64,000 nucleotides of DNA, taken from contig CALXVH010000003.1 of assembly GCA_944391965.1 (NCBI GenBank), forward strand, positions 22,551-86,550. Direction: 5' to 3'. The notes beneath the pieces were generated by a model. The model was not told the origin of the DNA and made no database searches. It was given only the letters and a program-made list of their open reading frames with translations. A program made the translations under genes and the position numbers. Each line of letters opens with the position of its first letter. Within the stretch, counting starts at the first letter, position 1. The stretch is from an uncultured Clostridia bacterium. GTDB lineage: Bacteria; Bacillota; Clostridia; TANB77; CAG-508. Below are positions 1 to 64,000 of the stretch, piece by piece.

Positions 1-867
1 AATTTTATTTTCTGGTTCATTTAAATTATATGAAGCTATAACTGTTTGAATCCTTGTATTTAAGTCATTTATTTTATATGCATTTGGTCTATCTGGATTT
101 ACAGTAGCACCATCTTCTACATATTCTAAATTACCTTCGCTTAATACTCTTCCAGATGAAATTACATATAAATTACCATTTATATATCTTGATGTATAAT
201 ATTCCTTATTTATTTCAAATTCTTTTATTTTGTCTGGACTTTCTATATCTGCCAAATCATAAATTTTAACAACTGTTTTGCTCGTATTTCCAGAAATAAT
301 TATTAATTTATTATTTTGTAATATTAAATCTTCTGGATAAACATTACTTAATGGTTCTTCTATCTTTGCAACTATATTCATTTCCGTTGGATTTTTTGCA
401 TATGTTATATATACTGTATCGTCTGAAATAGAATATACATATTCCCCATCTGTTTTTACAATATCTGCTTCATCCACATTTTCTACTTGTATATTTGTTG
501 TTGAATAATCTGATGTGGTTGTTCCTGTATTTATACTTGGAAGTACAGAATCATAAGATTTTGTGTCACTTGCACTAGTTGTTATCTCATCTGGAACAAT
601 ACCTCCTCCAGAAGATTGTATTGAACCTGCATTTTCTATAATTCCACCAGAGAAACTACGAGTAGGTAACGCAATTAATGGACATATAAATGCTGCAGCC
701 ACGCGTGATCCTCCTGATGAATTATATCCATCTACTATTTTTTGTAATTGTTTTTCTGAACTAATTTCTGTTAAATCTCCTCTAAATCTTAGATTTGATA
801 CTGTAATTCCAATAACAATAGCAATTACTAGTAATATAGCTATTATTACTGCTAATTTCTTTTTCAT
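1..867 (-). CDS. membrane-anchored/secreted beta-propeller domain protein (Beta_propel-like); C-terminus lies outside the window
   Basis: Absent from the ORF track because there is no stop in the window. The minus frame is open from ATG 867 (RBS GGAGGGGA at 871-879) to position 1. It has an N-terminal anchor KKLAVIIAILLVIAIVIGI and the motif NIQVENVDEADIVKTDGEYVY, which is typical of this family. Confidence 0.7.
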   Translation of the reverse strand, partial: MKKKLAVIIAILLVIAIVIGITVSNLRFRGDLTEISSEKQLQKIVDGYNSSGGSRVAAAFICPLIALPTRSFSGGIIENAGSIQSSGGGIVPDEITTSASDTKSYDSVLPSINTGTTTSDYSTTNIQVENVDEADIVKTDGEYVYSISDDTVYITYAKNPTEMNIVAKIEEPLSNVYPEDLILQNNKLIIISGNTSKTVVKIYDLADIESPDKIKEFEINKEYYTSRYINGNLYVISSGRVLSEGNLEYVEDGATVNPDRPNAYKINDLNTRIQTVIASYNLNEPENKI

Positions 868-1019
868 TTAATCCCCTCCTATGTCTTTTGTATTTCGACA
901 ATATTCTATCATATATTTGTTAGTTTTAACTAGCATTTTTTTATTGTTTAGAATATAATATTTACTATAAGAAATTATAAATATAATTCTTGTTATTATT
1001 TAAAGCCGAGGTGCTTAAT

Positions 1020-2012
1020 ATGAAAAATTACAAATTAGCAATTGTAGGTGCTACAGGTGTAGTAGGTAGAACTGCACTAAAAGTATTAGAAGAAAAAAAT
1101 CTACCAATTAATGAATATGTTTTATTTGCCTCAAATAAATCTGCTGGCAAAAAAGTTAAATTTATGAACAAAGAATATGTTATACAGGAGTTAACAGAAC
1201 ATTCTTTTGACGAAGGATTTGACTTTGCAATATTTTCTGCTGGTGGTGAGACATCTAAAAAATATGCTCCAATTGCAGCCTCTAAAGGTTGTATTGTAGT
1301 AGACAATAGTAGTGCATTTAGAATGGATAAAGATGTACCATTAGTTGTACCAGAGGTAAATCCAGAAGAAATTAAAAATAATCATGGAATAATCGCAAAT
1401 CCAAATTGTTCTACTATACAAGCAGTTTTACCCTTAAAAGCTTTAGATGATAAATATACAATAAAAAGAATTGTATATTCTACATATCAAGCTGTTTCTG
1501 GAGCAGGTCAAAAAGGATTAAATGATTTAGAAAATGGTAGAAAAGGAATTAATAAATTAGAAAAATTCCCATACCCAATTTATAATAATTGTTTACCACA
1601 TATAGATGTATTCACAGAAAATGGTTATACCAAAGAAGAAATGAAAATGATAAATGAAACAAGAAAAATTTTAAAGAAACCAGATTTAAGAATAACTGCA
1701 ACTACAGTTAGGGTTCCAGTAGAAAATTCACATAGTGAATCTATAAATGTTGAATTTGAAAAGCCATTTGAACTTTCTGAATTAGTAGAAACATTAAAAA
1801 GTTTTGAAGGAATAATTGTTCAAGACGATCCAGCTTCTGAAGTTTATCCTATAGCTACAAATACAAATGGACATGATGAAGTTTTTGTAGGAAGAATTAG
1901 AAGGGATTTTAGTGTAGAAAATGGAGTAAATCTTTGGGTAGTTGCTGATAATATAAGAAAAGGTGCAGCATCAAATGCTATACAAATAGTAGAAAAAATG
2001 ATAGAAAAATAG
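1020..2012 (+). CDS. asd: aspartate-semialdehyde dehydrogenase
   Basis: ORF 990..2012 trimmed to ATG 1020. It has the Rossmann start KLAIVGATGVVG, the active-site context NPNCSTIQ and the C-terminal ADNIRKGAASNA. Confidence 0.93.
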   Translation: MKNYKLAIVGATGVVGRTALKVLEEKNLPINEYVLFASNKSAGKKVKFMNKEYVIQELTEHSFDEGFDFAIFSAGGETSKKYAPIAASKGCIVVDNSSAFRMDKDVPLVVPEVNPEEIKNNHGIIANPNCSTIQAVLPLKALDDKYTIKRIVYSTYQAVSGAGQKGLNDLENGRKGINKLEKFPYPIYNNCLPHIDVFTENGYTKEEMKMINETRKILKKPDLRITATTVRVPVENSHSESINVEFEKPFELSELVETLKSFEGIIVQDDPASEVYPIATNTNGHDEVFVGRIRRDFSVENGVNLWVVADNIRKGAASNAIQIVEKMIEK

Positions 2013-2018
2013 TTTTTT

Positions 2019-2095
2019 GGACGTTCCCAGGGGTTGGGAACGTTTTTTCGGGATTTGGGAGGTTTCCCGGGATTTAGGGACGTTCCTTTTTTCCC
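2019..2095 (+). repeat. REP-like palindromic element cluster (3-4 units), locus R1, 3' of asd
   Basis: Units read GGACGTTCCC, GGGAACGTT, GGGATTTGGGAGGTTTCCC and GGGATTTAGGGACGTTCCTTTTTTCCC. They match the family seen at 11 other loci. Confidence 0.85.
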
Positions 2096-2116
2096 TTCCA
2101 AATTTTTTTAGTGCTA

Positions 2117-2155
2117 AAAATAATCGCAAAACATATTTGCGATTATTTTTTCTTT
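2117..2155. terminator. hairpin terminator overlapping the 3' end of the DtxR-family gene
   Basis: AAAATAATCGCAAA / TTTGCGATTATTTT 14-bp stem with a T-run. Confidence 0.6.
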
Positions 2156-2589
2156 TTTAACTTTATACAATTTTGGCATCTTTCATTTTCTGGACTATAA
2201 TTACATTTTAATTCATCAACTTTTATAATACTTTTTATGTAATCAGAAAATTTATTTACAGTATCTTCAGAAATAGCATGTTTCATTTTCTTAGCTTCTT
2301 CTTCTGCTGTTTCGTTATTAACATTTAAAATTTGAATTAAAAAAGCTTTTAAAACATTATGCTTTTTAATAATGTTAGTTGCTTCTTCTTTACCCTTTTC
2401 TGTTAATTTTATCTCTCCATATGTTTCATAATCCACAAGTTCTAGCTCTTTTAAAGATTTTAGTGCCCTATTTACACTTGCTTTACTAACTTGTAAATAG
2501 TCTGCAATGTCTGTAACTCTTGCTTCATTTTTATGTAATATTAATATATATATTGATTTTAAATAATCTTCTTGAGACGCAGTCATCAT
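2143..2589 (-). CDS. DtxR/MntR-family metal-dependent transcriptional regulator
   Basis: It has the N-terminal wHTH QEDYLKSIY...VSKASVNRALKSL and the family helix pattern. The tail is Cys-rich (CNYSPENERCQNC). Confidence 0.8.
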   Translation of the reverse strand: MMTASQEDYLKSIYILILHKNEARVTDIADYLQVSKASVNRALKSLKELELVDYETYGEIKLTEKGKEEATNIIKKHNVLKAFLIQILNVNNETAEEEAKKMKHAISEDTVNKFSDYIKSIIKVDELKCNYSPENERCQNCIKLKKKK

Positions 2590-2738
2590 TCTCCTCCTTT
2601 TATCTAGTATTAATTATATAGTATTTTTTAGATATTTTCCAGAAATTATTTATTTTTTATAAATTATATCATATAATAACATAGAAAATAGCTACATATA
2701 ATTATATATGCTAAAAAATCTCTATAGGAGATGTTATT

Positions 2739-3623
2739 ATGAAAAAAATTATTTTTAAAGGTTGTGGTACTGCCATCTCCACACCATTTACAAATGATGG
2801 CGTAAATTTTGAGGAGTTTGGAAAATTAATAGAATTCCAAATTTCAGAAGGTGTTGATAGTATTATAGTATGTGGTACTACTGGCGAATCTTCTACAATG
2901 ACAGAGAAAGAGAAAAAAGATACCATTAAATATGCTATAGATAAAGTTAATGGTAGAATTCCTGTAATTGCTGGAACAGGTTCAAATAATACTGCTTCTG
3001 CAATAGAAATGTCAAAATACGCAGAATCTGTTGGTGCAGATGCTTTATTAGTTGTAACACCATATTATAATAAAACAACTCAAGCAGGTTTAGTAGAACA
3101 TTATAAAGCAATAGCAAACTCTACTTCTTTACCTATAATCGTATATAGCGTATCTAGTAGAACTGGTGTAAATATTACTCCAGAAACTTGTTTAGAACTT
3201 TCTAAAATTCCAAATATCGTGGCTGTAAAAGAAGCTAGTGGTAATATCTCACAAGTTGCTAAAATTGCAGCACTATGTAAAGATAATTTACATATCTATT
3301 CTGGAAATGATGACCAAATCGTTCCAATTTTATCTTTAGGTGGACTTGGTGTTATATCTGTTCTTTCAAATGTTGCACCAAAATATACACATGATATGGT
3401 TCAGAATTTCTTTGATGGAAATATTACAGAAGCTACACAAATGCAATTAGACGCAATAGATTTAGTAGGAAGTTTATTCTGTGAGGTAAACCCTATACCT
3501 GTAAAAGAGGCTTTAAATATGATGGGATATAATTATGGAGTTCCAAGACTTCCACTAGTTAGATTATCTGAAAAAAATCAAGAAAAATTAAGAACTTCTT
3601 TAAAAACTTTTGGATTAATTTAA
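2739..3623 (+). CDS. dapA: 4-hydroxy-tetrahydrodipicolinate synthase
   Basis: 294 aa with the GTTGES motif, YYNKT and the Schiff-base lysine context VAVKEASG. Confidence 0.93.
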   Translation: MKKIIFKGCGTAISTPFTNDGVNFEEFGKLIEFQISEGVDSIIVCGTTGESSTMTEKEKKDTIKYAIDKVNGRIPVIAGTGSNNTASAIEMSKYAESVGADALLVVTPYYNKTTQAGLVEHYKAIANSTSLPIIVYSVSSRTGVNITPETCLELSKIPNIVAVKEASGNISQVAKIAALCKDNLHIYSGNDDQIVPILSLGGLGVISVLSNVAPKYTHDMVQNFFDGNITEATQMQLDAIDLVGSLFCEVNPIPVKEALNMMGYNYGVPRLPLVRLSEKNQEKLRTSLKTFGLI

Positions 3624-3709
3624 TTGTTAAGATTTAATTAACTTTATTCACATAATATACCTCCCATGATATAATATATATAGGAATAAAAAATATGGGA
3701 TGTGAATAA

Positions 3710-4252
3710 ATGTTTTTTAAAAAATTTAAAAATGAAGAAAATTATTTAGAATTTAAAAATATAATAAATGATATTCGCTTACACGAAAAGGTAAAAGAAA
3801 TGAACAATTATATGCAACATTCTAGCACGTCATGTTATAACCACTGCTTGCATGTTGCATATTACACTTATTTAGTATGTAAAAAATTTAAATTAGATTA
3901 TTTTTCAGCAGCTCGTGCTGCTATGCTTCACGATTTCTTTTTATATGATTGGCATGAGCACAGAAAGGTTAATTCATTTAAAGAACTACACGCATTTTCT
4001 CATCCTAAAATCGCTTTAGAAAATTCTTTAAAAAATTTCACTTTAAATGATTTAGAAAAAGATGTAATAGTAAAACATATGTGGCCTTTAACTATAAGAT
4101 TGCCTAAATATAGAGAAAGTTATATTGTTACATTTGTAGATAAATATTGTGCTACAGTTGAATTTTTTAAATACTTAAATAAGAAATACAAGTTAAGAAT
4201 GATATATAGATATGCTTATATCTTTTTAACAATCTTTTTTGTAAGATTTTAA
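3710..4252 (+). CDS. small HD-superfamily phosphohydrolase
   Basis: The H..H and HD motif (HCLHVAYY...AAMLHDFFLYDW) are present. It lies between dapA and dapB. Confidence 0.6.
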   Translation: MFFKKFKNEENYLEFKNIINDIRLHEKVKEMNNYMQHSSTSCYNHCLHVAYYTYLVCKKFKLDYFSAARAAMLHDFFLYDWHEHRKVNSFKELHAFSHPKIALENSLKNFTLNDLEKDVIVKHMWPLTIRLPKYRESYIVTFVDKYCATVEFFKYLNKKYKLRMIYRYAYIFLTIFFVRF

Positions 4253-4345
4253 TTTGTTTTATCATTTTACAAATAGTCACAATATAATTATTACTTACAT
4301 AAGGAAATTTAATTATCTTTAAGCGATATGGAAAGGATCTAAAAA

Positions 4346-5098
4346 ATGAAAGTATTAATAAATGGAATAAATGGTAAAATGGGACAAGAAGTTGCAAATG
4401 TAATAGATAATGATAAAGATATTTTACTTCTTGGTGGTGTTGATAAAGAAAACACTGGAATTTATACATACCCAGTTTATACAAATACTTCAAACATAGA
4501 AGAAAAACCAGATGTTATAATTGATTTTTCTGTTCCAGTAGCTACTCTAAATATCTTAAAATATGCTAAGGAAAATCATGTTCCTATTGTTATTGCAACA
4601 ACTGGATTTACAGAAGAACAATTAAATGAAATAGAAGCTTACTCAAAAGATATTCCTATTTTTAAATCTGCTAATATGTCATATGATATAAATTTAATGG
4701 CAAAAATTGTAGCATCTTTAGCTAAAGAATTACCAGATACTGATATAGAAATTATAGAAACACATCATAATAGAAAAATAGATAGTCCAAGTGGAACAGC
4801 TTTATTTTTAGCAGATAGCATTAATGAAGCAAAAGACAATAAGATGGTTTATGAATTTGACAGACATAATAAACATGAAAAAAGAAATAAATTAGAAATT
4901 GGATTCTCTTCTATTAGAGGTGGAAATATCGTAGGTGAACATACAGTACAATTCTTTGGTGAGCATGAAACATTAGAAATAACACATAAATGTTATTCTA
5001 GAACTGTTTTTGCAAATGGCGCTGTTATGGCTGCTAAATACATAGTTAATAAAGATAATGGAATGTATAATATGAATGATTTAATTAATAATAAATAA
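4346..5098 (+). CDS. dapB: 4-hydroxy-tetrahydrodipicolinate reductase
   Basis: It has the N-terminal GINGKMG dinucleotide fold and the signature ETHHNRKIDSPSGTA. Confidence 0.92.
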   Translation: MKVLINGINGKMGQEVANVIDNDKDILLLGGVDKENTGIYTYPVYTNTSNIEEKPDVIIDFSVPVATLNILKYAKENHVPIVIATTGFTEEQLNEIEAYSKDIPIFKSANMSYDINLMAKIVASLAKELPDTDIEIIETHHNRKIDSPSGTALFLADSINEAKDNKMVYEFDRHNKHEKRNKLEIGFSSIRGGNIVGEHTVQFFGEHETLEITHKCYSRTVFANGAVMAAKYIVNKDNGMYNMNDLINNK

Positions 5099-5140
5099 AA
5101 ACAGCTCGTGCTTTGTTATAAAAGCACGAGCTGTTTTTAT
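5097..5140. terminator. bidirectional rho-independent terminator after dapB
   Basis: AAAACAGCTCGTGCTT / AAGCACGAGCTGTTTT 16-bp stem flanked by A/T runs. Confidence 0.85.
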
Positions 5141-5173
5141 TGCATAGAAAAAATCTTAGATTTTAACTTTTGC

Positions 5174-5620
5174 TTACATTACACCAACTCTGTAAAAACT
5201 GTCTCCAACTTTAAAGCCAGCATCGTTGGTTTCCGAAAGTTTCGTTTTCAACACTTGAACCCTTTCTTCTGATATGCAGACAATTGAAACTTCTTCGTCA
5301 CCTACATTTGTACAGTCTGCTTTATATTTCACAAACATAGGCCATGTGGAAATAGTACTATTTGTACTCTTTGGCATTGCAGCACAAAACATACAACCTT
5401 TTTCTTTTATGGTTGAATCGGTCTCCGGCATTTCTGCAAAAGATTCGATGTCATAAACCACATCCTTTGATAGTTCAAACTTGTTCTTATTTAGGATCCC
5501 ATATTCGCATATTGTGTCGTCTTCCACATCTGCAACAATAATTACAAAATGTGGATTCTCATCCTCTTGCATTCTCCGTCCATAAAGGTCGAAAATCTTA
5601 CAGTTTTTAAGTTTTCTCAT
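5174..5620 (-). CDS. hypothetical protein (island 1, gene A)
   Basis: 148-aa ORF with RBS AAAGGAG. It is GC-richer than its neighbours. The N-terminus LKNCKIFDLYGR...FVIIV is paralogous to the N-terminus of ORF 6472..6987. Confidence 0.7.
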   Translation of the reverse strand: MRKLKNCKIFDLYGRRMQEDENPHFVIIVADVEDDTICEYGILNKNKFELSKDVVYDIESFAEMPETDSTIKEKGCMFCAAMPKSTNSTISTWPMFVKYKADCTNVGDEEVSIVCISEERVQVLKTKLSETNDAGFKVGDSFYRVGVM

Positions 5621-5693
5621 GTTGTTTCTCCTTTCTTAGTTCCTCGCTACATTTAGCAAGTTTGCATCTTCTTTGTACATTTTTTGCAGTACA

Positions 5694-5722
5694 ATTTTAG
5701 CACATATTTACTTAAATTTCAA
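5694..5722 (-). promoter_or_regulatory. sigma-A type promoter for gene A
   Basis: On the minus strand, TTGAAA, a 17-nt spacer, then TAAAAT with an upstream TG (TGCTAAAAT). The predicted 5' UTR is about 75 nt. Confidence 0.5.
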
Positions 5723-5785
5723 ATATTGAATAAGTCATGAATTGTAATATCATATTAACTAAATATATTTTATACTTTACTTTAA

Positions 5786-5832
5786 TTAAAAAGAATAGAA
5801 GAACATCATAATAAAAATGTCCTCCTACTCTT
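5786..5832 (-). terminator. strand-specific terminator after gene B
   Basis: The minus-strand RNA AGAGUAGGAGGACAU pairs with AUGUUCUUCUAUUCU through several G-U pairs and is followed by a U-run. Confidence 0.6.
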
Positions 5833-5845
5833 TTTTGAAACAATA

Positions 5846-6433
5846 TTAAATTTTAGAAAGTGATACATATTTGCCTTCCGTATTACTGGCTTTTTTCACC
5901 TCTATATTGGCATTCCACATTCCTTCTGAATTTCTTGCAAACACTATGGCTTTCCGAAGGTTCTTTGAATCCTCATAAGTTAAGTATAATGGTAATTTCT
6001 CTTTTCTGTCCAATTTTATTCTTATAAAATAAACATTGGATAAAAAGTCACCAAGGTCACATTCTCCATCCACAAATCGAAGGCGTCTTATTACCTTTAC
6101 CTTATTCTTTTTTGCTTTTGGAATAAAAACATCATCCGGTACAGCTTCTGTTGACCTTACAAGGGCATAAATCTCACCAGTACATGGATCATATTCATCC
6201 GCAAAAACTATACGTTTTTCTGTAATTTCTTTCAAGACTAAATTATAAATCCATCGATTTGTTTTTAGCATTTTCCTTTTTACATTTGGAATTACAAATT
6301 CCACATATGGTTCTCTTTTTGTCTCTTTGTTATAATCTGGAATACGTAATGTAACTATTTCATCCTTTTGACGAACACTTACATTACCATTCCATTTCCG
6401 TTTGCATATTCCTTTGTTAATAAATAATCTCAT
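5846..6433 (-). CDS. hypothetical protein (island 1, gene B)
   Basis: 195-aa ORF with RBS GGAGG, 38 nt downstream of gene C. I recognise no motif. Confidence 0.65.
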   Translation of the reverse strand: MRLFINKGICKRKWNGNVSVRQKDEIVTLRIPDYNKETKREPYVEFVIPNVKRKMLKTNRWIYNLVLKEITEKRIVFADEYDPCTGEIYALVRSTEAVPDDVFIPKAKKNKVKVIRRLRFVDGECDLGDFLSNVYFIRIKLDRKEKLPLYLTYEDSKNLRKAIVFARNSEGMWNANIEVKKASNTEGKYVSLSKI

Positions 6434-6471
6434 AATACCTCCACAATTTAAAGTTTGTTTTTACTTCACTA

Positions 6472-6987
6472 TTACTCATCATATTTTGATGATAATTCAT
6501 AGAATTCATGCTCTCGGTAAATAAAACCTTTATCTTTTACATTTTCCAGTTTTACATGGATTTTAAAAATTGGTGAACATGGTTCTAATAATACTCCAGC
6601 TATTCTAATAATCTTTTCTTTTTCTTCCGGATGCTTCATTACATAGTAAACCAGTCTTGCCCAATCAACAAATGCTTCTTCGATTTCTTCACCAATTGCA
6701 GAATAAAAAGTAAATTTTCTCAGCCTTATAATACCAAAATTTAATGCTTCAATTTTAGCTAATGATGAGATTGTATACTCTTCTTCTAAGAAGTCGTCTT
6801 CATCTGAAAATCGTGTTTGAAAGATTCTTGTTTTTGGAAAATATAATCCTTCCCTATAAATTATATCTTCCGATTCATTCTTGCCTACAACTATAATAGG
6901 CATTATTTCTTCAGTTTGTAGTCTACCTAAAATCCGTCCTTCCTTGTTGAATATTTTGCAATTTTTTAATTCTCCTTTTTTCTCCAT
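6472..6987 (-). CDS. hypothetical protein (island 1, gene C)
   Basis: 171-aa ORF with N-terminus LKNCKIFNKEGR...PIIVV, similar to gene A. Confidence 0.7.
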   Translation of the reverse strand: MEKKGELKNCKIFNKEGRILGRLQTEEIMPIIVVGKNESEDIIYREGLYFPKTRIFQTRFSDEDDFLEEEYTISSLAKIEALNFGIIRLRKFTFYSAIGEEIEEAFVDWARLVYYVMKHPEEKEKIIRIAGVLLEPCSPIFKIHVKLENVKDKGFIYREHEFYELSSKYDE

Positions 6988-7054
6988 ACTGTTCCTTTCT
7001 GATGCTCATTACATTTGATGAGTCTTACACTAACTTCAACTTTGCTACACATAA

Positions 7055-7083
7055 ATTTTAGCATATTTTGTTTTTCTTTGCAA
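7055..7083 (-). promoter_or_regulatory. sigma-A type promoter for genes C-B
   Basis: On the minus strand, TTGCAA, a 17-nt spacer, then TAAAAT (ATATGCTAAAAT). The architecture is the same as the gene A promoter. Confidence 0.5.
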
Positions 7084-7138
7084 ACTTATGTATACCTAAC
7101 GTATTAATTTAATTCCTCCTTTATGCATCCAAAAAAAA

Positions 7139-7194
7139 GGGATTTAAGGAACGTCCCCAAATCCCGAATTTTTTCGCAGGACGCCTCAAATCCC
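7139..7194 (-). repeat. REP-like element doublet, locus R2, 3' of clpC
   Basis: GGGATTTAAGGAACGTCCCCAAATCCC plus a degenerate unit AGGACGCCTCAAATCCC. Confidence 0.85.
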
Positions 7195-7200
7195 TTTTCC

Positions 7201-9660
7201 TTATTTTGTAGCTTTTACCTTTAATTCTACTTTATCATCTTTAGCTACTAATTTTGCTTCTAGACCAGGTTTAATATTTCCATCTAATATTTCTTCTGCT
7301 AATTTGTCTTCTACAATATTTTGTATTGCTCTACGTAGTGGTCTTGCACCAAATTCTTTGTCTACACCTTTTTTAGCAATTAATTCTTTAACAGATTTAT
7401 CTATTTTAATATTTAAACCTTGTTCTACTAATCTTTGTTCTACATTCTTTAATAGTAAGTCTATAATGCTGTTAATTTCTTCATCATTTAATTTATGGAA
7501 TACTATAATATCATCAATACGATTTATAAATTCTGGTCTTAATTGTTTCTTCAATTCTGCCATTACGTTTTTCTTTATCTCTTCATATTCCTTAGCTTCA
7601 TCTTCTTCTGCTGAATTTGTAAATCCTAAAGATTTCTTTTCTGTAATTAATCTTGCACCTATATTTGATGTCATAATTATTACTGTATTCTTAAAGTTAA
7701 CTGTTCTTCCTTGGCTGTCTGTTAATCTACCATCTTCTAGAATTTGTAATAACATATTCATAACATCTGGGTGAGCTTTTTCTATTTCGTCAAATAATAT
7801 TACAGAATATGGTTTTCTTCTTATTTTCTCTGTTAATTGTCCACCATCATCAAAACCAACATATCCTGGAGGTGCACCAATTAATTTAGCAACAGAATGT
7901 GGTTCCATATATTCTGACATATCTACTCTTATCATAGCATCTTCAGTTCCAAATAAATTTTCTGCTAATGCTTTAGATAATTCTGTTTTACCAACACCTG
8001 TTGGACCTAAGAATAAGAATGAACCTATTGGTCTATTAGGATTTTTAAGTCCTACCCTACTTCTTCTTATAGCTTTTGCAACTGCATCTACTGCTTCATT
8101 TTGACCAATTACTCTTTTATGCAATTCTTTATCTAAATTCTTTAATTTCTTATTCTCGTCTTGGGTAATTTTTGCTGCTGGAATTCCAGTCCAACTTGCA
8201 ATTACCTTAGCAATATCTTCCTCTGTTAGCTTTGGAATTGCTTTGGTCTTTTTACTTTTCCATTTATTTCTTTCTGCTTCTAATTCTTCTTTTAGTTTAT
8301 TTACTTCGTCCCTTATTTTTGCAGCTTTTTCAAATTTTTGTACTTTTACAGCAGCTTCTTTTTCTTGATTCATCTTTTCTATTTTTTCTTCCATCTCTTT
8401 TAAACTATCTGGTTCTTCTAAAGAAGATAATCTAATTTTGGAAGAAGCTTCATCAACTAAATCTATAGCTTTATCTGGTAAAAATCTATCATTAATATAT
8501 CTGCTAGATAATTCTACAGCTGCATTTATAGCTTCATCTGTAATTTTTATATTATGGTGAGCTTCGTATTTATCTCTTATACCTTTTAATATTTCTACAG
8601 TTTCTTCATGAGTTGGTTCATTAACAGTTACAGGGCTAAATCTTCTTTCCAACGCACTATCTTTTTCTATATATTTTCTATATTCATTTAAAGTTGTAGC
8701 ACCAATTAATTGAATTTCTCCTCTTGCTAATAAAGGTTTTAGAATGTTAGCAGCATCAATAGCTCCTTCTGCTGAACCAGCACCTACTATTGTATGAATC
8801 TCATCTATAAATAGAATTACATCTCCAGCTTTTTTTACTTCATTTAAAGCTTTCTTTATTCTTTCTTCGAAGTCACCTCTATATTTTGCACCAGCAATCA
8901 TACTAGATAAATCGATTGTTACAACTCTCTTATCCTTTAAAATTTCTGGAACATCACCTTGTACAATTTTTTCTGCTAATCCCTCTACAACTGCTGTTTT
9001 ACCAACACCAGGTTCACCAATTAAACAAGGGTTATTTTTTGTTCTTCTAGAAAGAATTTGAATAACTCTTTCTATTTCATTCTTTCTTCCAATTACAGGG
9101 TCTAATTTTCCAAGACTTGCACTTTTAGTTAAATCTGTTCCATATTGATTTAATGTTGGTGTAGAATTAAAGCTTCCTGTTTTTCTATTTTGAGAACCAT
9201 CACTACTGTTTATATCTTCATCTTCTTCTAATACTTTTACTATTTCATTATATAATTTTTGTGGATTAATACCTAAATCTAATAAAATTCTTACAGCAAT
9301 ACTGTCTGCTTCTCTCATTATTCCTATTAAAATGTGCTCTGTTCCTATATAATCTGAATCTAGTTTTCTAGCCTCTAAAAATGCATTTTCTAACACTCTT
9401 TTAGTTCTAGGTGTAAATCCTAAACTTGTTATAGTTCTTTCTTCATCTTTGCCTATTAGATTCTCTATTTCATCTAGTACATTTTCAGAATTTATATTTT
9501 GGTTTTCTAGCACTTTACTTGCAACACCATTTTCCTCTTCTGTTAACCCATATAATATATGTTCTGTTCCTATATAGTTATGTCCTAATTCTATTGCAAT
9601 TTCTTTTGCAATTTCTAAAACATTTTGTGCACTATTAGTAAATTTATATGTCATCATCAT
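7201..9660 (-). CDS. clpC: ATP-dependent Clp protease ATP-binding subunit ClpC
   Basis: 819 aa with Clp_N repeats, two AAA+ modules (GEPGVGKTA, GPTGVGKTE) and a UVR linker. Confidence 0.95.
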   Translation of the reverse strand: MMMTYKFTNSAQNVLEIAKEIAIELGHNYIGTEHILYGLTEEENGVASKVLENQNINSENVLDEIENLIGKDEERTITSLGFTPRTKRVLENAFLEARKLDSDYIGTEHILIGIMREADSIAVRILLDLGINPQKLYNEIVKVLEEDEDINSSDGSQNRKTGSFNSTPTLNQYGTDLTKSASLGKLDPVIGRKNEIERVIQILSRRTKNNPCLIGEPGVGKTAVVEGLAEKIVQGDVPEILKDKRVVTIDLSSMIAGAKYRGDFEERIKKALNEVKKAGDVILFIDEIHTIVGAGSAEGAIDAANILKPLLARGEIQLIGATTLNEYRKYIEKDSALERRFSPVTVNEPTHEETVEILKGIRDKYEAHHNIKITDEAINAAVELSSRYINDRFLPDKAIDLVDEASSKIRLSSLEEPDSLKEMEEKIEKMNQEKEAAVKVQKFEKAAKIRDEVNKLKEELEAERNKWKSKKTKAIPKLTEEDIAKVIASWTGIPAAKITQDENKKLKNLDKELHKRVIGQNEAVDAVAKAIRRSRVGLKNPNRPIGSFLFLGPTGVGKTELSKALAENLFGTEDAMIRVDMSEYMEPHSVAKLIGAPPGYVGFDDGGQLTEKIRRKPYSVILFDEIEKAHPDVMNMLLQILEDGRLTDSQGRTVNFKNTVIIMTSNIGARLITEKKSLGFTNSAEEDEAKEYEEIKKNVMAELKKQLRPEFINRIDDIIVFHKLNDEEINSIIDLLLKNVEQRLVEQGLNIKIDKSVKELIAKKGVDKEFGARPLRRAIQNIVEDKLAEEILDGNIKPGLEAKLVAKDDKVELKVKATK

Positions 9661-9668
9661 CTACCTCC

Positions 9669-10685
9669 TTACTCTTTTATAATTGTTTTAATAACTTCTG
9701 CTCTTTTAGCATCTAAATCAATTCCTTCTAATTTTGTTCCTAAATATTTTTGTAAGTTCGCATCTTGTGTATATAACAATAATCTGTTTATTTTTAGATC
9801 TGTTAATTCATTAATAATTCCTAAATCTGTTCCTAATTTTAATGTTGATAATAAATCTTTGCATTCACTTTCTGAAATTTTTCTACAGTTTGTTAAAATT
9901 CCATAATCTCTATATAATCTGTCTTCTAAATTTAGTCTATTCTTTCCTAAATATTTTCTTGCAATCCTTTCTTGCTCTATTATTTTATCTGTTATTAATT
10001 TTAGCTTCTTAATAATTTCTTTTTCAGAAATTCCTAAAGTTTGTTTATTAGATATTTGATATAATGCACCTTCAGATTTGCTACCTTCTCCGTGAATTCC
10101 AGTTACATTCATACCAAAATTATTTATTATTTCTAATACCTTTCCAATATTACCAGTAATTTGTAAAGCAGGTAAATGAACCATTACAGATGCCTTCATG
10201 GCTGTTCCTGCTTCTATCGGACATGCTGTTAAAAAGCCATATTTTTCACTAAATGCAAATTTTAATTTTTCGTCTAGGTATTCATCTAATTCAATAACTA
10301 GATTTAGCAAATTGTCCAACTCTAGTCCTGCACCAAATACTTGTAAACTAATATGATTATCTGTATGTATCATTGCACATACACTTTCTTCATCATTTAT
10401 AAGTATGGCTTTTGCAGTGTCTTTACCTTTTACAAAGTCTGGACTTATTAGTCTTTTTTCTATTAAGCTATTAATAGTAACATCATCCATATCTTTTAGT
10501 TTTAAAAGTTTAATTCCATATTTATTACCAATAATAGCTTCTTCTATTAACTTAGTTATTTCTTCTTTTTTTGCTCCATTACATTTTGTTTCAAATGGAT
10601 AATTTGATATATTTCTTGCTAATCTTATTCTTGAACTTACTATTACATCAGAATCTTTTCCACTTTGTAAATACCAATTTAGCAT
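9669..10685 (-). CDS. mcsB: protein arginine kinase McsB
   Basis: It has guanidino-kinase motifs (CPIEAGTAMKASVMVHLPAL) and lies between mcsA and clpC. Confidence 0.9.
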   Translation of the reverse strand: MLNWYLQSGKDSDVIVSSRIRLARNISNYPFETKCNGAKKEEITKLIEEAIIGNKYGIKLLKLKDMDDVTINSLIEKRLISPDFVKGKDTAKAILINDEESVCAMIHTDNHISLQVFGAGLELDNLLNLVIELDEYLDEKLKFAFSEKYGFLTACPIEAGTAMKASVMVHLPALQITGNIGKVLEIINNFGMNVTGIHGEGSKSEGALYQISNKQTLGISEKEIIKKLKLITDKIIEQERIARKYLGKNRLNLEDRLYRDYGILTNCRKISESECKDLLSTLKLGTDLGIINELTDLKINRLLLYTQDANLQKYLGTKLEGIDLDAKRAEVIKTIIKE

Positions 10686-10742
10686 ATTCTTACCTCCTAA
10701 AGACCTAAATTTTACCCGATAAATAATTGGCTGTCACACCAA

Positions 10743-11315
10743 TTATTTATCACCATTCATTTTTTTAATTTCATCTCTTATTTTTGCTGCATCTTCATAT
10801 CTTTCTTCTTTTATTGCTTGTTTTAATTCTTCTTCTAAAGATTCTTTAGTCTTTTTATTTTCTTTCTTTACTTCTTTATTCTTTTCTAGTTCTTTCTTTT
10901 TAGCTTCCATATTTTTTACAATAGATTTATCCAAACTTTTTGCTTTTCTACCAACATGTCTGTTAGAACCTTGTATATTTCTTAATATAGGATCTAATCT
11001 ATCTGCAAATATATCATAGCAATCCATACAACCAAATAATCCTGAATTTGCAAATTCATTATATGTTGTACCACAAGTATTGCAACCTTCTTCTCTTAAA
11101 GCTCCGATTGTTGGAATAAAAGAATCCATATTATATTCATCAAAGAATCCGCCTAAAAAACTTGGTAAATTCATAGACATATTAAAATTAAGTTCTCTTC
11201 CTATTCCCAATTCTTTTGCACAATCTTCACATAAGTTCATTTCTTTTTTTACTCCATTAATAATTTGTGTATATTTTACATTTGCTTCTTTTCTACCACA
11301 ATTTTGACATTTCAT
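10743..11315 (-). CDS. mcsA: McsA, activator of the protein arginine kinase (UvrB/UvrC motif protein)
   Basis: It has N-terminal CxxC zinc motifs and a C-terminal UVR motif (YEDAAKIRDEIKK). The operon context supports the call. Confidence 0.85.
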   Translation of the reverse strand: MKCQNCGRKEANVKYTQIINGVKKEMNLCEDCAKELGIGRELNFNMSMNLPSFLGGFFDEYNMDSFIPTIGALREEGCNTCGTTYNEFANSGLFGCMDCYDIFADRLDPILRNIQGSNRHVGRKAKSLDKSIVKNMEAKKKELEKNKEVKKENKKTKESLEEELKQAIKEERYEDAAKIRDEIKKMNGDK

Positions 11316-11380
11316 AATAAAAACCTCCTTAAATTATTTATAATATCTAATTTTAGTTGGTGACTATTTACGTCTGCCAA

Positions 11381-11830
11381 TTAATCTTCTACTAAATTTA
11401 TTAACATGTTCTTAAATATTCTTGCTCGTAAATTATCTTTAATATCGATAGGTACATTAAGTACATTATCGCTTGTTGCCACTTTTAAAAGTTTAGCCTC
11501 TTTTTTAGTCACAATTTCATCGGATAATAAGTTACTTATGAAAATATCTACTTCTTTTGATGTTAATGTATCACCAATGCTTGTTATTATATGCATTAAA
11601 TAATTACTATGTGTAATATTTACCTTTTTAATTGTTATGTGACCGCCACCTCCTCTTCTGCTCTCTACATAATAACCCTGTGATGGTTTAAATCGTGTGG
11701 ATATTACGTAATTTATTTGTGAAGGCACACAATTAAAATGTTCTGCAAGTTCATTTCTTTGTATTTCTAATTCATCTTCTGTTTTTAACATATCTTTTAT
11801 AAAATCTTCTATTAAATCTGATATTCTCAT
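11381..11830 (-). CDS. ctsR: class III stress-gene repressor CtsR
   Basis: Trimmed to MRISDLIEDFIK (ATG 11830). The glycine loop RRGGGGHITI is present and this is the first gene of the ctsR-mcsAB-clpC operon. Confidence 0.9.
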   Translation of the reverse strand: MRISDLIEDFIKDMLKTEDELEIQRNELAEHFNCVPSQINYVISTRFKPSQGYYVESRRGGGGHITIKKVNITHSNYLMHIITSIGDTLTSKEVDIFISNLLSDEIVTKKEAKLLKVATSDNVLNVPIDIKDNLRARIFKNMLINLVED

Positions 11831-11888
11831 TTTTTCACTTCCTTTTGCTTTGACCTTTAGCATAAAAGTCAAAGTTATATTTTTGTTT

Positions 11889-11911
11889 TTTGACTTTGAC
11901 TTTCTTTGACC
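11889..11911 (-). promoter_or_regulatory. CtsR operator (direct heptad repeats)
   Basis: The minus strand reads GGTCAAAGAAAGTCAAAGTCAAA, just downstream of a TATAAT at 11923-11928. Further heptads lie at 11849-11855 and 11867-11873. Confidence 0.8.
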
Positions 11912-12051
11912 TTTACAAATATATTATACTCCCTTTTAATAAAAAAGCAAGTATTTTTTTGAAATTTTTTTATTTTTTCGAACAAAATTTCTTATCAACA
12001 TATTCTTTTTATGATACACTATCCTATATATATTTTATAGGAGGTATTTAA

Positions 12052-13257
12052 ATGGACTTAAAATTTAGTAGTGTTGCTGCTACCCCATCTAACCCTAATT
12101 GGAATAATTTAATTTCAAGAAAAGACGAGTTGTATAAAAAAACAAATGATGTTCGCTCTGAATTTGAAAGAGATTATGATAGAATTTTATATTGTAATGC
12201 TTATAGAAGGTTAAAGCATAAAACACAAGTATTCTTTTTACCCAAAAATGATCATATTTGTACACGTATAGAACATGTAAATAATGTTGATGCAACAAGT
12301 TATACTATTGCAAAAGCATTAGGATTAAATACGACATTAACAAGAGCTATTTCTATATCTCACGATATTGGTCATAGTCCTTTTGGTCATAAAGGAGAAC
12401 AAATTCTAAACCAAATATGTTTAGAACATAACTTAGAACCTTTTTGGCATGAAAGAAATGGTTTGAATTTTGTTGATAATATAGAATTGCTAACAAATGT
12501 TAATAACGAAGAAAAAAATCTAAACTTAACATATGCAGTAAGAGATGGTATTATATCTCACTGTGGCGAAATAGATGAAATATCTCTAAAACCTAGGACT
12601 GAATTAATCGATTTAGAAAAAGATTATATTAAACTTAACCAATATTCTCCATATACTTGGGAGGGTTGTGTTGTTAAAATTTCTGATAAAATCTCATATC
12701 TAGGTAGAGATATAGAAGATGCCATTTCTATGGGAATACTAGATAGTAATTTAAATGAATTATATGATTTAATAGAACAACCTAGAAGCGCCAATTTAAA
12801 TAATACAAATATTATTGGTGATTTAATAGCTGATTTATGTGCGAATTCATCTGTAGATGAAGGGTTAAAGTTCTCTGATTCTACTTTTGAGAAGATAAAA
12901 AGATTGAAAGCATTTAATTATAAAAATATATATAAGCATAAGTGCATGAAACCTTCAGAAAGATATTTTAGTCTTGTGCTAAATGAAATATTTAATACAT
13001 TAAATGAGTGTTATGATGGTATGAATACTCTAGAGAAATTAAATAGTGAAAAACCTTTTTATACTAAAGTGATAGGTACTTTTATAAAGTGGATTTTTTG
13101 CTATTGGAATATAGAAACAGATAGAACTCATTTAAAAAATAAAATTTTATATGATATGAATAATATTAAAGATTATCAAACAGCTATTATTACATATATA
13201 TCTGGTATGACAGATAGTTATGCAATAGAAACATATAATGACATTGTAAAATATTAA
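12052..13257 (+). CDS. dGTPase-like HD-domain triphosphohydrolase
   Basis: It has the motifs YRRLKHKTQVF, HDIGHSPFGH and the C-terminal GMTDSYA. Confidence 0.8.
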   Translation: MDLKFSSVAATPSNPNWNNLISRKDELYKKTNDVRSEFERDYDRILYCNAYRRLKHKTQVFFLPKNDHICTRIEHVNNVDATSYTIAKALGLNTTLTRAISISHDIGHSPFGHKGEQILNQICLEHNLEPFWHERNGLNFVDNIELLTNVNNEEKNLNLTYAVRDGIISHCGEIDEISLKPRTELIDLEKDYIKLNQYSPYTWEGCVVKISDKISYLGRDIEDAISMGILDSNLNELYDLIEQPRSANLNNTNIIGDLIADLCANSSVDEGLKFSDSTFEKIKRLKAFNYKNIYKHKCMKPSERYFSLVLNEIFNTLNECYDGMNTLEKLNSEKPFYTKVIGTFIKWIFCYWNIETDRTHLKNKILYDMNNIKDYQTAIITYISGMTDSYAIETYNDIVKY

Positions 13258-13267
13258 TCATATATAA

Positions 13268-13297
13268 TAGGACATTTCTTAAAATGTTCTATTTTTA
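13268..13297 (+). terminator. terminator after the dGTPase-like gene
   Basis: TAGGACATTT / AAATGTTCTA stem followed by a T-run. Confidence 0.6.
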
Positions 13298-13389
13298 TGT
13301 AAATTATGATATAATATAATTGTTACACATAAATATTCAGCAAAATTAAAAGCTGAAACACTAAAGAAAAAAAGAAAAGGAGAATGTGT

Positions 13390-14028
13390 ATGGCAGTTTT
13401 ATTATTAGTAGTAATGTTGATTCTCAATTTCGTGATCTCTTGGTCTAATGCTCGGTATGTGGGCTATTATTGGACCGAATCAAAAGAAATTGGCGGTAGC
13501 TTCAGACGATATGTAGTCGCCGGCTATGTGATGGCAATAGCAGGATTTACTATGGTATATGCTTATCTTTTGCTTATCATAAGTCCTGTATTCTTGCAGA
13601 TGGCAGACATAGACCCTGAAGTAATTTTACAGATTGAACAGCTTTCAGCAGACTTAATTTATCTGTTTACAGTTGTTACAATTGTTCCCACAGGTTTTTA
13701 TATTTGGATTAGATCGTTAAAAACCGCCTGGGAAGAAAGAACTCTGTCATCCATTTTGACGGGAGGTTGGAACACTTATGCCCAGCTACATAATACAATA
13801 AGTGTAGCTCGGAATGCTCCAAGTGCCCTTGGTAGAGTTGCAAAAGCGCTCTTTGGTGGAAAAGGTAAGAAAAAGGATAATACGATTGTAATACTGGTTG
13901 CAATCTTTATTCTTATAGTTGCCATTTTCGGGGGTTATTTTACAGCCTCTGCCATAATGAAAAAAGCAGACAGAGAATACGATATGTTCGCAGATCTGCA
14001 AAGAAAACATCCAGAAATCGAACAATAG
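13390..14028 (+). CDS. hypothetical polytopic membrane protein (island 2)
   Basis: ORF 13384 trimmed to the second ATG, which is 7 nt from GGAGA. It has 4-5 hydrophobic segments. A 60-nt hand count gives about 45% GC. Confidence 0.65.
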   Translation: MAVLLLVVMLILNFVISWSNARYVGYYWTESKEIGGSFRRYVVAGYVMAIAGFTMVYAYLLLIISPVFLQMADIDPEVILQIEQLSADLIYLFTVVTIVPTGFYIWIRSLKTAWEERTLSSILTGGWNTYAQLHNTISVARNAPSALGRVAKALFGGKGKKKDNTIVILVAIFILIVAIFGGYFTASAIMKKADREYDMFADLQRKHPEIEQ

Positions 14029-14041
14029 CATACACAAAAAA

Positions 14042-14079
14042 CTTGGCGGTAGAAAAAACATCTACTGCCAAGTTTTTTT
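14042..14079. terminator. bidirectional terminator between convergent genes
   Basis: CTTGGCGGTAG / CTACTGCCAAG stem flanked by A6 and T7. Confidence 0.8.
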
Positions 14080-15577
14080 AATCTAATAAACTATTTAAGT
14101 ATTCAATATATGTTCTTTGTATTCTAGAATCATTGCAAACTATGTATATTTTATCTATATCAGGATTTCTAAAGAAGTTATTTATTATACCATCAATTGC
14201 AATTTTAACTGCAACATCTACTGGCGCACTACAAGCACCAATTCCAAGTGTAGGAATTGCAATACTTTTAATGTCATAATCTGCAGAAATCCTAAAAATA
14301 TTTTTATAACACTCTTCTAACAATTCATTTTGATTTGTTTCACTTTCATCATACCACTTTGGTACAACTGTATGAATAATATATTTTGTATCAATTCTAT
14401 AAGCTCTTGTTACTTTAGCTTGACCTTTACTTAATTCGTCAAACTCTTTACATTTATTTTCTAACTCTATACCCGCTCTAGAAAATATTGTGCCTTCTCC
14501 CCCTCTTCCTAAATTACCAGATGTATTGGCGCAAACTAACGCATCTGCTGGAACTTCAGTTATTTCATCATTTACAATTTCTATTCTTCTTAATATATCA
14601 TTTTTATTCACAGTATTATTATTAATTTCTTTTCCATTTAATTTATATAATACTTCATCAAATTTTTCACAAAGATCTATAAGTTCAGAATATTTGCGTA
14701 GATCAATCTTCCAATCTGAATTAATACTTTTTATACCATAAATAATTCCAGCTAAGCCTCCTGTACAAGCTGCAATTGTATCTGTATCACTACCTAAATT
14801 AATTGCTCCAATTATTGCTTGATTATATGTATCTGTATTTATAAGTACCCATAAAACAGCTTCTAAAGTATCTGCTATATAACTTGATGACTTTATTTCG
14901 TCTATACCATAATGGTAAATTTCATGATCTAAAATTCTAGTATATGCTCTTATTGTTGGCATAGAAAACATCGAATAATCTAAATTTTGAATTTTAGAAT
15001 ATGCTGCTTTTCTGTTATTAGTATTTAATAATTCAATAGCATAATTAACATACATATAACATCCCATAATTACTAGCTCATTTGCATGTGTAATTGATGA
15101 TAGCCCTGCAACTAATTTTAAAATTTTGTCTTGCTCTAACCAGTTTAAATATGAATAATACACAATTGGCAACATTCTCATTAATGAACCATTACCATTA
15201 TCTGTATTACTTGTACAACCACAATTAACAGCACTTCTTCTTGTTGTTTTATATTTACCTAGTGCCCTTAAAGTAGTCCTATCTATATCAACAATTTTTC
15301 CACCAGGTGTATATTCTCCTTTTTCCATCCACTCTAAAAATCTATTTGCCATATCATTTGCTATAATATCTCCATTAGAGTTAATTATTGAATCCATTGT
15401 GGCTATTGTCATAGATGTATCATCTGACCAAGTCCCCTTTGGAACATTATGGCTCATAAAGCCTTCCATCGAAGTTATAGGATTTCTCATTAGTTTTTCC
15501 CTATTGGTAAATTCTACTGGAACTCCCATTGCATCCCCTATTGCAAAACCTATTATTCCATCTTTTGAACTTATCAT
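14078..15577 (-). CDS. ADP-ribosylglycohydrolase (N-terminal) fused to a macro domain (C-terminal)
   Basis: ARH motifs are GDAMGVPVEF and GSDTDTIAACTGG. Macro motifs are ADALVCANTSGNLGRGGEG, HTVVP and SIAIPTLGIG. Confidence 0.8.
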   Translation of the reverse strand: MISSKDGIIGFAIGDAMGVPVEFTNREKLMRNPITSMEGFMSHNVPKGTWSDDTSMTIATMDSIINSNGDIIANDMANRFLEWMEKGEYTPGGKIVDIDRTTLRALGKYKTTRRSAVNCGCTSNTDNGNGSLMRMLPIVYYSYLNWLEQDKILKLVAGLSSITHANELVIMGCYMYVNYAIELLNTNNRKAAYSKIQNLDYSMFSMPTIRAYTRILDHEIYHYGIDEIKSSSYIADTLEAVLWVLINTDTYNQAIIGAINLGSDTDTIAACTGGLAGIIYGIKSINSDWKIDLRKYSELIDLCEKFDEVLYKLNGKEINNNTVNKNDILRRIEIVNDEITEVPADALVCANTSGNLGRGGEGTIFSRAGIELENKCKEFDELSKGQAKVTRAYRIDTKYIIHTVVPKWYDESETNQNELLEECYKNIFRISADYDIKSIAIPTLGIGACSAPVDVAVKIAIDGIINNFFRNPDIDKIYIVCNDSRIQRTYIEYLNSLLD

Positions 15578-15593
15578 TTTCGTATCTCCTGTC

Positions 15594-16118
15594 TTATCTA
15601 TTGTATTTTAATTGTTTTCTTATCTCTTTATAATTTGGCATATATTTTTCTACTAAGTTCCAAAATTTATCTGAATGATTCATATATTTTAAATGGCATA
15701 ACTCATGTAATACAACATATTTTATTTCCTCTTCTGATTTATCAACAAGCTTCAAATTTATTGTTATATTCTTATTACTTGAGCAACTTCCCCAAGCATA
15801 TTTTATATTTCTAATTCTTATCTTATTTGGAACTAAATTTGTTTGTTTTATTAATTCTGGAAAAATATATTCTAATTTAGTTTTTAAATTTTCTATATCT
15901 GTTTTAGTATATTCTCTTTCCTCTGGCTTATTTTTACTTTCTTCTAACTTTTTTAATATCCAATTTCTTTTTTGTTCTACAATTTTATCTATGTATTTTT
16001 TAGTAATAAACCTAGGTGCTTTTACTATTACCTCACCATTTTTTATATGAATATATAAATTATTTACTTTTCCATACTCTATATGATATTTAATCTTTTC
16101 ATAATTAATAGCATTCAT
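15594..16118 (-). CDS. YgjP-like (DUF45) zinc metallopeptidase
   Basis: It has HELCHLKYMNH (HExxH) and the size expected for the family. Confidence 0.75.
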   Translation of the reverse strand: MNAINYEKIKYHIEYGKVNNLYIHIKNGEVIVKAPRFITKKYIDKIVEQKRNWILKKLEESKNKPEEREYTKTDIENLKTKLEYIFPELIKQTNLVPNKIRIRNIKYAWGSCSSNKNITINLKLVDKSEEEIKYVVLHELCHLKYMNHSDKFWNLVEKYMPNYKEIRKQLKYNR

Positions 16119-16659
16119 CTAAATTTATAGTTTTAAACTCGTGTCCTTCTAAATCTTTAATTATAAATTCTTTATTTTCGTATATCATATAGGTATTAGG
16201 ATTTCCCTCTCTTGGATCAGATATAGAACCCGGATTTAAATACATATATTCTTTTGTATTTTCTATACATGGTACATGTGTATGTCCATGTATTAAAATC
16301 ACCTTTTTATCTGAAGGTGGTAAATGATATTTATTATATAAGTGACCATGTGTTATAAAAAAATCATAACCATCAACATTTAATTTTTTATAATCACTCA
16401 TTATTGGAAAATATAATAATGCTTGGTCTAAATCTGTATCACAATTTCCTCTTACTGCAATTATATAATCCATTAAATCATTCAGAATTCCAGCTATTTT
16501 CTGTCTTTCGTTATTTCTTCCAAATGATAAAAGCGATTTATTATATAGTAAATCTCCTAACAATATTAATTTTTCTGGTTGCTCTTTATTATATACCTCT
16601 TTAAGTTTATTACAAAAATATGCATTTCCATGTATATCTGATGCAAACATTAATTTCAT
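16105..16659 (-). CDS. YfcE/MJ0936-family metallophosphoesterase
   Basis: Motifs DIHGN, GDLL, GNCD, HGH and GHTH are present. It overlaps the next gene by 14 nt. Confidence 0.8.
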   Translation of the reverse strand: MKLMFASDIHGNAYFCNKLKEVYNKEQPEKLILLGDLLYNKSLLSFGRNNERQKIAGILNDLMDYIIAVRGNCDTDLDQALLYFPIMSDYKKLNVDGYDFFITHGHLYNKYHLPPSDKKVILIHGHTHVPCIENTKEYMYLNPGSISDPREGNPNTYMIYENKEFIIKDLEGHEFKTINLDECY

Positions 16660-16733
16660 AATATTTCTCCTTTATTTTACTTAGTATTGCAAATAACTAC
16701 GCTATTTTTTAACTTTTACCCCGTCCCTAAAGT

Positions 16734-17486
16734 TCATTTATCTTTACGGTAATTTACAAAATATGAAACATTGCTTACTAAATTATGTGGAGTTATTTTC
16801 TCGAAAAATCTAGTTATTTTCATAAAAGTACCTGGAACAATTGTAAATTTATTTTTTAGCATTTTCTTTACTGCATATTTTGCAACATATTCACTACTTA
16901 ATGATGGTGCTGCAAAATCTACTCCTGCTACTTTATTAAAATTTGTCCTTACAGGTCCTGGACATAATACAGAAATTTTAACATTTGAATTATTCTTTTT
17001 TAATTCTGTTTTTACTCCTTGTGATAATCTATATACATAAGCTTTTGAAGCATAATATGCACTCATTAATGGACCTGGGCCAAATGCCGCCATAGAAGCA
17101 ACATTTAAGATATATCCACTATTTTTCTTTATCATATCTTTTAAAAATAATTTCATTAAAATATGAACGGCAGTTATATTTGTTTCTATCATTTGTATTT
17201 CTTTATCTAAATCTGTATCAAAAAATTTTCCGTGAACACCAAAACCTGCATTATTTATTAAGATATCTATATCTTCATTTTTGGTTTCTTCATATAGTTT
17301 TTTACAATTTTCTTTATTAGATAAATCTATAATTATTATTCTGGTATTTGTTTTTATCTTTGAGGCAACATTTTTTAGTTTTTCTTCATTTCTTGCTACA
17401 AGAATTATATCATATCCTCTTTTGGCTAATTCTTTAGCTATTTCCTCTCCTATTCCTGATGATGCACCTGTAACTAAAGCTTTCAT
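16734..17486 (-). CDS. short-chain dehydrogenase/reductase (SDR)
   Basis: Trimmed to MKALVTGASSGIG (RBS AGGAGG). It has the NNAG motif and the YxxxK motif (YYASK). Confidence 0.85.
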   Translation of the reverse strand: MKALVTGASSGIGEEIAKELAKRGYDIILVARNEEKLKNVASKIKTNTRIIIIDLSNKENCKKLYEETKNEDIDILINNAGFGVHGKFFDTDLDKEIQMIETNITAVHILMKLFLKDMIKKNSGYILNVASMAAFGPGPLMSAYYASKAYVYRLSQGVKTELKKNNSNVKISVLCPGPVRTNFNKVAGVDFAAPSLSSEYVAKYAVKKMLKNKFTIVPGTFMKITRFFEKITPHNLVSNVSYFVNYRKDK

Positions 17487-17639
17487 CTTTTTCCTCCTAA
17501 ATCTATAGTACATTTTATATTATATACTACAAAATGTCCACTTATATATGTATATTTTTTATATGAAATAACTACATATTTTTATTGTTTTAATGATATA
17601 ATAATTTTGACTTTACAAGTTACGAAAGGATTTAATTTT

Positions 17640-19358
17640 ATGAAGACATTATTAAAATATTTAAGAAAATATAAAATAAATTTAATAGTTGGACCAATCT
17701 TAAAATTGTTAGAAGCAATAATAGAAGTACTATTGCCAATTATTATTGCCTTTTTTATAGATAATTATAATATATTTTCTACTACAGAGCTTATATACTA
17801 CTCTGTTGGATTAATTATACTTGTATTATTAGGGCTTATTTTTGCTTGTAGTGCACAATACATAGCTGCAATTACTTCGCAAGGATATAGCAAAACTTTG
17901 CGTGAAAAATTATTTGCTCATATTCAAAAAGTTCCTTCTAATAAATTAAATAGTATGGGTAGTTCTGCCATAGTTAATCGAATTATTAATGATGTTACTA
18001 ATTTAGAAACAGGAATTGCTATGTTCATAAGATTAGTAATAAGAGTTCCTTTTATTTTTATTGGCTCAATTATTATGATCTCATTAATAAACATACAAAT
18101 TGCAATAAATGTTCTTGTAGCAAGTATTATACTATTTCTAGTAATTTTACTAATTGCAAAATCTGCTAGTAAGATCTATCAAAAAGCTAATTTACAGTTA
18201 GACAAGCTAACATTAAGAATAAAAGAAAACTTAACTAATATTAAATTAATTCGTAGTTTTGTAACACAAAATACAGAAAAAACAAAATTTGATAAAGTAA
18301 ATAATCTAACATATATCTATAGTAAACTTGCAACTATTTTATCTTTTCTACTAAATCCTGTTTCTATATTTATTTTAAACTTTACTACACTAATAGTATT
18401 AAATATTAGCAATGTCGAATTTGGATTTGGGAATTTATCTAAAGGTGAAATTATTGCAATAATAAATTACATTTCAGAGATGCTATTAGCTGTTGTTGTA
18501 CTTTCAAACTTAGTTGCAATTTACACCAAAGCTTTCGCTTCTTTAAAGCGTATAATAGAATTATTTGATCTAAAAGAAAATAAACAAACTGGTAACCTTA
18601 AAGAATTTAAACCTAGTAACTTTGTTTTTGATATATCCAATGTAAACTTTTCATACTTTTCTACTGCCAATTTAAAAGATATTTCTTTGCTAGTAAAGCC
18701 AGGAGAAAGTATTGGTATTATTGGTCTTACAGGTTCAGGGAAAAGCACTTTTTTAAGACTTCTAAACAATACTTTAAATATTTCTTCTGGTAGCTTAAAA
18801 CTATATGGTGAAGATATAAATAAATATGATCCAAGCTTTTTAAAATCTAATATAACATATATTGGTCAAAAGCCTGATTTTATTACAGCTACAATTTTTG
18901 AAAACATCTCTTTAGGTAGAGATACTTCTAAAGAAGAAATCCAAAAAAGCTTGGAACTTTCTAATGCAAGTGAATTTGTAAATCAAAAAGAAAACTCCTT
19001 AAACTTTGTTTTACAAAATAATGCATCTAATTTATCTGGTGGTCAAAAACAACGTATAAACATCGCAAGAGGTTTTATTGGTAGTCCTAAAGTGTTAATT
19101 TTTGATGATGTTACAAGTGCATTAGATTTATACACAGAATCAAAAGTATTACAAAATATTTTTAAGTATTCTAAAGAACATAATATTACAACATTTATAG
19201 CTTCCCAAAAAACATCTACAATCAAAAACTGTTCTAAAATTTTAGTTTTTAATAACGGAAAAATTGAAAATATCGGTACACATACCGAGCTGTTAAAAAA
19301 TTCTGAATTGTATAGAAAAATATATGAACTTCAAAATAGCATAAGCAAAGGAGCATAA
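17640..19358 (+). CDS. ABC exporter, fused permease/ATPase subunit 1
   Basis: It has six TM helices, Walker A GLTGSGKST and the signature LSGGQKQR. Confidence 0.85.
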   Translation: MKTLLKYLRKYKINLIVGPILKLLEAIIEVLLPIIIAFFIDNYNIFSTTELIYYSVGLIILVLLGLIFACSAQYIAAITSQGYSKTLREKLFAHIQKVPSNKLNSMGSSAIVNRIINDVTNLETGIAMFIRLVIRVPFIFIGSIIMISLINIQIAINVLVASIILFLVILLIAKSASKIYQKANLQLDKLTLRIKENLTNIKLIRSFVTQNTEKTKFDKVNNLTYIYSKLATILSFLLNPVSIFILNFTTLIVLNISNVEFGFGNLSKGEIIAIINYISEMLLAVVVLSNLVAIYTKAFASLKRIIELFDLKENKQTGNLKEFKPSNFVFDISNVNFSYFSTANLKDISLLVKPGESIGIIGLTGSGKSTFLRLLNNTLNISSGSLKLYGEDINKYDPSFLKSNITYIGQKPDFITATIFENISLGRDTSKEEIQKSLELSNASEFVNQKENSLNFVLQNNASNLSGGQKQRINIARGFIGSPKVLIFDDVTSALDLYTESKVLQNIFKYSKEHNITTFIASQKTSTIKNCSKILVFNNGKIENIGTHTELLKNSELYRKIYELQNSISKGA

Positions 19359-19361
19359 CAC

Positions 19362-21062
19362 ATGAAATTGTTTAAATTTAAGTTTTCTAAATTTTATATT
19401 TTATTAATAATTATATTTTCTGTCCTTTCTGCATACTTAAGTATTACTTATCCTGTTATAATAGGTAATTTAATAGATAACCTAGGAACAAATACAAGTT
19501 TAATAAATTATTTTATTAAACTTGCTCTAATATTTATTTTTCTATTTATTAGTAATATTTTATTAAATTATTTTTTAACTAGTTATGCTACAAAACTTTC
19601 TCGAAATATTAGGACTATTCTTTTTAATATAATAAATACATTACCTCTATCTATTTTAGAAAACTTTGAAAAAGGTGAAATTATAAACATGTTTTCTACA
19701 GATATAGAAAATATTTCTAATGGAACTATGCAAAGTGTTTCTAAAATTATAAGTGGAATATTTACAATTATATTAGCTACTTATATAATGATAAATTTAA
19801 ATATACCTTTAACAGTTTTACTTATATTCTTATCTTTACTAATGTTTGCTATATCTAAATATATTGTTTCACATACAAATAATATGTTTGTTAAAAGAGC
19901 TGATTTATTAGCAAAGTTAAATGCATATACTGATGAATTAATAAGTGGTAAAAAGACTTTCGATAATTTTAATTATAATGAAATATCTAGCAAAAATTTT
20001 AAAGAAAAAAATTCTGAATTATATAACTATGGGTATAAAACGCAGTTTTATTCTTCACTTACAAATCCAAGTACTAGGTTCGTTTCAAACCTTTCTTATA
20101 TAATAATTGCTATGCTTGGAATTATATTTTGTAAAAACGGAAATTTAACAATTGGTAATATCTCTACTTTTTTAATATATACAAATTTGTTTACTAGACC
20201 ATTTAACGAGATAACAGCTGTGTTTAGTGAAATTCAGACTGCTATTGCTTCTTACAAAAGGATTTTAAAATTTATAACTACTCCTATTATAGAAAATCTA
20301 CCTTCTAGTAATAGTATTAAACTGCCAGAAAAACCTAATTATTCTATAGAATTTAAAAATGTATATTTTTCGTATACTGATAAACCTTTTATACAGGATC
20401 TTAATTTATATATTCCTAATGGAAAAAGTATTGCTATAGTTGGCAAAACAGGTTCTGGTAAAACTACAATAATTAATTTATTAAATAGATTTTATGAAAT
20501 ATCTAGTGGTGAAATATTAATTGATAATACAAATATAAAAGAGATTAATATTGATAATTTAAGAAAAAATATCGGTATGGTTCTTCAGGATACTAAGATT
20601 TTTCAAGGTACTATAAGGGAAAATATTGCATATGGAAAACCTAATGCAAGTATAGAAGAAATTAAACAAGCTGCAGAATTAGCTTTTGCAAACACATTTA
20701 TAGAAAAATTACCTGATGGTTATGATACGTATATATCAAATTCTGATATGCTTTCTGAAGGAGAAGTACAGTTATTAAACATTGCCAGAATTATGCTAAT
20801 AAAACCGCCTATCTTAATTTTGGATGAAGCCACAAGTAATATCGATTTACTAACAGAAGACATGATAAAAAAAGCTATTTTAAAATTAACAGAAAATTCT
20901 ACATCAATAATTATTGCACATAGATTATCTACAATAAAAAACTGTGATTTTATTGTTTTTATAGAAGATGGTAATATTGTAGAAGTTGGAACTCATGATG
21001 AATTAATTAATAAAAAAGGAGCATATTATAATATGTACAAAAGCCAATTTAATATTATTTAA
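19362..21062 (+). CDS. ABC exporter, fused permease/ATPase subunit 2
   Basis: It has Walker A GKTGSGKTT and a degenerate signature LSEGEVQ, which suggests a heterodimer with an asymmetric ATP site. Confidence 0.85.
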   Translation: MKLFKFKFSKFYILLIIIFSVLSAYLSITYPVIIGNLIDNLGTNTSLINYFIKLALIFIFLFISNILLNYFLTSYATKLSRNIRTILFNIINTLPLSILENFEKGEIINMFSTDIENISNGTMQSVSKIISGIFTIILATYIMINLNIPLTVLLIFLSLLMFAISKYIVSHTNNMFVKRADLLAKLNAYTDELISGKKTFDNFNYNEISSKNFKEKNSELYNYGYKTQFYSSLTNPSTRFVSNLSYIIIAMLGIIFCKNGNLTIGNISTFLIYTNLFTRPFNEITAVFSEIQTAIASYKRILKFITTPIIENLPSSNSIKLPEKPNYSIEFKNVYFSYTDKPFIQDLNLYIPNGKSIAIVGKTGSGKTTIINLLNRFYEISSGEILIDNTNIKEINIDNLRKNIGMVLQDTKIFQGTIRENIAYGKPNASIEEIKQAAELAFANTFIEKLPDGYDTYISNSDMLSEGEVQLLNIARIMLIKPPILILDEATSNIDLLTEDMIKKAILKLTENSTSIIIAHRLSTIKNCDFIVFIEDGNIVEVGTHDELINKKGAYYNMYKSQFNII

Positions 21063-21080
21063 TACAAAAAAGAAAAGCTT

Positions 21081-21422
21081 TTAGCTTTTCTTTTTAAATA
21101 TATTTTTTATTTTATCGAAGGCATTTACCTTTGCTCCTTCATTTTTCTTTCCATTTGCTATTCGTTCCATTAATTCTTTTCGTTGTTGTTCGTTTTCACA
21201 CCAATAATTAAAATTTAGTAAATTAACCATATCCTTTGTTTCTTTTTTCATTTTTAATTTTTCTAAAGGAGTTCCTTTTGGATATTTAGGTGTATAATTA
21301 TCGTCTTTTTTACTATTTATTAATTCTCTTAAGTCTTCTGGTATTTTGTTTCTTCTTTCTTCATCTATACTATCCAAAAAAGCATTAAGTTCCGAATAGA
21401 TTTCTTTACTTTTACTATCCAT
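21081..21422 (-). CDS. hypothetical protein
   Basis: Trimmed to MDSKSKEIY (RBS AAGGAGG). It has the native AT-rich composition. Confidence 0.55.
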   Translation of the reverse strand: MDSKSKEIYSELNAFLDSIDEERRNKIPEDLRELINSKKDDNYTPKYPKGTPLEKLKMKKETKDMVNLLNFNYWCENEQQRKELMERIANGKKNEGAKVNAFDKIKNIFKKKS

Positions 21423-21563
21423 ACCTATTTCCTCCTTTTCTAACGTTTTTATTTTACCATTATTTTGCTTGTCTTTCAAGTAAAAAATGTGGATTTATTA
21501 AATTGCAGAAATGAAATTTAAATCCCTTTCTACTAATAAAACCACATTTATTTTTTGCCATAT

Positions 21564-21728
21564 TTACTTACTATGTTTATCTTCTTTTTTTGTTATATTT
21601 TGTAATCGTTTTGCATTCTCTTTTTGATAACCTAAACTTATCCAAGCAAATTTTGTGGGTATGAATTCACCATTTCTGCTTACATCTTCCCCAACTTCTA
21701 TTTCATTAATCTCTTTTTCTTTTTTCAT
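21564..21728 (-). CDS. hypothetical 54-aa protein downstream of lexA
   Basis: Below the ORF-track cutoff. ATG 21728 is preceded by AGGTGA, and the product is MKKEKEINEIEVGEDVSRNGEFIPTKFAWISLGYQ... Confidence 0.35.
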   Translation of the reverse strand: MKKEKEINEIEVGEDVSRNGEFIPTKFAWISLGYQKENAKRLQNITKKEDKHSK

Positions 21729-21775
21729 AATATATTCACCTAAAATATATTATGTCTTAAGTCGTTTTTTTTATA

Positions 21776-22417
21776 CTACATTTTTCTAAATACGCCAGCT
21801 ACTTTACCAAGTATCTTACAATCTGGAACTATTATTGGAGCCATTGTACGATTTTCTGGTTGTAATCTTATATAATCTTTTTCTTTATAAAATGTTTTTA
21901 CTGTTGCTTCGTCATCTATTAAAGCTACAACAATTTCGCCATTTTCTGCAGTATTTTGTTGTTTAACTAATATATAGTCACCATCTAAAATACCTGCTTC
22001 TATCATACTTTCTCCTCTAACAGTTAGCATAAAGCTTTCTGAATTTCCTACGAAGTCTAAAGGAATTGGAAAAGTGTCTGTTATATTTTCTACTGCTAAG
22101 ATTGGTGCACCTGCAGTTATTTTTCCTACAACTGGTACATCTACCAATTCTTTACCAGCATATAAATCTTTTGGTTTTCTTATAACATCATCTTCGTTAA
22201 CAACTCTTAATGCTCTTCCTTTTTGAGATTCTTTTCTTATATAACCTTTTTGCTCTAATTTCTCTAAATATCCATGTACTGTTGCTGTTGAATTTAGTCC
22301 TACAGCTTTACAAATTTCTCTTACTGATGGTGGATATTGGTTTGCTTTTATTTGTTTTGATATAAAGTTTAAGATTGCTACTTCTCTTTTATTTAAATCA
22401 CTTTTATCTTTTTTCAC
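21776..22417 (-). CDS. lexA: SOS repressor LexA
   Basis: Trimmed to GTG 22417, 7 nt after GGAGGCG. It has an N-terminal wHTH and the S24 peptidase motifs [11 protein letters not shown] and ATVKTF. Confidence 0.92.
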
Positions 22418-22447
22418 TTGTTCACGCCTCCACTTTATTTTTTTACA

Positions 22448-22486
22448 TACTATCATATGATTTTTTGTTTGTCAAACAAAATTTCG
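22448..22486 (-). promoter_or_regulatory. lexA promoter with overlapping candidate LexA box
   Basis: The minus strand has TTGACA (22471-22476), a 17-nt spacer and TAGTAT (22448-22453). CGAAATTTTGTTTG at 22473-22486 resembles the Firmicute CGAAC-N4-GTTCG box. A 9+1+9 palindrome spans 22463-22481. Confidence 0.5.
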
Positions 22487-22525
22487 TTTTTTATAAAATT
22501 TTTATTTTTTTTTAAAAAGGAAATG

Positions 22526-22545
22526 CCCCCGGCTTTCGCCAGGGG
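22526..22545 (-). terminator. GC-rich hairpin after island 3
   Basis: The minus strand reads CCCCTGGCGAAAGCCGGGGG followed by a T-rich tract. Confidence 0.55.
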
Positions 22546-22569
22546 AAAAAGATGTGAAGTTTTGGTTTT

Positions 22570-23157
22570 TCAGATGATTTGTGCTGATGTACTCGGATTT
22601 TCTACTTCTGGAAGGTCGTCAGACGTAATATAGATTATTATCAAATCTATAATATCTGACAAGGTATCTACTCTGTCTTCCAACTGTTCATTCTGATACT
22701 CGATAAAATTCAGCTCCTGCTGAAGTTGCTCTGTTCTCTGTTCTAGATAGTTCAGTTTTGTATTCATACTTCCATAGTAGTATCCTAAAAAAGCACAGAG
22801 CACTGCTATAAGAATCCATTTTATATTCTTGTACTTTTCAGCGTTTGCTTCAGTGTTCTCTAACTGTTCATAATCTTCTTCGAGCTCTTCTCTGGTCCAC
22901 TCTTCGAAGCGTTCATGTCTCCTTGCTTCTTCCCGAAGCTCCTCTGTGCTATACTCAGAAAAAGTATAATTGCTTCTTAACAAATCTTCCAACTCCTGAT
23001 CAGAAAATTCGTTCAGATTAATATCTGGAAGAAGAACTCTTAATTTCTTCTCCAACTCTTTCCGAGTATACTTGGAGAAATCCTTATACACACGGATTTC
23101 TTCTTCCAAGTCTTTACGGGTCATTTTGTCAAATCTGTCTTTAAAAAACATATGCAT
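22570..23157 (-). CDS. hypothetical single-pass membrane protein with repeated F-x-x-[YW]-[TS]-x-x-E-L-E motif (island 3)
   Basis: 195 aa with five motif copies (FDKMTRKDLEEE, FSKYTRKELEKK, FSDQELEDL, FSEYSTEELREE, FEEWTREELEED), one TM helix and a coiled coil. Its start is coupled to the upstream stop (TAAATG). Confidence 0.65.
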   Translation of the reverse strand: MHMFFKDRFDKMTRKDLEEEIRVYKDFSKYTRKELEKKLRVLLPDINLNEFSDQELEDLLRSNYTFSEYSTEELREEARRHERFEEWTREELEEDYEQLENTEANAEKYKNIKWILIAVLCAFLGYYYGSMNTKLNYLEQRTEQLQQELNFIEYQNEQLEDRVDTLSDIIDLIIIYITSDDLPEVENPSTSAQII

Positions 23158-23511
23158 TTAACCTCCTAATTTGACTGAATCTTTAACATTTACATAGTAT
23201 TCTTTAATAATTGCTTCAAGTTCTTCCAGCGTTTTTGGATTTTTTCTCTCAACAAACGCATATAAGAAGTAGTTGAATGTTCTGATTAATTCCATCTTCT
23301 CCTGCATACTTCCCTCAAAATAAAGCAACTTTTCTGTAGCTTGGACTACATACTTTTGAACAAGGTCATTGATAAATTTATAATCTTGTTCCTTCGCCCA
23401 GCCCTGTTCGACTGCCTCGACTCCTTCATCTCCAATTTCCTCATATACTGTGGGTAAGCATACCCTCAGCAAGAATATCTTTTCGCTATTCTTTTTGTTA
23501 AACTCTCTCAT
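23158..23511 (-). CDS. hypothetical protein (island 3)
   Basis: 117-aa ORF with RBS GGAGG, visibly GC-richer than the neighbouring genes. Confidence 0.6.
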   Translation of the reverse strand: MREFNKKNSEKIFLLRVCLPTVYEEIGDEGVEAVEQGWAKEQDYKFINDLVQKYVVQATEKLLYFEGSMQEKMELIRTFNYFLYAFVERKNPKTLEELEAIIKEYYVNVKDSVKLGG

Positions 23512-23586
23512 TCTTTTGAGCCTCCTTCTAAAAATTTTTTCTGCATTTTATTATACCATACTTAACATAATTTTCCAAGTATCAAA

Positions 23587-23637
23587 TAGGGATTTAAACA
23601 ACGTCCCTAAATCCCCAGGGGATGTCCCAAATACCTA
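23587..23637 (-). repeat. REP-like element doublet, locus R3
   Basis: TAGGGATTTAAACAACGTCCCTAAATCCCC plus AGGGGATGTCCCAAATACCTA. Confidence 0.8.
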
Positions 23638-23692
23638 TGGCAGATTCCTACCCCATACCATCAAATTCATATAATAATTTTTACAATTTTTA

Positions 23693-23721
23693 TTGAATAT
23701 TTATACATATTATGTTAAAAT
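23693..23721 (+). promoter_or_regulatory. promoter of the T-box leader
   Basis: TTGAAT, a 17-nt spacer, then TAAAAT. Confidence 0.55.
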
Positions 23722-23742
23722 GTGTTACATATTAATATAAAC

Positions 23743-23965
23743 GTTTGATAAGAGAATAGTAACATATTTAATTTTTTAAGAGAGTTTACGGTTGGTGTAA
23801 GTAAATAAAATTTATATGTGAATCTACTCTTAGATGTTTTTAGTGAAAACTAAACCGTAAGTTAGGCGGTTACCCTACTAATTGAGTGTATTATTTTTAT
23901 AATAACTTAAGGTGGTACCGCGGATTATATTCGTCCTTATATTTTATATAAGGACGATTTTTGTT
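23743..23965 (+). promoter_or_regulatory. T-box riboswitch leader, serine specifier (UCU)
   Basis: The stem I base is TGATAAGAGAATAGTA and the AGAGA bulge is present. The specifier loop is GAA-TCT-A at 23820-23826. The T-box sequence is AACTTAAGGTGGTACCGCGG at 23904-23923. The terminator TCGTCCTTAT...ATAAGGACGATTTTT lies at 23931-23965. Confidence 0.88.
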
Positions 23966-24035
23966 TGTCTAAATTAAATTGTACTTGTTTTAGTTCAATT
24001 TGTTAGAATATATTTTATATAATGGAGGTATTTTT

Positions 24036-24263
24036 ATGAGCCATGTAGAAATTGGAAAAACTTACAGACATTTCAAAGGAACTTATCATCAAGTATTAAA
24101 TGTAGCTTTAGATTCGGAAACTCAAGAGAGAATGGTTGTATATAATCATAAAGAAGATGGAAAGATTTGGGTAAGACCAGAAAAAGATTTTTTAGCAGAA
24201 ATTCCAGAAAGACCAGATAATATCACAGGACAAAAACATAGATTCGAAATAGTTCAAAATTAA
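24036..24263 (+). CDS. DUF1653-like small protein
   Basis: Trimmed to MSHVEIGKTYRHFKG (RBS GGAGG). The YRHFKG...Y..V pattern fits the family. It lies between the T-box leader and serS. Confidence 0.6.
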   Translation: MSHVEIGKTYRHFKGTYHQVLNVALDSETQERMVVYNHKEDGKIWVRPEKDFLAEIPERPDNITGQKHRFEIVQN

Positions 24264-24302
24264 CTTTTTAATTATAAAAAATAATATTTAGGGGGAATTA
24301 AT

Positions 24303-25586
24303 ATGATAGATATTAAATTTTTAAGAGAAAATCCTGACATTGTAAAGGAAAATATAAAGAAAAAATTTCAAAATGAAAAACTAGTTTTAGTTGATGAAGT
24401 TATAGATTTAGACAAAAAATCTAGAGAAGCTACACTTGCTGGTGACGAATTAAGAAATAAAAGAAAAACACTAAGTACTGAAATTGGTAATTTAATGAAA
24501 AATGGACAAAAAGAAGATGCTGAAAAAGTTAAAGCTGAAGTTCAAGAAATTAACAGTAAATTAGAAGAAAATGAGACTTTAGAGAACAAATATGCAGAAG
24601 AAATTAAAATTAGAATGATGAAAATTCCAAACATCATGCACGAGTCTGTTCCAATAGGAAAAGATGATAGCGAAAATGTAGAAATTGAAAAATTTGGAGA
24701 ACCTGTAGTTCCAGATTATGAAATTCCATTCCATGGTGAAATTTTAGAAGCTTTAGGTGGATTAGACTTAGATAGTGCAAGACGTGTTGCAGGACAAGGT
24801 TTTTACTACTTAATGGGAGATGTTGCAAGATTACATTCTGCTGTTTTAACATACGCAAGAGACTTCATGATTAATAAAGGTTTTACTTATTGTATACCTC
24901 CTTATATGATTAGAAGTGATGTAGTAACTGGTGTTATGAGTTTTGAAGAAATGGATGCAATGATGTACAAAATTGAAGGAGAAGATTTGTACTTAATTGG
25001 TACAAGCGAGCATTCTATGATTGGAAAATTTAAAGGACAAATTCTAAAAAAAGAGGATATGCCTTATACAATGACATCATATTCTCCATGTTTTAGAAAA
25101 GAAAAAGGTGCACATGGATTAGAAGAACGTGGTGTATATAGAATTCATCAATTTGAAAAACAAGAAATGATTGTTGTATGCGAACCAGAAGATTCTTGGG
25201 ATTGGTATAATAAAATGTGGTCATATACAGTAGAATTCTTTAGAAGTATGAATATTCCAGTAAGAACTTTAGAATGTTGTAGTGGTGACTTGGCAGACTT
25301 AAAAGCTAAATCTTGTGATGTAGAAGCATGGAGTCCAAGACAAAAGAAATATTTTGAAGTTGGAAGCTGTTCTAACTTAACGGATGCACAAGCTCGTAGA
25401 TTAGGAATTAGAATAAAAGGTGAAAAAGGAAACTATTTTGCACATACTTTAAACAACACTGTTGTAGCTCCACCACGTATGTTAATTGCAATTATGGAAA
25501 ACAATTATCAACCAGATGGAAGTGTAATCGTTCCAGAAGTATTAAGACCATATATGGGTGGATTAGAAAAAATTACAGTAAAATAG
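24303..25586 (+). CDS. serS: seryl-tRNA synthetase
   Basis: 427 aa with an N-terminal coiled-coil arm and class II motifs (FRKE, GSGLA-type region, TLNNT). Confidence 0.95.
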   Translation: MIDIKFLRENPDIVKENIKKKFQNEKLVLVDEVIDLDKKSREATLAGDELRNKRKTLSTEIGNLMKNGQKEDAEKVKAEVQEINSKLEENETLENKYAEEIKIRMMKIPNIMHESVPIGKDDSENVEIEKFGEPVVPDYEIPFHGEILEALGGLDLDSARRVAGQGFYYLMGDVARLHSAVLTYARDFMINKGFTYCIPPYMIRSDVVTGVMSFEEMDAMMYKIEGEDLYLIGTSEHSMIGKFKGQILKKEDMPYTMTSYSPCFRKEKGAHGLEERGVYRIHQFEKQEMIVVCEPEDSWDWYNKMWSYTVEFFRSMNIPVRTLECCSGDLADLKAKSCDVEAWSPRQKKYFEVGSCSNLTDAQARRLGIRIKGEKGNYFAHTLNNTVVAPPRMLIAIMENNYQPDGSVIVPEVLRPYMGGLEKITVK

Positions 25587-25590
25587 AAAA

Positions 25591-25621
25591 TAGGGATTGG
25601 GGGACGTTCCTTAAATCCCTA
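25591..25621 (+). repeat. REP-like element, locus R4, 3' of serS
   Basis: TAGGGATTGGGGGACGTTCCTTAAATCCCTA. Confidence 0.9.
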
Positions 25622-25686
25622 TTTGAAAAATCAAAACCAAGAAATTTATAAAAATTTTCTTGGTTTTGTTATTTATACTTAATTAT

Positions 25687-26271
25687 TTAAAATATAAAAG
25701 TTATATCTTTTGTTTCAGTATCTATAATACTAGCTCTATAAACACATATTACATTTGTTTCATTTTTTAAAGTTTTCTTTGAATTAATATGTTGATGTCC
25801 GTGTATATTAAAAATAGGTTTATACTTTTTTATATATTTAGATATAGCTTTTAATCCACAATGTGCTAAATCTTTTCCATCAGAATATAATTTATATGGA
25901 GAATCATGTGACAGTAAAATATCTGCTTTGGGGCATTTCATTAATAATTTCCTTGCTTCTTTTTGTGTAAACATCGGAAATTCTCCACGTTTATATCTAT
26001 TACTTCCCTCAAATCCTAAAAAACTAGTACCATTTATTTCTATTAACTTACAATGTATATTAGGAATATTTCTTGCTTCCAATACACCAAATTCATCATG
26101 ATTTCCTAGTATCCCATAAACTTTATCCTTATCTAAATACATCAAAAGCATATCAATATATTTTCCACTTATATCTCCAAGTAAAAAACAAACATCATAT
26201 TCTAAGTCTGCTAATTTTTCTGCTTCTTCTGGTAATAAATGATGACAATCTGTTATTATTAATATCTTCAC
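25687..26271 (-). CDS. calcineurin-like metallophosphoesterase
   Basis: Motifs DCHH, GDISG, GNHD and HGHQH are present. Confidence 0.75.
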   Translation of the reverse strand: MKILIITDCHHLLPEEAEKLADLEYDVCFLLGDISGKYIDMLLMYLDKDKVYGILGNHDEFGVLEARNIPNIHCKLIEINGTSFLGFEGSNRYKRGEFPMFTQKEARKLLMKCPKADILLSHDSPYKLYSDGKDLAHCGLKAISKYIKKYKPIFNIHGHQHINSKKTLKNETNVICVYRASIIDTETKDITFIF

Positions 26272-26301
26272 ATCTTTCTCCTTAGCTTGTATATCAATTT
26301 T

Positions 26302-26655
26302 TTAGTCTCTTTTGCATTTTTGCTCTAAATTGTCTAACAGTTTCCTTAGTTGTTCTACTTCGTCTATATATACTCTTCCTTTTTTGGTAGCTCCATAATC
26401 ATCAATAAAATCATATATTTCCCAATAAGTATCCACTATACTTGTATCTCCTATTAAAGCAAGCCTTTCTACTTCTTTTTGTCTACTACTTAATTCATAA
26501 GGCTCAAAAGCTAATGAAATTTTTTGAAGACATTCCCTTATTTCTGATATCTTATTAAGTAATATTTCTTTTTGTTCTTCACTAGATAAATTTCTTATTT
26601 GAACTTTTAATTCTAATGCATCTTTTAATAAATCTCTATCCGTCTTCTCCATTTT
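26302..26655 (-). CDS. hypothetical protein
   Basis: Trimmed to MEKTDRDLL (RBS GGGGGAAAAAATG). It is predicted helical. Confidence 0.5.
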   Translation of the reverse strand, partial: KMEKTDRDLLKDALELKVQIRNLSSEEQKEILLNKISEIRECLQKISLAFEPYELSSRQKEVERLALIGDTSIVDTYWEIYDFIDDYGATKKGRVYIDEVEQLRKLLDNLEQKCKRD

Positions 26656-26722
26656 TTCCCCCTTTTTGTATAAAATATCATATAAGAAAAAATTATTCAA
26701 CAATTTAAAATAACATTATTTA

Positions 26723-26751
26723 TTGAGTTTTTATTAAGCTTGTGATATAAT
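26723..26751 (+). promoter_or_regulatory. promoter of the purA-like gene
   Basis: TTGAGT, a 17-nt spacer, then an extended -10 TGTGATATAAT. Confidence 0.55.
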
Positions 26752-26812
26752 TCAAGTGTAAGTTTTTATGGTAACTCTTGTCTCTTAATGTTATTCAGAA
26801 GGAGGAAAAAAA

Positions 26813-28159
26813 ATGAATAACTGTGTAACTGTAGTTGTAGGATGTAAATGGGGTGACGAAGGGAAAGGCAAAATCGCTTCACTTACATCCAAAAATGCAA
26901 AATTTGTGATTCGGGCTACCGGAGGTAGTAACGCGGGACACACCGTTATTTATAACGGTAAAAAAGTGGCATTACACCTCATTCCTGGTGGAATTACTTA
27001 TCCAAATAAGATTGGTATCATCGGTCCTGGAACAGTAATCGAACCAAAAGTGTTATTAGACGAGCTTGCTTTGCTAAAAGATTCTGGCGTATCTGACATA
27101 GAAGATCGCTTAAAAATTAGCGGCAGAGCTCATGTAGTTTTTCCATGGCACAAGGACTTGGATGAATTGCATGAACAGGTGAAAGAACATCCAATCGGAA
27201 CAACAAAACGTGGTATCGGTCCAACCTATTCTGATAAGGCTACTCGTAAAGGTCTTCGTATTTATGACCTACTTCTTCCTGTAGATGAGCTGGAAAAAAA
27301 GATTAACGAAGATGTTTTTCTTCATAATCAGTTATTCCTTGCCAACAACATGGAAGAGTGTGTTGTAGATTCGAAAAAATTTGCTATGACTTTTGCTGAA
27401 TATGGCCAGTTACTACGACCTTACGTTACAGATGTACTTCCAATCTATATGGAAACCATTAAAAATAATGATGGAATTGTTATTGAAGGAGCTCAAGCCT
27501 TCAGATTGGATAATGATGATGGGGAATATCCTGATGTAACAGCTTCACATCCTGTAACAAGTGGTTGTCTTTTAGGTGCGGGGCTTCCTGCTCAAGCTTT
27601 AAAATTGGTAATTGGAGTCGACAAAGCCTACAATACACGTGTTGGCAATGGTCCATTTCCAACAGAACTGCCATCTTCTATTGACGAAAATGGCAATCTA
27701 ATTCCTAACCAGCCTAAGTTAGAAGGCGACATTATTAGGGAACTAGGATACGAGTATGGTGCAACTACCGGACGTCCACGTAGATGTGGTTGGATGGATG
27801 CAGTAATGTTGCGCACTGCCAAATATGGCTGTGGAATAGATGTATTATGCATCAATCATTTGGACACTCTTGGTAAAATTGGTATGGAGCTTGGTTATGT
27901 AAAGGTATGTGTTGCCTATTCTTATATGGGCAAAATTATAAATTATTACCCTGACAATACTAGGCTTACACATACAATTCCAGAACCTGTTTATGAAACA
28001 ATTGAAGGTGGTTGGAAAATTGATGAATCGATGAGAACATTTGATTCATTACCGGAAAAAGCAAAACAATTTATTGAGATTGTTGAACGCATTTCGGAAA
28101 TCCCTGTAAAATTTGTTGGAACTGGTCCGGCAAATGACGATATTATCGAAAAAAAGTAA
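26813..28159 (+). CDS. adenylosuccinate synthetase family protein, divergent (island 4)
   Basis: PurA motifs GDEGKGK, NAGHT, GTTKRGIGP, GAQ and ATTGRPRR are present. The canonical D-x-D-HGTYP-[FY]-VTSS block reads DNDDGEYPDVTAS. There is an insertion of about 13 aa before GATTGR. A 60-nt sample is about 48% GC. Confidence 0.75.
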   Translation: MNNCVTVVVGCKWGDEGKGKIASLTSKNAKFVIRATGGSNAGHTVIYNGKKVALHLIPGGITYPNKIGIIGPGTVIEPKVLLDELALLKDSGVSDIEDRLKISGRAHVVFPWHKDLDELHEQVKEHPIGTTKRGIGPTYSDKATRKGLRIYDLLLPVDELEKKINEDVFLHNQLFLANNMEECVVDSKKFAMTFAEYGQLLRPYVTDVLPIYMETIKNNDGIVIEGAQAFRLDNDDGEYPDVTASHPVTSGCLLGAGLPAQALKLVIGVDKAYNTRVGNGPFPTELPSSIDENGNLIPNQPKLEGDIIRELGYEYGATTGRPRRCGWMDAVMLRTAKYGCGIDVLCINHLDTLGKIGMELGYVKVCVAYSYMGKIINYYPDNTRLTHTIPEPVYETIEGGWKIDESMRTFDSLPEKAKQFIEIVERISEIPVKFVGTGPANDDIIEKK

Positions 28160-28208
28160 CATATAACTTGTATTGCAGTTAAAAAAAAACTTACAAGGAG
28201 TTACAAAG

Positions 28209-28247
28209 AAGAGAGCATTTTCAGTAATGAGGATTGCTCTCTTTTTA
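28209..28247 (+). terminator. terminator after the purA-like gene
   Basis: AAGAGAGCA / TGCTCTCTT stem followed by a T-run. Confidence 0.6.
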
Positions 28248-28328
28248 TTACAGTATATATCTTCAGTCATTGTATTTTTTAGAATTTTATGTTAAAATAT
28301 ATCAATATTAATATTAAGGAGAAAATTT

Positions 28329-28913
28329 ATGATAGTAAAAGAACCAAAATTTGAAATTTCTGCAGTTGGACCAAAACAATATCCTTCAACTAATTTTCCC
28401 GAAGTTGTATTAGTTGGAAAATCTAATGTTGGTAAATCTTCATTTATAAATACTTTAATTAATAGAAAAAAACTTGCTAAAACCAGTAGTGAACCTGGCA
28501 AAACTAGACAAATAAATTTTTATAATATTGATTCTAAATTTTATTTTGTAGATTTACCTGGTTATGGTTATAGTAAAATGTCCAAAAAAGAACAAGTAAT
28601 AGTTGGAAATTTTATAGAAGAATACTTACATAAAAGAAAACAAATTTCGCTAATAATATTTTTAGTCGATATAAGGCATAAACCAACAGAAAATGATAAA
28701 TTAATGTATAATTATATAATAAGTAGTAAAATTCCTTTTATTATTATTGCCAATAAAGCAGATAAAATAGCTGTTACCAAAGTTGATACTGCTACGCAAG
28801 AACTTCAAAAAGCCTTAAATCCAATTGGTGATATTACTACTTTACCTTTTTCTTCTGAACGAAGAATTTACACAGAAAATGTTTGGAATGAAATTGAAAA
28901 ATATATAAATTAA
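28329..28913 (+). CDS. engB: ribosome biogenesis GTPase EngB/YsxC
   Basis: G1 is GKSNVGKSS, G3 is DLPGYG and G4 is NKADK. Confidence 0.9.
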   Translation: MIVKEPKFEISAVGPKQYPSTNFPEVVLVGKSNVGKSSFINTLINRKKLAKTSSEPGKTRQINFYNIDSKFYFVDLPGYGYSKMSKKEQVIVGNFIEEYLHKRKQISLIIFLVDIRHKPTENDKLMYNYIISSKIPFIIIANKADKIAVTKVDTATQELQKALNPIGDITTLPFSSERRIYTENVWNEIEKYIN

Positions 28914-28929
28914 TTTTTATATTTAGCAC

Positions 28930-28956
28930 AAGGAACGAGACACAGTCTCGTTCCTT
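28930..28956. terminator. hairpin between convergent engB and island 5
   Basis: AAGGAACGAGA / TCTCGTTCCTT 11-bp stem followed by CCCCTTTT. Confidence 0.7.
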
Positions 28957-28962
28957 CCCCTT

Positions 28963-30009
28963 TTAGAGTTGTTTTACAGCATATCGAGTTACTCGCTTCT
29001 CTACAGTTTTCTCGATAATTTCGGCTTTTAATGCTTCTTCAATCAATGATTGAAATTCTTTAATTCCAAGCTCAGCGGCGGTCCTTAATGCTCCTTCCTC
29101 CATTGGCTCTTTGTTTTTCAATAAATTAGCATACATTCTACCAATCGGAATGATCACATATCTACCTTCTGGCGGAAGCTTTTCATCAAACTTAATAATT
29201 TCTTTTCCAGCTAGTAAGGATATTATCTTTGAAATGCGTTCCGACTCAGCATGTCCAAAAGTTGACCTTATCTTTTTTACCTCAAAATTATTTTTCCTTT
29301 TAAAGAAGATATAATTCAAGATGTCCATATTGTTTTCATCAGAAAAAGCTTTCTGCATAGCTTGGGCTTTTTCCAATAAGGTACATTCTGGTGCCACCTC
29401 TTCTGAGTCTTCAGTTTTCTTCTCAGCTTTAGTCGTTGGTTCCTCTGCAATTGTTGTAGGATGAGTTATTACTTCTTTTTTTTCTTTAGGCTCTTCCTTT
29501 TTTAGCACTTCTTCAACTACCTCTGTTGGAGAAAGCTTCTTAAAATACATTTTCTTATCATCCTTGTCAACTTTACCTTCATGATATAACTTTCCGAGAG
29601 CAGTCCTAGTAGCCTGATACTTTAATCCCAGTTTTTCAGCTATTTCCTTTATTGTAACCTTTCGTGGGGATATCTCGCATACAAAATCAAGAACTTTATC
29701 CTTAATTGTTCTAGTATCATGACTTACTTCAACGCTCTTCTCCTGTAAAGTAGCATATTTTTCTTCACTTGCTCCTGCTGAATCTTTCGGCTTCTTTCCT
29801 TTGACTATGCTTTCATTTATGAATTCTACATTTTCTGGGCTTACCAAATTTTTCTCCAGCAAAAGTTGAAATACTTCAGTTGCCACTTCCATGGTATCCT
29901 GCTCAATCGTTACTTCTCCAGTTGTTGTTAAATTTAAATTTTTTACAGAAAAGTAATGATTTAGAACAACACTTATTGCTTTTGAAGACCGCAATATGAT
30001 TTTAAACAT
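28963..30009 (-). CDS. hypothetical protein with at least two winged-helix-like modules (island 5)
   Basis: 348 aa. The wHTH-like segments are VTIKEIAEKLGLKYQATRTALGKLYHEGKV and FEVKKIRSTFGHAESERISKIISLLAGKEII, separated by an acidic/lysine-rich linker. Confidence 0.6.
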   Translation of the reverse strand: MFKIILRSSKAISVVLNHYFSVKNLNLTTTGEVTIEQDTMEVATEVFQLLLEKNLVSPENVEFINESIVKGKKPKDSAGASEEKYATLQEKSVEVSHDTRTIKDKVLDFVCEISPRKVTIKEIAEKLGLKYQATRTALGKLYHEGKVDKDDKKMYFKKLSPTEVVEEVLKKEEPKEKKEVITHPTTIAEEPTTKAEKKTEDSEEVAPECTLLEKAQAMQKAFSDENNMDILNYIFFKRKNNFEVKKIRSTFGHAESERISKIISLLAGKEIIKFDEKLPPEGRYVIIPIGRMYANLLKNKEPMEEGALRTAAELGIKEFQSLIEEALKAEIIEKTVEKRVTRYAVKQL

Positions 30010-30182
30010 TTGCTCTCCTTTCGAAACCTAGTTAACGAGTTACCAGTTTTTTTGCTGCGCATCATCCTTTCTTATAATAAAATATTATTTTAAGCAAGCC
30101 TCTACCTTTGATGTTATGTGTATTTTACCACATTTTTATCATATTTCAAGTTAATAATACTTATCTATCATCATATAAAAAA

Positions 30183-30209
30183 AGAGATTTAAGGATTCCC
30201 CCTAAATCT
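30183..30209 (-). repeat. degenerate REP-like element, locus R5, 3' of the DUF951 gene
   Basis: GAGATTTAAGGATTCCCCCTAAATCTC. Confidence 0.6.
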
Positions 30210-30384
30210 CGGTTATTTTTTTAGTTATCATTTTTAAAGCTTTTTGTCTTTCTACTAATATAAAATGTCCACATCCTTCGCATTTTAAACCGAAGTCTAC
30301 ACCAACTCTTGTTATCTTCCATAATTTACTTCCACATGGATGTGGCTTTTTTGTTCTTACTATATCCCCTACATTATATTCCAT
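30202..30384 (-). CDS. DUF951-like small protein
   Basis: 60 aa with VGDIVRTKKPHPCGS..W.I.R.G.D...C..C. Confidence 0.6.
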   Translation of the reverse strand: MEYNVGDIVRTKKPHPCGSKLWKITRVGVDFGLKCEGCGHFILVERQKALKMITKKITEI

Positions 30385-31127
30385 TATAACACCTCTGTTG
30401 CTTTTACTATTACTCTTTCTTTTGAGTCATCTGTACAAGTTATTAATGTAATATCTTTTCTACCATTTGTTAATTGGCTAACTGGTGACATATCATCATC
30501 TGTAACAGTATATTTATTATATACAGTATATTTTACAGTTCTTCCCTTTGTGTCCGTTATCTCGATAACATCACCATTTTCTAGTGTTGGAACTTTACTA
30601 AAGAATTTTTTATTTCTATAATTATGACCTGCTATACAAAAGTTTCCAACTTCGTTTGGCTCACCATACATAAATTTTGTAGGTGCTTTTTTTAATAATT
30701 CCTCTGTTGTTTCTGAAAGTATAGGATAATATATATTTATTTTTGGAATTCTAATTGTTGCTATTGGGGTATATACATGCCCATCTGATGTTACAAATTC
30801 TTCAGCTAGAACACTTTTGGTTTCTTCATCTAAATTATCAATTGCAGAATCATCATTTGTTCCTACAGTATTTACATCATTGTTAAGCATTACTACTAAT
30901 TTATCTGTAGGTTTAGTCGTTTGGTCTTCTCCAACTATATTGGCCTGTGCTAATATATCTTGTGAAACCGCTTCATCTCTGCTTTTATTATATTCTGCAT
31001 ATATATAATAAGAAGATAATACACAAACTACTACAAGCGAAATAAAAAATTCAAATTTATATACCTTCTTTTTTCGTTTTATTTCGGGTGTTATATATAA
31101 TTTTTCTGTAACCAGAATTTGATTCAT
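30384..31127 (-). CDS. sortase family transpeptidase
   Basis: It has an N-terminal TM helix, IAGHN and the catalytic TLITC. Confidence 0.85.
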   Translation of the reverse strand: MNQILVTEKLYITPEIKRKKKVYKFEFFISLVVVCVLSSYYIYAEYNKSRDEAVSQDILAQANIVGEDQTTKPTDKLVVMLNNDVNTVGTNDDSAIDNLDEETKSVLAEEFVTSDGHVYTPIATIRIPKINIYYPILSETTEELLKKAPTKFMYGEPNEVGNFCIAGHNYRNKKFFSKVPTLENGDVIEITDTKGRTVKYTVYNKYTVTDDDMSPVSQLTNGRKDITLITCTDDSKERVIVKATEVL

Positions 31128-31198
31128 GTTTACCTCCTTCTTATCATTTTTTTACAAGCTTATTATATCATTTTAATATGGCTTTGGCAATAACAAAT

Positions 31199-32053
31199 TT
31201 ATACATTAAGCTCATTAGAAAGCTCTGCAAATTGCTCTATTGTTAACTTTTCGCTTCTTATTTTTTCGTCTATATTTAATTTCTTTAATAGCTGTGTTAG
31301 CTCTTCTTTGTTTGATATTCCATTATTAGTTAATGAATTTAATAAAGTTTTTCTTCTTTGTAAAAATGCTGCTTTTATTAGTTTAAAAAATTTCTCTTCA
31401 TTTTGTACTTTTACTGGTGGTTCTTTTCTTATATTTATCTTTATTACTTCTGATGTCACAGAGGGTTCTGGAATAAAAGAACTTTTGGGCACTTCTAGTA
31501 ATTTTTCTGTTTCCCCATAATAATACACTGTATATGTTATAGCTCCTGTATTTTTTCCTCCTGGAATTTCTGCTAAACGATCTGCTACTTCTTTTTGTAT
31601 CATTACAGTTATACTTGTAATATCAATCTTACTTTCTAACAATTTCATAATTATTGGAGTAGTTATATAGTAAGGTAGATTTGCAACAATTTTTGCATTT
31701 TTTAAATTATATTTCTCTTTTGCTTCTTTTATAATTTCATTTAAATCTACTTTTAATATGTCATTATTAATTACTTCAAAGTTTTTATAAAGAAAAAATC
31801 TTTCTTCTAGTATTTTTATCATTCTTTTATCTAATTCTACACATATAACTCTTCCTGTATTTTCTAATAAATATTTTGTAAGTGTCCCAAGTCCTGGACC
31901 TATTTCGATTACTAAATCCTCTTCATTTATATTTGATTTTTCTATAGCTGTCTCTATAACATTTTCATCTACTAAGAAGTTTTGTCCAAGATTTTTATTA
32001 GCTTTAATATTATATTTATCCATTAAAAATTTTGTTTCTTCATATAAATTCAT
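31199..32053 (-). CDS. rsmA: 16S rRNA (adenine1518/1519-N6)-dimethyltransferase
   Basis: Motifs NLGQNFL and EIGPGLGTLT are present. Confidence 0.92.
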   Translation of the reverse strand: MNLYEETKFLMDKYNIKANKNLGQNFLVDENVIETAIEKSNINEEDLVIEIGPGLGTLTKYLLENTGRVICVELDKRMIKILEERFFLYKNFEVINNDILKVDLNEIIKEAKEKYNLKNAKIVANLPYYITTPIIMKLLESKIDITSITVMIQKEVADRLAEIPGGKNTGAITYTVYYYGETEKLLEVPKSSFIPEPSVTSEVIKINIRKEPPVKVQNEEKFFKLIKAAFLQRRKTLLNSLTNNGISNKEELTQLLKKLNIDEKIRSEKLTIEQFAELSNELNV

Positions 32054-32210
32054 AGTATCTCCTAACCTTTTTATCGTACTATATGTACTGTTTATACACT
32101 TTTTTATTATAGCAAGCTTAAGTTAATTATGTCAAACTCTTTTGTGAAAAATCTGTGTTTTTATTGATTTTAACATACACTTAATATACAATATATGCAG
32201 TATTTTATAA

Positions 32211-32241
32211 TAGGGATTTAAGGAACGTCCCCAAATCCCTA
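32211..32241 (-). repeat. REP-like element, locus R6, between divergent rsmA and the PBP gene
   Basis: TAGGGATTTAAGGAACGTCCCCAAATCCCTA. This is the exact reverse complement of the consensus form. Confidence 0.9.
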
Positions 32242-32276
32242 TCCAAATCCTTTTAATATAAATTTAGGTGATGCAG

Positions 32277-34592
32277 ATGAAGAAAAATAATAATAATAAA
32301 TTTAATTTACCCAAGACAAAAAAAAGTAATAATAACTTATATAAATCTGTTAATAATGAATTTTCTACTAATTTATTAGCAGTTAAAAAGTTTAGAATTG
32401 TACTAGCTTCTTTATTAATAATATTTTTACTTTTAATTGTTAGACTTATATGGTTGCAATTTGTACAAGGTGCAGATTTAAAAGAACAAGCTTATAACCA
32501 ACAAACTACAGATCAAATTATAAGTACTAGTAGGGGTACAATATACGATTCTACAGGTAAAACTTTAGCAATAAGTACACCAACAGATACTGTAACTATA
32601 AATCCTAAAAAAATAGTTGGTTCTAATGACGAAGAAACTAAAACTAAAAAAGAAAAAGTTGCTAAAGCATTTTCTGAAATTTTTGAACTAGATTATAATG
32701 AAACTTTAGAAAAAGTAAATAGTACTTCTAATGTTCAAACAATAGCAAGAAAAGTTGATAAAGATAAAATAGATAAATTAAAAGAATGGATGGAAACAGA
32801 AAAAATAAGCACTGGTATTAATATTGATGAAGATACCAAAAGAGTATATCCATATAACAATTTAGCTTCTAATTTGATAGGCTTCTGTGGAACAGACAAT
32901 ACTGGTATTCAAGGTATAGAAGATAGCTGGAACAGTGTACTTCAAGGTACTCCTGGTAAACTTACAACATCAACAGATGCTATTCAAGAGGAAATTCCAG
33001 ATAGTAATCAAACTTATATTCCTGCCGAAAATGGTAGTGATATTGTTCTAACTATAGACTATTATATTCAAACTGTATTAGAAAAATATTTGAAGCAAGC
33101 AGTGGAAGAAAACAATGCTGAAAGCGGTACTGTAGTAGCTATGGCTCCTAGTACAGGAGATATTTTAGGAATGGCTTGTTATCCAGATTACAATCTTAAT
33201 ACTCCTTTCGAGCCAAATACAGAAGAATTAAAAGCTACATGGGATACTTTAGATTCTACTGCGCAATCTGATGCATTATATAATATGTGGAAAAACAATG
33301 TAGTATCTTCACCTTATGAACCAGGTTCTCCTTATAAGTTGATAACTGCTGCAACTGCATTAGAAGAAAATATTACTAGTGAAGATGTTCCTAATGATTT
33401 TTATTGTAATGGATCAATCGAAGTAGCAGATAGAAATATTAGTTGTTGGACACAAGGCCATAAAGGTGCAAAAACTCTAAGACAAGCCCTACAAGTTTCT
33501 TGTAACCCTTCTTTAATACAATTAGGACAACGTATTGGTGCTGAAACTTTATACAAATATTACCAAGCATTTGGATTTTTTGATAAAACAGGTATAGAAT
33601 TACCTCAAGAAGCTAGTAGTACATATTGGGAATTAGAAGATGTTAAAGACGTAGAACTTGCTACAATGTCTTTTGGACAAAGATTTACTATCACACCAAT
33701 CCAATTAGTTTCTGCAGTTTCTGCAATTGCAAATGACGGTATTTTAATGAAACCAAGGATTGTAAAACAAATTATAAATCCAGAAACTGGTACTACTACA
33801 GATATTGAGCCAGTTCAAGTAAGACAAGTTATTTCTAAGTCTACTTCTGAAAGAATGAGAAATTTAATGAAATCAGTTGTAGATGACGGTTCTGGTAGAC
33901 TTGCAAAAGTTGAAGGATATTCTATCGGTGGAAAAACTGGTACATCAGAACCACAGGCAGGACGTGAAGATGAAGGTTATATTGCATCATATGTTGCAAT
34001 TGCTCCTACAGAAAAACCAGAAATATGTTTATTAATTGCTGTACATAACCCAAATCCTAATAATGAAGGTAGTCACCAAGGTGGTCAAGTTTGTGGACCT
34101 GTAGTTTCACAAATGTTATCTGAAATATTACCTTATTTAGGTTTGACTTCTAGCAATGCTCAAACTTCTACTGATACTGTAGAAGAAGATACAAGTTATG
34201 CAACAGTTCCTGATATTAGAAATAAAACAGTTACAGAAGCAGAAAAATTATTAAAGCAAGCTGGATTTACTACAAAAGTAAATATTAGTGGTGATAAAAA
34301 TTCTACTCTAGTAACAGACCAAACACCAAAGCCTGGATCTAGTATTCCAAAGAACTCTATTATAGTACTATATACAGAAGAAAATGATACAAGAGTTTCT
34401 GTAAAGGTTCCTGATTTTAAAGATAAAACTTTAGCCCAAGCAGAAAATATGGCAAAAGCAAATAATTTAAACATTACAACAGAAGGATCTGGAACAGTTA
34501 TCAGTCAAAGCATAATGGTAGACACTGCTGTTGAAGAAGGTACTATTATAAAATTAACTTTATCTACAGAAAGTGATGGAACTAACCAATAG
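32277..34592 (+). CDS. class B penicillin-binding protein with two PASTA domains (SpoVD/PBP2B-like)
   Basis: The start is probably ATG 32277, 5 nt after AGGTGA; alternatives are 32268 and 32271. It has SxxK (SPYK), SCN, KTGT and two C-terminal PASTA repeats. Confidence 0.88.
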   Translation: MKKNNNNKFNLPKTKKSNNNLYKSVNNEFSTNLLAVKKFRIVLASLLIIFLLLIVRLIWLQFVQGADLKEQAYNQQTTDQIISTSRGTIYDSTGKTLAISTPTDTVTINPKKIVGSNDEETKTKKEKVAKAFSEIFELDYNETLEKVNSTSNVQTIARKVDKDKIDKLKEWMETEKISTGINIDEDTKRVYPYNNLASNLIGFCGTDNTGIQGIEDSWNSVLQGTPGKLTTSTDAIQEEIPDSNQTYIPAENGSDIVLTIDYYIQTVLEKYLKQAVEENNAESGTVVAMAPSTGDILGMACYPDYNLNTPFEPNTEELKATWDTLDSTAQSDALYNMWKNNVVSSPYEPGSPYKLITAATALEENITSEDVPNDFYCNGSIEVADRNISCWTQGHKGAKTLRQALQVSCNPSLIQLGQRIGAETLYKYYQAFGFFDKTGIELPQEASSTYWELEDVKDVELATMSFGQRFTITPIQLVSAVSAIANDGILMKPRIVKQIINPETGTTTDIEPVQVRQVISKSTSERMRNLMKSVVDDGSGRLAKVEGYSIGGKTGTSEPQAGREDEGYIASYVAIAPTEKPEICLLIAVHNPNPNNEGSHQGGQVCGPVVSQMLSEILPYLGLTSSNAQTSTDTVEEDTSYATVPDIRNKTVTEAEKLLKQAGFTTKVNISGDKNSTLVTDQTPKPGSSIPKNSIIVLYTEENDTRVSVKVPDFKDKTLAQAENMAKANNLNITTEGSGTVISQSIMVDTAVEEGTIIKLTLSTESDGTNQ

Positions 34593-34642
34593 AAAAAAAC
34601 ATCTCATTTATATAATGAGATGTTTTTTTGTTACTATCTTCC

Positions 34643-37255
34643 CTATATTTCTTGACGTGTCTTATAATCATATACAACTTTTCCAAATTTTAATTCATTA
34701 AATTTCTTTTGAACCTCTACTATAATTATTGGTGCAATGGATATTGCTAGAGTTATTAACCATTGTGTAGAGTTTAGCTGTGTTAACTTAAATATTTCTG
34801 CTAAGCTTGGTACAAATACTATACCTAGTTGTAATACTGTTCCTAACACAAATGCCCCCAACAAATATTTATTTTCGAACAAACCTACTTTAAATATTGA
34901 CTCTTCACTTTTTACATTAAAACTGTGTATTAATTCTAGCATTCCTAAACTTATAAATGCCATGGTTCTCGCAACTTCAATTCCATAATATTTATTTCCT
35001 ATGAAAAATGCTAAAATTGTAAACATTCCAATCATAAATCCTTCTACCACAATTTTTCCCATTAATCCATCTGCAAATATACTTTTTCTAGAATCTCTTG
35101 GTGGTCTATTCATTATATTTTTTTCTGGTGGTTCTAATCCTAATGCTATGGCTGGCAAAGAATCTGTAACTAAATTTACCCATAATAATTGTATTGCAAG
35201 CAATGGAGATTTTACTCCCAGTAATAGTCCTACAAATATTGTAACTATCTCCCCTATATTAGTCGCAATTAAAAAATGTATAGCTTTTTTAATATTATCA
35301 AAAATATTTCTTCCTTGTTTTACAGCATCTACAATAGTAACAAAATTGTCATCATTTAAAATCATATCTGCAGCATTTTTAGCAACATCAGTTCCTTTAA
35401 GTCCCATTGCAATTCCTATATCTGATTTTTTTAATGCAGGTGCATCATTTACACCATCACCTGTCATTGCAACTACAGCACCAGTTTTTTGAAAAGCTTT
35501 AACAATTCTTACTTTATGCTCTGGAGTGACTCTTGCAAATACAGAATAATTCATTATATCTTTTTCTAATTTACTGTCTGGAATTTTATCTAATTCTTGC
35601 CCAGTTATTGCTAGCTCTCTTCCCTTTAGTATCTCTAAATCTTTTGCAATAGCTTTAGCAGTTGTAATATGATCTCCTGTAATCATTACAGTTTTTATAC
35701 CTGCTCTTCTACAAGCTAAAACTGCTTCTTTTACTCCTTTTCTTGGTGGATCTATCATTCCAATTAAACCTACAAAAATTAGTCCTTTTTCTAAAAAGTC
35801 TGGTTCTATTTCTTTTGGCATTATATCTACATCTAAATATGCAACCCCTAATACTCTTAATGCTTTTTCTGCCATCTTCTCATTCTTATTTTTTATCTTA
35901 CTTAAAAATGAACTATTCATATCATGTATAGTATTGTTTTCTTCATAGTAGTCACAAATACCTAATAATATTTCTGGAGCTCCTTTAGTTATAATTCTAT
36001 ATTTTCCATTTTCTAATTCATTAACTGTTGTCATTAATTTTCTATTAGAGTCAAATGGAATTTCACAAATTCGTGGTAATACTTTGTTTTGCTTTTCTTT
36101 AACTGCTTCTTTTACTATTGCTACCTCTGTAGGCTCGCCTTCTACTACTCCCTCATTTATCTCACAATTACAGCATAATGCTCCATATTCTAAAGTTTTA
36201 TTTTTATTACCTATAATCTCTACTACTTTCATATTATTTTCTGTTAGTGTTCCTGTTTTATCTGAACATATTACTTTACTACTTCCTAATGTTTCAACTG
36301 CAGGTAGCTTTCTTATTATTGCATTTCTTTTTGCCATTTTAGTAACAGCAATAGAAAGAATAATTGTCACAATCGCAGGCAAACCTTCTGGAATTGCAGC
36401 AACTGCTAAGCCTACTGATGTCATAAACATTTCTACTACTGATATTTTCTTTATAACACCTATAACAAAAATCAAAGCACAAATAACTACACATGCAATT
36501 CCAAGCACTTTACCTACTTCACTTAATTTCTTTTGAATTGGTGTTTGTGGAGCTTCATTTGTTATTATCATACTTGCAATTTTTCCAACTTCTGTATTCA
36601 TCCCAATATTCGTTACTATTCCTTCCGCATGTCCATTTACTACTGCTGTCCCCGCAAAAACCATATTACGCATATCACCTAACGAAATTTTTTTATCACT
36701 AAATATTTCATTTTCATCTTTTTCTACAGCTTCTGTTTCTCCTGTTAAGCTTGATTCTTCTACCTTTAAGTTATATGTATTTATTAATCTAATATCTGCT
36801 GGTATATAGTTTCCCGTTTCTAATATAACAATATCTCCTGGTACTATATCTTCCCCATTTACTGTAAATATTTTTCCATTTCTTCTAACCTTAGCAACTG
36901 GAGCAGACATTTTCTTTAATGCTTCTATAGATTTTTCTGCCTTAGCTTCTTGAATTAAGCCCATTATTCCATTAAAAATGACTATTGCAATAATTATTAT
37001 AGAATCAAAGTAATCTCCTGTCCCTTCTAAATAACTTACAACAGCTGAAATTATAGCCGCGATAATTAAAATTATTATCATAAAATCTTTAAATTGATTT
37101 ATAAATTTTACTAGTAAGCTTTCCTTTTTTCCCTCTTCTATCTTGTTTTTTCCAAATTCATCCTGTCTTATTAGTACATCTTTATCTCCCAAACCAGTCT
37201 TAATGTTTGTCCTTAGTTCTCTTTCTATTTCTTTAATATTTTTAGTATGCCACAT
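34643..37255 (-). CDS. P-type calcium-transporting ATPase
   Basis: Motifs DKTGTLT, MITGDH and TGDGVNDAPALK are present, with a 10-TM layout. Confidence 0.9.
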   Translation of the reverse strand: MWHTKNIKEIERELRTNIKTGLGDKDVLIRQDEFGKNKIEEGKKESLLVKFINQFKDFMIIILIIAAIISAVVSYLEGTGDYFDSIIIIAIVIFNGIMGLIQEAKAEKSIEALKKMSAPVAKVRRNGKIFTVNGEDIVPGDIVILETGNYIPADIRLINTYNLKVEESSLTGETEAVEKDENEIFSDKKISLGDMRNMVFAGTAVVNGHAEGIVTNIGMNTEVGKIASMIITNEAPQTPIQKKLSEVGKVLGIACVVICALIFVIGVIKKISVVEMFMTSVGLAVAAIPEGLPAIVTIILSIAVTKMAKRNAIIRKLPAVETLGSSKVICSDKTGTLTENNMKVVEIIGNKNKTLEYGALCCNCEINEGVVEGEPTEVAIVKEAVKEKQNKVLPRICEIPFDSNRKLMTTVNELENGKYRIITKGAPEILLGICDYYEENNTIHDMNSSFLSKIKNKNEKMAEKALRVLGVAYLDVDIMPKEIEPDFLEKGLIFVGLIGMIDPPRKGVKEAVLACRRAGIKTVMITGDHITTAKAIAKDLEILKGRELAITGQELDKIPDSKLEKDIMNYSVFARVTPEHKVRIVKAFQKTGAVVAMTGDGVNDAPALKKSDIGIAMGLKGTDVAKNAADMILNDDNFVTIVDAVKQGRNIFDNIKKAIHFLIATNIGEIVTIFVGLLLGVKSPLLAIQLLWVNLVTDSLPAIALGLEPPEKNIMNRPPRDSRKSIFADGLMGKIVVEGFMIGMFTILAFFIGNKYYGIEVARTMAFISLGMLELIHSFNVKSEESIFKVGLFENKYLLGAFVLGTVLQLGIVFVPSLAEIFKLTQLNSTQWLITLAISIAPIIIVEVQKKFNELKFGKVVYDYKTRQEI

Positions 37256-37360
37256 ATAAATCTCTCCTTTGTATAGTTTATTAATTTATATGCTTATACT
37301 ATTTTTTTATTCCTATATTACACTTATTTTTTTAGTTTACATATTATATATAGAGGTGAT

Positions 37361-37990
37361 ATGATGCTAATTACTATTATCTTACTTGCTTTATCTGTTA
37401 GTATTGACTCATTTGGAATTGGAATTACATACGGACTTAGAAAAACATCACTATCTACTCCTGCAAAATTTATATTGTTTTTTGTATCTTTACTTTTTGT
37501 AGGTATTTCTGTTGCATTTGGATACTTTCTAATTTCTATTCTTCCAACTAATGTAATAAAAATTATTAGTGTAGTTCTTTTATGTTTAATGGGTATTTTG
37601 ATTATATATGAAGCAATGAATACTAATGAAAAGAAAGAATATAAAAGTCATAAAATATTTCTAAAATCCTTAGGTATAACCATACAAATTATTAGAAATC
37701 CAATCTCCTCTGATTTAAATAACTCAAAAGTAATTGAAAAAAATGAAGCATTATACTTGGCATTGGCCCTTTCTTTAGATTCTATATGTGTTGGTATTAC
37801 AAGTTCATCATTTGGAATATATAGTTTACTATTTCCTATTCTTGTTCCTCTTTTTCAATTTATTTTTCTTAATGTAGGAATTATTCTTGGGAAGCGAATT
37901 GTGTTGTACAATACATCCTTAAAAAAATGGAATATAATATCTGGTATTTTATTAATAATTATTGGTGTTTTAAGATGCATTGGGACATAG
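37361..37990 (+). CDS. MntP/YtaF-family membrane protein
   Basis: Two internally repeated halves carry SIDSFGIG and SLDSICVG motifs. Confidence 0.65.
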   Translation: MMLITIILLALSVSIDSFGIGITYGLRKTSLSTPAKFILFFVSLLFVGISVAFGYFLISILPTNVIKIISVVLLCLMGILIIYEAMNTNEKKEYKSHKIFLKSLGITIQIIRNPISSDLNNSKVIEKNEALYLALALSLDSICVGITSSSFGIYSLLFPILVPLFQFIFLNVGIILGKRIVLYNTSLKKWNIISGILLIIIGVLRCIGT

Positions 37991-38041
37991 TGATTTTTTT
38001 AGCCAACTAGATAAAATCTAGTTGGCTATATTGTTCATACA

Positions 38042-38093
38042 AGAGGGAAAAAAGGAACGTCCCCAAATCCCTGGGAATGTCCCCATATCCCTA
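38042..38093 (-). repeat. REP-like element doublet, locus R7, 3' of smc
   Basis: AGAGGGAAAAAAGGAACGTCCCCAAATCCCT plus GGGAATGTCCCCATATCCCTA. Confidence 0.85.
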
Positions 38094-38097
38094 ATTT

Positions 38098-41000
38098 CTA
38101 TTTTAATTTCATAGAAAGTAGTTTACTAATTCCGTTTTCTTCCATTGTTATTCCATATACTGTATCTGCTGCTTCCATAGTACCTTTTCTATGTGTAATT
38201 ACTAAGAATTGTGTATCTTTTGCAAATTTCTTTAAGTATTCTGCATATCTGTTAACATTAACATCATCTAGTGCAGCTTCAATTTCATCTAATACACAGA
38301 ATGGTGCAGGATTTATTTTTAATATTGCAAATAGAATTGCAATAGCTGTAAATGCCTTCTCCCCACCAGATAATAAAGTCATGTTTTGAAGCTTCTTTCC
38401 TGGTGGTTGTACCCTAATATCTATTCCGCAGTTTAAAACATCATCTTCATTTTCTAAGATTAATTCTGCTTTTCCACCACCAAATAGTTCTTTAAATACT
38501 TCATCAAAGTTTTTATTAATAAGTTTAAATTTCTCTTTAAATTGTGCTTTCATAATAGTTATCATTTCTGAAATAACATTTCTAAGCTTTGCCATAGAGT
38601 TCTCTAAGTCTAGTCTTTGCTCACACATAAAGTCATATCTTTCTTTTAATGTTTGATATTCTTTAATAGAATCTATATTTATACTTCCTAAATCTCTTAT
38701 TTGATTTCTTAAATAATTAACTTCTTTTTGTGTTTTAGCTGGGTCTGTTGTTTTTACAAATCCCTCTGCATTATTAGGAGTCAATTCATACTCTTCCCAC
38801 ATTCTATTAATTACATCTTCTAAATCTTGAGAGATTTTATTTTTCTTTAGGTCAATTTTTACTAATTGCTCTTTTAAATCTTGCAATCTTCCAAATTGTT
38901 CTTCTATTTCTTTTTCTATTTTTTCTAATTCTGTGTTCTTTTCATTTTTATTTTTCTTTAATTCTTCTATTTTTGAACCACTATTTTTTACATTTTCTTT
39001 TATCTCTATAATTTTTGCTTTAAATTCTTCTATTTGTGCTCTTAAATTTTCTTCTTCCTGTTTATTTTGCTCTATTTGTTCATTTTTAGCTTTTATACTG
39101 TTTTTATTATTTTGGATATCATTATTAATTCTTTCTGTCATTTCATCTATTGACATTTCGCTTTCTTCAAAAGAAGATACAGATATTTTTAAATTTGTTA
39201 TATCCATATTTAAATTATCTATATATGTTTGATCATCTTTATTTAATTTAACAAATTCTTCTACTTCTAAATTTAAAGTTTGTATTTCTTTTTCTAGATT
39301 TGCTAAATCCTCTATTAATTTTTCCTTATGCTCTGCAATATCTTTTTTCTGCTTATTTAAGTGTTCTATCTCTTGTTTCGTTTTATCCATTCTAATTGTT
39401 AATTTATCTACATTTTCAGATATTAATTCCACTTTTTGTTTTTGTGTAGCATATTCTATATCTATCTCCTGTAAATTATTTTCTAAGTGTTCTATTGTCT
39501 CTAATAATTCTTCTATGCTATCTAAATATTCTTCTTTCTCTTTTTCTTTGTTTTTTAATTTAGTCTTTAGTTTATTTAATTCTTCTTTTAATGCCTCTAT
39601 TTCTCTACTTCTTCCTAGAATATTTACAGTTTTAGTTTGTACTGAACCACCTGTCATTGCACCAGAAGAATTAATTATATCACCTTTTAATGTTACAACT
39701 CTAAATGCATAATTATTCTTTTTAGCAACTGCAATTCCAGCTTCCATATCATCTACAATAACTGTTCTTCCTAATAAATTGTTAAATATTCCATCATATT
39801 TTTTATCATATTGTACCAAATCAGAAGCAATTCCAATTACACCTTTAATATTTAAGTTTGCTCTGTCTAATTTTTTTCCTTTAACAGCTGAAATAGGTAA
39901 AAATGTTACTCTTCCTAAATTGTTTTTTCTTAAATATTCAATTAATTTTTTAGCTTCTTGTTCTGTTTCTGTAACTACATTTTGAAGACTTGCTCCTAAT
40001 GACATTTCTATTGCAACTTCATATTCTTTTTTTACATTTAATAAGTTGGCTACAACATCATGTAATCCTTTTTTAAGTTCTGGATTCATATCTGCTGATT
40101 TAAGTAAAGCTTTAACACTTTTGGTATAACCTTCTTTTTCTTTTTCAGTTTCTTCTAAAAATTTTAATCTGGCTTCTTTTATTCTTATTTCTTGGCCTAA
40201 ATTATTAATTTCTGTTTCAAAACTTTTTATTTTATTATCAGCCTCTATTTTTTTATTCTCTATCTCACTTAGATCATTTTTTAATTTATTTCTTTTTGAC
40301 TCTATCTCGATAAAGTTTTGCTCAATTTCACTCTTCTTTAATCTTGACTGATCTAATTCAGAAATTGTAAGTTCTAATTCTTCTGTTTTAGCTTTTATAT
40401 TTTTTTCTACAGAATCTGTAGTTACATCTTGTGTATTTATATCATTTTGTACTTCGTATTTTTTATCTGTATTTTCTTCGATTGTCTTCTTTTTCTTTTC
40501 TATTTCTAATTGCTTATCAGATAATTTTGCAGTTAATTGGTTTAATTCTTCTTCCTTTTCTTTTAATTCTTTTTCGAATTTTTCTTTATTGTTAAATAGA
40601 TTTTCTTTTTTAGCTATTTTTTGTTTCTTTTCTTCTTCTAATTCTACTATTTTCTCATTTATCTCTGCGATTTCTGTTTCATATCTTTTATTATTTTCTT
40701 GTATATTATTAATTCTTTCTTCTGATACATTTATATTAGAATTTATTTTCTCTATCTGATTAGAACTTTCAAAACCAATATTTTGCATAGATTCTATTTC
40801 TTCTATTAAATTATTTATCTCTACTTTTAATTTGTTCTTTTTCTCGTTCTTTTCTTCTTGGCTTTTTTGTTCATTTTCATAAGTTGAATTCATAATATCT
40901 TCATCAGCAGTTATTTTTTCTAATCTTTCTTTATATAAATCGATATTATATAAGAATAAGCCAACTTCTATACCTTTTAATTCCTCTCTTAAGCTTAAAA

Positions 41001-41643
41001 ACTTTTTAGCCTTTTCTGACTGAATTTTTAAAGGTTCCATATTATTTTCTATTTCTGCTAAAATATCATTAATTCTTAATAAATTTAATTTCGCTCTTTC
41101 TAGTTTCTTTTCTGAATCTTCTTTTCTGCTACGATATTTTACAATTCCTGCTGCTTCTTCAAAAATATGTCTTCTATCTTCAGATTTATTACTTAATATT
41201 TCGTCTATTTTTCCTTGACCAATAATTGAATATCCATCTTTACCAATACCGGTATCCATAAATAATTCTAGAATATCTTTTAATCTACAAGGAGTTTTGT
41301 TTATAAAATAACCTGTTTCCCCTGTTCTATATATTCTTCTTGTAACTGTTACTTCTGCATATTCTATTGGTAATTTACCATCATCATTATTAAAAACTAA
41401 AGATGCTTCTGCAAAACCTAAAGATTTCCTGTTTTGAGTTCCTGCAAAAATTATGTCTTCTGATTTTGCACCTCTTAATGATTTTATACTTTGTTCTCCT
41501 AATACCCAACGAATTGCATCAGATATATTACTTTTTCCAGATCCATTTGGTCCTATAACTGTTGTAATTCCTGGCATAAATTCTAAAACTGTTTTATCTG
41601 CAAAGGATTTAAATCCTTGTAACTCTAATCTTTTTAAATACAT
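38098..41643 (-). CDS. smc: chromosome segregation protein SMC
   Basis: Trimmed to MYLKRLELQGFKSF (RBS AAGGTGA). It has Walker A GPNGSGKSN, long coiled coils, a hinge and the signature LSGGEK. Confidence 0.95.
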   Translation of the reverse strand: MYLKRLELQGFKSFADKTVLEFMPGITTVIGPNGSGKSNISDAIRWVLGEQSIKSLRGAKSEDIIFAGTQNRKSLGFAEASLVFNNDDGKLPIEYAEVTVTRRIYRTGETGYFINKTPCRLKDILELFMDTGIGKDGYSIIGQGKIDEILSNKSEDRRHIFEEAAGIVKYRSRKEDSEKKLERAKLNLLRINDILAEIENNMEPLKIQSEKAKKFLSLREELKGIEVGLFLYNIDLYKERLEKITADEDIMNSTYENEQKSQEEKNEKKNKLKVEINNLIEEIESMQNIGFESSNQIEKINSNINVSEERINNIQENNKRYETEIAEINEKIVELEEEKKQKIAKKENLFNNKEKFEKELKEKEEELNQLTAKLSDKQLEIEKKKKTIEENTDKKYEVQNDINTQDVTTDSVEKNIKAKTEELELTISELDQSRLKKSEIEQNFIEIESKRNKLKNDLSEIENKKIEADNKIKSFETEINNLGQEIRIKEARLKFLEETEKEKEGYTKSVKALLKSADMNPELKKGLHDVVANLLNVKKEYEVAIEMSLGASLQNVVTETEQEAKKLIEYLRKNNLGRVTFLPISAVKGKKLDRANLNIKGVIGIASDLVQYDKKYDGIFNNLLGRTVIVDDMEAGIAVAKKNNYAFRVVTLKGDIINSSGAMTGGSVQTKTVNILGRSREIEALKEELNKLKTKLKNKEKEKEEYLDSIEELLETIEHLENNLQEIDIEYATQKQKVELISENVDKLTIRMDKTKQEIEHLNKQKKDIAEHKEKLIEDLANLEKEIQTLNLEVEEFVKLNKDDQTYIDNLNMDITNLKISVSSFEESEMSIDEMTERINNDIQNNKNSIKAKNEQIEQNKQEEENLRAQIEEFKAKIIEIKENVKNSGSKIEELKKNKNEKNTELEKIEKEIEEQFGRLQDLKEQLVKIDLKKNKISQDLEDVINRMWEEYELTPNNAEGFVKTTDPAKTQKEVNYLRNQIRDLGSINIDSIKEYQTLKERYDFMCEQRLDLENSMAKLRNVISEMITIMKAQFKEKFKLINKNFDEVFKELFGGGKAELILENEDDVLNCGIDIRVQPPGKKLQNMTLLSGGEKAFTAIAILFAILKINPAPFCVLDEIEAALDDVNVNRYAEYLKKFAKDTQFLVITHRKGTMEAADTVYGITMEENGISKLLSMKLK

Positions 41644-41808
41644 TATAATCACCTTTTTATCTTTTTGTACTTCTTTATAATATATTAAAAATCGATATAA
41701 ATCAACAATATATTGAACTTTATTTCATTTAATGATATTATAATTTCGAAAAAAATATTGAATTATTTACATAGCAAAAAGTAATACTATTTACAAAGGA
41801 GTTTTAAA

Positions 41809-42699
41809 ATGATTAAAGAAAAATTTGACTTTTATGATAAAACTGTCTTAAAATCTTACGATTTAGATTCAACAGCTAGATATCAATTAAAAATGCTAGA
41901 TTCTCTAGATAATTTTACAAGGAAACATTCTGAAGGTGTAGCAAATATAACTTGTAGAATCTGTGACTATCTTCATTTAAATAAAGATTTTACTACTTAT
42001 TGTACAACTTGTGCATATTTACATGATATTGGTAAAATGTTTATTCCACCATCTATTCTTCAAAAACCTGCAAAACTTACAGATGAAGAATATGAAATCA
42101 TGAAAACACATACAACTATTGGATATAAAATGTGTATGAATGACGTTAATTTAAGACCTTATTCAGCTGGTCCTAAATGTCACCACGAAGCATTAAATGG
42201 TAAAGGTTATCCTGAGGGCTTAAAAGGTGATGATATACCAATAGAGGCACAAATTATTAGAGTAGCCGATGAATTTGATGCAATTGTTAGTAAAAGACAA
42301 TATAAATCACACGTTGGTATTATTGATACTTTAAAAATATTAATTGAAAATGCACATAATGGAAAAAATAACATTCCAGCTACAAAAGCTTTAAAAAAAG
42401 TTGTAATAGATGATACAATTTACGAAATTTCATGTGCTTTTAACTATTTAGATTACTTAAAAGATAATATAAAGAGACTTCAACAAATAAAAAAATATTA
42501 TGATAAGATGAATTCTTCAAATTCTGATAAACAAAAGAATTATTACTTAGAAGGTATGAAAATGCTATTTGATAAAGGTGAAACCGTAGAAAACTTCGAG
42601 GAAATCCTTGATGAATATAAGAAAGCTTTAGCAGACAAAGAATCACATATAGATAAGTTAAATACAGAATTAAAAGAAATCAGAAAATTAAAAATATAA
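41809..42699 (+). CDS. HD-GYP domain protein, paralogue 1
   Basis: Motifs HSEGVA, YLHDIGK and HHEALNGKGYPEG are present. No sensor domain is evident. Confidence 0.8.
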   Translation: MIKEKFDFYDKTVLKSYDLDSTARYQLKMLDSLDNFTRKHSEGVANITCRICDYLHLNKDFTTYCTTCAYLHDIGKMFIPPSILQKPAKLTDEEYEIMKTHTTIGYKMCMNDVNLRPYSAGPKCHHEALNGKGYPEGLKGDDIPIEAQIIRVADEFDAIVSKRQYKSHVGIIDTLKILIENAHNGKNNIPATKALKKVVIDDTIYEISCAFNYLDYLKDNIKRLQQIKKYYDKMNSSNSDKQKNYYLEGMKMLFDKGETVENFEEILDEYKKALADKESHIDKLNTELKEIRKLKI

Positions 42700-42722
42700 T
42701 TTTTACAAAAGAGGAGTATTAA

Positions 42723-43661
42723 ATGTTTGAGGAAAAATTTGATTTTTATGATAAAACAACTTTAAAATCATATAATTTAGATATCACTATGAGATATCAG
42801 TTAACTATGCTAGATAGTTTAGACCCCTTTACAAGAATTCATAGTGAAAATGTTGCAAGTATTACATGTAGGTTATGCGAATATTTACGTTGCGATAAGA
42901 ATTTTACTGCTTATTGTACTATTTGTGCATATTTACATGATATTGGTAAAATGTTTATTCCTGCAAAAATACTAAATAAACCTGACAAATTAACAGACGA
43001 AGAATTTTCTATAATGAAAACACATACACTTATAGGCTATAAAATGTGTATGGATGATATTAAATTAAGACCTTATGCACTAGGTCCAAAATATCATCAT
43101 GAAACTTTGGATGGTACAGGATATCCAGAAGGATTAGTTGGAAATTTAATTCCATATGAAGATCAAATTATAAAGGTTGCAGATGACTATGATGCATTAG
43201 TTACTAAAAGACAATATAAAACTCATATTCATATATCAGATACTTTAAAAGATTTAATTAAAGATACTGAACCAAATGTAAAAGTGGCAGCTCTTGATAA
43301 TGCAGCTCAAGGTGTAAAACTTGGAAAACTTAATAAAAAAGTTGTAAAGGCTTTATTTAAAGTTGTTATTGATGATACTTACTATGAAATTAGTTGTGTT
43401 ACAGGCTATGTTGACTATTTAAAAGATCAAATCAAAAGAATTGAACAAATCTTAGAATATGAAGAAAAAATGGATAAAGCTCATTCTGAAAAAAAGAAGA
43501 ATTACTATAAAGAAGGAATGGAAATGCTGTTTCAGGAAGGCGAAAATTTTGAAAATATTCATAAGATATATCATGAATATCAAACAGCATATTTAACAAG
43601 AAAAGAAATTGTAGAAAAATTATATGAAGAAATTAGAATCATAAAAAAATTACAAGTATAG
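42723..43661 (+). CDS. HD-GYP domain protein, paralogue 2
   Basis: Motifs HSENVA, YLHDIGK and HHETLDGTGYPEG are present. It is collinear with paralogue 1 from FDFYDKT to the C-terminal coiled coil. Confidence 0.8.
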   Translation: MFEEKFDFYDKTTLKSYNLDITMRYQLTMLDSLDPFTRIHSENVASITCRLCEYLRCDKNFTAYCTICAYLHDIGKMFIPAKILNKPDKLTDEEFSIMKTHTLIGYKMCMDDIKLRPYALGPKYHHETLDGTGYPEGLVGNLIPYEDQIIKVADDYDALVTKRQYKTHIHISDTLKDLIKDTEPNVKVAALDNAAQGVKLGKLNKKVVKALFKVVIDDTYYEISCVTGYVDYLKDQIKRIEQILEYEEKMDKAHSEKKKNYYKEGMEMLFQEGENFENIHKIYHEYQTAYLTRKEIVEKLYEEIRIIKKLQV

Positions 43662-43731
43662 GGATTTTGGGATGTTTCTTCGGTATTTGAGGGCATTCCT
43701 TCGGGATTTAGGGACGTTCCTTAAATCCCTA
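43659..43731 (+). repeat. REP-like element cluster (3 units), locus R8
   Basis: TAGGGATTTTGGGATGTTTCTTCGG, then TATTTGAGGGCATTCCTTCG, then GGATTTAGGGACGTTCCTTAAATCCCTA. Confidence 0.85.
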
Positions 43732-43750
43732 TTTTATTTGAATTATAATT

Positions 43751-43795
43751 CAAAAAAAGAACGTTCTAACCTTCTCCTCTGGAGAAAATCAGAAC
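43751..43795 (-). terminator. terminator after mazF
   Basis: The minus strand reads GTTCTGATTTTCTCC-AGA-GGAGAAGGTTAGAAC, then GTTCTTTTTTT. Confidence 0.65.
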
Positions 43796-43807
43796 GTCAC
43801 ATTATCA

Positions 43808-44158
43808 TTATTCATCTAAACCAAAACTAACGCCAAGTGCATTATTTATCTTTCCAATAATTTCATCATTGTCTATATGTCCTATTCTCTCTTTTAATCT
43901 ACTTTTGTCTATTGTTCTAATCTGTTCTGCAAGTACTATAGAATCTGATTTTAAGCCAAAATCTTTTGAATTAATTTCTATATGTGTAGGCAACTTATTT
44001 TTAGTTTTTTGAGATGTAATTGCAGCAGCAATTACAGTTGGACTATATTTATTTCCTAAATCATTTTGTATAATTAAAACTGGTCTAATTCCCCCTTGTT
44101 CTGAGCCAACAACAGGACTTAAATCTGCATAAAACATGTCGCCTCTTTTAATATTCAT
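43808..44158 (-). CDS. mazF: MazF/PemK-family endoribonuclease toxin
   Basis: Trimmed to [33 protein letters not shown]. The family pattern runs throughout the protein. Confidence 0.88.
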
Positions 44159-44230
44159 TTTCTTCACTCCCATTATTAGTATATATCTTGTTTTAAATAC
44201 TAGCTCGAGATAAAGAAAATAGTTTTTTTA

Positions 44231-44827
44231 CTACTTATAACTTATCTCATTATATAATATGTAAACAGTTATATTTTGGTTAATGTCTTGTACTTCTAAT
44301 TTTTTTGGTTTATTTGTTTTTTTATCTATTGTTAATTTCTTTTTTATTTGATACTTGTTCTCCTGTGTTTTACAATCTGTTTGTAATATAATTTCATCTT
44401 CTGTTTCTTCTTTTTTTGAATTACTATCATTATTAAAATCTTTTATAAATTCATTTAAAAATAAATTATTTTCTGTAATGTATTTATAATTTTCATATAC
44501 ATTTGTAAGATTTAAATCACTATTTTTTAAAGTTAATGTATTATTATTATATTCAATTCTTACTCCTCTTATATTTTCTGGCTCTTCTATTTCTTGTAAA
44601 CAATATTCTCCATTTTTGTACTCTTGTATCATCTTATATTTATTAGTATTTTTATTACTTACTATAGTTACTTCTATTTTAGCTTTATACGAGTTCATAT
44701 TTAAAATTTGATTACTATCATTATTCCCAATTTCGATTTTTTTATTATTGTTCACTGTAAAAAAAATTATTAAAGAAATTATTATTATAGCAAAAATCAA
44801 AAAAATAATTAATATATTTTTTTTCAT
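44231..44827 (-). CDS. hypothetical N-terminally anchored extracytoplasmic protein
   Basis: 198 aa with one N-terminal TM helix and an extremely AT-rich coding sequence. A LolA/GerS-like fold is only a guess. Confidence 0.6.
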   Translation of the reverse strand: MKKNILIIFLIFAIIIISLIIFFTVNNNKKIEIGNNDSNQILNMNSYKAKIEVTIVSNKNTNKYKMIQEYKNGEYCLQEIEEPENIRGVRIEYNNNTLTLKNSDLNLTNVYENYKYITENNLFLNEFIKDFNNDSNSKKEETEDEIILQTDCKTQENKYQIKKKLTIDKKTNKPKKLEVQDINQNITVYILYNEISYK

Positions 44828-44903
44828 AAAAACCTCCTAATGAATTAACTCATATAAAATAAAAAAAAGAATAGTATATATACTATTCTTTTTCTAATTT
44901 TAT

Positions 44904-45887
44904 TCAATTATTTTTTAGATATTCGAAATATGTTTTTATTTCATTTAACAATTCATCTTTATCTATAATTCTATTTATTCTATCTCTCACTTGACTTGCA
45001 TCTTTTAAATTCTTTATATACCAACTTAACTGTTTTCTCATTTCTTTTATGGCAACTTCTTCTCCTCTTTCTTCTATTTCCATATTTATATGTCTTACCA
45101 TTGTATTATATCTTTCATCTAGAGTTGGCTTTTCTAATTTTTCTCCAGTTTTTAAATAATGTATTATCTCTCTAAAAATCCATGGGTTTCCAAAAGCTGC
45201 TCTTCCAATCATTATTCCATCTACATTTGTATATTTTAACATTTCTTCTGCTGTTTCTTCATCAACTATGTCTCCATTACCTATTACTGGAATTTTAACA
45301 CTTTTTTTAACTTCTTTTATAATATCCCAATCCGCTTTTCCAGAATAAAACTCTTTTCTAGTTCTACCATGAATTATAATAGCTGAGCCACCTGCTTTTT
45401 CTATTATTTGTGCTGCTTGAACTGCTACAATATTATTTTCATCCCAACCTTTTCTTATTTTAAAAGTAATTGGTTTATCGGTATTCTCTCTAATTGCAAT
45501 AACTATTTTTTCTATTAAGTCTAAATGTAATAATAAGTTACTACCATCACCATTTTTAACTATTTTTGGTGCAGGACATCCCATATTAAAATCTATAATA
45601 TCGGCAATTTTGTCTATTTCTTGTGTTGCATATTTTATCGCTTCTAAATCGCTACCAAATAATTGAATACTAATTGGCTTTTTCTCTCCATCTAAATTAT
45701 ATAATTTTTTAGTCTTATTATCATGATAATAAATTGCTTTTGCACTTACCATTTCTGTTGTAGTAAGACCTACTCCCATTTCTTTACATAAAATTCTAAA
45801 TGATTTATCTGTAATTCCTGCCATAGGTGCTAAAAATACATTATTTTCTAATTCTAAATTTCCAATCTTTATACTTTTTAAATACAA
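44904..45887 (-). CDS. dus: tRNA-dihydrouridine synthase
   Basis: The start is TTG after GGAGAG. It has LAPMAGITD, NMGCP and the overall family layout. Confidence 0.9.
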   Translation of the reverse strand: MYLKSIKIGNLELENNVFLAPMAGITDKSFRILCKEMGVGLTTTEMVSAKAIYYHDNKTKKLYNLDGEKKPISIQLFGSDLEAIKYATQEIDKIADIIDFNMGCPAPKIVKNGDGSNLLLHLDLIEKIVIAIRENTDKPITFKIRKGWDENNIVAVQAAQIIEKAGGSAIIIHGRTRKEFYSGKADWDIIKEVKKSVKIPVIGNGDIVDEETAEEMLKYTNVDGIMIGRAAFGNPWIFREIIHYLKTGEKLEKPTLDERYNTMVRHINMEIEERGEEVAIKEMRKQLSWYIKNLKDASQVRDRINRIIDKDELLNEIKTYFEYLKNN

Positions 45888-45932
45888 ATTTTTTCTCTCC
45901 TTAATTTTTACTATTAAAATATTCTAAGCTAC

Positions 45933-46007
45933 AAAAGTTGAAAGCATTAGCCTCTATCAAAATCTTTGATTCTATAAATTGGTTTGGCCAATATGCTTTC
46001 AACTTTT
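45933..46007 (-). other. 75-nt nested stem-loop structure in the rodA-dus intergenic region
   Basis: The outer 15-bp stem is AAAAGTTGAAAGCAT / ATGCTTTCAACTTTT. It encloses two small hairpins, ATCAAA..TTTGAT and ATTGG..CCAAT. Confidence 0.5.
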
Positions 46008-46010
46008 ATA

Positions 46011-47117
46011 TTATTCTATAAATATTGCTTTTTGTCTTCTACCACTTATATTTAATAATAATGCTATTAAAATAAAGTTAGTTAATAATGAACTTCCTCC
46101 ATAGCTTACAAATGGTAATGGTACACCAGTTATTGGTAATAAGCCCATTGTCATTCCTATATTCTCAACCATATGGAATAAAAATATTCCTGCTATTCCT
46201 ATTGCAATATATGTCCCGAGGTCATCTTTTGCTGTCTTTGCTACATATATTGATTTTGTTATCAGTATTACATATATTATTATTACACTACCTGCAACTA
46301 TAAATCCCATCTCTTCTCCAATAACAGAGAAAATAAAGTCTGTTGTTTTTGGATATAAGAAACCTAATTGAGTTTGATTACCTTTCAATAATCCCATACC
46401 TGTTAATTGACCTGCTCCTATTGCAAGTTTTGATTGTGTTAAATTGTATCCTGAACCACGTGGATCTGATTCTGGGTTTAAAAATACTTCTATTCTTTCT
46501 TTAGCATGATCTGGTAATACAAAGAAATATAATAATGGAACTGCTATAACTACTAATAAAATAGTTCCTATAATATATTTCTTATTAATTCCCGCTGTAA
46601 ATAAAATCATTACAGTCGCAACTAAAAATGCTGCTGCTGTACCGTAATCAGGTTGTTTTATTATTAATAAAACTGGCACAGCCACTACTGCTAAAGAAAT
46701 TAATAATTTAGTAGGTCTATTTATCTCGTTCTTATCTTTTTCTTGTATCTTACACAATACCAGAGCCAGAAATAATATTACCGCTATTTTGGCAAATTCT
46801 GCTGGTTGAAAAGAAAAAACACCAAAATTGAACCAGCTTGTAGCACCATTTACTGAATCTGTAAATAAAACTCCAATTAGTAGTATCAGAACTATTCCAT
46901 AGAGGATAGGTGATATTTTTGCAATAGCTTCATAATCTATAAATATTATTATAAAAACTATAGGTATACAGATAACAAACCATATTATTTGTCTTTGTAA
47001 ACTAGTGTCTTCAGAATCATAAGTTGCAGAAAATAATGCCACCATTCCTATAACTGATAGAATAATACAACATATAAAAATTCCCCAGTCTATATTTTTT
47101 AAAATTTTCTTCTTCAT
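46011..47117 (-). CDS. rodA: SEDS-family peptidoglycan glycosyltransferase RodA
   Basis: It is a 10-TM SEDS protein with QPDYGTA. It lies next to minDE. Confidence 0.88.
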   Translation of the reverse strand: MKKKILKNIDWGIFICCIILSVIGMVALFSATYDSEDTSLQRQIIWFVICIPIVFIIIFIDYEAIAKISPILYGIVLILLIGVLFTDSVNGATSWFNFGVFSFQPAEFAKIAVILFLALVLCKIQEKDKNEINRPTKLLISLAVVAVPVLLIIKQPDYGTAAAFLVATVMILFTAGINKKYIIGTILLVVIAVPLLYFFVLPDHAKERIEVFLNPESDPRGSGYNLTQSKLAIGAGQLTGMGLLKGNQTQLGFLYPKTTDFIFSVIGEEMGFIVAGSVIIIYVILITKSIYVAKTAKDDLGTYIAIGIAGIFLFHMVENIGMTMGLLPITGVPLPFVSYGGSSLLTNFILIALLLNISGRRQKAIFIE

Positions 47118-47159
47118 TTTTCATCCTTTACGTATTTATTTTTATTAGTTATACATCCC

Positions 47160-47975
47160 TTATCTTCTACCTTTTCTTTTCTTATTTCTTCTTTTTCTAT
47201 TATTATGTATCACAGGTTCTTGTTTTAACTGTGTATTTGTTGTTAAATTATTATTTTCCTTTTTTACATTGTTTGTACTTACTTCATTTTTACTTTGTGC
47301 ATTCTCTTTTTCTTCTATTTTTTTATTGTCTGTTTCATCATTCTTTGTATTAGTATCTGTTTGAGATTCTTTGTTTTCAGTATTTTCTTCTATCTTACTT
47401 GACTTTACTTCTTCTTTTTTCACTTCTTCATTTTTTTGAATATCTTTATTTTCTTCATTTGGTTTTTCTGTCTTAATTTCTTCTGCTTTTACATCTTCTT
47501 TTTTATCTTCTACTTTATCTGTTATATTATTTTCTTCTACCTTAATTTCTTTTTTCTGTTCTATTTTATTATTTACTTCTTCATCTTTTTTTGCATTTTG
47601 AGTATCTTGATTATTAACATTCTTTTCTTCTATTTCTTGTTCTTGAACTTTTTCTACTACTTCGTCATCCATTTCCCCAGTATGTTTAATGCTAACAATT
47701 GGAATATTAGCATATAATGCTGGTGCTGAAGCTGTACCGTCTTCATTTGTCTTACTCGTCAAATGAACATCTATTTCTTTTTCATCAACATCGATATATT
47801 TTTTTATTACATCTATAATTTCTTGTTTCATCATTTCTAAGAAGTCAGCAGAAACGTTTGCTCTATCTTGCATTAATACTAGATGTAATCTTTCTTTTGC
47901 CATGTCTTTATTGTTTTCTTCTTCCTCTTCTTTTTTAAATATTTTTTTGAAGAAACCTACTATATTTTCGAACAT
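47160..47975 (-). CDS. minE: cell division topological specificity factor MinE with a ~165-aa low-complexity C-terminal extension
   Basis: The N-terminal amphipathic segment is FENIVGFFKKIFKK and the MinE core is AKERLHLVLMQDRANVSADFLEMMKQEIIDVIKKYI. A K/E/N-rich tail follows and ends RKRRNKKRKGRR. Confidence 0.8.
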   Translation of the reverse strand: MFENIVGFFKKIFKKEEEEENNKDMAKERLHLVLMQDRANVSADFLEMMKQEIIDVIKKYIDVDEKEIDVHLTSKTNEDGTASAPALYANIPIVSIKHTGEMDDEVVEKVQEQEIEEKNVNNQDTQNAKKDEEVNNKIEQKKEIKVEENNITDKVEDKKEDVKAEEIKTEKPNEENKDIQKNEEVKKEEVKSSKIEENTENKESQTDTNTKNDETDNKKIEEKENAQSKNEVSTNNVKKENNNLTTNTQLKQEPVIHNNRKRRNKKRKGRR

Positions 47976-47994
47976 ATTTTACCTCCAATGTTAA

Positions 47995-48789
47995 TTATTT
48001 TCTTTTAAAAAATCTTTTTAAAGCTGCCAAGAATCCTTTTTCTCTTCCTGGTATTGTTACTTCTATATCCTCTCCTAGAATACGCTTAGCAGTTTCCATA
48101 TATGCTTTACCTGAAGGTGCTTTTCTGTTAGATATAACAGGTTCCCCTTTATTTGTTTGAGTAATTACATATTCGTCATCTGGTACTACTCCTAAAAGTT
48201 CTATTGATAATAAATCTACTATATCATCAACATCCATCATTTTACCTTTTCTAACCATTTCTGGTCTTAGTTTATTTATGATTAATTGTGGATTTTTTAT
48301 ATCAGATGATTCTAATAATCCTATTATTCTATCAGCATCTCTTATGGCTGAAATCTCTGGCATTGTTACAACTATTGCCTTATCTGCTCCTACAATTGCA
48401 TTTTTAAAACCTTGTTCTATTCCTGCAGGACAATCTATTAAAATATAGTCAAATTCTTCTTTTAACTGTTTTGTTAAATCTCTCATTTGTTCTTCTGTTA
48501 TTGCACTTTTATCTCTTGTTTGGGCAGCAGGTAATAGGAATAATTCTTGAAAACGCTTGTCCTTTATTAATGCTTGTCTTAATTTACATTTTTCTTCTAC
48601 AACATCAACGATATCGTATACAATTCTATTTTCTAACCCCATTACGACATCCAAGTTACGAAGACCTATATCTGTATCTACTAATACTACTTTTTTGCCT
48701 TCTAGCGCTAGGGCAGAACCTAAGTTAGCTGTTGTAGTTGTTTTTCCTACTCCTCCTTTACCAGATGTTATAACTATTACTTCTCCCAT
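47995..48789 (-). CDS. minD: septum site-determining ATPase MinD
   Basis: It has the deviant Walker A GKGGVGKTT and a C-terminal amphipathic helix. Confidence 0.95.
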   Translation of the reverse strand: MGEVIVITSGKGGVGKTTTTANLGSALALEGKKVVLVDTDIGLRNLDVVMGLENRIVYDIVDVVEEKCKLRQALIKDKRFQELFLLPAAQTRDKSAITEEQMRDLTKQLKEEFDYILIDCPAGIEQGFKNAIVGADKAIVVTMPEISAIRDADRIIGLLESSDIKNPQLIINKLRPEMVRKGKMMDVDDIVDLLSIELLGVVPDDEYVITQTNKGEPVISNRKAPSGKAYMETAKRILGEDIEVTIPGREKGFLAALKRFFKRK

Positions 48790-48938
48790 AAATCTTCCTC
48801 CTTAAGCTAGTGCTTTCATATCTCATTTATACATAAAATTTGACATTACTATAATATATGAAAAAGTATAAAAAGTCAATCTTAGAAAGCTTATTTGCGT
48901 AAGATTTATACGTTTTTTTAATCTATATTTTTAGACGG

Positions 48939-48970
48939 AAAAAGAGCAGGATACTATCCTGCTCCTTTTT
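48939..48970. terminator. terminator after island 6
   Basis: GAGCAGG / CCTGCTC stem with T-runs on both strands. Confidence 0.65.
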
Positions 48971-48977
48971 GTGAATT

Positions 48978-50624
48978 TTAGAAATATGGCGAATAAAAGT
49001 AGAAAAATATTTCTATATATTTCTCTTTTACTCCCATCTTTTGCTGTGCCTTGGAAAATTCTTCTTTGCTTATAAAACCATTATCTATAGCCTCTAGCAC
49101 CTTTAGAGATTTATCCAAATCAGCATTTTTTGTTGAAAGATTATTGAGAGAGAATTGCATCACTTCTCTTCTGACGCCTTCCTTATAAGTTTTCATCGAT
49201 GTTTCTGTTACTTCTTTTAATAATTCTGGAGAACTATGTTTTTCTTTTTGTGTAGATGCATGCCCTAGTAACACGCTCAGAGCTTCCATTTTATTTTTGG
49301 CTGTTTTAACTTTTGAGTCTAACTGCTTTATCTCATTAATTGTTAGCTCAAAAAAAGTTTCTTCAACAGCTTCTTTAAGTTTTTGCTCTTCTTTATCTGT
49401 AATAAATGGTGTTTCATCTTCCTTAATTTTTAATAAAAACAAGCTCTCTAAAAATTTCCAATCAGCTTTGTCTACACCCCTCTTTTCCATCTCATTAGCC
49501 ATAATTGGTCTTGTAAAATAAAACATTTGGAAAAAAAAGCTGATGACATTTAGTATATCTTCATTTGCGACCGGTTTTTTATACACATAATCTACATCAA
49601 AATCTTCTAGCACTTCCAATAAAATTTCTTTTATTTTCCGTGCCATTACAACAGCTTCATTCCTTACAATATTCTTCTCCTCTTTTGTTAGAGTGAAATA
49701 AATTGCAAGGAAATTTTCGTCATGCATAATAATTGCTTGAGCAAGATTAAAATATAAATTTTCATCCTGCAAAGACTTTCCATTGCATTCTGTTTTTATG
49801 TCTATGACATATTTCTCCATTTTTTGTATCATCGTGCTATTAAATAAGCCGCAATCATATAACAAATACTGCTTAGACATTGTTTTTTCCTTCCAGAAAG
49901 CAACTCTTTCTTTAGGCAGTTTCACCATAATATTCTCAAACAGCATTTCTCTAAAAATACTATTTTCCAAAATTGCCCAAAGTAAAGATGCACTCTCCCA
50001 GCCTTTATCCAGTATATCCAAAATTATTACAATATAATAAGTTATGCGATTTGCCAATTGTTCCGCATATCTGCCAGATATATTTCTTATTTTGCTTAAA
50101 ATTTGATCAGGCAATATTATTCCTGACAAATCTGTTTCTGTTGTAATTTCAAAAGCATCCACCCCATATAGGTCAACCATATGAATTCTGGGCAGATATT
50201 CTTCTGCTTTTACTTCTATTAACACGTTTTCAAGAAAGTCTTTATTCTCAAAAGCTTCCAGAATCGTGTCTATAGTATGCTTTTTTGCAATTTTTTTGTA
50301 TGCATCTTTTAGCTGAATTGTTTTTCCCAAAGTTGCTAACGCAATTTGGGTTAACAAGTCATACTCCTCGCATATTTGTTTTTGGGTTTCGTTCATTTCA
50401 TTGTAGAATATCTGTTGAACTCTGTCCCAAAGCATCATAGCAGTATTTTTTCTTTCCGGATCCTCGTGATCTACACGATAAAACCGGTTTAAATTCATTG
50501 CCGAAAATTTTAGCGAACTTAATTCCTCCTCTCTAAAGTCTTTCGCCACAAGTTTCTTTAAATTTCCAAAGTACAAATCAAACTCTTTTAATTCCTTTGG
50601 TCTTAGTTTTTTTCGAATAATCAT
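48978..50624 (-). CDS. hypothetical 548-aa helical protein (island 6)
   Basis: Long ORF with RBS GGAGG, GC-richer than its neighbours. I recognise no motif. Confidence 0.65.
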   Translation of the reverse strand: MIIRKKLRPKELKEFDLYFGNLKKLVAKDFREEELSSLKFSAMNLNRFYRVDHEDPERKNTAMMLWDRVQQIFYNEMNETQKQICEEYDLLTQIALATLGKTIQLKDAYKKIAKKHTIDTILEAFENKDFLENVLIEVKAEEYLPRIHMVDLYGVDAFEITTETDLSGIILPDQILSKIRNISGRYAEQLANRITYYIVIILDILDKGWESASLLWAILENSIFREMLFENIMVKLPKERVAFWKEKTMSKQYLLYDCGLFNSTMIQKMEKYVIDIKTECNGKSLQDENLYFNLAQAIIMHDENFLAIYFTLTKEEKNIVRNEAVVMARKIKEILLEVLEDFDVDYVYKKPVANEDILNVISFFFQMFYFTRPIMANEMEKRGVDKADWKFLESLFLLKIKEDETPFITDKEEQKLKEAVEETFFELTINEIKQLDSKVKTAKNKMEALSVLLGHASTQKEKHSSPELLKEVTETSMKTYKEGVRREVMQFSLNNLSTKNADLDKSLKVLEAIDNGFISKEEFSKAQQKMGVKEKYIEIFFYFYSPYF

Positions 50625-50746
50625 TCAAAAATTCCTCCTTCATACTTATTTCAACTTGCTTTTAGCTCTTATAGTATATCACTTTTTGTGAATTATGTCT
50701 ACTTGAGTTTTTTTATTTTTATGACCATTTATTCTAACAAATTGCC

Positions 50747-50775
50747 TTGACACTTACGGCTTTTAAGAATATACT
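50747..50775 (+). promoter_or_regulatory. promoter of the oxidoreductase operon
   Basis: TTGACA, a 17-nt spacer, then TATACT. Confidence 0.55.
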
Positions 50776-50826
50776 TTAAGTGTATATTTATACGTAAATT
50801 TACTAAAAGGAGGTAATTTCGAACCA

Positions 50827-51408
50827 ATGAACGATTTAATTGAAATTAGATGGCATGGTAGAGGTGGTCAAGGTGCCAAAACAGCTTCTTTATTATTAGC
50901 TGATGCAGCATTTAACACAGGAAAATATATACAAGGATTTCCTGAATACGGAGCTGAAAGAATGGGCGCACCAATCACAGCTTATAACAGAATTAGTACA
51001 ACACCTATTAGAATACATTGTAATATTTACAATCCAGATTATGTAGTAGTTGTTGATGACACTTTATTAAATTCTGTAGATGTTACTGCAGGTTTAAAAG
51101 AATCTGGAGCAATTATTATTAATACTACAAAAGATGGTGAAACACTAAAAAGATTATTAAAAGGATATAAAGGACACATATATACAATAGATGCGAGAAC
51201 TGTTTCTATCGAAGCTTTAGGAAAATATTTTCCAAATACTCCTATGCTTGCTGCAGTTGTTAAAGTAACAGGAATTATTCCTGAAAAAGAATTCTTACAA
51301 GATATGGAAGGTTCTTTTAAACACAAATTTGCAAAGAAACCAGAAGTTATAGGTGGAAATATGAAAGCATTAGAAATAGCATTACAAAAAGTTGTAGAAG
51401 TACAATGA
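50827..51408 (+). CDS. porC: 2-oxoacid:ferredoxin oxidoreductase gamma subunit (pyruvate-type likely; specificity not determinable)
   Basis: It has RWHGRGGQGAKTA and the gamma-subunit size. It is the first gene of a gamma-delta-alpha-beta operon. Confidence 0.8.
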   Translation: MNDLIEIRWHGRGGQGAKTASLLLADAAFNTGKYIQGFPEYGAERMGAPITAYNRISTTPIRIHCNIYNPDYVVVVDDTLLNSVDVTAGLKESGAIIINTTKDGETLKRLLKGYKGHIYTIDARTVSIEALGKYFPNTPMLAAVVKVTGIIPEKEFLQDMEGSFKHKFAKKPEVIGGNMKALEIALQKVVEVQ

Positions 51409-51420
51409 TAAAGATTCGAA

Positions 51421-51449
51421 GGGATTCGGGGACGTTCCTTTTTTCCCTA
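51421..51449 (+). repeat. REP-like element, locus R9, inside the operon between the gamma and delta genes
   Basis: GGGATTCGGGGACGTTCCTTTTTTCCCTA. Confidence 0.85.
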
Positions 51450-51516
51450 TATTAAAATTTTTAATATATTATAAAGAATATTCCTAAAACTTAATTTTTT
51501 AGAAAGGAGTTTAAAA

Positions 51517-51822
51517 ATGGATAAAACAAATATAAATAACTCAACTCCAATGGAAGATATGACAATTGGAGGAACAATATATAATGCTGGAAATTCTCGT
51601 GAAGTAAAAACAGGAGATTGGAGAAGCATGAAACCTATATTTGATAGTGAAAAATGTAAACAATGTGGATTATGTTTCCCTGTTTGTCCAGAAAACGCAA
51701 TTCCAGTTGGAAAAGATATAAAAAGAACAGATTTTAATTATGATTATTGTAAAGGATGTGGCGTTTGTGCCAAAGTTTGTCCTTTCAAAGCAATCTCAAT
51801 GGTAGAGGAGGGAATTGAATAA
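51517..51822 (+). CDS. porD: 2-oxoacid:ferredoxin oxidoreductase delta subunit (2x[4Fe-4S])
   Basis: It has CKQCGLCFPVCP and CKGCGVCAKVCP. Confidence 0.85.
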   Translation: MDKTNINNSTPMEDMTIGGTIYNAGNSREVKTGDWRSMKPIFDSEKCKQCGLCFPVCPENAIPVGKDIKRTDFNYDYCKGCGVCAKVCPFKAISMVEEGIE

Positions 51823-53018
51823 TGAGTATAAGAGAACGTTTAAGTGGTAATGAAGCTGCAGCTACAGCTATGAAGCAAATAAATCCAGATGTTGTTGCTG
51901 CCTTCCCTATTACACCATCAACAGAAATACCACAATATTTTTCTACTTTTGTTAGCAATGGTGCTGTTGATACAGAATTCGTTGCAGTAGAAAGTGAGCA
52001 TAGTGCAATGAGTGCTTGTGTTGGTGCAGAAGCTGCAGGTGCTAGGGCTATGACAGCTACATCTTCAAACGGATTATCTTTCATGTGGGAAATGATATAT
52101 ATAGCTTCATCATTACGTTTACCTATAGTAATGTCTCTTGTTAATAGAGCAGTATCTGGACCATTAAATATCCACAATGATCACTCTGATGCAATGGGTG
52201 TTCGTGATGCTGGATGGATAATGTTATTTTCAGAAAGTAATCAAGAAGCATATGATAACTTATTAATGGCTCATAGAATTGCAGAACACAAAGATGTTTT
52301 ATTACCATTAATGGTATGCCAAGATGGATTTATTACTTCACATTCTATAGAAACAATAGATTTAGTAGAAGATGATAAGGTAAAAGAATTTGTTGGTACA
52401 TATAAACCTGAACATTACTTGTTAAATAGTAAAGAACCTATTTCTATTGGACCTTTAGATTTACAAGGATATTTATTCGAACACAAAGCTCAACAAGCAC
52501 AAGCTATGAAAAATGCTAAAAAAGTTATTTTAGAAGTAGCAGAAGAATTTGAAAAATTAACAGGTAGAAAATATGGTTTATTCGAAGAATACAAATTAGA
52601 AGATGCAGATGTTGCTATTGTTTGTATGAACTCTACAGCAGGTACTGCAAAATTCGTAGTAGATGATTTACGTAGTAAAGGTGTTAAAGCTGGACTATTA
52701 AAGGTTCGTGTATTTAGACCATTCCCTGCAGAAGAAATCGCTAAAGCTTTAGCAAATGTAAAAGCAGTTGCAGTATTAGACAAAGCAGATTCTTTAAATG
52801 CTGCTGGTGGTGCATTATTTACAGATGTTACATCTGGTATGTTTGTAAATGATATTCATGTACCTACAGTAAGTTATATTTATGGAATTGGTGGTAGAGA
52901 TACAAAATCTGATGACATCGAAAAAGTTTATAATGATTTATTAGAAATCGTAGAAACAGGAAAAATAAATAATCCTTATAGACATTTAGGATTAAGAACG
53001 AAAGGAGCTGAAAAATAA
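51822..53018 (+). CDS. porA: 2-oxoacid:ferredoxin oxidoreductase alpha subunit
   Basis: 398 aa with a family-typical N-terminus (GNEAAA...AFPITPSTEI). Confidence 0.88.
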   Translation: MSIRERLSGNEAAATAMKQINPDVVAAFPITPSTEIPQYFSTFVSNGAVDTEFVAVESEHSAMSACVGAEAAGARAMTATSSNGLSFMWEMIYIASSLRLPIVMSLVNRAVSGPLNIHNDHSDAMGVRDAGWIMLFSESNQEAYDNLLMAHRIAEHKDVLLPLMVCQDGFITSHSIETIDLVEDDKVKEFVGTYKPEHYLLNSKEPISIGPLDLQGYLFEHKAQQAQAMKNAKKVILEVAEEFEKLTGRKYGLFEEYKLEDADVAIVCMNSTAGTAKFVVDDLRSKGVKAGLLKVRVFRPFPAEEIAKALANVKAVAVLDKADSLNAAGGALFTDVTSGMFVNDIHVPTVSYIYGIGGRDTKSDDIEKVYNDLLEIVETGKINNPYRHLGLRTKGAEK

Positions 53019-53971
53019 TGCCATATAATTTAAAAGAAGTAATCGCTACAAAACCTTCAAGATTTTCAGAAGGACATAAAATGTGTGCAGGTTGTGGAGC
53101 TCCACCAGTTGCTAGAATGGTTTTACGTGCATTAAAACCAGAAGATCATGCTGTAATTGCTACAGCTACTGGATGTATGGAAGTTTCTACATTTACATAC
53201 CCATATACATCTTGGACAGATTCATTTATTCATACAGCTTTCGAAAATGCTGGTAGTACATTATCTGGTGTTGAAGCTGCATACAAATCTTTAAAGAAAC
53301 AAGGAAAATTGCAAGAAGATACACATACAAAATTCATCGCATTTGGTGGAGATGGTGGAACTTATGATATAGGTTTACAATCACTTTCAGGTGCTATGGA
53401 AAGAGGACATGATATGGTTTATGTATGTTATGATAATGGTGCATATATGAACACAGGTATTCAACGTTCTTCTGCAACACCAAAATTTGCAGATACAACT
53501 ACATCACCTGCTGGAACAGTTATTCCAGGTAAAGCACAAGAAAGAAAAGACCTAACAGAAATAATGGTATCACATCATTTACCATATGTTGCACAAACTC
53601 TTGCTATGACTAATTTTAAAGATTTATATGAAAAAGCAGAAAAAGCAATATATACAGAAGGACCAACATTCTTAAATGTAATGGCTCCTTGCCCAAGAGG
53701 ATGGGGATATGCGACAGAAGACTTAATGCAAATTAACAAATTAGCTGCAGATACATGTTATTGGCCATTATATGAAGTTGTAGATGGTAAATATAAAATA
53801 ACATATAAACCAGCAAAAAAACTTCCAGTAGAAGAATTCTTAAAACCACAAAAACGTTTTAGACATATGTTTAAACCAGGAAATGAATGGATGATAGAAG
53901 AATTCCAAAGAATAGTTGATAAAAGATGGAATGAATTATTACAATTAGAAGAAATGACTAATAAAGACTAA
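53018..53971 (+). CDS. porB: 2-oxoacid:ferredoxin oxidoreductase beta subunit (TPP-binding)
   Basis: It has CAGCG and GGDGGTYDIG. Confidence 0.88.
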   Translation: MPYNLKEVIATKPSRFSEGHKMCAGCGAPPVARMVLRALKPEDHAVIATATGCMEVSTFTYPYTSWTDSFIHTAFENAGSTLSGVEAAYKSLKKQGKLQEDTHTKFIAFGGDGGTYDIGLQSLSGAMERGHDMVYVCYDNGAYMNTGIQRSSATPKFADTTTSPAGTVIPGKAQERKDLTEIMVSHHLPYVAQTLAMTNFKDLYEKAEKAIYTEGPTFLNVMAPCPRGWGYATEDLMQINKLAADTCYWPLYEVVDGKYKITYKPAKKLPVEEFLKPQKRFRHMFKPGNEWMIEEFQRIVDKRWNELLQLEEMTNKD

Positions 53972-53980
53972 AATAGTGAA

Positions 53981-54013
53981 AGAGGGATTTGGGGACGTTC
54001 CTTTTTTCCCTCT
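53981..54013 (+). repeat. REP-like element, T-tract variant, locus R10, 3' of porB
   Basis: AGAGGGATTTGGGGACGTTCCTTTTTTCCCTCT followed by TTTTC. Confidence 0.9.
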
Positions 54014-54074
54014 TTTTCAATATACTTAAGTTACAAATCTATGATGATTTTATTCTTTTATAACTTAAATTTTT

Positions 54075-54108
54075 AAGAGTTAAGATTTTCTTTATCTTAA
54101 CTCTTTTT
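54075..54108. terminator. 12-bp hairpin terminator
   Basis: AAGAGTTAAGAT / ATCTTAACTCTT followed by a T-run. It overlaps the stop codon of the wHTH gene. Confidence 0.7.
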
Positions 54109-54420
54109 ATTTATATTATTATCTATAATTTCAAACCCTAATCTTGTTATTTTATAAACTGTAACTGTTTTTCCTGTGTATTTACATGTTTTTTTCGCAG
54201 TTGCTTCTACAAGGCCCATTTTTTCCAATTCTGTTAATCTTGGGGCTGTTGTATTACGTTCGTCAGTATTGGTTATTTTTTGCTCATATAGTTCAACAGC
54301 AATTTCTTTAGCAGTTTTATTTCCTAAGCACAAACTTTCTAATATTGGTTCATATCTTACTTTCCTATTTGGCTTAATTTCTTCGAAACTTTTTCTTCTT
54401 GTTAGCCAAGTTATTTTCAT
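54097..54420 (-). CDS. winged-helix DNA-binding protein
   Basis: Trimmed to MKITWLTRRK because the longer ORF (to 54471) reads through REP R11. The wHTH segment is AKEIAVELYE...TAPRLTELEKMGLV. Confidence 0.6.
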   Translation of the reverse strand: MKITWLTRRKSFEEIKPNRKVRYEPILESLCLGNKTAKEIAVELYEQKITNTDERNTTAPRLTELEKMGLVEATAKKTCKYTGKTVTVYKITRLGFEIIDNNINKKS

Positions 54421-54434
54421 TTGTATATCTCCTT

Positions 54435-54464
54435 TAGGGATTTGGGGACGTTCTTTTAATCCCA
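54435..54464 (+). repeat. REP-like element, locus R11, 3' flank of the Y1 transposase gene
   Basis: TAGGGATTTGGGGACGTTCTTTTAATCCCA. Confidence 0.9.
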
Positions 54465-54480
54465 CTTTCACTATTATTTT

Positions 54481-55266
54481 TTATAAATTCTTATTTTTTA
54501 GTTTTTTCTTTATTAACGAAATTCTATTTTTACCTATTCCTAATATAGCACAAATATTTTTATTACTTATTTTATATTTTACATTTAAATAATTTTTAAA
54601 TTCTATTATTAAGCTATTAGATTTTCTAATTTCAGTTATAGATGTATTATACTTATTACAAAATTCCTTAATAATTATTTCTACACTTTGTCTTTCAATT
54701 TTTTCCAATCTTTCATCTTCATCAATAAAATGATATTCTATTCTTTCATCTATATCATTAGGTGCATATTTAAAATTTTTTCCAAAAATCGAACATAAAA
54801 TATCATTACTCCTTTCTGCCTCTATAAAATCTTTACATGAAGAATATTGATAAAAATGACCTCTTTCTATTATTCCAGCTTTCACTGGGTTTTCATGAAT
54901 ATATTTTATACAAGAAAGCAAATGAATGCCATTTTCTATTATTTCAGAATGATATCTATTGAAAAAAACATATCCAGATCTCTCTTCTTGTAAGTTATAA
55001 AATATAGCATATGCTGTATTTATTTTTCGCATAAGTGTTTCAGCTTTATTTATTTCTTCGATATGTATCAATAAATGTACATGATTATCCATAACGCAAT
55101 ATGCTATTAAATCTATCCCCTCTAACTCTTTAATACATTTATTCAATAAAAAAATATACTTTTCTTTGTATTCTTTTTTATAAAAAATAAATTCACTCTT
55201 TATACCTTTTGCAACAATATGTACAAATTTAGATACTATATTTTTTCTGGCAATTCTAGACATCAA
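54481..55266 (-). CDS. Y1 (HUH) transposase-like protein, REP-associated (RAYT-like)
   Basis: The HUH motif lies in CVMDNHVHLLIH and the Tyr helix in CIKYIHENPVKAG. The C-terminal extension has an HTH-like segment ICAILGIGKNRISLIKK. Confidence 0.8.
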   Translation of the reverse strand: MMSRIARKNIVSKFVHIVAKGIKSEFIFYKKEYKEKYIFLLNKCIKELEGIDLIAYCVMDNHVHLLIHIEEINKAETLMRKINTAYAIFYNLQEERSGYVFFNRYHSEIIENGIHLLSCIKYIHENPVKAGIIERGHFYQYSSCKDFIEAERSNDILCSIFGKNFKYAPNDIDERIEYHFIDEDERLEKIERQSVEIIIKEFCNKYNTSITEIRKSNSLIIEFKNYLNVKYKISNKNICAILGIGKNRISLIKKKLKNKNL

Positions 55267-55425
55267 CCCTCCTTTTATTTTACTAATTTGGATATAATTT
55301 TGGAATTAATAATAAATTAGATAATAATAAAAAAAATTAATTTTTAATTATAGGAAAAAAATGATTATAAAAATTTTAAAGATATAAAAATACTTAATTA
55401 TAATAGAACGTTCTTTAAAATAATT

Positions 55426-55456
55426 TAGGGATTTAAAGAACGTCCCCAAATCCCTA
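55426..55456 (-). repeat. REP-like element, locus R12, 5' flank of the Y1 transposase gene
   Basis: TAGGGATTTAAAGAACGTCCCCAAATCCCTA. The adjacent partial inverted copy GAACGTTCTTTAAA at 55406-55419 can pair with 55432-55445. Confidence 0.9.
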
Positions 55457-55659
55457 CCTAATATGTATACTATATTTCTTATTCTTCCTCTGGCGCTTCA
55501 ACTGGACAACAGTATTTTACGAACATATTAGTAATATTTTTGTAATATTGTAAAGTAGATCCTTTGGAAACATTGATATAACTGCATTTTAAACATATTC
55601 TTACGACAATCGATTCTAAGCCATTTTTATATATTAGTAATGTAATTATATACCTAAAA

Positions 55660-55833
55660 TCACATACTTTTTGCTAATTTTCGAATTTTTCTAAATCTTT
55701 TTGTTTGACTTATGTATTTTAGACTTTCAAAATTTAAAATTAAATAATTTCTTACTAATTCTTGATATTCTTTTTTATTTTTTACATTTAGATTTTTTAT
55801 CATTTGTAGAGATTTAATATACATTTCTTTCAT
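55660..55833 (-). CDS. hypothetical 57-aa basic protein
   Basis: Below the ORF-track cutoff. ATG 55833 follows GGAGATGA, and the product is MKEMYIKSLQMIKNLNVKNKKEYQELVRNY... Confidence 0.3.
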   Translation of the reverse strand: MKEMYIKSLQMIKNLNVKNKKEYQELVRNYLILNFESLKYISQTKRFRKIRKLAKSM

Positions 55834-55989
55834 ACTATCATCTCCTTATTGATAGTATAACATTTTATGTTTACCTCTGTCTCGCGAAATTTGTCGAATG
55901 AATAAAAAAATTGACTTGAAGTTCTTAAAGAATTTTATATAATAATATTATTAGAAAATAAATATAAAAATTGAAAGGAGTAATGAAAA

Positions 55990-56151
55990 ATGATATATAA
56001 GGTAATTTTTATTCCTAAAGACGAAATAATATGTACTTTTGATTCTTCAAATTATACAAAAGAAGAAGTTAAAAAAAAATTAGATTCTCTTTATAAATTA
56101 TATCCTGCAAGTAAAAGTTACTGTATTTTATCAGAAAAGAAACTAGATTAA
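55990..56151 (+). CDS. hypothetical 53-aa protein
   Basis: ATG 55990 is 9 nt after GAAAGGAG. The stop lies in the loop of the hairpin at 56138-56163. Confidence 0.35.
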   Translation: MIYKVIFIPKDEIICTFDSSNYTKEEVKKKLDSLYKLYPASKSYCILSEKKLD

Positions 56152-56163
56152 ATTCTAGTTTCT
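56138..56163. terminator. hairpin between the convergent small ORF and the endolysin gene
   Basis: AGAAACTAGA / TCTAGTTTCT stem. Confidence 0.55.
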
Positions 56164-56175
56164 TCTCTATATAAA

Positions 56176-56907
56176 TTATTTTACTCCACCAAGCCATTTT
56201 GCAAAACCAATCTTGTAGTTACTTGTTCCTGTTACTATATAACGTACCATAGGTCTGTTATTAAAGATACCAAAACAATCACACTCTTCACGAGGATTTA
56301 AATATCCTATTTTCTTTGTTAAGCTTGTATCAGCATATATATTCTCTATTGTAGATCCATTTACATATTTTCTCACTTCTTCGTCACTTCCTCCACTATA
56401 ATCTTTTTCTTCTACAGGTTGTGCTTGTAGTCCTAATTGTTCTCTTATCTTATTTAAAAATCTTTCCCAACCATAATCTAGTGTTCTATGTGGGCAATAT
56501 TTACCGTTATAATCTTGATGTTTTGTAACCTTCTCTATTCCCCAACCGTATTGTTTTAAAAGATAAGCTATATAACATGTTGCTAAATTTTCTGCTTCAT
56601 CAAAACGTTCTCCTCCAGATTTAGAATAACAAATTTCTATAGATATTTGAGTTCTATTACCTTTTCCACTTCCACCGTCTCCACAATGCCAAGTATTTCT
56701 ATTAAAAGGTATTCCTGTTACTACTCTTTCATTATCTATTGCTACGTGAAAAGAAACTTTATTGTTATTACCTATCATATAAGATACTTCTGACATAGCA
56801 CTTGCATCATTTGCTGTGTTATGTACGCATATTCCTTGTGGTGTCATCTCATATGGACACTTTGTAGAATATTTAGAAGTTGGACATGTTACATTAGTTA
56901 TTTGCAT
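56176..56907 (-). CDS. phage endolysin, N-acetylmuramoyl-L-alanine amidase (Amidase_2/PGRP type) with a C-terminal binding domain
   Basis: Motifs HNTAND, FHVAID, WHCGDG and KHQDYNGKYCPH are present. ATG 56907 is preferred as the start because it is 9 nt from GGAG. Confidence 0.88.
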   Translation of the reverse strand: MQITNVTCPTSKYSTKCPYEMTPQGICVHNTANDASAMSEVSYMIGNNNKVSFHVAIDNERVVTGIPFNRNTWHCGDGGSGKGNRTQISIEICYSKSGGERFDEAENLATCYIAYLLKQYGWGIEKVTKHQDYNGKYCPHRTLDYGWERFLNKIREQLGLQAQPVEEKDYSGGSDEEVRKYVNGSTIENIYADTSLTKKIGYLNPREECDCFGIFNNRPMVRYIVTGTSNYKIGFAKWLGGVK

Positions 56908-57023
56908 CAAAATCATCTCCTATTCCATCTGTTTCTTTGCTCTTAAAATCATTTTCTGATATATTCTTTTGATATAAGTCTTCGTTAAAATCCACTGTTT
57001 CTTCGAATATGTTATCTTCCACG
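56895..57023 (-). CDS. hypothetical 42-aa acidic peptide between the holin and endolysin genes
   Basis: GTG 57023 is 7 nt after GGAGG. The product is VEDNIFEETVDFNEDLYQKNISENDFKSKETDGIGDDFDANN and the ORF overlaps the endolysin start. Confidence 0.3.
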
Positions 57024-57034
57024 ACTATTCCTCC

Positions 57035-57229
57035 TTATTTCTTATTATAATTAATATTAGAAATTCCTAGGATTGCTCCTAAAAATGTTGTTACTGCTGT
57101 CATTATAGTTAAAACTATGTCTGTACAACCTACATTAAAACAATTTAAAACTACACCAATTAAAGTGGTTAAAGCTGGTAAAAATACTAGTGTTATCCAC
57201 TTTAGAACATCATAAATCTTATTGCTCAT
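57035..57229 (-). CDS. putative holin
   Basis: 64 aa with two TM helices, immediately upstream of the endolysin. Confidence 0.7.
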   Translation of the reverse strand: MSNKIYDVLKWITLVFLPALTTLIGVVLNCFNVGCTDIVLTIMTAVTTFLGAILGISNINYNKK

Positions 57230-57230
57230 G

Positions 57231-57521
57231 TTATTTCCCCCTTTCCAATAAAATGTCGACTTTTTTATCTGTACTTTCCATTTGCTTTTGTAAAAGTTCT
57301 AAGGATTTTGCAGTATTTGAATTTGTTTGTTGCATTTCTATTAAACAGCTAGAGATAGTCGTTGTAGTATTTTCTACTACTTGTAGTGTTGTTTTTATAG
57401 TTTCTTGATTTTCTGCATTTTTCTTTTTATTTACTACATAATCCCAAATAAAAACTATAATTATTACAGCACTTACACCATAATTTAGAATTATTTGTCC
57501 TATTTGATTTATTTCTTCCAT
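57231..57521 (-). CDS. small N-terminal-TM coiled-coil protein (BhlA/UviB-like layout)
   Basis: 96 aa with one TM helix followed by a coiled coil. Confidence 0.5.
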   Translation of the reverse strand: MEEINQIGQIILNYGVSAVIIIVFIWDYVVNKKKNAENQETIKTTLQVVENTTTTISSCLIEMQQTNSNTAKSLELLQKQMESTDKKVDILLERGK

Positions 57522-57730
57522 GCTTCTATTTCCTCCTCTAGACTGTTAATTTTATCTTCTGTCTGCAAAATCCTATTTTCTACTTGTTTCCAACGGTCGT
57601 TACCAGACTCTTTTCTTGCTTCGTAATCTGACATAGTATGTAACGTAGAAAAAATATTTATAATTATAAAAATTAAAACTAATATTAGTCCTATAACTAC
57701 TGCTTTGTCTCTTTTTTCTAAATTCTTCAT
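57509..57730 (-). CDS. small N-terminal-TM coiled-coil protein
   Basis: 73 aa with the same layout. It overlaps the next gene by 13 nt. Confidence 0.5.
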   Translation of the reverse strand: MKNLEKRDKAVVIGLILVLIFIIINIFSTLHTMSDYEARKESGNDRWKQVENRILQTEDKINSLEEEIEAWKK

Positions 57731-57743
57731 TATCTATCTCCTA

Positions 57744-58109
57744 TTATATTCCCCAAACTTTTTCTAATTGTATGTTATCTTTCCATTCCCAGCCTTCTAA
57801 ATCACAACATTGAAATTTTACTTTGTTGTCTGAAGTTATTGTAATAGCAAATGTTGCATAATAAGTCTTTAATGCTGAATTAAGACGAAAAAACTGTTTT
57901 TCGTCTGTTACAGATACAACTACTGTTGTTTCCTCTTCTCCTTCATTCCACTTCCTCACACGACAAATAAAGAAATTATAATCTGATACATTTCCACCTA
58001 AATATGCACTTACTTCTTCGCCTTCGTTAGAACCGTGAAGTCCACCAGCAAAAAGTTCGTGTTTATTCTCTACTCTTTTCTTTAATTTTAAAATTAGAGG
58101 TTCGCTCAT
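57744..58109 (-). CDS. phage hypothetical protein sharing the N-terminal motif MSEPxILKLKK
   Basis: 121 aa with RBS GGAGGTGAG, preceded by the (CT)19 leader. Confidence 0.65.
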   Translation of the reverse strand: MSEPLILKLKKRVENKHELFAGGLHGSNEGEEVSAYLGGNVSDYNFFICRVRKWNEGEEETTVVVSVTDEKQFFRLNSALKTYYATFAITITSDNKVKFQCCDLEGWEWKDNIQLEKVWGI

Positions 58110-58137
58110 TAGAACTCACCTCCTATTTTTATATTAT

Positions 58138-58224
<87 letters not shown>

Positions 58225-58248
58225 ATTTACATCTTCCTTTCTTTTAAT

Positions 58249-58740
58249 TTAATCTGCTACTTCAACCGTTAATTGTGTTTGTCTTAAACTACCTCCACCA
58301 TCTAATACATTAATATCTGCATTAGAACCTGCCAAAAACAGTTGAATTATATCTCCTTCTTGTACTTCCATATATTCACTATAAAGAGAATAAGAACCTG
58401 GTCCTAATCCTTGTTGAAAGAAATTGGATTCAGCAAATTTTTCTTCATTTTTTCTAATAGTTATATAAATATCTGTACTCTGATTATTTTGTGCTAACCT
58501 TACTAAAGCATTAGCTTTTACATTTATATGTTTAACTCCAGCTCCAATTTTTATGCCGTTTGTAATATATTCTAAATATCCATTACTATTATCGTAACAT
58601 TTAGATAAAACCAATGGTTCTTCTAAATAAGCATTTCCACCAGTATGATTATAAGTATGAGTTTCTGCATTAAATATAGTCATATTTGCTTTTCTTTTTT
58701 CTAATTCTTTTTTTAACTTTAAAATTTCTGGTTCTGACAT
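58249..58740 (-). CDS. phage hypothetical protein, possible fibre tip or assembly factor
   Basis: 163 aa. The N-terminus MSEPEILKLKKELEK is followed by a beta-rich domain. It lies directly downstream of the collagen-like fibre gene. Confidence 0.6.
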   Translation of the reverse strand: MSEPEILKLKKELEKRKANMTIFNAETHTYNHTGGNAYLEEPLVLSKCYDNSNGYLEYITNGIKIGAGVKHINVKANALVRLAQNNQSTDIYITIRKNEEKFAESNFFQQGLGPGSYSLYSEYMEVQEGDIIQLFLAGSNADINVLDGGGSLRQTQLTVEVAD

Positions 58741-58751
58741 TTCTTACCTCC

Positions 58752-60458
58752 TCATTCACTTATTATAAATTCTAGATTAGTTCCAGTTGGCACATTCCAA
58801 TCTTTAAATTGGATATGTGTTTCATCTACTTCTATGTAGTTCTCATCTTTAATCAGCTTATTTCCTTCAAAATAAACAGACAAAGAGTTAGTATCTACTT
58901 CATAAGTAGGTACTTCATAATTTGTATTTTGTTCTATTTCTTCTGTAGTTTTTATCTTATTTATAGATAAGGTTGGATTTTTACCTGGTTCGCCTTGAGG
59001 TCCTTTCGGTCCTATCGCTCCTTTTTCGCCCTTTAAATTTTTAAATATAAAATTTAAATTTTTTGCTGTGTTTGGTCCTTCAGCAGTTACAGTAACTGAA
59101 GGTGTTCCAGTATTATTATCAATTGAAGCATTTATGGTTCCAAATCCTGCAGAAGCTCCAGTATCACCTTTTTCACCGGGAACTCCTTGAATACCCTGTG
59201 GACCCTGAATACCTTGTGGACCTTGCTCTCCTTGTGGACCTTGATTTCCTGTTTCACCAGTATCTCCCTTTTCTCCTTTTACTCCTTGTGCCCCTGATAA
59301 ATCTGCCATAAATTTAAAATCTGTAGCACCTTTTACATATAATTTTGCATTATCTGGATCTTCTATATTAGAAGCGATCATTACGAATTTTCCTTCTGGA
59401 ACATTATTTTTATCTAATTCCATATCATCTATCGATTCATATGTTTTAAATATTGAAAAATCCTCTCCCGAATCGCCTTTGTCACCTTTTTCACCTTTTA
59501 TACCTTGAGGGCCCTGTTCTCCTTGTACTCCTTGTTCACCTTGTATACCTTGAGGACCTTTCGGTCCTATATCTCCTTTATCTCCTTTAGGTAAGATAAA
59601 GTTTAAAGTTTGATTAGGGGATTCTCCTGTAATTGTAACCTTTACTTCTTCTCCACTTGATACTGTTCCTATTTTCAGTACATTGGCAGGTCCCGTTTCA
59701 CCAGTATCTCCTTTTAAACCCGTATCACCTTTTTGACCTTTTTCTCCTCTTGGTAAAATCAGATTAAGTTTTTGGTTTGGACTTTCTCCCGATATTGTTG
59801 CTTCTGCAACATCACCTTCTTCAACTGTACCTATACTTAAATTATTAGACGGTCCTGTATCACCTTTTAGTCCAGTCTCTCCCTTTTCCCCTTTATCTCC
59901 ACGTGGCAAAATAAGATTTAATTTTTGATTTGGATAATCTCCACTTATACTTGCCTTTGCTTCTTCTCCTGCTTCTACAATTCCTATACTTAGCACATTG
60001 GCTGGTCCAACATTTCCTTGTTCTCCTTGCGGTCCCTGTATTCCTTGCTCTCCTCGAGGTCCTTCTGGTCCCTGTGGTCCAGTATCTCCTTGTGGGCCTT
60101 TGGGCAAAATAAGATTTAATTTTTGATTTGGATAATCTCCACTTATACTTGCCTTTGCTTCTTCTCCTGCTTCTACAATTCCTATACTTAGCACATTGGC
60201 TGGTCCAACATTTCCTTGTTCTCCTTGCGGTCCCTGTATTCCTTGCTCTCCTTGTGGTCCTTCTGGTCCCTGTGGTCCAGTATCTCCTTTTGCTCCTTTC
60301 AGTTTTTCAAGTTGTTCTTGTGTAAAATCTTCATATCTAAAAGAATCTCCTTTTTCACCTTTGTCACCCTTATCACCTTTTAAAAAAGGAAGACTAATCT
60401 CACCTAAGTATATTTCTAATGGATTTATATTTTCTAAATCATCTATTAAAATAGCCAT
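58752..60458 (-). CDS. collagen-like repeat tail fibre protein
   Basis: It has multiple G-X-Y tracts alternating with four modules of the form [13 protein letters not shown]....I.G..PNQ.LN.ILP.G. Confidence 0.85.
59905..60289. repeat. 198-bp tandem duplication (~1.9 copies) inside the fibre gene
   Basis: 59905-60102 and 60103-60289 differ at 2 positions (CTCCTCGAGG versus CTCCTTGTGG). The period is 66 codons. Confidence 0.95.
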
Positions 60459-60803
60459 TTATTCGTCCCCCCTAAAAGTAACTTCTTCTGTTAATGTAAT
60501 ACTTCCAGATCCTAATGTTTTTACAAATGTTCCACTTTTCAATTCTATGTCATAACTATAAGTACCATATGGCATCTCGCTAGTATCTTCTGATTCTATT
60601 GTAAAAAAATAATATCCAGAAGTATCATCATAATTAATACTTTCCGGATATTTTTTTTGAATTAATACATCTTCTGAATTTGAATTTTGTTTAACTGTAA
60701 AATACAAATTATCATTCTCTGTTAATTTAACCCTATTTTCATTTTTATCCATTAATGGAAATTTAATAACTTGGGTATCTCCTCTTATAAACTCAAGATC
60801 CAT
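60459..60803 (-). CDS. small phage structural protein (Ig-like/BppU-N-like guess)
   Basis: 114 aa beginning [13 protein letters not shown]. Its stop abuts the fibre gene start. Confidence 0.5.
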
Positions 60804-60830
60804 TTTTTCCTCCTATTTTTTATTTTATTT

Positions 60831-63800
60831 TTAATATTCTACATTTCCGTTTTTATAAACAGTAAATCCTTGCATTTTTTCGTATATCTTTAATTTATCA
60901 TTAGTACTTATATCAGTATTGTTTATATAATTAAATAAATCTTCTCTTTCTTGTGTACCTAATTTATATTGCTGTCCTAGTAAAACTAATCTATTTTCAT
61001 AGCTTAATTTCATATTGTTTATATAGTTATATACTTTATTCTTTTTGCTGTTTGTAACTGTTTTTCCTTGTACAGTTCCATCATCTTTTTTATCACTAGT
61101 AAATTTTTGAGTTTTATATTTAAGATATTCATTTATATCAATTCCATTTTTAGATAATACTTTATTATATACATCATCATCTTTTCCAAATGTAGATTTG
61201 TAAATAGCTCCTTTAGATTTATCTGAAATGTTCATTTTTGATAATACATCTATTTTTTCATCTTGTTTATCTACTCCTAATGTTGAACCAATATATTTAA
61301 AGTAATCAGATTCATTTCCTCCATCATGTTTAATTTGTTCTATTGTTTTATATGTAGTACTTGCCTTTACATCTTTAATACTATTTTTATTAGCATAATC
61401 TATTTTATTCTTTTCATTTGCATATGAATATATTTCAGATATGGCCTTTGTTTTTTGTTCATCTGTCATGTTTTTATATTCACTTGAATTTGTCAATTTG
61501 TTTAATAAGTTATATGAAGTCTTTCCATATTGCTTTTTATAATTAGCATATTCATCTGCAGTTAATCTATATTTTTCAGAGTTAATTGTAAAATCTTTAT
61601 TTATACTTGTGTTAGGCAATACAGAATTATCTCCTGTCCTTTCGTATAAATCAGATATTGAATTGTCTACTTTTGTAGATTTCAATTCTTTTTCTGTCCA
61701 AGGAAATACAGCTTGTTGTAAAGCTCTATATAATTTATTAGGTTCACGTTTTACTTCATTTCCCCATACATCAGTTTTGGCAGGTAATAGTTTACTTGCA
61801 AAAGGTATTTTATTTAATATTTGTTTACTTGTACTATCTACTGCTTTTGAGAACATATTCTTTTTAGTTGAAGTCGTACTTCTTTCTGTATCATCAATCA
61901 TTTTAGCAACTTGACCACCAAGAGTTGGGAAAAATTGATTTACGTATGATTTTGCAGAATTAATTAATAAATTTTGGAAAAATTGGGCATCGCCTTGTGC
62001 AAAGCTCTTTACAGCACTTGCTACACCAGATAACATTGACATTTCTATCATAGGGTTCATTGCTGATGACATCGCATCTATACTATTTGATATTTTGTCT
62101 AACATATCTTCTGTAGTTTGATTTTCTCCAGAATTTTTAACATTATCATTTAATTGTGCGCCTATAAATAATGGAATTGCAGTTGGGGACAACCAGTCTA
62201 ATGAATACGTTTTATCTTCTATTTTTAAAGCAAATGATTGATTTCCTCTGTCTTCTTGATAGTATTCATTTTTTTGATCATCCTCATCACCACTTGCTGA
62301 TAATATTCCGGCTTGGGCTAGTGCATATCCAACAGCTGTTATTCCTGTTCCAGTAAGTCCTTTAGATAGGTTATCTATATATTGATTTACATTAATATCT
62401 CCTTTTCTTAACTTAGCTATATCTGTTGTAAAGGATTTAACTATTCCTATTGGGCTATATTCTATTCCTGTTTTCGCAACATTAATTGGTGTCTTCTTAA
62501 ATGGTATAATTGCACCCGTTAACAATCTCGTAGCTTTATTTTTATTTTCTAATGTATTTAATAGTGAAGCTAATGAGCTATATTGATGGAATGTAGCTTC
62601 TTGAGCTTGCTCGATTGCATATTTCCTAGCTTTTTCTAATTTTGTATCTGCTTCTTTTGTTCCTGCAGTTAAATCTTTTTCTGTTAATTTATTAGCAGTC
62701 ATATAATCTGCCATTGCTTTTCTATATGAATTTTTTAGCCCAAATGTATCTTCTGCTTCTAATGCTTTACTATTTAAATTATACAATTTTCCTAGTGTAT
62801 TTTCTAATATATTACTTTTGAAAGTTCTTTGGTATTGCTGTATTAAATTTTTTGTATCAAATTTACTTTCATTATTTAATCTATCCAAAACATTTTCAAC
62901 ATCTTTTTTTGCAAATGATTTAACTTCTTTACTAGATGGTTTTAAAGTTTTTGTTCTTTGATCTATCATACCTGTTCTCTGTGCAATACTTTCTAACCCA
63001 CCTGCTATTTTATTTTTTATAGATTGTACATTTGCCATTGAAAAGTTTCCTATTATATTTCTTATATGTGTTCTAGGATTTGCAAGCATAGAAAAGTACC
63101 TCCAACTATCTATCTTTTCCATAGTAGTTTTTGGTACTTGCTTTGCTAATTCTCTTGCTACTTCATCAATGTTCTTCTCTAAATTTTCCTTACTTGAATT
63201 AGTAATTTTATCTAACATTTCTGGAGTCAAATCAAATTGTTGTCCTTTTCCTTTTGTTCTTTTTTCTATCTGCTTATTCATTCTATCTACAACTTTTGAT
63301 AAATATACTGCTTGCCCTTGTGGAGTTTGTCTATTTATTAAACTCATTGCTTGTACTGTTTGTCCTGCTTGTGTTCCTGCTAATGCTACATTTTGTATTA
63401 CATCTTGTAACTTTTCTTTTTCTCCAGTCTTTGAATAATATTCTATTAATCTTTCTCCTACAGCAATATCATCTGCTGTAATCTTATCATTATTCTTTAC
63501 CTTTGTTGCTAATGTTACAGATTCATTATCTGCTCCATTGTTAATTATTCTATTATCTGCTGTTGCTAATTGTTTTTCATTACTATCTGGCACATATGTA
63601 TCACTACCTATTAATTCTTTTGCTATAGCTTTTGCTTCTGGAGAAGTATTTGAACTTTGCATTATTGATTTATAATGTTTTCTAGTTTTTCCTCCTTCTG
63701 AAATAGGTAAATTCGTTTTGCCTGTTTGATTGTTATCTTGATATAAAACATTATAAGCATCTACTTTTTTACTATTAATTGTTTCTTTTGTAGGTAACCT

Positions 63801-64000
63801 TAATTCTTGAACTGTTTTACCTTTTCCTGTTGAACCTATTTGATTTTCTAGGAATGATTGCCATGCTCCCTGTGTATCTATAACAGAGTTTTTATTTAAT
63901 CTGTTCCATATCTGTCTGTCACTATTTTGTAAAGTTGCTTTATTAGTTTGTTCCATATCTTTTTGATAAATTTCATCATTATTCCCATCCTTTTTAGGAT
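60831..64000 (-). CDS. large phage structural protein; N-terminus probably outside the window
   Basis: The ORF track starts at ATG 63956, but the frame stays open to position 64000 (…PKKDGNNDEIYQKD-M) and no RBS precedes 63956. Confidence 0.6.
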   Translation of the reverse strand, partial: PKKDGNNDEIYQKDMEQTNKATLQNSDRQIWNRLNKNSVIDTQGAWQSFLENQIGSTGKGKTVQELRLPTKETINSKKVDAYNVLYQDNNQTGKTNLPISEGGKTRKHYKSIMQSSNTSPEAKAIAKELIGSDTYVPDSNEKQLATADNRIINNGADNESVTLATKVKNNDKITADDIAVGERLIEYYSKTGEKEKLQDVIQNVALAGTQAGQTVQAMSLINRQTPQGQAVYLSKVVDRMNKQIEKRTKGKGQQFDLTPEMLDKITNSSKENLEKNIDEVARELAKQVPKTTMEKIDSWRYFSMLANPRTHIRNIIGNFSMANVQSIKNKIAGGLESIAQRTGMIDQRTKTLKPSSKEVKSFAKKDVENVLDRLNNESKFDTKNLIQQYQRTFKSNILENTLGKLYNLNSKALEAEDTFGLKNSYRKAMADYMTANKLTEKDLTAGTKEADTKLEKARKYAIEQAQEATFHQYSSLASLLNTLENKNKATRLLTGAIIPFKKTPINVAKTGIEYSPIGIVKSFTTDIAKLRKGDINVNQYIDNLSKGLTGTGITAVGYALAQAGILSASGDEDDQKNEYYQEDRGNQSFALKIEDKTYSLDWLSPTAIPLFIGAQLNDNVKNSGENQTTEDMLDKISNSIDAMSSAMNPMIEMSMLSGVASAVKSFAQGDAQFFQNLLINSAKSYVNQFFPTLGGQVAKMIDDTERSTTSTKKNMFSKAVDSTSKQILNKIPFASKLLPAKTDVWGNEVKREPNKLYRALQQAVFPWTEKELKSTKVDNSISDLYERTGDNSVLPNTSINKDFTINSEKYRLTADEYANYKKQYGKTSYNLLNKLTNSSEYKNMTDEQKTKAISEIYSYANEKNKIDYANKNSIKDVKASTTYKTIEQIKHDGGNESDYFKYIGSTLGVDKQDEKIDVLSKMNISDKSKGAIYKSTFGKDDDVYNKVLSKNGIDINEYLKYKTQKFTSDKKDDGTVQGKTVTNSKKNKVYNYINNMKLSYENRLVLLGQQYKLGTQEREDLFNYINNTDISTNDKLKIYEKMQGFTVYKNGNVEY

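Follow-up and report, generated by a model that had tools for sequence, protein, structure and literature searches.

Results

A dispersed repeat family and a transposase gene share the window

The window analysed here, a 64-kb stretch of DNA, carries 12 loci of a short palindromic repeat, about one locus per 5 kb, together with one gene for a RAYT/TIRYT-type Y1 HUH tyrosine transposase. The host is a Firmicute with 28% GC. The features are listed below, each repeat locus with its match to a covariance model (CM) that was trained on 58 copies from the window and from loci of other genomes and was run with filters off.

2017..2095, plus strand: head-to-tail array of about four units; CM match 2064-2103 (+), 25 bits for the last unit, a T-form; the array begins about 5 nt past the asd stop codon and has one unit fewer in the sister species (L023)
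7137..7194, minus strand: two units right behind the clpC stop codon; CM match 7131-7170 (-), 58.9 bits; T8 after the terminal unit, flagged terminator-like; a single unit in L023
23587..23637, minus strand: two units in a divergent spacer; CM match 23581-23620 (-), 50.2 bits; a promoter-like site of ORF 23158-23511 lies immediately downstream
25591..25621, plus strand: single unit 4 nt past the serS stop codon; CM match 25588-25627 (+), 56.4 bits
30183..30209, minus strand: degenerate unit 3 nt past the stop of a DUF951 gene, followed by T7, flagged terminator-like; CM match 30176-30215 (-), 28.8 bits; conspecific strains L001 and L002 have an unrelated hairpin at this site
32211..32241, minus strand: single unit, exact consensus, in the divergent ksgA/PBP spacer; CM match 32205-32244 (-), 61.2 bits; conspecific strains have two tandem units here, a 32-nt indel
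38042..38093, minus strand: two units 4 nt past the stop of a 1184-aa ORF, the terminal one a T-form; CM match 38037-38076 (-), 33 bits
43659..43731, plus strand: head-to-tail array of three units, fold -31.2 kcal/mol; CM match 43698-43737 (+), 59 bits; fewer units in L092
51419..51449, plus strand: single T-form unit about 10 nt past the POR gamma gene stop; CM match 51416-51455 (+), 32.7 bits
53981..54013, plus strand: single T-form unit 9 nt past the TPP-enzyme gene stop; CM match 53979-54018 (+), 39.1 bits; the orthologous site in L083 bears an A-form
54435..54464, plus strand: unit 3' of the transposase gene, in the opposite orientation to the 5' unit and lying between the transposase stop codon and the start of a small wHTH gene; CM match 54432-54471 (+), 46.6 bits
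54481..55263, minus strand: RAYT/TIRYT-type Y1 HUH tyrosine transposase gene (Pfam, NCBIfam, PDB profile and Foldseek)
55426..55456, minus strand: unit 5' of the transposase gene and co-oriented with it, one consensus mismatch; CM match 55420-55459 (-), 55.3 bits; a partial inverted copy lies beside it at about 55400-55420

The 12 loci are exactly those listed in the initial annotation, and they are also exactly the CM matches with E <= 4e-6 in the window (25-61 bits); one extra weak match falls at 21482-21531 on the minus strand (16 bits). Our own parse yields about 20 units, close to the ~19 counted previously, with four at 2017-2095, three at 43659-43731 and two at each of three loci (7137-7194, 23587-23637 and 38042-38093). 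The claimed excess over chance is borne out: the 31-mer consensus TAGGGATTTGGGGACGTTCCTTAAATCCCTA finds 5 matches at <=3 mismatches in the 64-kb window compared with 0.00 in 100 shuffles, and the core GGGACGTTCC finds 12 at <=1 mismatch compared with 0.19 expected. The sequence around the copies, as seen in a logo, is unrelated between loci, and the copies are therefore not parts of one duplicated segment. In a search of the window with curated Rfam families at the gathering score, the repeats have no match, and the sole match is a T-box at 23736-23941.

The unit folds into a continuous hairpin on the sense strand

On the sense strand, the unit forms one uninterrupted stem of 14 bp that includes two G.U (G.T) pairs and is capped by a CGU loop (-18.2 kcal/mol). 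The two-tier hairpin described at first is right for the antisense strand only, where the fold reaches -12.7 kcal/mol. At the two ends of the unit, T/A and C/G letters pair with each other and lengthen the stem; for pair 5-33, 20 copies have AU and 9 have CG. This pairing bears on the idea of a DDE transposon with TA target duplication whose miniature inverted-repeat elements would be the units, an origin that TA at the start and end of many units might suggest. The terminal letters behave as stem and not as direct repeats, the whole element is only ~31 nt long, and a DDE transposase with such ends is not seen in the window; we regard this origin as exceedingly improbable.

At the hairpin foot, a logo of 192 units from related metagenome-assembled genomes (MAGs) contains neither GTAG (or GTGG) nor a conserved G; T occupies position -2 in 51-62% and A or C occupies position -1. 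Neighbouring units share orientation in 38 cases and are inverted in 14. Neighbours of like orientation are most often spaced by 20-21 or 31-36 nt, and the inverted neighbours face each other 3'-to-3' in 14 of 14 cases. The arrays are head-to-tail rather than alternating, and the BIME-like clustering that had been suggested does not hold. Nor do the two cores previously read as isolated: that at 55405-55414 belongs to the partial inverted copy beside unit 55426-55456, and that at 43758-43767 makes up one side of a terminator hairpin of 18 bp.

Units are conserved and concentrate behind stop codons

Related low-GC gut MAGs contain 192 units in 729 kb, and just 12 of these overlap called ORFs, for the most part at their ends. 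The view that all copies in the window are intergenic is right in general, except that the copy at 43659 is not strictly so, because ORF 42723-43661 uses the first TAG of this copy as its stop codon. Of convergent spacers 45% carry units, compared with 9% of divergent spacers (p 5e-6). Among the units closest to a stop codon, sense outnumbers antisense 29:2, and sense units start at a median of 16 nt past the stop codon. The orientation bias, a check proposed with the initial annotation, is present at stop codons, and it is weak in tandem spacers (44 vs 30 spacers, p 0.13). Between sister species, units are 90% identical and the rest of the spacer 58% (p 2e-18), and all element loci comparable with a sister species at ~91% identity are shared, with one possible exception. 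Since no clean filled-versus-empty site is seen among these comparable loci, there is no evidence of recent mobility.

Such a distribution would also be expected if the units were intrinsic terminators or 3' stabiliser hairpins, alike by selection or local duplication, with the transposase incidental. In line with this, units sit at gene 3' ends in sense and near stop codons, the G.U pairs favour the sense RNA, and 4 of the 12 loci are flagged as terminator-like with a T-run (7165-7139, 30210-30184, 43703-43729 and 55456-55426). However, 18-31 nt remain nearly identical at >100 unrelated loci and between species, and several loci are followed by a canonical terminator distinct from the unit, such as those at 2116-2150 and 38000-28. 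Antisense units, moreover, are found in about a third of spacers, and an inverted bracket with matching stem swaps surrounds the transposase gene at 10 loci (see below). Terminator or stabiliser function as the sole origin of the family is, in our judgement, very unlikely.

The transposase resembles TnpA-REP and carries a C-terminal extension

The gene at 54481-55263, overlooked in the initial annotation, encodes 260 aa counted from an ATG, with a TTG 3 nt upstream. Its product matches Pfam Y1_Tnp with 32.3 bits (cut-off 23) and NCBIfam REP_Tyr_transpos (NF047646) with E 6e-16 and 58.7 bits, under the equivalog cut-off of 80; the L104 homologue reaches 68.6 bits. By this score, the protein is a divergent relative and not an equivalog. 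The residues H61 and H63 of the HUH motif and Y121, N125 and P126 are invariant across 29 homologues, down to 34% identity. Y121-x3-N125-P126 constitutes the class signature, and Y---NP is the class-2 signature (PMC6006769); Y121 aligns with Y115 of 4ER8. Consistently, the best PDB match of the sequence profile is 4er8_A, the E. coli TnpA-REP (E 3.7e-4), and the same structure ranks first in Foldseek (E 9e-7, TM 0.69) with the AF2 model (pLDDT 84.8), the IS608 and ISDra2 TnpA proteins being second in structural similarity.

In the model, residues 194-258 form a helical C-terminal extension (pLDDT 80-93). The window protein itself has no Pfam HTH match, and it aligns to homologues that match HTH_23, HTH_24, HTH_28 and related families; the extension is helix-turn-helix-like.

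Inverted units bracket the transposase gene at ten loci

Units 55426-55456 (-) and 54435-54464 (+) are inverted and bracket the transposase gene, which is the layout of a REPtron or TIRtron. The same inverted bracket surrounds 9 homologous genes of other gut MAGs at 36-59% identity (L083, L104 and L118-L124), and at all 10 loci, the window included, the unit upstream of the gene is + and the one downstream is -. Between loci, the stem arms are swapped (GGGATTT, TGAAATTT, TGACACATTT or GGTGTTTTT), and the apical GGGGAC(G/A) is retained despite this replacement. Every arm variant is in turn dispersed, and as many as 10 copies occur in 20 kb. Compared with the motif GGGGWSAS, the window sequence GGGGACGT fits 6 of 8 positions and GGGGACAC of L121 matches in full, as do some second units, which read GGGACAC(TCC). 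The order Fer4 - gene - POR/TPP operon is kept in the window, L083, L104, L118, L120 and L124, and homologues in this shared neighbourhood are 42-59% identical.

These loci speak to two further explanations. The gene could be an autonomous IS200/IS605-type insertion sequence with the hairpins as end-derived, PATE/MITE-like miniatures, and the Y1_Tnp domain, the second rank of the IS608/ISDra2 TnpA proteins and the hairpins at both gene ends agree with this. Against it, the IS200 equivalog model gives just 16.5 bits (cut-off 55), and the class-2 Y-x3-NP signature and the best match to 4ER8 place the enzyme in the RAYT class. The ends are identical and inverted instead of distinct left and right ends, no tnpB neighbour is seen in the window, the gene occurs once in the 64 kb, and its homologues keep one chromosomal neighbourhood. 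We consider an insertion sequence of this type highly improbable.

On the other hand, the units could be double-stranded binding sites, an operator or nucleoid-organising array of an HTH protein that involves no transposition, with two candidate binders, the small wHTH protein encoded alongside and the C-terminal domain of the transposase-like protein. A nearly palindromic core GGGACGTTCC, an array period of 20-21 nt that equals two helical turns, an HTH domain fused to the enzyme and the strong conservation of units would fit such sites. The cores of homologous systems (GGGGACACC and GGGGACGGACTC) are nevertheless non-palindromic, and arm replacements there always compensate each other so that the hairpin is kept. 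Neither the invariant catalytic HUH and Tyr residues nor the placement of units at the 3' ends of genes instead of at promoters is in keeping with duplex sites, and we likewise hold this explanation to be highly improbable.

Discussion

Proposed origin and use of the repeats

The earlier reading of a dispersed REP/BIME-like palindromic family is supported in its REP-type part, and it is strengthened by a RAYT-class transposase in the same window that is flanked by two of the listed copies in inverted orientation. We regard it as very probable that the repeats are a REP-type family whose cognate enzyme is this Y1 HUH transposase, of the HTH-bearing TIRYT/2.1 branch. Because the window encodes a RAYT/TIRYT-type transposase flanked by two inverted copies, the system is a new family of the known REP/RAYT kind in an uncultured gut Firmicute, one that has no GTAG and whose arrays are head-to-tail.

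We propose that the enzyme would recognise the folded hairpin in single-stranded DNA, with the conserved apical GGGGAC(G/A) as the probable specificity determinant and the stem providing the shape. The HUH/Tyr site would then cut and rejoin DNA, seeding new copies, and slippage or recombination between direct units may let arrays grow and shrink. Most of the copies that persist would be in sense orientation immediately behind stop codons, where the transcript could form the more stable G.U-containing hairpin and may act as a 3'-end stabiliser or terminator. We thus infer both spread by the transposase and use of the copies at the RNA level.

More tentatively, the HTH-bearing RAYT branch may keep a genuine family of high-copy hairpins in gut Firmicutes, recognised by the apical GGGGAC and not by a GTAG foot, with sense copies within ~15 nt of stop codons co-opted by the host to act on the termination of translation or transcription or on the stability of mRNA 3' ends. 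We see this as a possibility with the odds against it; if true, a branch reported without REP-like partners would have one.

Comparison with known systems

REP/RAYT biology is covered in three studies (PMC3733652, PMC5581495 and PMC6006769), and a Firmicute family of this kind is not described in them. The TIRtron/TIRYT system with its GGGGWSAS motif (Di Nocera et al. 2013, PMC3733652) has been equated with TnpA-Y1 subclass 2.1 (Quentin et al. 2018, PMC6006769) and with RAYT group 1 (Bertels et al. 2017, PMC5581495), the last of which is reported in Clostridia. C-terminal extensions of these enzymes are of the Bac_DnaA_C, HTH_23 or HTH_28 type. The transposase of the window looks domesticated and seems to fit TIRYT, group 1 and subclass 2.1, as judged from domain architecture and motif rather than with those authors' models. 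Like TIRYTs, it is a RAYT-like Y1 enzyme that exceeds E. coli TnpA-REP in length and has an HTH-type C-terminal extension; its inverted flanking repeats share the GGGG-W-S motif, here GGGGAC and complete as GGGGWSAS in GGGGACAC of L121; and such repeats can form dispersed families, dimers or clusters. The repeats here are, however, compact self-complementary 31-nt hairpins at high density, whereas the 16-mers flanking group 1 genes are reported to be of low abundance (~12 occurrences). Hairpin repeats also adjoin the gene here, unlike subclass 2.1 genes, near which no REP-like sequences were found (PMC6006769).

With IS200/IS605 elements (IS608 and ISDra2), the system shares the HUH/Tyr fold and, expectedly, the recognition of hairpins in single-stranded DNA. 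It differs in an enzyme that is not an IS200 equivalog, in identical inverted ends, in lacking tnpB and in a gene that is syntenic and apparently single instead of multi-copy.

The likeness to classical REP/REPIN-RAYT systems, that is, E. coli REP/BIME with TnpA-REP and Pseudomonas REPINs, extends from the short, high-copy extragenic palindromes to a Y1 HUH enzyme with Y-x3-NP whose gene is bracketed by inverted repeats as a REPtron. As in those systems, the gene here seems to be passed on vertically, the repeats are found preferentially at the 3' ends of genes, and G.U pairs within them hint at transcription. Distinct from the classical systems, the enzyme has an additional HTH domain and does not reach the NCBIfam equivalog cut-off, conservation lies in an apical motif with no GTAG at the foot, the units form head-to-tail arrays (20-21 or 31-36 nt) rather than inverted doublets or alternating BIMEs, and the host is a 28% GC Firmicute rather than a proteobacterium.

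A dispersed family of hairpin repeats in the window

The repeat family is real and well observed. The initial annotation had proposed a palindromic element at 12 loci, at a density far above chance, and this was borne out: the consensus 31-mer has five matches at ≤3 mismatches in the window versus none in 100 shuffles, and the 10-mer core GGGACGTTCC has 12 window matches at ≤1 mismatch versus 0.19 expected. A covariance model trained on 58 distinct copies from the window and related loci, and run over the window with filters off, recovers exactly the same 12 loci with 25–61 bits. The loci are strand-specific, with a far higher score on one strand (for example, 61 versus 22 bits), and direct reading resolves them into ~20 units. 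Because the flanks of the copies, in the window and in related loci, are mutually unrelated, the family is not one duplicated segment, which excludes an alternative raised in the initial annotation. One further, weak model match is seen:

21482–21531, minus strand: 16-bit match with arms GGGATTT...AAATCC as in the family and an unrelated interior.

This may be a 13th locus that has degenerated, or a hairpin that arose by chance. No family in Rfam matches the hairpin repeat.

Beyond the window, 192 units occupy 132 spacers across the window and 90 low-GC loci (729 kb). An exact-pattern scan, with one genome per species, gives at least 111 stretches, the 8-kb loci being biased towards holding a unit. 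Among the matches listed, gut MAGs assigned to “uncultured Clostridium sp.” or “Clostridia bacterium” (UMGS1570, CAG:354 and others) dominate, and ~20 singleton matches in unrelated high-GC phyla were set aside as chance. The window itself has ~28% G+C, and metagenome assemblies from the human gut carry its region at 95–99% identity, among them the 1.8-Mb contig CAXVQW010090145.1 of GCA_964261755.1. The species recurs in many samples, the serS protein being present in 97 sequence blocks. It also carries a T-box leader:

23736–23941, plus strand: T-box leader (112.7 bits) upstream of DUF1653-serS genes.

Hairpin anatomy and arrangement of the units

On the strand written TAGGGATTTGGGGACGTTCCTTAAATCCCTA, whether as RNA or ssDNA, the unit forms a single continuous 14-bp stem with two G·U pairs and a CGU loop (−18.2 kcal/mol). 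On the complementary strand these G·U pairs are lost and two tiers appear (−12.7 kcal/mol), so the two-tier hairpin described initially holds for that strand and not for the other. A fixed-spacing alignment replaced one that left TTAAAATCCC variants ungapped. The units have the invariant block GGGATTT-R-GGGACGTTCC. After this block, 106 of the 192 units continue with TTAAA(A)TCCC and 47 with TTTTTTCCC, and in 20 the next unit starts at once. Within the family, covariation is nearly uninformative, as the stem is invariant and only the outermost pair (5–33) alternates between A-U and C-G; the shuffle control was not decisive. Since the stem never varies within the window's family, the structural case rests on the replacement of arms between families.

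The two versions of the 3' arm (A-form and T-form), TTAAATCCC and TTTTTTCCC (106 versus 47 units), are exchanged between sister species at one orthologous site, 53981–54013; the AAA/TTT triple change in this arm is not accounted for by single substitutions.

Neighbouring units mostly run head-to-tail (38 pairs), with periods of 20–21 nt (5' arm and apical block only) or 31–36 nt, and the 14 inverted neighbours all face each other 3' end to 3' end. The clusters are therefore not the BIME-like alternations that had been suggested. Additionally, a supposed isolated core at 43758–43767 proves to be an arm of a terminator hairpin rather than a free core:

43760–43798, minus strand: 18-bp terminator hairpin with arms containing ACGTTCT/AGAACGT.

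The orthologue of this terminator in L092, a related locus from another gut MAG, looks like a decayed inverted pair of units, suggesting that the terminator was built from old repeat copies.

Copies sit mainly behind genes and are retained at their sites

Units occupy 45% of convergent, 24% of tandem and 9% of divergent spacers (convergent versus divergent, Fisher p 5e-6). Of 31 units closest to a stop codon in convergent spacers, 29 are sense to the gene in question, matching its orientation. In tandem spacers, sense units begin a median of 16 nt past the stop codon (34/59 within 20 nt), whereas antisense units lie mid-spacer (median 70 nt). Each of the eight sense window loci that follow an intact gene begins ≤12 nt from the stop. 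One of these copies supplies the stop codon of the adjoining gene itself, an exception to the intergenic restriction first claimed. The window has six plus-strand and six minus-strand loci, whose orientation goes with the neighbouring gene, so a replication-strand bias was rejected. Spacing, density and orientation also led to the rejection of CRISPR, uptake-signal and KOPS-like readings. By a consensus scan, four of the 12 window loci are terminator-like; some of the others have a separate canonical terminator after them.

The elements occupy shared sites in the window and in sister species (~91% identity), with changes in unit number at loci 2019, 7139, 38042 and 43659; at 32211, conspecific strains have two units versus one in the window. 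Between sister species, identity is 90% in terminal units versus 58% in the remainder of the same spacers (p 2e-18). A comparison of filled and empty sites between the window and these strains and sister species revealed no clean insertion; what differs is the number of units and, in one case linked to a gene indel, a replacement. The comparison therefore gives no support for recent mobility.

The sole presence/absence difference seen for a unit concerns L033, a sister-species locus: a unit with a T-form 3' arm lies in its 133-nt spacer at 6931–7064, where the window carries 810 nt (13257–14066) that include a 214-aa ORF. A segment with purA (26813–28159), at 26709–28265, is present in the window and in L004 and missing from the conspecific assemblies L001–L003 and L005.

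A transposase gene bracketed by inverted units

A search for genes that carry units on both sides singles out one ORF, together with its orthologues in the related loci L083 and L104:

55426–55456, minus strand: hairpin unit.
54481–55263, minus strand: transposase gene.
54435–54464, plus strand: hairpin unit, inverted relative to the other.

The encoded protein scores above the cut-off of Pfam Y1_Tnp, reaches E 6e-16 and 58.7 bits, under the equivalog cut-off of 80, with the NCBIfam model “REP-associated tyrosine transposase”, and only 16.5 bits with the IS200 model. A database search returned 265 relatives, all of ~255 aa with Y1_Tnp. An alignment of 29 relatives, down to 34% identity, shows no variation at H61 and H63 (HUH) or at Y121, N125 and P126; Y-x3-NP is the class-2 (TnpA-REP) signature (PMC6006769). 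A PDB search with the single protein sequence gave nothing relevant and a 29-sequence profile was required, the top match of which is 4ER8, E. coli TnpA-REP bound to a REP hairpin, with Y121 aligned to the first Tyr of DYIYINPVK. The AlphaFold model (pLDDT 84.8) likewise has 4ER8 as its top Foldseek match (E 9e-7, target TM 0.69), with the ISDra2 and IS608 transposases ranking lower. Residues ~194–258 form a confident helical domain in the model, a region over which homologues score as HTH_23, HTH_24, HTH_28 and similar.

The gene has a 2-oxoacid:ferredoxin oxidoreductase operon beside it and a small ferredoxin gene upstream in the window and in the homologous loci L083, L104, L118, L120 and L124 (42–59% protein identity). 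This conserved neighbourhood would fit vertical inheritance of a single locus. Three further features adjoin it:

54097–54420, minus strand: small winged-helix gene (phrog_1123, E 4e-15; weak PadR match), directly downstream of the transposase gene.
~55481–55528, minus strand: 15-codon 4Fe-4S ferredoxin remnant (..CCPVEAPEEE, then stop), just upstream of unit 55426–55456.
56176–63956, minus strand: prophage-like block with an endolysin amidase (phrog_3088, E 5e-80) and a tail-fibre protein (phrog_819, E 3e-54).

A hairpin unit lies on either side of the winged-helix gene, which is conserved in L120, L083 and L057 but missing from L118 and L124. In L120 and L124, the ferredoxin gene at the position of the remnant is intact and encodes 56 aa; the remnant may be a scar left by phage integration or by a deletion. 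The window has no hairpin unit between 55460 and 64000. In L118, prophage tail and amidase genes flank the homologous transposase gene on the same side as the window's block.

Gene and hairpin remain paired while the arms change

Seven more distant gene homologues were compared, each with 10-kb flanks, and all seven have a co-oriented hairpin unit upstream of the gene and an inverted unit downstream. The hairpin arms vary by lineage, and the apical GGGGAC(G/A) is kept. Every arm variant is dispersed within its own 20-kb locus (≤10 copies). Such wholesale replacement of arms with pairing preserved provides the real evidence for the hairpin.

Hairpins at loci of gene homologues, with protein identity to the window protein
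L120, 54%: GGGGGATTTT...AAAATCCC
L119 and L122, 37% and 36%: TGAAATTT-AGGGACGCTCC-AAAAATTTCA
L123, 39%: TGACACATTT-GGGGACGGACTC-AAAATGTGTCA
L121, 36%: GGTGTTTTT-GGGGACACC-TTTCAAAAACACC

Discussion

Taken together, the repeats are best explained as REP-type hairpins maintained by the RAYT/TIRYT-class enzyme encoded in the window; we infer action of the enzyme on the hairpin, as well as any role at the RNA level. To our knowledge, REP/RAYT systems have been studied almost wholly in Proteobacteria, and we know of no established repeat partner or role for the largest RAYT group, which has a C-terminal DNA-binding domain. In uncultured Firmicutes of the human gut, the locus cleanly pairs a RAYT enzyme that has such a domain with an abundant family of hairpins. 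The natural stem-swap variants that keep the apical GGGGAC provide a ready-made specificity test, and tight sense placement after stop codons together with strong conservation makes a testable case for host use of the repeats. The family can also confound assembly and binning of the host MAGs, and offers a lineage marker.

Literature searches found no description of this repeat system, and a search for the core sequence gave unrelated eukaryotic or primer matches only. It is established that REPs and RAYTs form REPtrons and that RAYTs are single-copy and vertically inherited (PMC5581495, PMC3733652). TIRYTs and TIRtrons were described by Di Nocera et al. as RAYT-like genes flanked by inverted repeats that share GGGGWSAS rather than by GTAG REPs, with some of these repeats forming moderately abundant families (PMC3733652). 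Quentin et al. equated TIRYT with the HTH-bearing subclass 2.1, which corresponds to RAYT group 1, and reported no REP-like sequence near subclass 2.1 genes (PMC6006769), and Bertels et al. placed RAYT group 1 in Clostridia, with flanking 16-mers of low abundance (PMC5581495). The window system fits TIRYT, subclass 2.1 and RAYT group 1 in its domain architecture and GGGGAC motif, whereas it differs from them in its compact self-folding units, high density, head-to-tail arrays and Firmicute host.

Follow-up and report, generated by a model that had tools for sequence, protein, structure and literature searches.

Gene content of the six segments

The window, i.e. the whole analysed stretch of 64,000 nucleotides from an uncultured Clostridia bacterium (contig CALXVH010000003.1), contains six segments (I1 to I6) which the initial annotation had described as GC-richer orphan islands inserted between housekeeping operons. 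They comprise the following nine open reading frames:

I1a: 5174..5620, minus strand; lineage-restricted protein of 148 aa, GC3 0.327; distant paralogue of I1c
I1b: 5846..6433, minus strand; 195 aa, member of a small, fast-diverging family, GC3 0.227
I1c: 6472..6987, minus strand; 171 aa, GC3 0.194; heads the I1c-I1b unit, with promoter TGCTAAAAT
I2: 13384..14028, plus strand; multi-pass membrane protein of 214 aa, GC3 0.324; in a presence/absence cassette spanning about 13257-14040
I3a: 22570..23157, minus strand; acidic repeat protein of 195 aa with one C-terminal TM segment, GC3 0.387; upstream of lexA
I3b: 23158..23511, minus strand; 117 aa, GC3 0.371; heads the I3b-I3a unit, with promoter TGGTATAAT
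I4: 26709..28265 (ORF 26813-28159), plus strand; purA cassette carrying a promoter and a terminator of its own, located in the old serS-engB slot, GC3 0.266
I5: 28963..30009, minus strand; 348 aa, GC3 0.282; hyperdivergent gene in a fixed slot between engB and DUF951-sortase
I6: 48978..50624, minus strand; 548 aa, GC3 0.291; in a fixed slot between the PFOR operon and minD

The segments form transcription units of their own, and none carries a mobility gene. As had been noted before, every unit possesses an extended -10 promoter (TGnTAnAAT) and a G+C hairpin terminator. I1a has its own extended -10 and uses a terminator common to I1a and dapB; the hairpin of I2 was also present at the empty site in genomes G003 and G012 and is thus native. 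Integrases, tRNAs and duplications were all looked for, and their reported absence was borne out: matches of the island ORFs in Pfam, NCBIfam, PHROGs and PADLOC gave no hint of an integrase or a transposase, no tRNA was found, and the junctions showed no target-site duplication. Empty sites in relatives hold 4-152 bp of unrelated filler. The 13 REP copies of the window likewise all lie outside the islands.

The designation as orphans was justified for eight of the nine proteins, which stayed below the curated cut-offs of Pfam and matched nothing in NCBIfam. It failed for I4, which is purA (NF002223, 441.3 bits with a cut-off of 402; TIGR00184, 402.3 with a cut-off of 395.55; PF00709, 449.5), and had to be qualified for I2, which matches phrog_37671 (E 2e-20) and also phage ORFs. 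PurZ was rejected as an identity of I4, its model scoring 112 against a cut-off of 300. For I1a, searches of Pfam, NCBIfam, PHROG and PADLOC all came back empty; the protein shares 23% identity with I1c (E 2e-5). The I1b family counts 51 representatives (24-53% identity) among 1.84 billion proteins. Homologues of I2 form at least 371 clusters (about 70-99% identity) in AT-rich Clostridia MAGs, where they occupy another locus, while I6 has homologues in only nine clusters among 5.8 billion proteins. TM segments were found only in I2 and I3a; on reading of their sequences, neither a signal peptide nor a TM segment is evident in I5 and I6. The structural model of I5 (AF2, pLDDT 75) predicts an N-terminal alpha/beta domain followed by three winged helices, and its fold matches tandem winged-helix proteins such as RPC62, SelB-C and ScpB. 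I6, whose N-terminus is conserved (MIIRxKLRPKELxEF), is predicted to be an all-alpha protein (AF2, pLDDT 81, pTM 0.76), and the model had no match in the PDB.

Slot variation among related genomes

Within the window, the differences among congeners coincide exactly with the six islands. Synteny breaks relative to congeneric genomes affected all nine island genes and two of 40 other genes (p=3e-8). Variation was of two kinds. I1, I2 and purA are present or absent among congeners, while I3, I5 and I6 are fixed-slot families with deeply diverged allele classes (25-50% aa identity). Strongly diverged homologues of the latter three fill the corresponding position in most congeners, and also in relatives further away; the description of all six as insertions is therefore not supported. 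Conserved synteny across relatives, named in the initial annotation as grounds for refuting its claim, holds for three of the six.

Among the sporadic segments, I1c is present in G003 and G012 and absent from G006. I1b is 100% identical in G003 and missing from G006, whose corresponding site has 152 bp of unrelated filler in place of 2006 bp. I1a shares 89% aa identity with its G003 counterpart (dS 0.46), even though the adjoining I1b and I1c are identical. I2 is present in G002 (84.5% aa identity), and empty sites with REP-like filler were found in G003, G012, G005, G006 and G010. In G003, G012 and G006 the purA cassette is missing and the empty site measures 18-25 bp; across the order, 48 of 201 genomes possess purA. 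The purA genes that occupy this slot elsewhere showed 62% aa identity in G004, 64% in genomes of genus g11 (GC3 0.10-0.13) and 57-74% (global alignment) in other MAGs (GC3 0.25-0.33). At this shared slot purA has evolved fast and GC3-rich in the present lineage, slowly and GC3-poor in g11. The order serS-purA-engB recurs across the family; the slot is ancestral, and the absence of purA from most congeners is therefore probably a loss.

In the fixed slots, flanks of about 84-97% nucleotide identity enclose content of widely differing similarity: I3 from 95 to 33% aa identity, I5 at 51% or 28-29%, and I6 at 80-85% or 25-29%. I3a is fast-evolving (dN/dS 0.2-0.3), with same-slot homologues at 88, 83, 78, 65 and 33% aa identity in G003, G012, G006, G005 and G008, respectively; for I3b, congener identity falls from 95 to 54%. 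In G010 the I3 slot is occupied by a different, GC3-rich ORF of 91 aa. I5 shares 51% aa identity with G003 and G005 and 28-29% with G006, G012 and G008, although its flanks are about 90% identical at the nucleotide level; further relatives in the same slot show 40-44% identity, and the gene is absent from G010. I6 falls into two allele classes, G000/G012/G005 versus G003/G006 (25-29% aa). Members at 48% and 42% identity lie in the same slot, as do all sampled clusters, and the empty site in G010 measures 4 bp.

The allele classes are incongruent with flank identity, with I6 grouping G003 with G006 and I5 grouping G006 with G012. Identity is also mosaic along the window: I1b, I1c and mcsB are identical to G003, whereas their neighbours are about 96% identical. 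In the comparison with G003, dS is 0.50 for engB and 0.45 for the sortase gene, which border I5, against 0.07-0.15 further out; genes bordering I6 showed no dS peak. Island genes had dN/dS values of 0.1-0.44 (native genes mostly 0.02-0.1), and their third-position rates were about twofold higher.

Composition and synonymous sites

The hand counts on 60-nt samples from which the GC-richness had been deduced were exact (islands 45.0 and 48.3%; native genes 15.0 and 35.0%) but unrepresentative, as the islands really have 31-39% GC (I1 31.2, I2 38.5, I3 36.1, I4 38.8, I5 34.9 and I6 31.7%) in a genome of 27.5% GC. Compared with 600-bp genomic windows (mean 27.5%, sd 3.5), four of the six were outliers in total GC (z 2.1-3.3), while I1 and I6 were not (z 1.1-1.2). 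What did hold throughout was an excess at third codon positions: GC3 is 0.194-0.387 in all nine ORFs, whereas the median of the genome is 0.135, which puts them at the 91st-99th percentile (robust z of 1.9-8.0; p=7e-7 by Mann-Whitney test), and their GC1 and GC2 are ordinary. The excess is gene-wide, does not track variable segments inside a gene and ends at gene borders; 40-codon windows along I5 and I6 revealed no positional clustering. The native gene at 58752-60458 reaches 37% GC with a GC3 of only 0.134 and therefore owes its GC content to amino-acid composition. The prophage genes of this stretch resemble native genes in their GC3, with values mostly of 0.09-0.15 and 0.19 in one case.

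The same pattern extends beyond the window. Genome-wide, 88 of 1372 ORFs have a GC3 of at least 0.22; with the looser threshold of 0.19 or more, runs consist mostly of lone genes. In a second genomic region, three of four high-GC3 genes conformed to the pattern. Codon usage of the islands is coherent and common to about 80 other genes, with both G- and C-ending codons increased (CAG 0.46 versus 0.09 in bulk genes, CGG 0.11 versus 0.00). CGG, CTG, CCG and CTC, which are almost unused in bulk genes, account for 4-15% in the islands. In island homologues and alleles across the species and genera examined, GC3 was 0.20-0.42, against 0.07-0.19 in the flanks; for purA of g11 it was 0.10-0.13.

At four-fold degenerate sites, G+C-ending codons made up 1.8% in 22 genes of the ribosomal-protein cluster, which served as proxy for the highly expressed class, 7.1% in bulk genes and 25% in the islands; the corresponding GC3 values were 0.105, 0.129 and 0.290-0.301. 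Intergenic GC is 0.24-0.25 genome-wide, an imperfect neutral standard as this DNA holds terminators, ribosome-binding sites and REPs. I3a, I3b, I1a and I2 (GC3 0.32-0.39) exceed this value. Among native genes alone, GC3 drops as protein conservation rises (rho -0.38, p 0.015). Some fast native genes nevertheless have a low GC3, such as the minE tail (72% aa identity, GC3 0.14), so divergence alone fails to predict the shift. Among the 25 tRNAs recovered from this 92%-complete MAG, those for the Gly, Pro, Ser(UCN), Val and Leu(CUN) boxes all had U34 (UNN anticodons).

Synonymous tip substitutions, polarised by parsimony, which is biased under skewed composition, and with small island counts (28/19 and 69/41), put the equilibrium value (GC3*) at 0.26-0.33 in native genes, at 0.32-0.36 in islands and at 0.29-0.35 in intergenic sites. 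The actual GC3 of the islands (0.24-0.30) is near equilibrium, that of native genes (0.08-0.13) away from it. In the islands 69 W>S changes were observed, while about 18 would be expected under decay toward 0.13. Native genes displayed a W>S excess of 4:1, which could also reflect non-equilibrium instead of purged deleterious changes.

Origin of the compositional difference

The explanation we consider probable is that the six segments are weakly constrained, lineage-restricted variable genes belonging to the host itself, an extremely AT-rich gut bacterium, whose GC-rich appearance results from escaping codon selection, with no need for a foreign donor. In genomes below 36% GC, GC3 is highest in singletons, lower in core genes and lowest in highly expressed genes, which has been attributed to selection for NNA/NNU codons under U34-only decoding, opposed by mutation favouring GC3 gain (Lopez et al. 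2020, mBio, PMC7374057; PMC2936529). A high-GC3 pattern of variable genes in AT-rich genomes is already described. Applied to the present genome, four-fold boxes would be read by U34 tRNAs alone, and selection would favour A/U-ending codons in core genes, more strongly still in highly expressed ones, taking both below the mutational background. Because the islands evolve fast and are dispensable or swappable, they would largely escape this selection, leaving their synonymous sites at background composition. Given the observed gradient and the published rule, the compositional outliers would be the housekeeping genes and not the islands. Each segment is a self-contained unit of transcription that occupies a slot flanked by conserved operons. 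Its alleles or cassettes would be swapped or lost through homologous recombination within the conserved genes on either side, a route for which an integrase, a tRNA site or a target duplication would be unnecessary. The incongruent allele classes, the mosaic identity and the raised dS beside I5 are sequence patterns which suggest such recombination. The near-consensus extended -10 of each unit sits oddly with simple weak expression, and for the I2 cassette with its phage-borne relatives, an origin by transfer may apply.

A donor lineage shared by the islands, as had been proposed, is not supported, given the confinement of the families to AT-rich Clostridia, the high GC3 of every allele and the lack of decay toward the native value. 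More generally, the segments might be foreign DNA, acquired on repeated occasions from a pool of donors with moderately higher GC (phage, plasmid or some other gut lineage) and only partly ameliorated. Sharp boundaries, a promoter and terminator per unit, the coherent codon usage common to about 80 other genes, the phage matches of I2, the patchy distribution of purA and the absence of I1, I2 and purA from close congeners would all be in line with this scenario. It appears unlikely, however, as no GC-richer donor homologue was found. Relatives reside in Clostridia contigs of 27-31% GC (those of I5 and I2 in genomes of 27-28%), the sampled I6 clusters share one slot, and the only GC-richer purA, from a MAG of 40% GC, is 33% identical. 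Moreover, GC3 is high in alleles that have diverged to 25-50% aa identity inside AT-rich hosts, where amelioration should have erased it; W>S changes are too numerous for decay, the prophage genes of the window have native GC3, and signs of integration were not found. Island codon usage equals the background composition of the genome, as expected under little codon selection.

The coincidence of high GC3 with recombination-swapped or hypervariable slots, the raised third-position rates and the contrasting behaviour of purA in g11 would also fit a GC-biased local process, either biased gene conversion at swapped slots or a locus-targeted mutator, that lifts GC3 and substitution rate together. 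We assign little probability to it because clearly recombining flanks (mosaic stretches of 100% identity) have the lowest GC3, the elevation is uniform within genes and stops at their borders, GC3* is about equal in native, island and intergenic sites with no visible island-specific bias, and heteroduplex repair has nothing to work on where allele classes are non-homologous. A reading in which I5, I6 and the lexA-linked I3 pair are determinants under frequency-dependent selection (e.g. phage-sensing, immunity or exclusion factors of a type not yet described), with GC3 kept by a recombination-linked, GC-biased process recurring in small AT-rich genomes and not just by relaxed codon selection, is quite doubtful. 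Finally, rare G- and C-ending codons might be kept by selection in order to throttle or condition translation or to shape mRNA structure. The use of the four codons avoided in bulk genes and the persistence of the bias across alleles agree with this idea, and the pairing of strong promoters with poor codons would be consistent with tightly limited translation. Yet the background alone predicts the profile (25% at four-fold sites versus 24-25% in intergenic DNA) without a further codon-specific pattern, and GC3 does not cluster within I5 and I6, making this option very improbable.

Escape of the host's own genes from codon selection would place the genome with the group A pattern of Lopez et al. 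(2020, mBio, PMC7374057), which it resembles in its GC content below 36%, in the order of GC3 (variable 0.29, bulk 0.129, ribosomal 0.105) and in the enrichment of NNA/NNU codons in core genes; the 25 recovered tRNAs, with U34 alone in several four-fold boxes, may point the same way. That study contrasted classes of genes (ancestry classes C1..Cn) in statistical terms, whereas here the high-GC3 class of an uncultured genus was assigned, one gene at a time, to synteny breaks and fixed hypervariable slots. Replacement flexible genomic islands (Lopez-Perez et al. 2014, PMC4033161) are similar in that a shared slot with conserved core flanks and no mobility genes holds different or hyperdivergent content; alleles incongruent with the clonal frame and raised dS beside I5 may add to the likeness. 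They differ in being multi-gene clusters compared between strains and encoding exposed glycosylation or surface structures, whereas the present slots hold single genes (0.35-1.6 kb), were compared across species (about 83-96% nucleotide identity), encode mostly predicted cytoplasmic products (I5, I6) and lack a boundary dS peak at I6. With classical horizontally acquired islands or islets, the segments share atypical composition, location between housekeeping genes and, in three of six cases, sporadic occurrence; unlike these, they have no integrase, tRNA/att site, direct repeat or detected donor, three of six are syntenic across the genus, and their composition is stable and not ameliorating.

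In a genome as rich in AT as this one, orphan islands of higher GC should thus not be taken as foreign DNA by default, and composition-based calls of horizontal transfer would mislabel about 6% of the genes of this genome. The analysis also flags a few fixed hypervariable slots with uncharacterised products, those of I5 and of I6, the latter with a confidently predicted fold that has no match in the PDB.

Base composition of the island genes

The assembly (1.50 Mb in 45 contigs, 92% complete) has a GC content of 27.5%; the window is 22551-86550 of its contig C3. The gene content of the window, which includes ctsR-mcsA-mcsB-clpC, lexA, T-box-serS, a sortase gene, minD-minE-rodA and the genes of a four-subunit PFOR, fits a Firmicute of the Clostridia type. 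In the initial annotation, six GC-richer segments (islands I1 to I6, with the nine ORFs I1a-c, I2, I3a-b, I4, I5 and I6) were read as insertions of GC-richer orphan DNA, perhaps from one donor lineage or by one mechanism. The feature is real; the view that a GC-rich donor supplied six insertions is mostly wrong. It is probably a combination of two known things, namely slots at which a recombining genus replaces, gains or loses single genes, and the gradient of codon selection found in very AT-rich genomes.

The GC values previously counted by hand on 60-nt samples (45.0, 48.3, 15.0 and 35.0%) are exact, but the samples do not represent whole islands, whose GC contents are 31.2, 38.5, 36.1, 38.8, 34.9 and 31.7% (I1 to I6). 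Compared with genomic 600-bp windows (27.5 ± 3.5%), four of the six are outliers in total GC and two are not. When the GC of 1372 ORFs called across the genome was split by codon position, GC at third positions (GC3) had a median of 0.135, and the nine island ORFs (0.194-0.387) fell in the 91st-99th percentile (Mann-Whitney p = 7e-7). The compositional signal of the islands lies in third positions; GC1 and GC2 are ordinary. A native collagen-like prophage fibre gene (58752-60458) has 37% GC, yet a GC3 of only 0.134. It belongs to a prophage-like end (54000-64000) that also encodes an amidase and a 1041-aa protein, with GC3 mostly 0.09-0.15 and one gene at 0.19.

Genome-wide, the GC3 distribution stretches far to the right, with 139 ORFs at 0.19 or above and 88 at 0.22 or above. 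ORFs with GC3 of at least 0.19 occur as 100 singles, 15 doubles and three triples. High-GC3 ORFs mostly appear to encode small lineage-specific proteins, a few being spurious, and their codon usage is that of the window islands. Both G- and C-ending codons are raised relative to other ORFs (CAG 0.46 versus 0.09, CTG 0.10 versus 0.01, CGG 0.11 versus 0.00, CCG 0.15 versus 0.03).

Several local features were confirmed as originally described. Each unit has its own TGnTAnAAT extended -10 promoter and a G+C hairpin terminator, no tRNA gene is found at island boundaries or anywhere else in the window, and none of the 13 window copies of the REP-like hairpin lies inside an island. The genome contains about 157-196 copies of this hairpin, depending on the mismatches allowed, mostly just 3' of stop codons.

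7133-7166 and 12 other sites (2069, 23598, 25593, 32222, 38054/38074, 43661/43703, 51421, 53984, 54437, 55437): REP-like hairpin AGGGATTTAAGGAACGTCCCCAAATCCCT
23736-23941: serS T-box leader (upstream; RF00230, 112.7 bits), directly adjoined by a REP copy and the promoter region of I3

Two kinds of islands among congeners

The window was compared with 12 congeners and eight genomes from other families of the order by DNA searches, followed by BLAST of the fetched syntenic stretches. It is collinear with the congeners G003, G012, G005, G006, G008 and G010, and collinearity is interrupted at the six islands. All nine island ORFs, but only 2 of 40 other genes, are missing from, or leave no trace in the DNA of, one or more congeners that retain the flanks (Fisher p = 2.7e-8). 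In a second region, 20 kb on contig C4, three of four high-GC3 genes behave likewise. The islands are of two kinds: presence/absence cassettes (I1, I2 and I4) and fixed-slot hyperdivergent genes (I3, I5 and I6). The cassettes, none of which has a target-site duplication at its junctions, are:

5182-7187: I1; carried by G003 and G012, with 152 bp of filler instead in G006
about 13257-14040: I2; found only in G002 (84.5% amino acid identity)
26709-28265: purA (I4); 18-25 bp in its place in G003, G012 and G006

I1a and I1c are distant paralogues of each other, and a search of 1.84 billion proteins gave 51 representatives of I1b. At the I2 site, G003 and G012 have REP-like filler; G005, G006 and G010 have an empty site as well. 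I2 encodes a membrane protein matching phrog_37671, and its relatives (at least 371 clusters, about 70-99% identity) reside at another locus in AT-rich Clostridia MAGs.

I4 is purA (NF002223, 441 bits); a PurZ-type phage enzyme was rejected (112 bits versus a cut-off of 300). The order serS-purA-engB is also present in another genus, where purA has native GC3 (0.10-0.13) and 64% amino acid identity to the window purA (serS, 90-91%), and in several other MAGs with a purA GC3 of 0.25-0.33. Among 201 genomes sampled from the order, only 48 have purA, and its sequences are of three or more types (about 64%, 45% and 26-29% identity). The slot is old, and the missing purA of most congeners therefore looks like loss and not like insertion here. 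Most of the order's small genomes, to judge from the same count, may depend on salvage for AMP.

Same-slot homologues of the hyperdivergent genes were located by tblastn. Amino acid identity of I3a is 88% in G003, 83% in G012, 78% in G006, 65% in G005 and 33% in G008, and that of I3b ranges from 95 down to 54%. I5 is 51% identical in G003 and G005 and 28-29% in G006, G012 and G008, with flanks at about 90% nucleotide identity. I6 is 85% identical in G012, 80% in G005 and 25-29% in G003, G006 and G008, and is missing from G010 and G001. The alleles fall into discrete classes, and these do not track flank similarity: G003 groups with G006 for I6, and G006 with G012 for I5. Even distant relatives keep the slot, those of I6 (48% and 42% identity) between PFOR and minD and those of I5 (40-44%), whose neighbourhoods are collinear throughout, between sortase-DUF951 and engB.

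The eight island proteins other than PurA had no match in Pfam above curated cut-offs or in NCBIfam, and the genome holds no paralogues of island genes elsewhere. I6 has only nine clusters in 5.8 billion proteins and a conserved N-terminus; its confident structural model (pLDDT 81, pTM 0.76) is all-alpha and matched nothing in the PDB by sequence or fold. A role of I6 as MinC substitute was rejected, as a MinC_C gene is located on contig C2. I5, from a family of at least 50 clusters, is predicted to carry three winged helices behind an N-terminal alpha/beta domain, in a fold resembling tandem winged-helix proteins. No convincing match to a defence system came from PADLOC, the one resemblance being that of the winged-helix part of I5 to the Csa3 HTH. 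Ratios of dN/dS are 0.1-0.44 for islands and mostly 0.02-0.1 for neighbours; the island ORFs are therefore real genes, though less strongly constrained, and none shows positive selection at the gene-wide level.

Congeners have 4-4.5-kb insertions of their own elsewhere, in G012 (contig C14, about 21279-25833; window position 25612-25686) and G006 (contig C11, about 89664-93682; window position 21061-21064). The latter has no ORF with GC3 of 0.19 or above; hence not all variable DNA of the region is GC3-rich.

Slot turnover and the origin of the GC3 excess

The islands showed neither mobility genes nor tRNA sites nor duplications, and their slots would turn over by homologous recombination in the conserved flanks. 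Replacement flexible genomic islands have been suggested to be exchanged in this way (PMC4033161). Several signs point to it here, one being that the allele classes disagree with the similarity of the flanks. I1b/c (5846-6987) and mcsB (9669-10685) are 100% identical to G003 with neighbours at about 96%, while I1a, amid these G003-identical stretches, has a dS of 0.46. Two ABC-transporter genes (17607-21062) share 83-85% identity with G003 but 94-97% with G012 and G006, and dS is raised in engB and sortase, which flank I5. On sequence comparison, this mosaic implies that recombination between nominal species is probably frequent.

In genomes below about 36% GC ("group A"), GC3 decreases from singletons to core to highly expressed genes (PMC7374057). 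This was attributed to NNA/NNU selection with U34-only decoding, acting against mutation that favours GC3 gain in the most AT-rich bacteria (PMC7374057; PMC2936529). GC3 behaves in the same way across gene classes of the present genome. At 4-fold sites, G+C-ending codons account for 1.8% in genes of the ribosomal-protein cluster, 7.1% in the bulk of genes and 25% in islands. Within the native set by itself, better-conserved genes have lower GC3 (rho -0.38, p = 0.015). For five 4-fold boxes only U34 tRNAs were detected, in an incomplete tRNA set. Intergenic DNA, an imperfect neutral standard, has 24-25% GC. Equilibrium GC3 was estimated from synonymous changes polarised by ingroup/outgroup parsimony; the values, approximate and based on small counts for islands, are 0.26-0.33 for native genes, 0.32-0.36 for islands and 0.29-0.35 for intergenic DNA. 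The substitution process resident in this genome has its equilibrium close to the GC3 of the islands and far above that of native genes. An all-site five-taxon singleton polarisation was dropped because it cannot tell which way a site changed in a taxon placed like an outgroup.

A foreign origin, which would predict composition-matched donors and decay toward host GC3, is unlikely. Neither was found: all relatives lie on contigs of 27-31% GC, and every allele in every species holds a GC3 of 0.20-0.42 versus 0.07-0.19 in the flanks, even where amino acid identity is down to 25-50%. Moreover, 69 A/T to G/C changes were seen between the present genome and G012, versus about 18 expected under decay toward 0.13. 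Some islands exceed intergenic GC. It is very unlikely that a GC-biased process linked to recombination raises island GC3, and likewise that selection for rare codons keeps it high. Simple low expression of the islands fits poorly with their near-consensus promoters. Inside I5 and I6, GC3 showed no relation to within-gene conservation, so the excess is not tied to variable segments. A diversity-generating (DGR) cause was rejected: the genome's DGR is on another contig, and the excess covers whole genes, not a variable region.

A DUF951 gene (58 aa; relatives' loci L045 3785-3961 and L046 5646-5822, with a putative counterpart in the window at about 30200-30380) lies between sortase and the I5 slot in relatives. 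It is well conserved there yet has a raised GC3 (0.21-0.25), a counter-example to the relaxed-selection idea that is worth checking. The MinE homologue (47160-47975, 271 aa) has a long low-complexity, Lys/Glu/Asn-rich C-terminal extension that is fast-evolving (dN 0.09-0.16) but native in GC3 (0.14). Elsewhere, a Y1-transposase-like gene (54481-55266) is flanked by two inverted REP copies, and two tandem HD-domain paralogues (41809-42699 and 42723-43661), mutually about 68-69% identical in nucleotides, are kept as a pair in congeners.

Follow-up and report, generated by a model that had tools for sequence, protein, structure and literature searches.

Small orphan gene cassettes in a strain-variable slot between clpC and dapB of an uncultured human-gut Clostridium

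Strings of non-identical T7SS immunity paralogues have been described in Firmicutes, as esaG in Staphylococcus aureus and as tipC in Streptococcus (PMC9484751). In these strings, blocks of sequence at both the ends of the genes and the regions between them are conserved, and recombination changes the copy number (PMC9484751). Recombination at a conserved internal block also varies the copy number of the tandem lipoprotein (lpl) cluster on the S. aureus nuSa-alpha island (PMC9484751). Strain variation of another type is found in the core defence hotspots of Pseudomonas aeruginosa, which are fixed slots flanked by core genes (PMC10250203).

Here we compare these systems with the slot between clpC and dapB in the window, the whole stretch of 64,000 nt of DNA that was analysed. 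The slot holds three real, unnamed small genes, and its carrier is an uncultured human-gut Clostridium. The three open reading frames given in a preliminary description of this DNA were confirmed, all on the minus strand. From right-hand to left-hand border the slot reads as follows.

5094-5141, both strands: bidirectional terminator common to dapB (plus strand) and gene A (minus strand), with 21-nt perfectly complementary arms and a 6-nt loop; right-hand border of the slot
5174-5620, minus strand: gene A, 148 aa, acidic (pI 4.8), a member of the A/C paralogue family
5621-5693, minus strand: leader of cassette A, with an ACAAAG box, a hairpin and the ribosome-binding site CAGAAAGGAG
5643-5660, minus strand: hairpin of A ahead of the ribosome-binding site (RBS), a 7-4-7 palindrome, CTTGCTA-AATG-TAGCGAG
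5694-5722, minus strand: promoter of cassette A, TTGAAA-17-TGcTAAAAT, with extended -10; direct repeat with the C promoter
5788-5835, minus strand: intrinsic terminator that follows B and closes the C-B transcription unit
5846-6433, minus strand: gene B, 195 aa, strongly basic (pI 9.7, +14.5), of an orphan family
6472-6987, minus strand: gene C, 171 aa, acidic (pI 5.3), a full-length paralogue of A
6988-7054, minus strand: leader of cassette C, with the hairpin CTCATC-AAATGT-AATGAG at 7005-7022
7055-7083, minus strand: promoter of cassette C-B, TTGCAA-17-TGcTAAAAT, with ATACATAAG just ahead
7139-7165, minus strand: clpC terminator; left-hand border of the variable slot

The terminator at 5094-5141 is found again as the border of the slot in the related loci L001 and L006, and the clpC terminator is kept in all relatives. 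The proposed division into two transcription units, C-B and A, is supported by the gap of 38 nt between C and B, by the terminator hairpin after B (a 20-bp stem between an A-tract and a U-tract; -23.8 kcal/mol, z -5.6) and by the promoter that A has of its own. The island had also been called foreign in composition, which is only partly true. Its GC content of 0.312 lies at the 80th percentile of 1.9-kb windows, while its GC3 is atypical: compared with a median of 0.135, A reaches 0.33, a value beyond the 95th percentile of 55 ORFs, B has 0.23 and C has 0.20. No further copy of A or C was found in the 64-kb window, either by tblastn or with a model of the leaders.

We examined how A and C are related, since they had been read as a common N-terminal module joined to unrelated C-terminal parts. 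The N-terminal similarity holds in BLASTP (31.6 bits, E 1e-6), but the second half of this reading was wrong: the alignment of A with C covers 150 residues, and a C-terminal motif, L.DINE.GF.....FY, runs through the family, with GF..FY common to A and C. Gene C matches the HMM of the family with an E value of 1e-61, and A, C and five other paralogues of L006 align end to end in all pairs, with 22-30% identity. Because the proteins are homologous over their entire length, the model of a constant N-domain with variable C-termini, as in polymorphic effectors, fails. The A/C proteins are small, acidic, cytoplasmic and mostly beta, and no secretion signal or transmembrane segment was found in them (maximal KD19 1.15; no Pfam domain). 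The family is tiny, with 14 hits (about 12 clusters) among 1.84 billion representative proteins, and is restricted to MAGs of uncultured Clostridia; A/C is a new, lineage-restricted protein family. One protein from the representative search, P0069 (1288 aa, 7 stretches), proved to be a low-complexity repeat artefact. The exact A protein is present on 177 public contigs, with 'hypothetical protein' as the sole source-given name in its cluster, and the exact C protein on 180; overall, exact copies of the island proteins were found on about 180-200 public contigs.

The preliminary description had assigned no family to these genes, and profile, structure and defence-library searches likewise came back empty for the orphan island. 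A, B and C gave no match in Pfam, PHROG, NCBIfam or PADLOC; Pfam on all 19 and 30 aligned members gave nothing consistent, and profile searches against PDB sequences gave nothing. The AF2 models of A (pLDDT 91) and B (pLDDT 86.7) are confident, and Foldseek searches with both models against PDB, and with A against BFVD, returned a best E value of about 0.05 and TM scores below 0.3. A match to DUF2024 (E 0.016, in 2 of the 19 members) was taken as chance, and weak matches of B to Spore_GerQ and HSP20 were at chance level.

Both promoters proposed for the island are present, each with a TG extended -10. Taken by itself, a scan for promoters finds no more sites in this region than chance would give (11 versus 12.6 in shuffles). 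More informative was the homology of the upstream regions. Their global identity is 0.67 between A and C against a shuffled baseline of 0.60 (z 2.5). Since global identity is a poor statistic in DNA this AT-rich, we used a leave-one-class-out covariance model of the leader. Model R2, built without any C-class sequence, recovers the C leader with 47.2 bits (E about 2e-5), against a best background of 18.8 bits in 64 kb. The A leader scores 60.2 bits with model R1 and 68.1 bits with R2, and the C leader scores 74.6 bits with R1. The homology of the upstream regions is above chance. The claim that the promoter and the 5' gene end are duplicated is supported, and the leaders are conserved between paralogues whose proteins share only 22-30% identity.

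As to the structured leaders of about 60-75 nt that had been described, their length is right (about 60-67 nt, with transcription starts predicted at about 5687 and 7048) but strong structure was overstated. The MFE z-scores of whole leaders range from -2.2 to +1.6, and the only conserved structure is one hairpin of 5-6 bp ahead of the ribosome-binding site. RNAalifold and a count of pairs put the paired fraction of cells in this hairpin at 96.9%, and four of the five pairs show double-sided changes across paralogue classes. Each A/C-family gene is a cassette, consisting of a sigma-A-type extended -10 promoter, a leader of about 65 nt with a small covarying hairpin 5' of the ribosome-binding site, and the ORF. 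It is just as likely that the conserved hairpin works as an operator in the DNA. When 4800-7500 was scanned permissively with Rfam, only spurious matches of miRNA models appeared, on the terminators.

Comparison with relatives identifies the gap between clpC and dapB as a hotspot, with slot sizes from 0.3 to 5 kb. Strains of one species hold A alone, a 64-aa gene with A, a 174-aa gene with A, B-A or C-B-A. In related MAGs the slot contains as many as seven or eight small genes, with strings of up to six or seven paralogues, and other related MAGs hold B alone or with membrane proteins of 389/405 aa. These membrane proteins and genes of 64-88 aa are unrelated cargo; by eye, the 389/405-aa proteins seemed to contain a weak motif like that of FGE-sulfatases, but Pfam, PADLOC and PDB searches gave it no support. 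These comparisons strengthen the general suggestion of a variable, conflict-type cassette, as the slot is hypervariable within a species and paralogue strings exist in related MAGs, but the polymorphic-effector model does not hold.

Deletions and insertions fall at the repeated 5' blocks and at the duplicated clpC terminator, a second copy of which lies within the long arrays of L006 and L014 and brackets an extra block there; these two loci, from two species, contain the same ordered paralogue set. The A alleles, 12 of them distinct in 13 loci, are reassorted relative to C-B. In comparison with L011, C and B are identical (dS about 0) and A differs by 10% (dS 0.46). The A-only haplotype may have arisen by recombination between the leaders of C and A; the upstream region of L001, which has this haplotype, resembles A at its 3' end and A and C to the same degree further upstream, a pattern that is not decisive. 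In both architecture and evolutionary mechanism, the island is very probably one local form of an array whose self-contained cassettes are shuffled by recombination. The array fills an intergenic hotspot that has the clpC terminator at one end and the convergent terminator of dapB at the other.

Selection on each of the three genes is purifying but relaxed. Values of dN/dS against orthologues are 0.10-0.25 for A, 0.12-0.30 for B and 0.16-0.32 for C, compared with 0.02-0.11 for the flanks; with the confident AF2 models of A and B, they speak for real genes. Among the A alleles, the middle of the protein has a mild excess of variable sites (0.44-0.46 versus 0.27-0.33), with an overall dN/dS below 1. 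The common A-only haplotype has lost the ribosome-binding site and the ATG, its invariant R15 is changed to C and a truncated form is frequent, so that gene A seems to be decaying there.

Gene B belongs to a different family, in which none of the 43 homologues is named and the alignment of homologues contains an invariant block, F-x-D-x-E-x-D-x-G-x-F..NVY. We rejected B as a distant A/C member, given an hhalign probability of 0.1% against the A/C family. The three families, first described as one island, do not co-occur as a unit, as B is found without A/C and A without B and C. Loci with B and without C or any A/C member are L015, L023-27, L036, L008, L016-22 and L028-30: B stands alone in L023/24, lies behind the 389/405-aa genes in L015 and L025-27, and in L036 is retained behind the promoter of C after a clean deletion of C. 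The distant homologues of B were never found with a neighbour of the A/C family.

Among the systems described at the outset, the closest analogue of the A/C array is a recombining string of immunity-type paralogues, a likeness from which function can only be inferred. Like esaG and tipC, the A/C genes are tandem diverged paralogues for small cytoplasmic proteins, with variable regions flanked by conserved end and intergenic blocks and a copy number that varies among close strains; deletions and mosaics through recombination between conserved blocks occur in both. In contrast, esaG and tipC lie in the ess/T7SS locus beside toxin genes (esaD, telC), whereas no toxin, T7SS, LXG/WXG, secretion, phage or mobile-element gene was found within 6-10 kb in about 40 loci. 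Furthermore, the A/C family has no sequence match (Pfam, NCBIfam, PDB) or solved-fold match to known immunity families, including Pfam Imm, each of its cassettes has its own promoter and conserved leader hairpin, and its paralogues, at 22-30% identity, are much more diverged than those of the esaG/tipC strings. The lpl cluster likewise varies in the copy number of tandem paralogues through recombination at a conserved block, but this block is in the gene centre in lpl and covers the promoter, leader and 5' end in the A/C cassettes; lpl encodes lipoproteins that are secreted, and a signal peptide is lacking in the A/C proteins.

By this analogy, the A/C proteins might be small proteins that bind or neutralise targets inside the cell, with a repertoire that differs from strain to strain, a reading that we put forward tentatively. 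The conserved termini would serve as a scaffold and the variable middle would confer specificity, so that each A/C protein would be directed at its own variant of a threat from outside, for instance a phage protein or the toxin of a competitor. The common leader would let one regulator or RNA feature govern the entire cassette set. Gene B, being basic and having the invariant acidic D-x-E-x-D block, may encode a module of its own, directed at nucleic acids and likewise of an accessory or defence type; the Wadjet and HipA-like neighbours of a distant B homologue, described below, agree with this. Against the immunity reading stand the lack of toxin and secretion genes near the loci, the lack of similarity to any known immunity or defence family, the small size of the excess of variable sites in the middle of A, with dN/dS below 1, and the erosion of A in the A-only haplotype, which shows the genes to be dispensable.

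Two other readings of the slot are both unlikely. The first is an anti-phage defence or abortive-infection-like hotspot, in which B, the A/C proteins or both would be new small defence proteins and phage pressure would drive the turnover. Presence/absence polymorphism within the species and the atypical GC3 agree with this, and the slot resembles the published core defence hotspots in being a fixed, housekeeping-flanked position between conserved core genes with strain-variable cargo of unrelated types (PMC10250203). In L028-30, a distant B homologue directly adjoins the type II Wadjet genes JetC2/JetD2 and PDC-M03A, a HipA-like candidate defence gene. Such neighbours are however confined to B and to one lineage: L008 has a GH94 gene in the corresponding position, the B gene of L022 has a Na/H exchanger on one side and uvrB on the other, and the A/C family was never found beside a known defence gene. 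Moreover, unlike the core defence hotspots, the slot of only 0.3-5 kb contains small orphans and no known defence system was seen in it; A, B and C have no PADLOC match, nor has the B homologue of L028, and no enzymatic, NTPase or nuclease domain is recognisable.

The second is an accessory physiological role outside any conflict, for niche regulators or small proteins linked to stress or sporulation that arose by tandem duplication and are co-regulated through promoter and leader; we regard it as no more than a minor contender. Purifying selection in every orthologue pair, the same ordered paralogue set in two species (L006 and L014) and the lack of conflict-system genes near the loci are what would be expected of it, and the conserved cis-regulatory block implies common regulation. 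Against this stand the very narrow phylogenetic range, the lack of a match to any regulator, spore or stress family in Pfam, NCBIfam or PDB, extreme gain and loss in one species, and the erosion of A.

All A/C-family loci sit between clpC and dapB, in the same orientation and directly downstream of ctsR-mcsA-mcsB-clpC, and the family occurs only there, which raises the question of ClpC-linked proteostasis. In such a role the A/C proteins would serve ClpC as adaptors, act as anti-adaptors or be its dedicated substrates, and they would be expressed with the CtsR stress regulon, and conserved termini around a variable middle would suit an adaptor. We consider this improbable. The strong clpC terminator intervenes, each cassette has its own promoter, and the proteins show no similarity to MecA, YpbH or McsB. 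Control by CtsR was rejected: the sole good operator match in the window is the genuine one upstream of ctsR (11895-11910), and no CtsR operator (tandem GGTCAAA heptads) or anything similar was found in 5174-7200. Finally, unrelated cargo occupies the same slot, so that the position reflects a hotspot and not a function.

In chromosomal integrons, small genes, most of them orphans, are arrayed in one orientation as promoterless cassettes, with an IntI integrase and attC sites. The island shares with them small co-oriented orphans, a strain-variable content and repeated blocks between cassettes, and its GC3 is atypical; nevertheless, it is very improbable that it is an integron-like array or what is left of a mobile element, such as a prophage or plasmid, with morons or anti-defence genes. 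Unlike in integrons, no integrase is nearby, no attC-like element was seen, the cassettes have their own promoters and the repeated element is 5' of the ORF, as part of the transcribed leader. The Pfam-annotated flanks of the A/C loci consist of housekeeping genes only, with no integrase, transposase or recombinase. No relative of either family was found in IMG/VR (2.9 million contigs), and there were no matches in INPHARED phages (A, B), PLSDB plasmids (B, C) or the viral folds of BFVD (A).

That C-B is a type II toxin-antitoxin-like pair, with the acidic upstream C as antitoxin and the basic downstream B as toxin in one operon, is hardly credible: the 38-nt gap, the single promoter, the pI values of 5.3 and 9.7 and the antitoxin-first order fit, but no TA family match was found, most of C's family has no B partner, and the loci given above in which B stands without C or any A/C gene largely refute it.

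Returning to the recombining array of cassettes, its fullest version, which we rate as doubtful, would be a previously unrecognised cassette system of gut Clostridia. Self-contained units, each made of a promoter, a conserved structured leader and an ORF for a protein of a new fold, would be gained, lost and reshuffled at a fixed slot by homologous recombination through the leader and terminator repeats. The proteins would give each strain its own neutralising repertoire against toxins or phages, and a dedicated regulator would act through the common leader hairpin.

The confident models of A and B, with no match to a solved structure and, for A, none to a viral prediction, would be new entries for the catalogue of families and folds, and the leader, being conserved, is a candidate for a new cis-regulatory element. 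Should the immunity-like reading be right, paralogue strings of this type would be able to exist away from any toxin or secretion locus. Since its content differs between strains of one species, the slot could serve as a marker of how strains compete or resist phages in the gut, and it may also help to determine this. The human-gut Clostridium that carries it is common, though uncultured.

Genes A, B and C occupy the minus strand of low-GC Clostridial DNA (window GC 28.5%), where the preliminary description had placed them, and are flanked by dapA, an HD-like gene and dapB (plus strand) on one side and by clpC-mcsB-mcsA-ctsR (minus strand) on the other.

5094-5141: perfect bidirectional terminator common to the end of A and dapB
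5174-5620, minus strand: gene A, ORF of 148 aa
about 5788-5835: 20-bp terminator hairpin 3' of B with flanking A and U tracts (-23.8 kcal/mol, z -5.6)
5846-6433, minus strand: gene B, ORF of 195 aa
6472-6987, minus strand: gene C, ORF of 171 aa

Both promoters were recovered as described, each with a TG extended -10. Together with the 38-nt gap between C and B, the hairpin after B and the terminator after A, they lend in silico support to the two transcription units originally proposed, C-B and then A. By their substitution patterns all three ORFs are real genes. Compared with its orthologues on related contigs, A has a dN/dS of 0.10-0.25, B of 0.12-0.30 and C of 0.16-0.32; the flanking clpC, mcsB, dapB and dapA lie at 0.02-0.11. 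Selection on A, B and C is therefore purifying, though relaxed three- to seven-fold relative to the core genes. The foreign composition claimed for the island is partly borne out: against a median of 0.135, GC3 is 0.33 in A, which exceeds the 95th percentile of 55 ORFs, and is moderately raised in B (0.23) and C (0.20), but the island GC of 0.312 ranks no higher than the 80th percentile among 1.9-kb windows. Nor is atypical GC3 confined to these genes. It recurs in several other ORFs of the window, and the three listed here, which have no Pfam match, are unrelated to A, B or C. The only above-threshold Rfam family in the window is a T-box leader, and the window contains no tRNA genes.

13384-14028, plus strand: ORF, GC3 0.33, membrane-protein-like by eye
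22570-23157, minus strand: ORF, GC3 0.39, coiled-coil-like with a TM segment by eye
48978-50624, minus strand: ORF, GC3 0.29
23736-23941, plus strand: T-box leader (RF00230, 112.7 bits) upstream of a 427-aa ORF at 24303-25586

The N-terminal similarity of A and C survives proper alignment (BLASTP, 150 residues, 31.6 bits, E 1e-6). Their C-termini, previously called unrelated, carry a conserved motif common to the family, and by alignment A and C are full-length paralogues rather than sharers of an N-terminal module. This full-length homology rules out the model of effectors with a constant N-domain and variable C-termini. C has a single database homologue (P0001, 50% identity), encoded on the related contig L006 in a row of eight small genes, five of which align end to end with one another and with A and C at 22-30% identity. 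An alignment of 19 family members displays a conserved N-terminal L-x-N-C-K-x-F...G-R-R and a conserved C-terminal L-x-D-I-N-E-x-G-F.....F-Y on either side of a variable middle. A 166-aa array gene, preceded by the family-specific leader, is a probable, very distant member as judged from profile comparison (hhalign E 1.4e-4 across 150 columns), and in L035 the slot contains a 174-aa relative of it. Both A (pI 4.8) and C (pI 5.3) are acidic, and no hydrophobic segment was found in A, B or C.

Every A/C-family gene with its own promoter (in the window, L001, L006, L012, L013 and L014) shows one upstream order: ATACATAAA-TTGnnA, 17 nt, TGnTAAAAT, a ACAAAGTTGAA-like box, a hairpin whose loop is usually AAATGT, CAGAAAGGA, 6-8 nt and ATG. 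A covariance model of this leader matched 25 cassette leaders at E 8e-7 or better and matched nothing else in the window (64 kb) or in related loci totalling about 390 kb. When the model was rebuilt without any C-class sequence, against circularity, it still scored the C leader of the window at 47.2 bits (E about 2e-5) versus 18.8 bits for the best background. The structured leaders first reported were overstated: a small hairpin is conserved, but leaders taken whole show no unusual stability (z -2.2 to +1.6), and the short hairpin itself has a weak folding energy (RNAalifold -1.3 kcal/mol). On the model-based alignment, which was fitted to the structure and contains related sequences, 96.9% of cells are paired, four of the five pairs show double-sided changes, and the covariation score of 0.687 (0.312 in shuffles) was reached by none of 500 shuffles; pairing fell to 19-63% in slid controls. 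A 7-4-7 DNA palindrome (CTTGCTA-AATG-TAGCAAG versus CTCATTA-AATG-TAATGAG) is equally consistent with these data. An Rfam scan of the leaders returned no match.

We compared the slot, the clpC-dapB gap, among members of one species, whose ClpC proteins are 97-98% identical, and in sister species.

Gene content of the clpC-dapB slot in related loci
A alone: L001-5, L038
64-aa gene and A: L031-34, L037
174-aa gene and A: L035
B-A, C cleanly deleted: L036
C-B-A: window, L011 (same species as the window), L012, L039
Long arrays (82/88, 147/150, 160/163, 171, 175/203, B, 166/176 and 155/157 aa): L006, L007, L013, sister species L014
B alone, sister species: L023/24
One or two membrane-anchored 389/405-aa paralogues (coordinates given) followed by B, sister species: L015 (246-1415), L025 (5670-6839), L026 (4115-5332 and 5670-6839), L027

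The gene order of the long array is common to L006 and L014, and its 171-aa gene is found in L006 and L007 only. At the L036 junction, the promoter, leader and first five codons of C are fused to the ribosome-binding site of B. The window and L011 have identical C and B genes (dS about 0) but A genes that are 10% different (dS 0.46), and their clpC and mcsB have dS of 0.17 and 0; across 13 loci, A has 12 distinct alleles, reassorted relative to their neighbours. A second, diverged clpC terminator hairpin lies directly upstream of a C-like cassette within the long arrays (L006 2455-2500; L014 about 7760-7800), so that the extra gene block is bracketed by terminator repeats. To judge from these breakpoints and repeats, slot turnover likely proceeds by homologous recombination. 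In the common A-only haplotype (L001 5882-6402; cluster of P0009), gene A appears to be decaying: its RBS has changed from GGAG to TGAG, its start from ATG to TTG and the family-invariant R15 to Cys, and gene callers choose various downstream starts. On 132 contigs A is truncated to 102 aa (P0099) and ends short of the C-terminal motif.

Other slot genes lack the cassette promoter-leader architecture, namely the B-only, 389/405-aa and 64-88-aa genes. The last family stands first in many array versions (between clpC and A in L031-34 and L037; L006 254-520; L014 6181-6429), uses a different promoter of its own and diverges rapidly (L006 and L014 versions are 32% identical). The 389/405-aa proteins, anchored N-terminally, include two paralogues nearly identical for ~130 residues and then divergent; they gave no match in Pfam, PADLOC or the PDB, and an FGE-sulfatase-like NIYDLAGN..EWT motif was noticed by eye only.

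Taken together, the evidence establishes the architecture and evolutionary mechanism of the locus: self-contained cassettes (promoter, leader and ORF) of a new paralogous family, together with unrelated cargo, turn over by gain, loss and reassortment at one fixed intergenic site.

Both families, A/C and B, are true orphans. Searches of Pfam, PHROGs, NCBIfam and PADLOC with A, B and C, and PDB sequence profile searches, gave no match, and a Pfam scan of every aligned member gave no consistent weak signal. The AlphaFold models are confident (A, pLDDT 91, pTM 0.87; B, pLDDT 86.7, pTM 0.87) and mostly beta; among solved structures there was no match to either (best E about 0.05, TM below 0.25), and among predicted viral structures none to A. 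The A/C profile retrieved 14 proteins among 1.84 billion representatives, one of them a low-complexity artefact, and B forms 43 clusters at 90% identity, none named; "hypothetical protein" is the only name any source gives the A, B and C clusters. Clustering at 90% identity lumps the unrelated C and B in one cluster (that of P0015), which probably explains why C is absent from its own search results. B is unrelated to A/C (hhalign probability 0.1%), strongly basic (pI 9.7, net +14.5), and carries an invariant F-x-D-x-E-x-D-x-G-x-F..NVY block and DD pair. Exact copies of A, B and C occur on 177, 198 and 180 public contigs (longest, 1.8 Mb), and in genome scans the two families turned up solely in MAGs of uncultured Clostridia or Clostridium, from human gut (including Hadza) and, in one case, goat colon.

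The nearest published anatomy to the A/C array is seen in T7SS immunity genes (esaG, tipC), whose non-identical paralogues form strings with conserved blocks at gene ends and in intergenic regions; recombination between these blocks alters copy number (PMC9484751). On this likeness, we tentatively propose that the A/C proteins may be small intracellular binders or neutralisers, in a repertoire specific to each strain, and that B would be a separate nucleic-acid-directed accessory module. Unlike T7SS immunity families, A/C has no toxin or secretion context at the examined loci and no family or fold match; on these two tested defining features it falls outside those families.

An anti-phage defence hotspot seems unlikely. 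It draws mainly on distant homologues of B (36-40% identity), which lie at other genomic sites, none with an A/C neighbour. In one lineage (L028-L030, 22-6750) the homologue is immediately downstream of a type II Wadjet pair (JetC2/JetD2) that looks complete and of a HipA-like kinase gene, a candidate defence gene (PADLOC PDC-M03A); next come a PG_binding_1 protein, an XRE-type HTH gene and finally the mraZ cell-division genes. Elsewhere the distant homologues adjoin GH94 genes or uvrB, and in L008 it is a GH94 gene that stands in place of the Wadjet block. We likewise consider a non-conflict accessory role with common regulation rather improbable. That the proteins are ClpC-linked adaptors is very doubtful; the CtsR operator (GTCAAAGAAAGTCAAAGTCAAA), canonical in the ctsR promoter (11895-11910, minus strand) with an additional GGTCAAAG copy (GTCAAA repeat) immediately 3' of it, just before the ctsR start, is absent from the island. 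A mobile-element or integron remnant is more doubtful still, and IMG/VR held no relative of either family, INPHARED phages no match to A or B, and PLSDB plasmids no match to B or C. As for a C-B toxin-antitoxin pair, the loci that have B only or have lost C largely refute it.

The preliminary description was thus largely right in observation, its C-termini and leaders aside, and its reading as effector- or immunity-like cassettes is supported in part. The locus is a variable paralogue-string or hotspot of a known type; new are two undescribed protein families and a family-specific conserved leader. The A/B/C system is real, unannotated and common in the human gut, and the function proposed for it is inferred.
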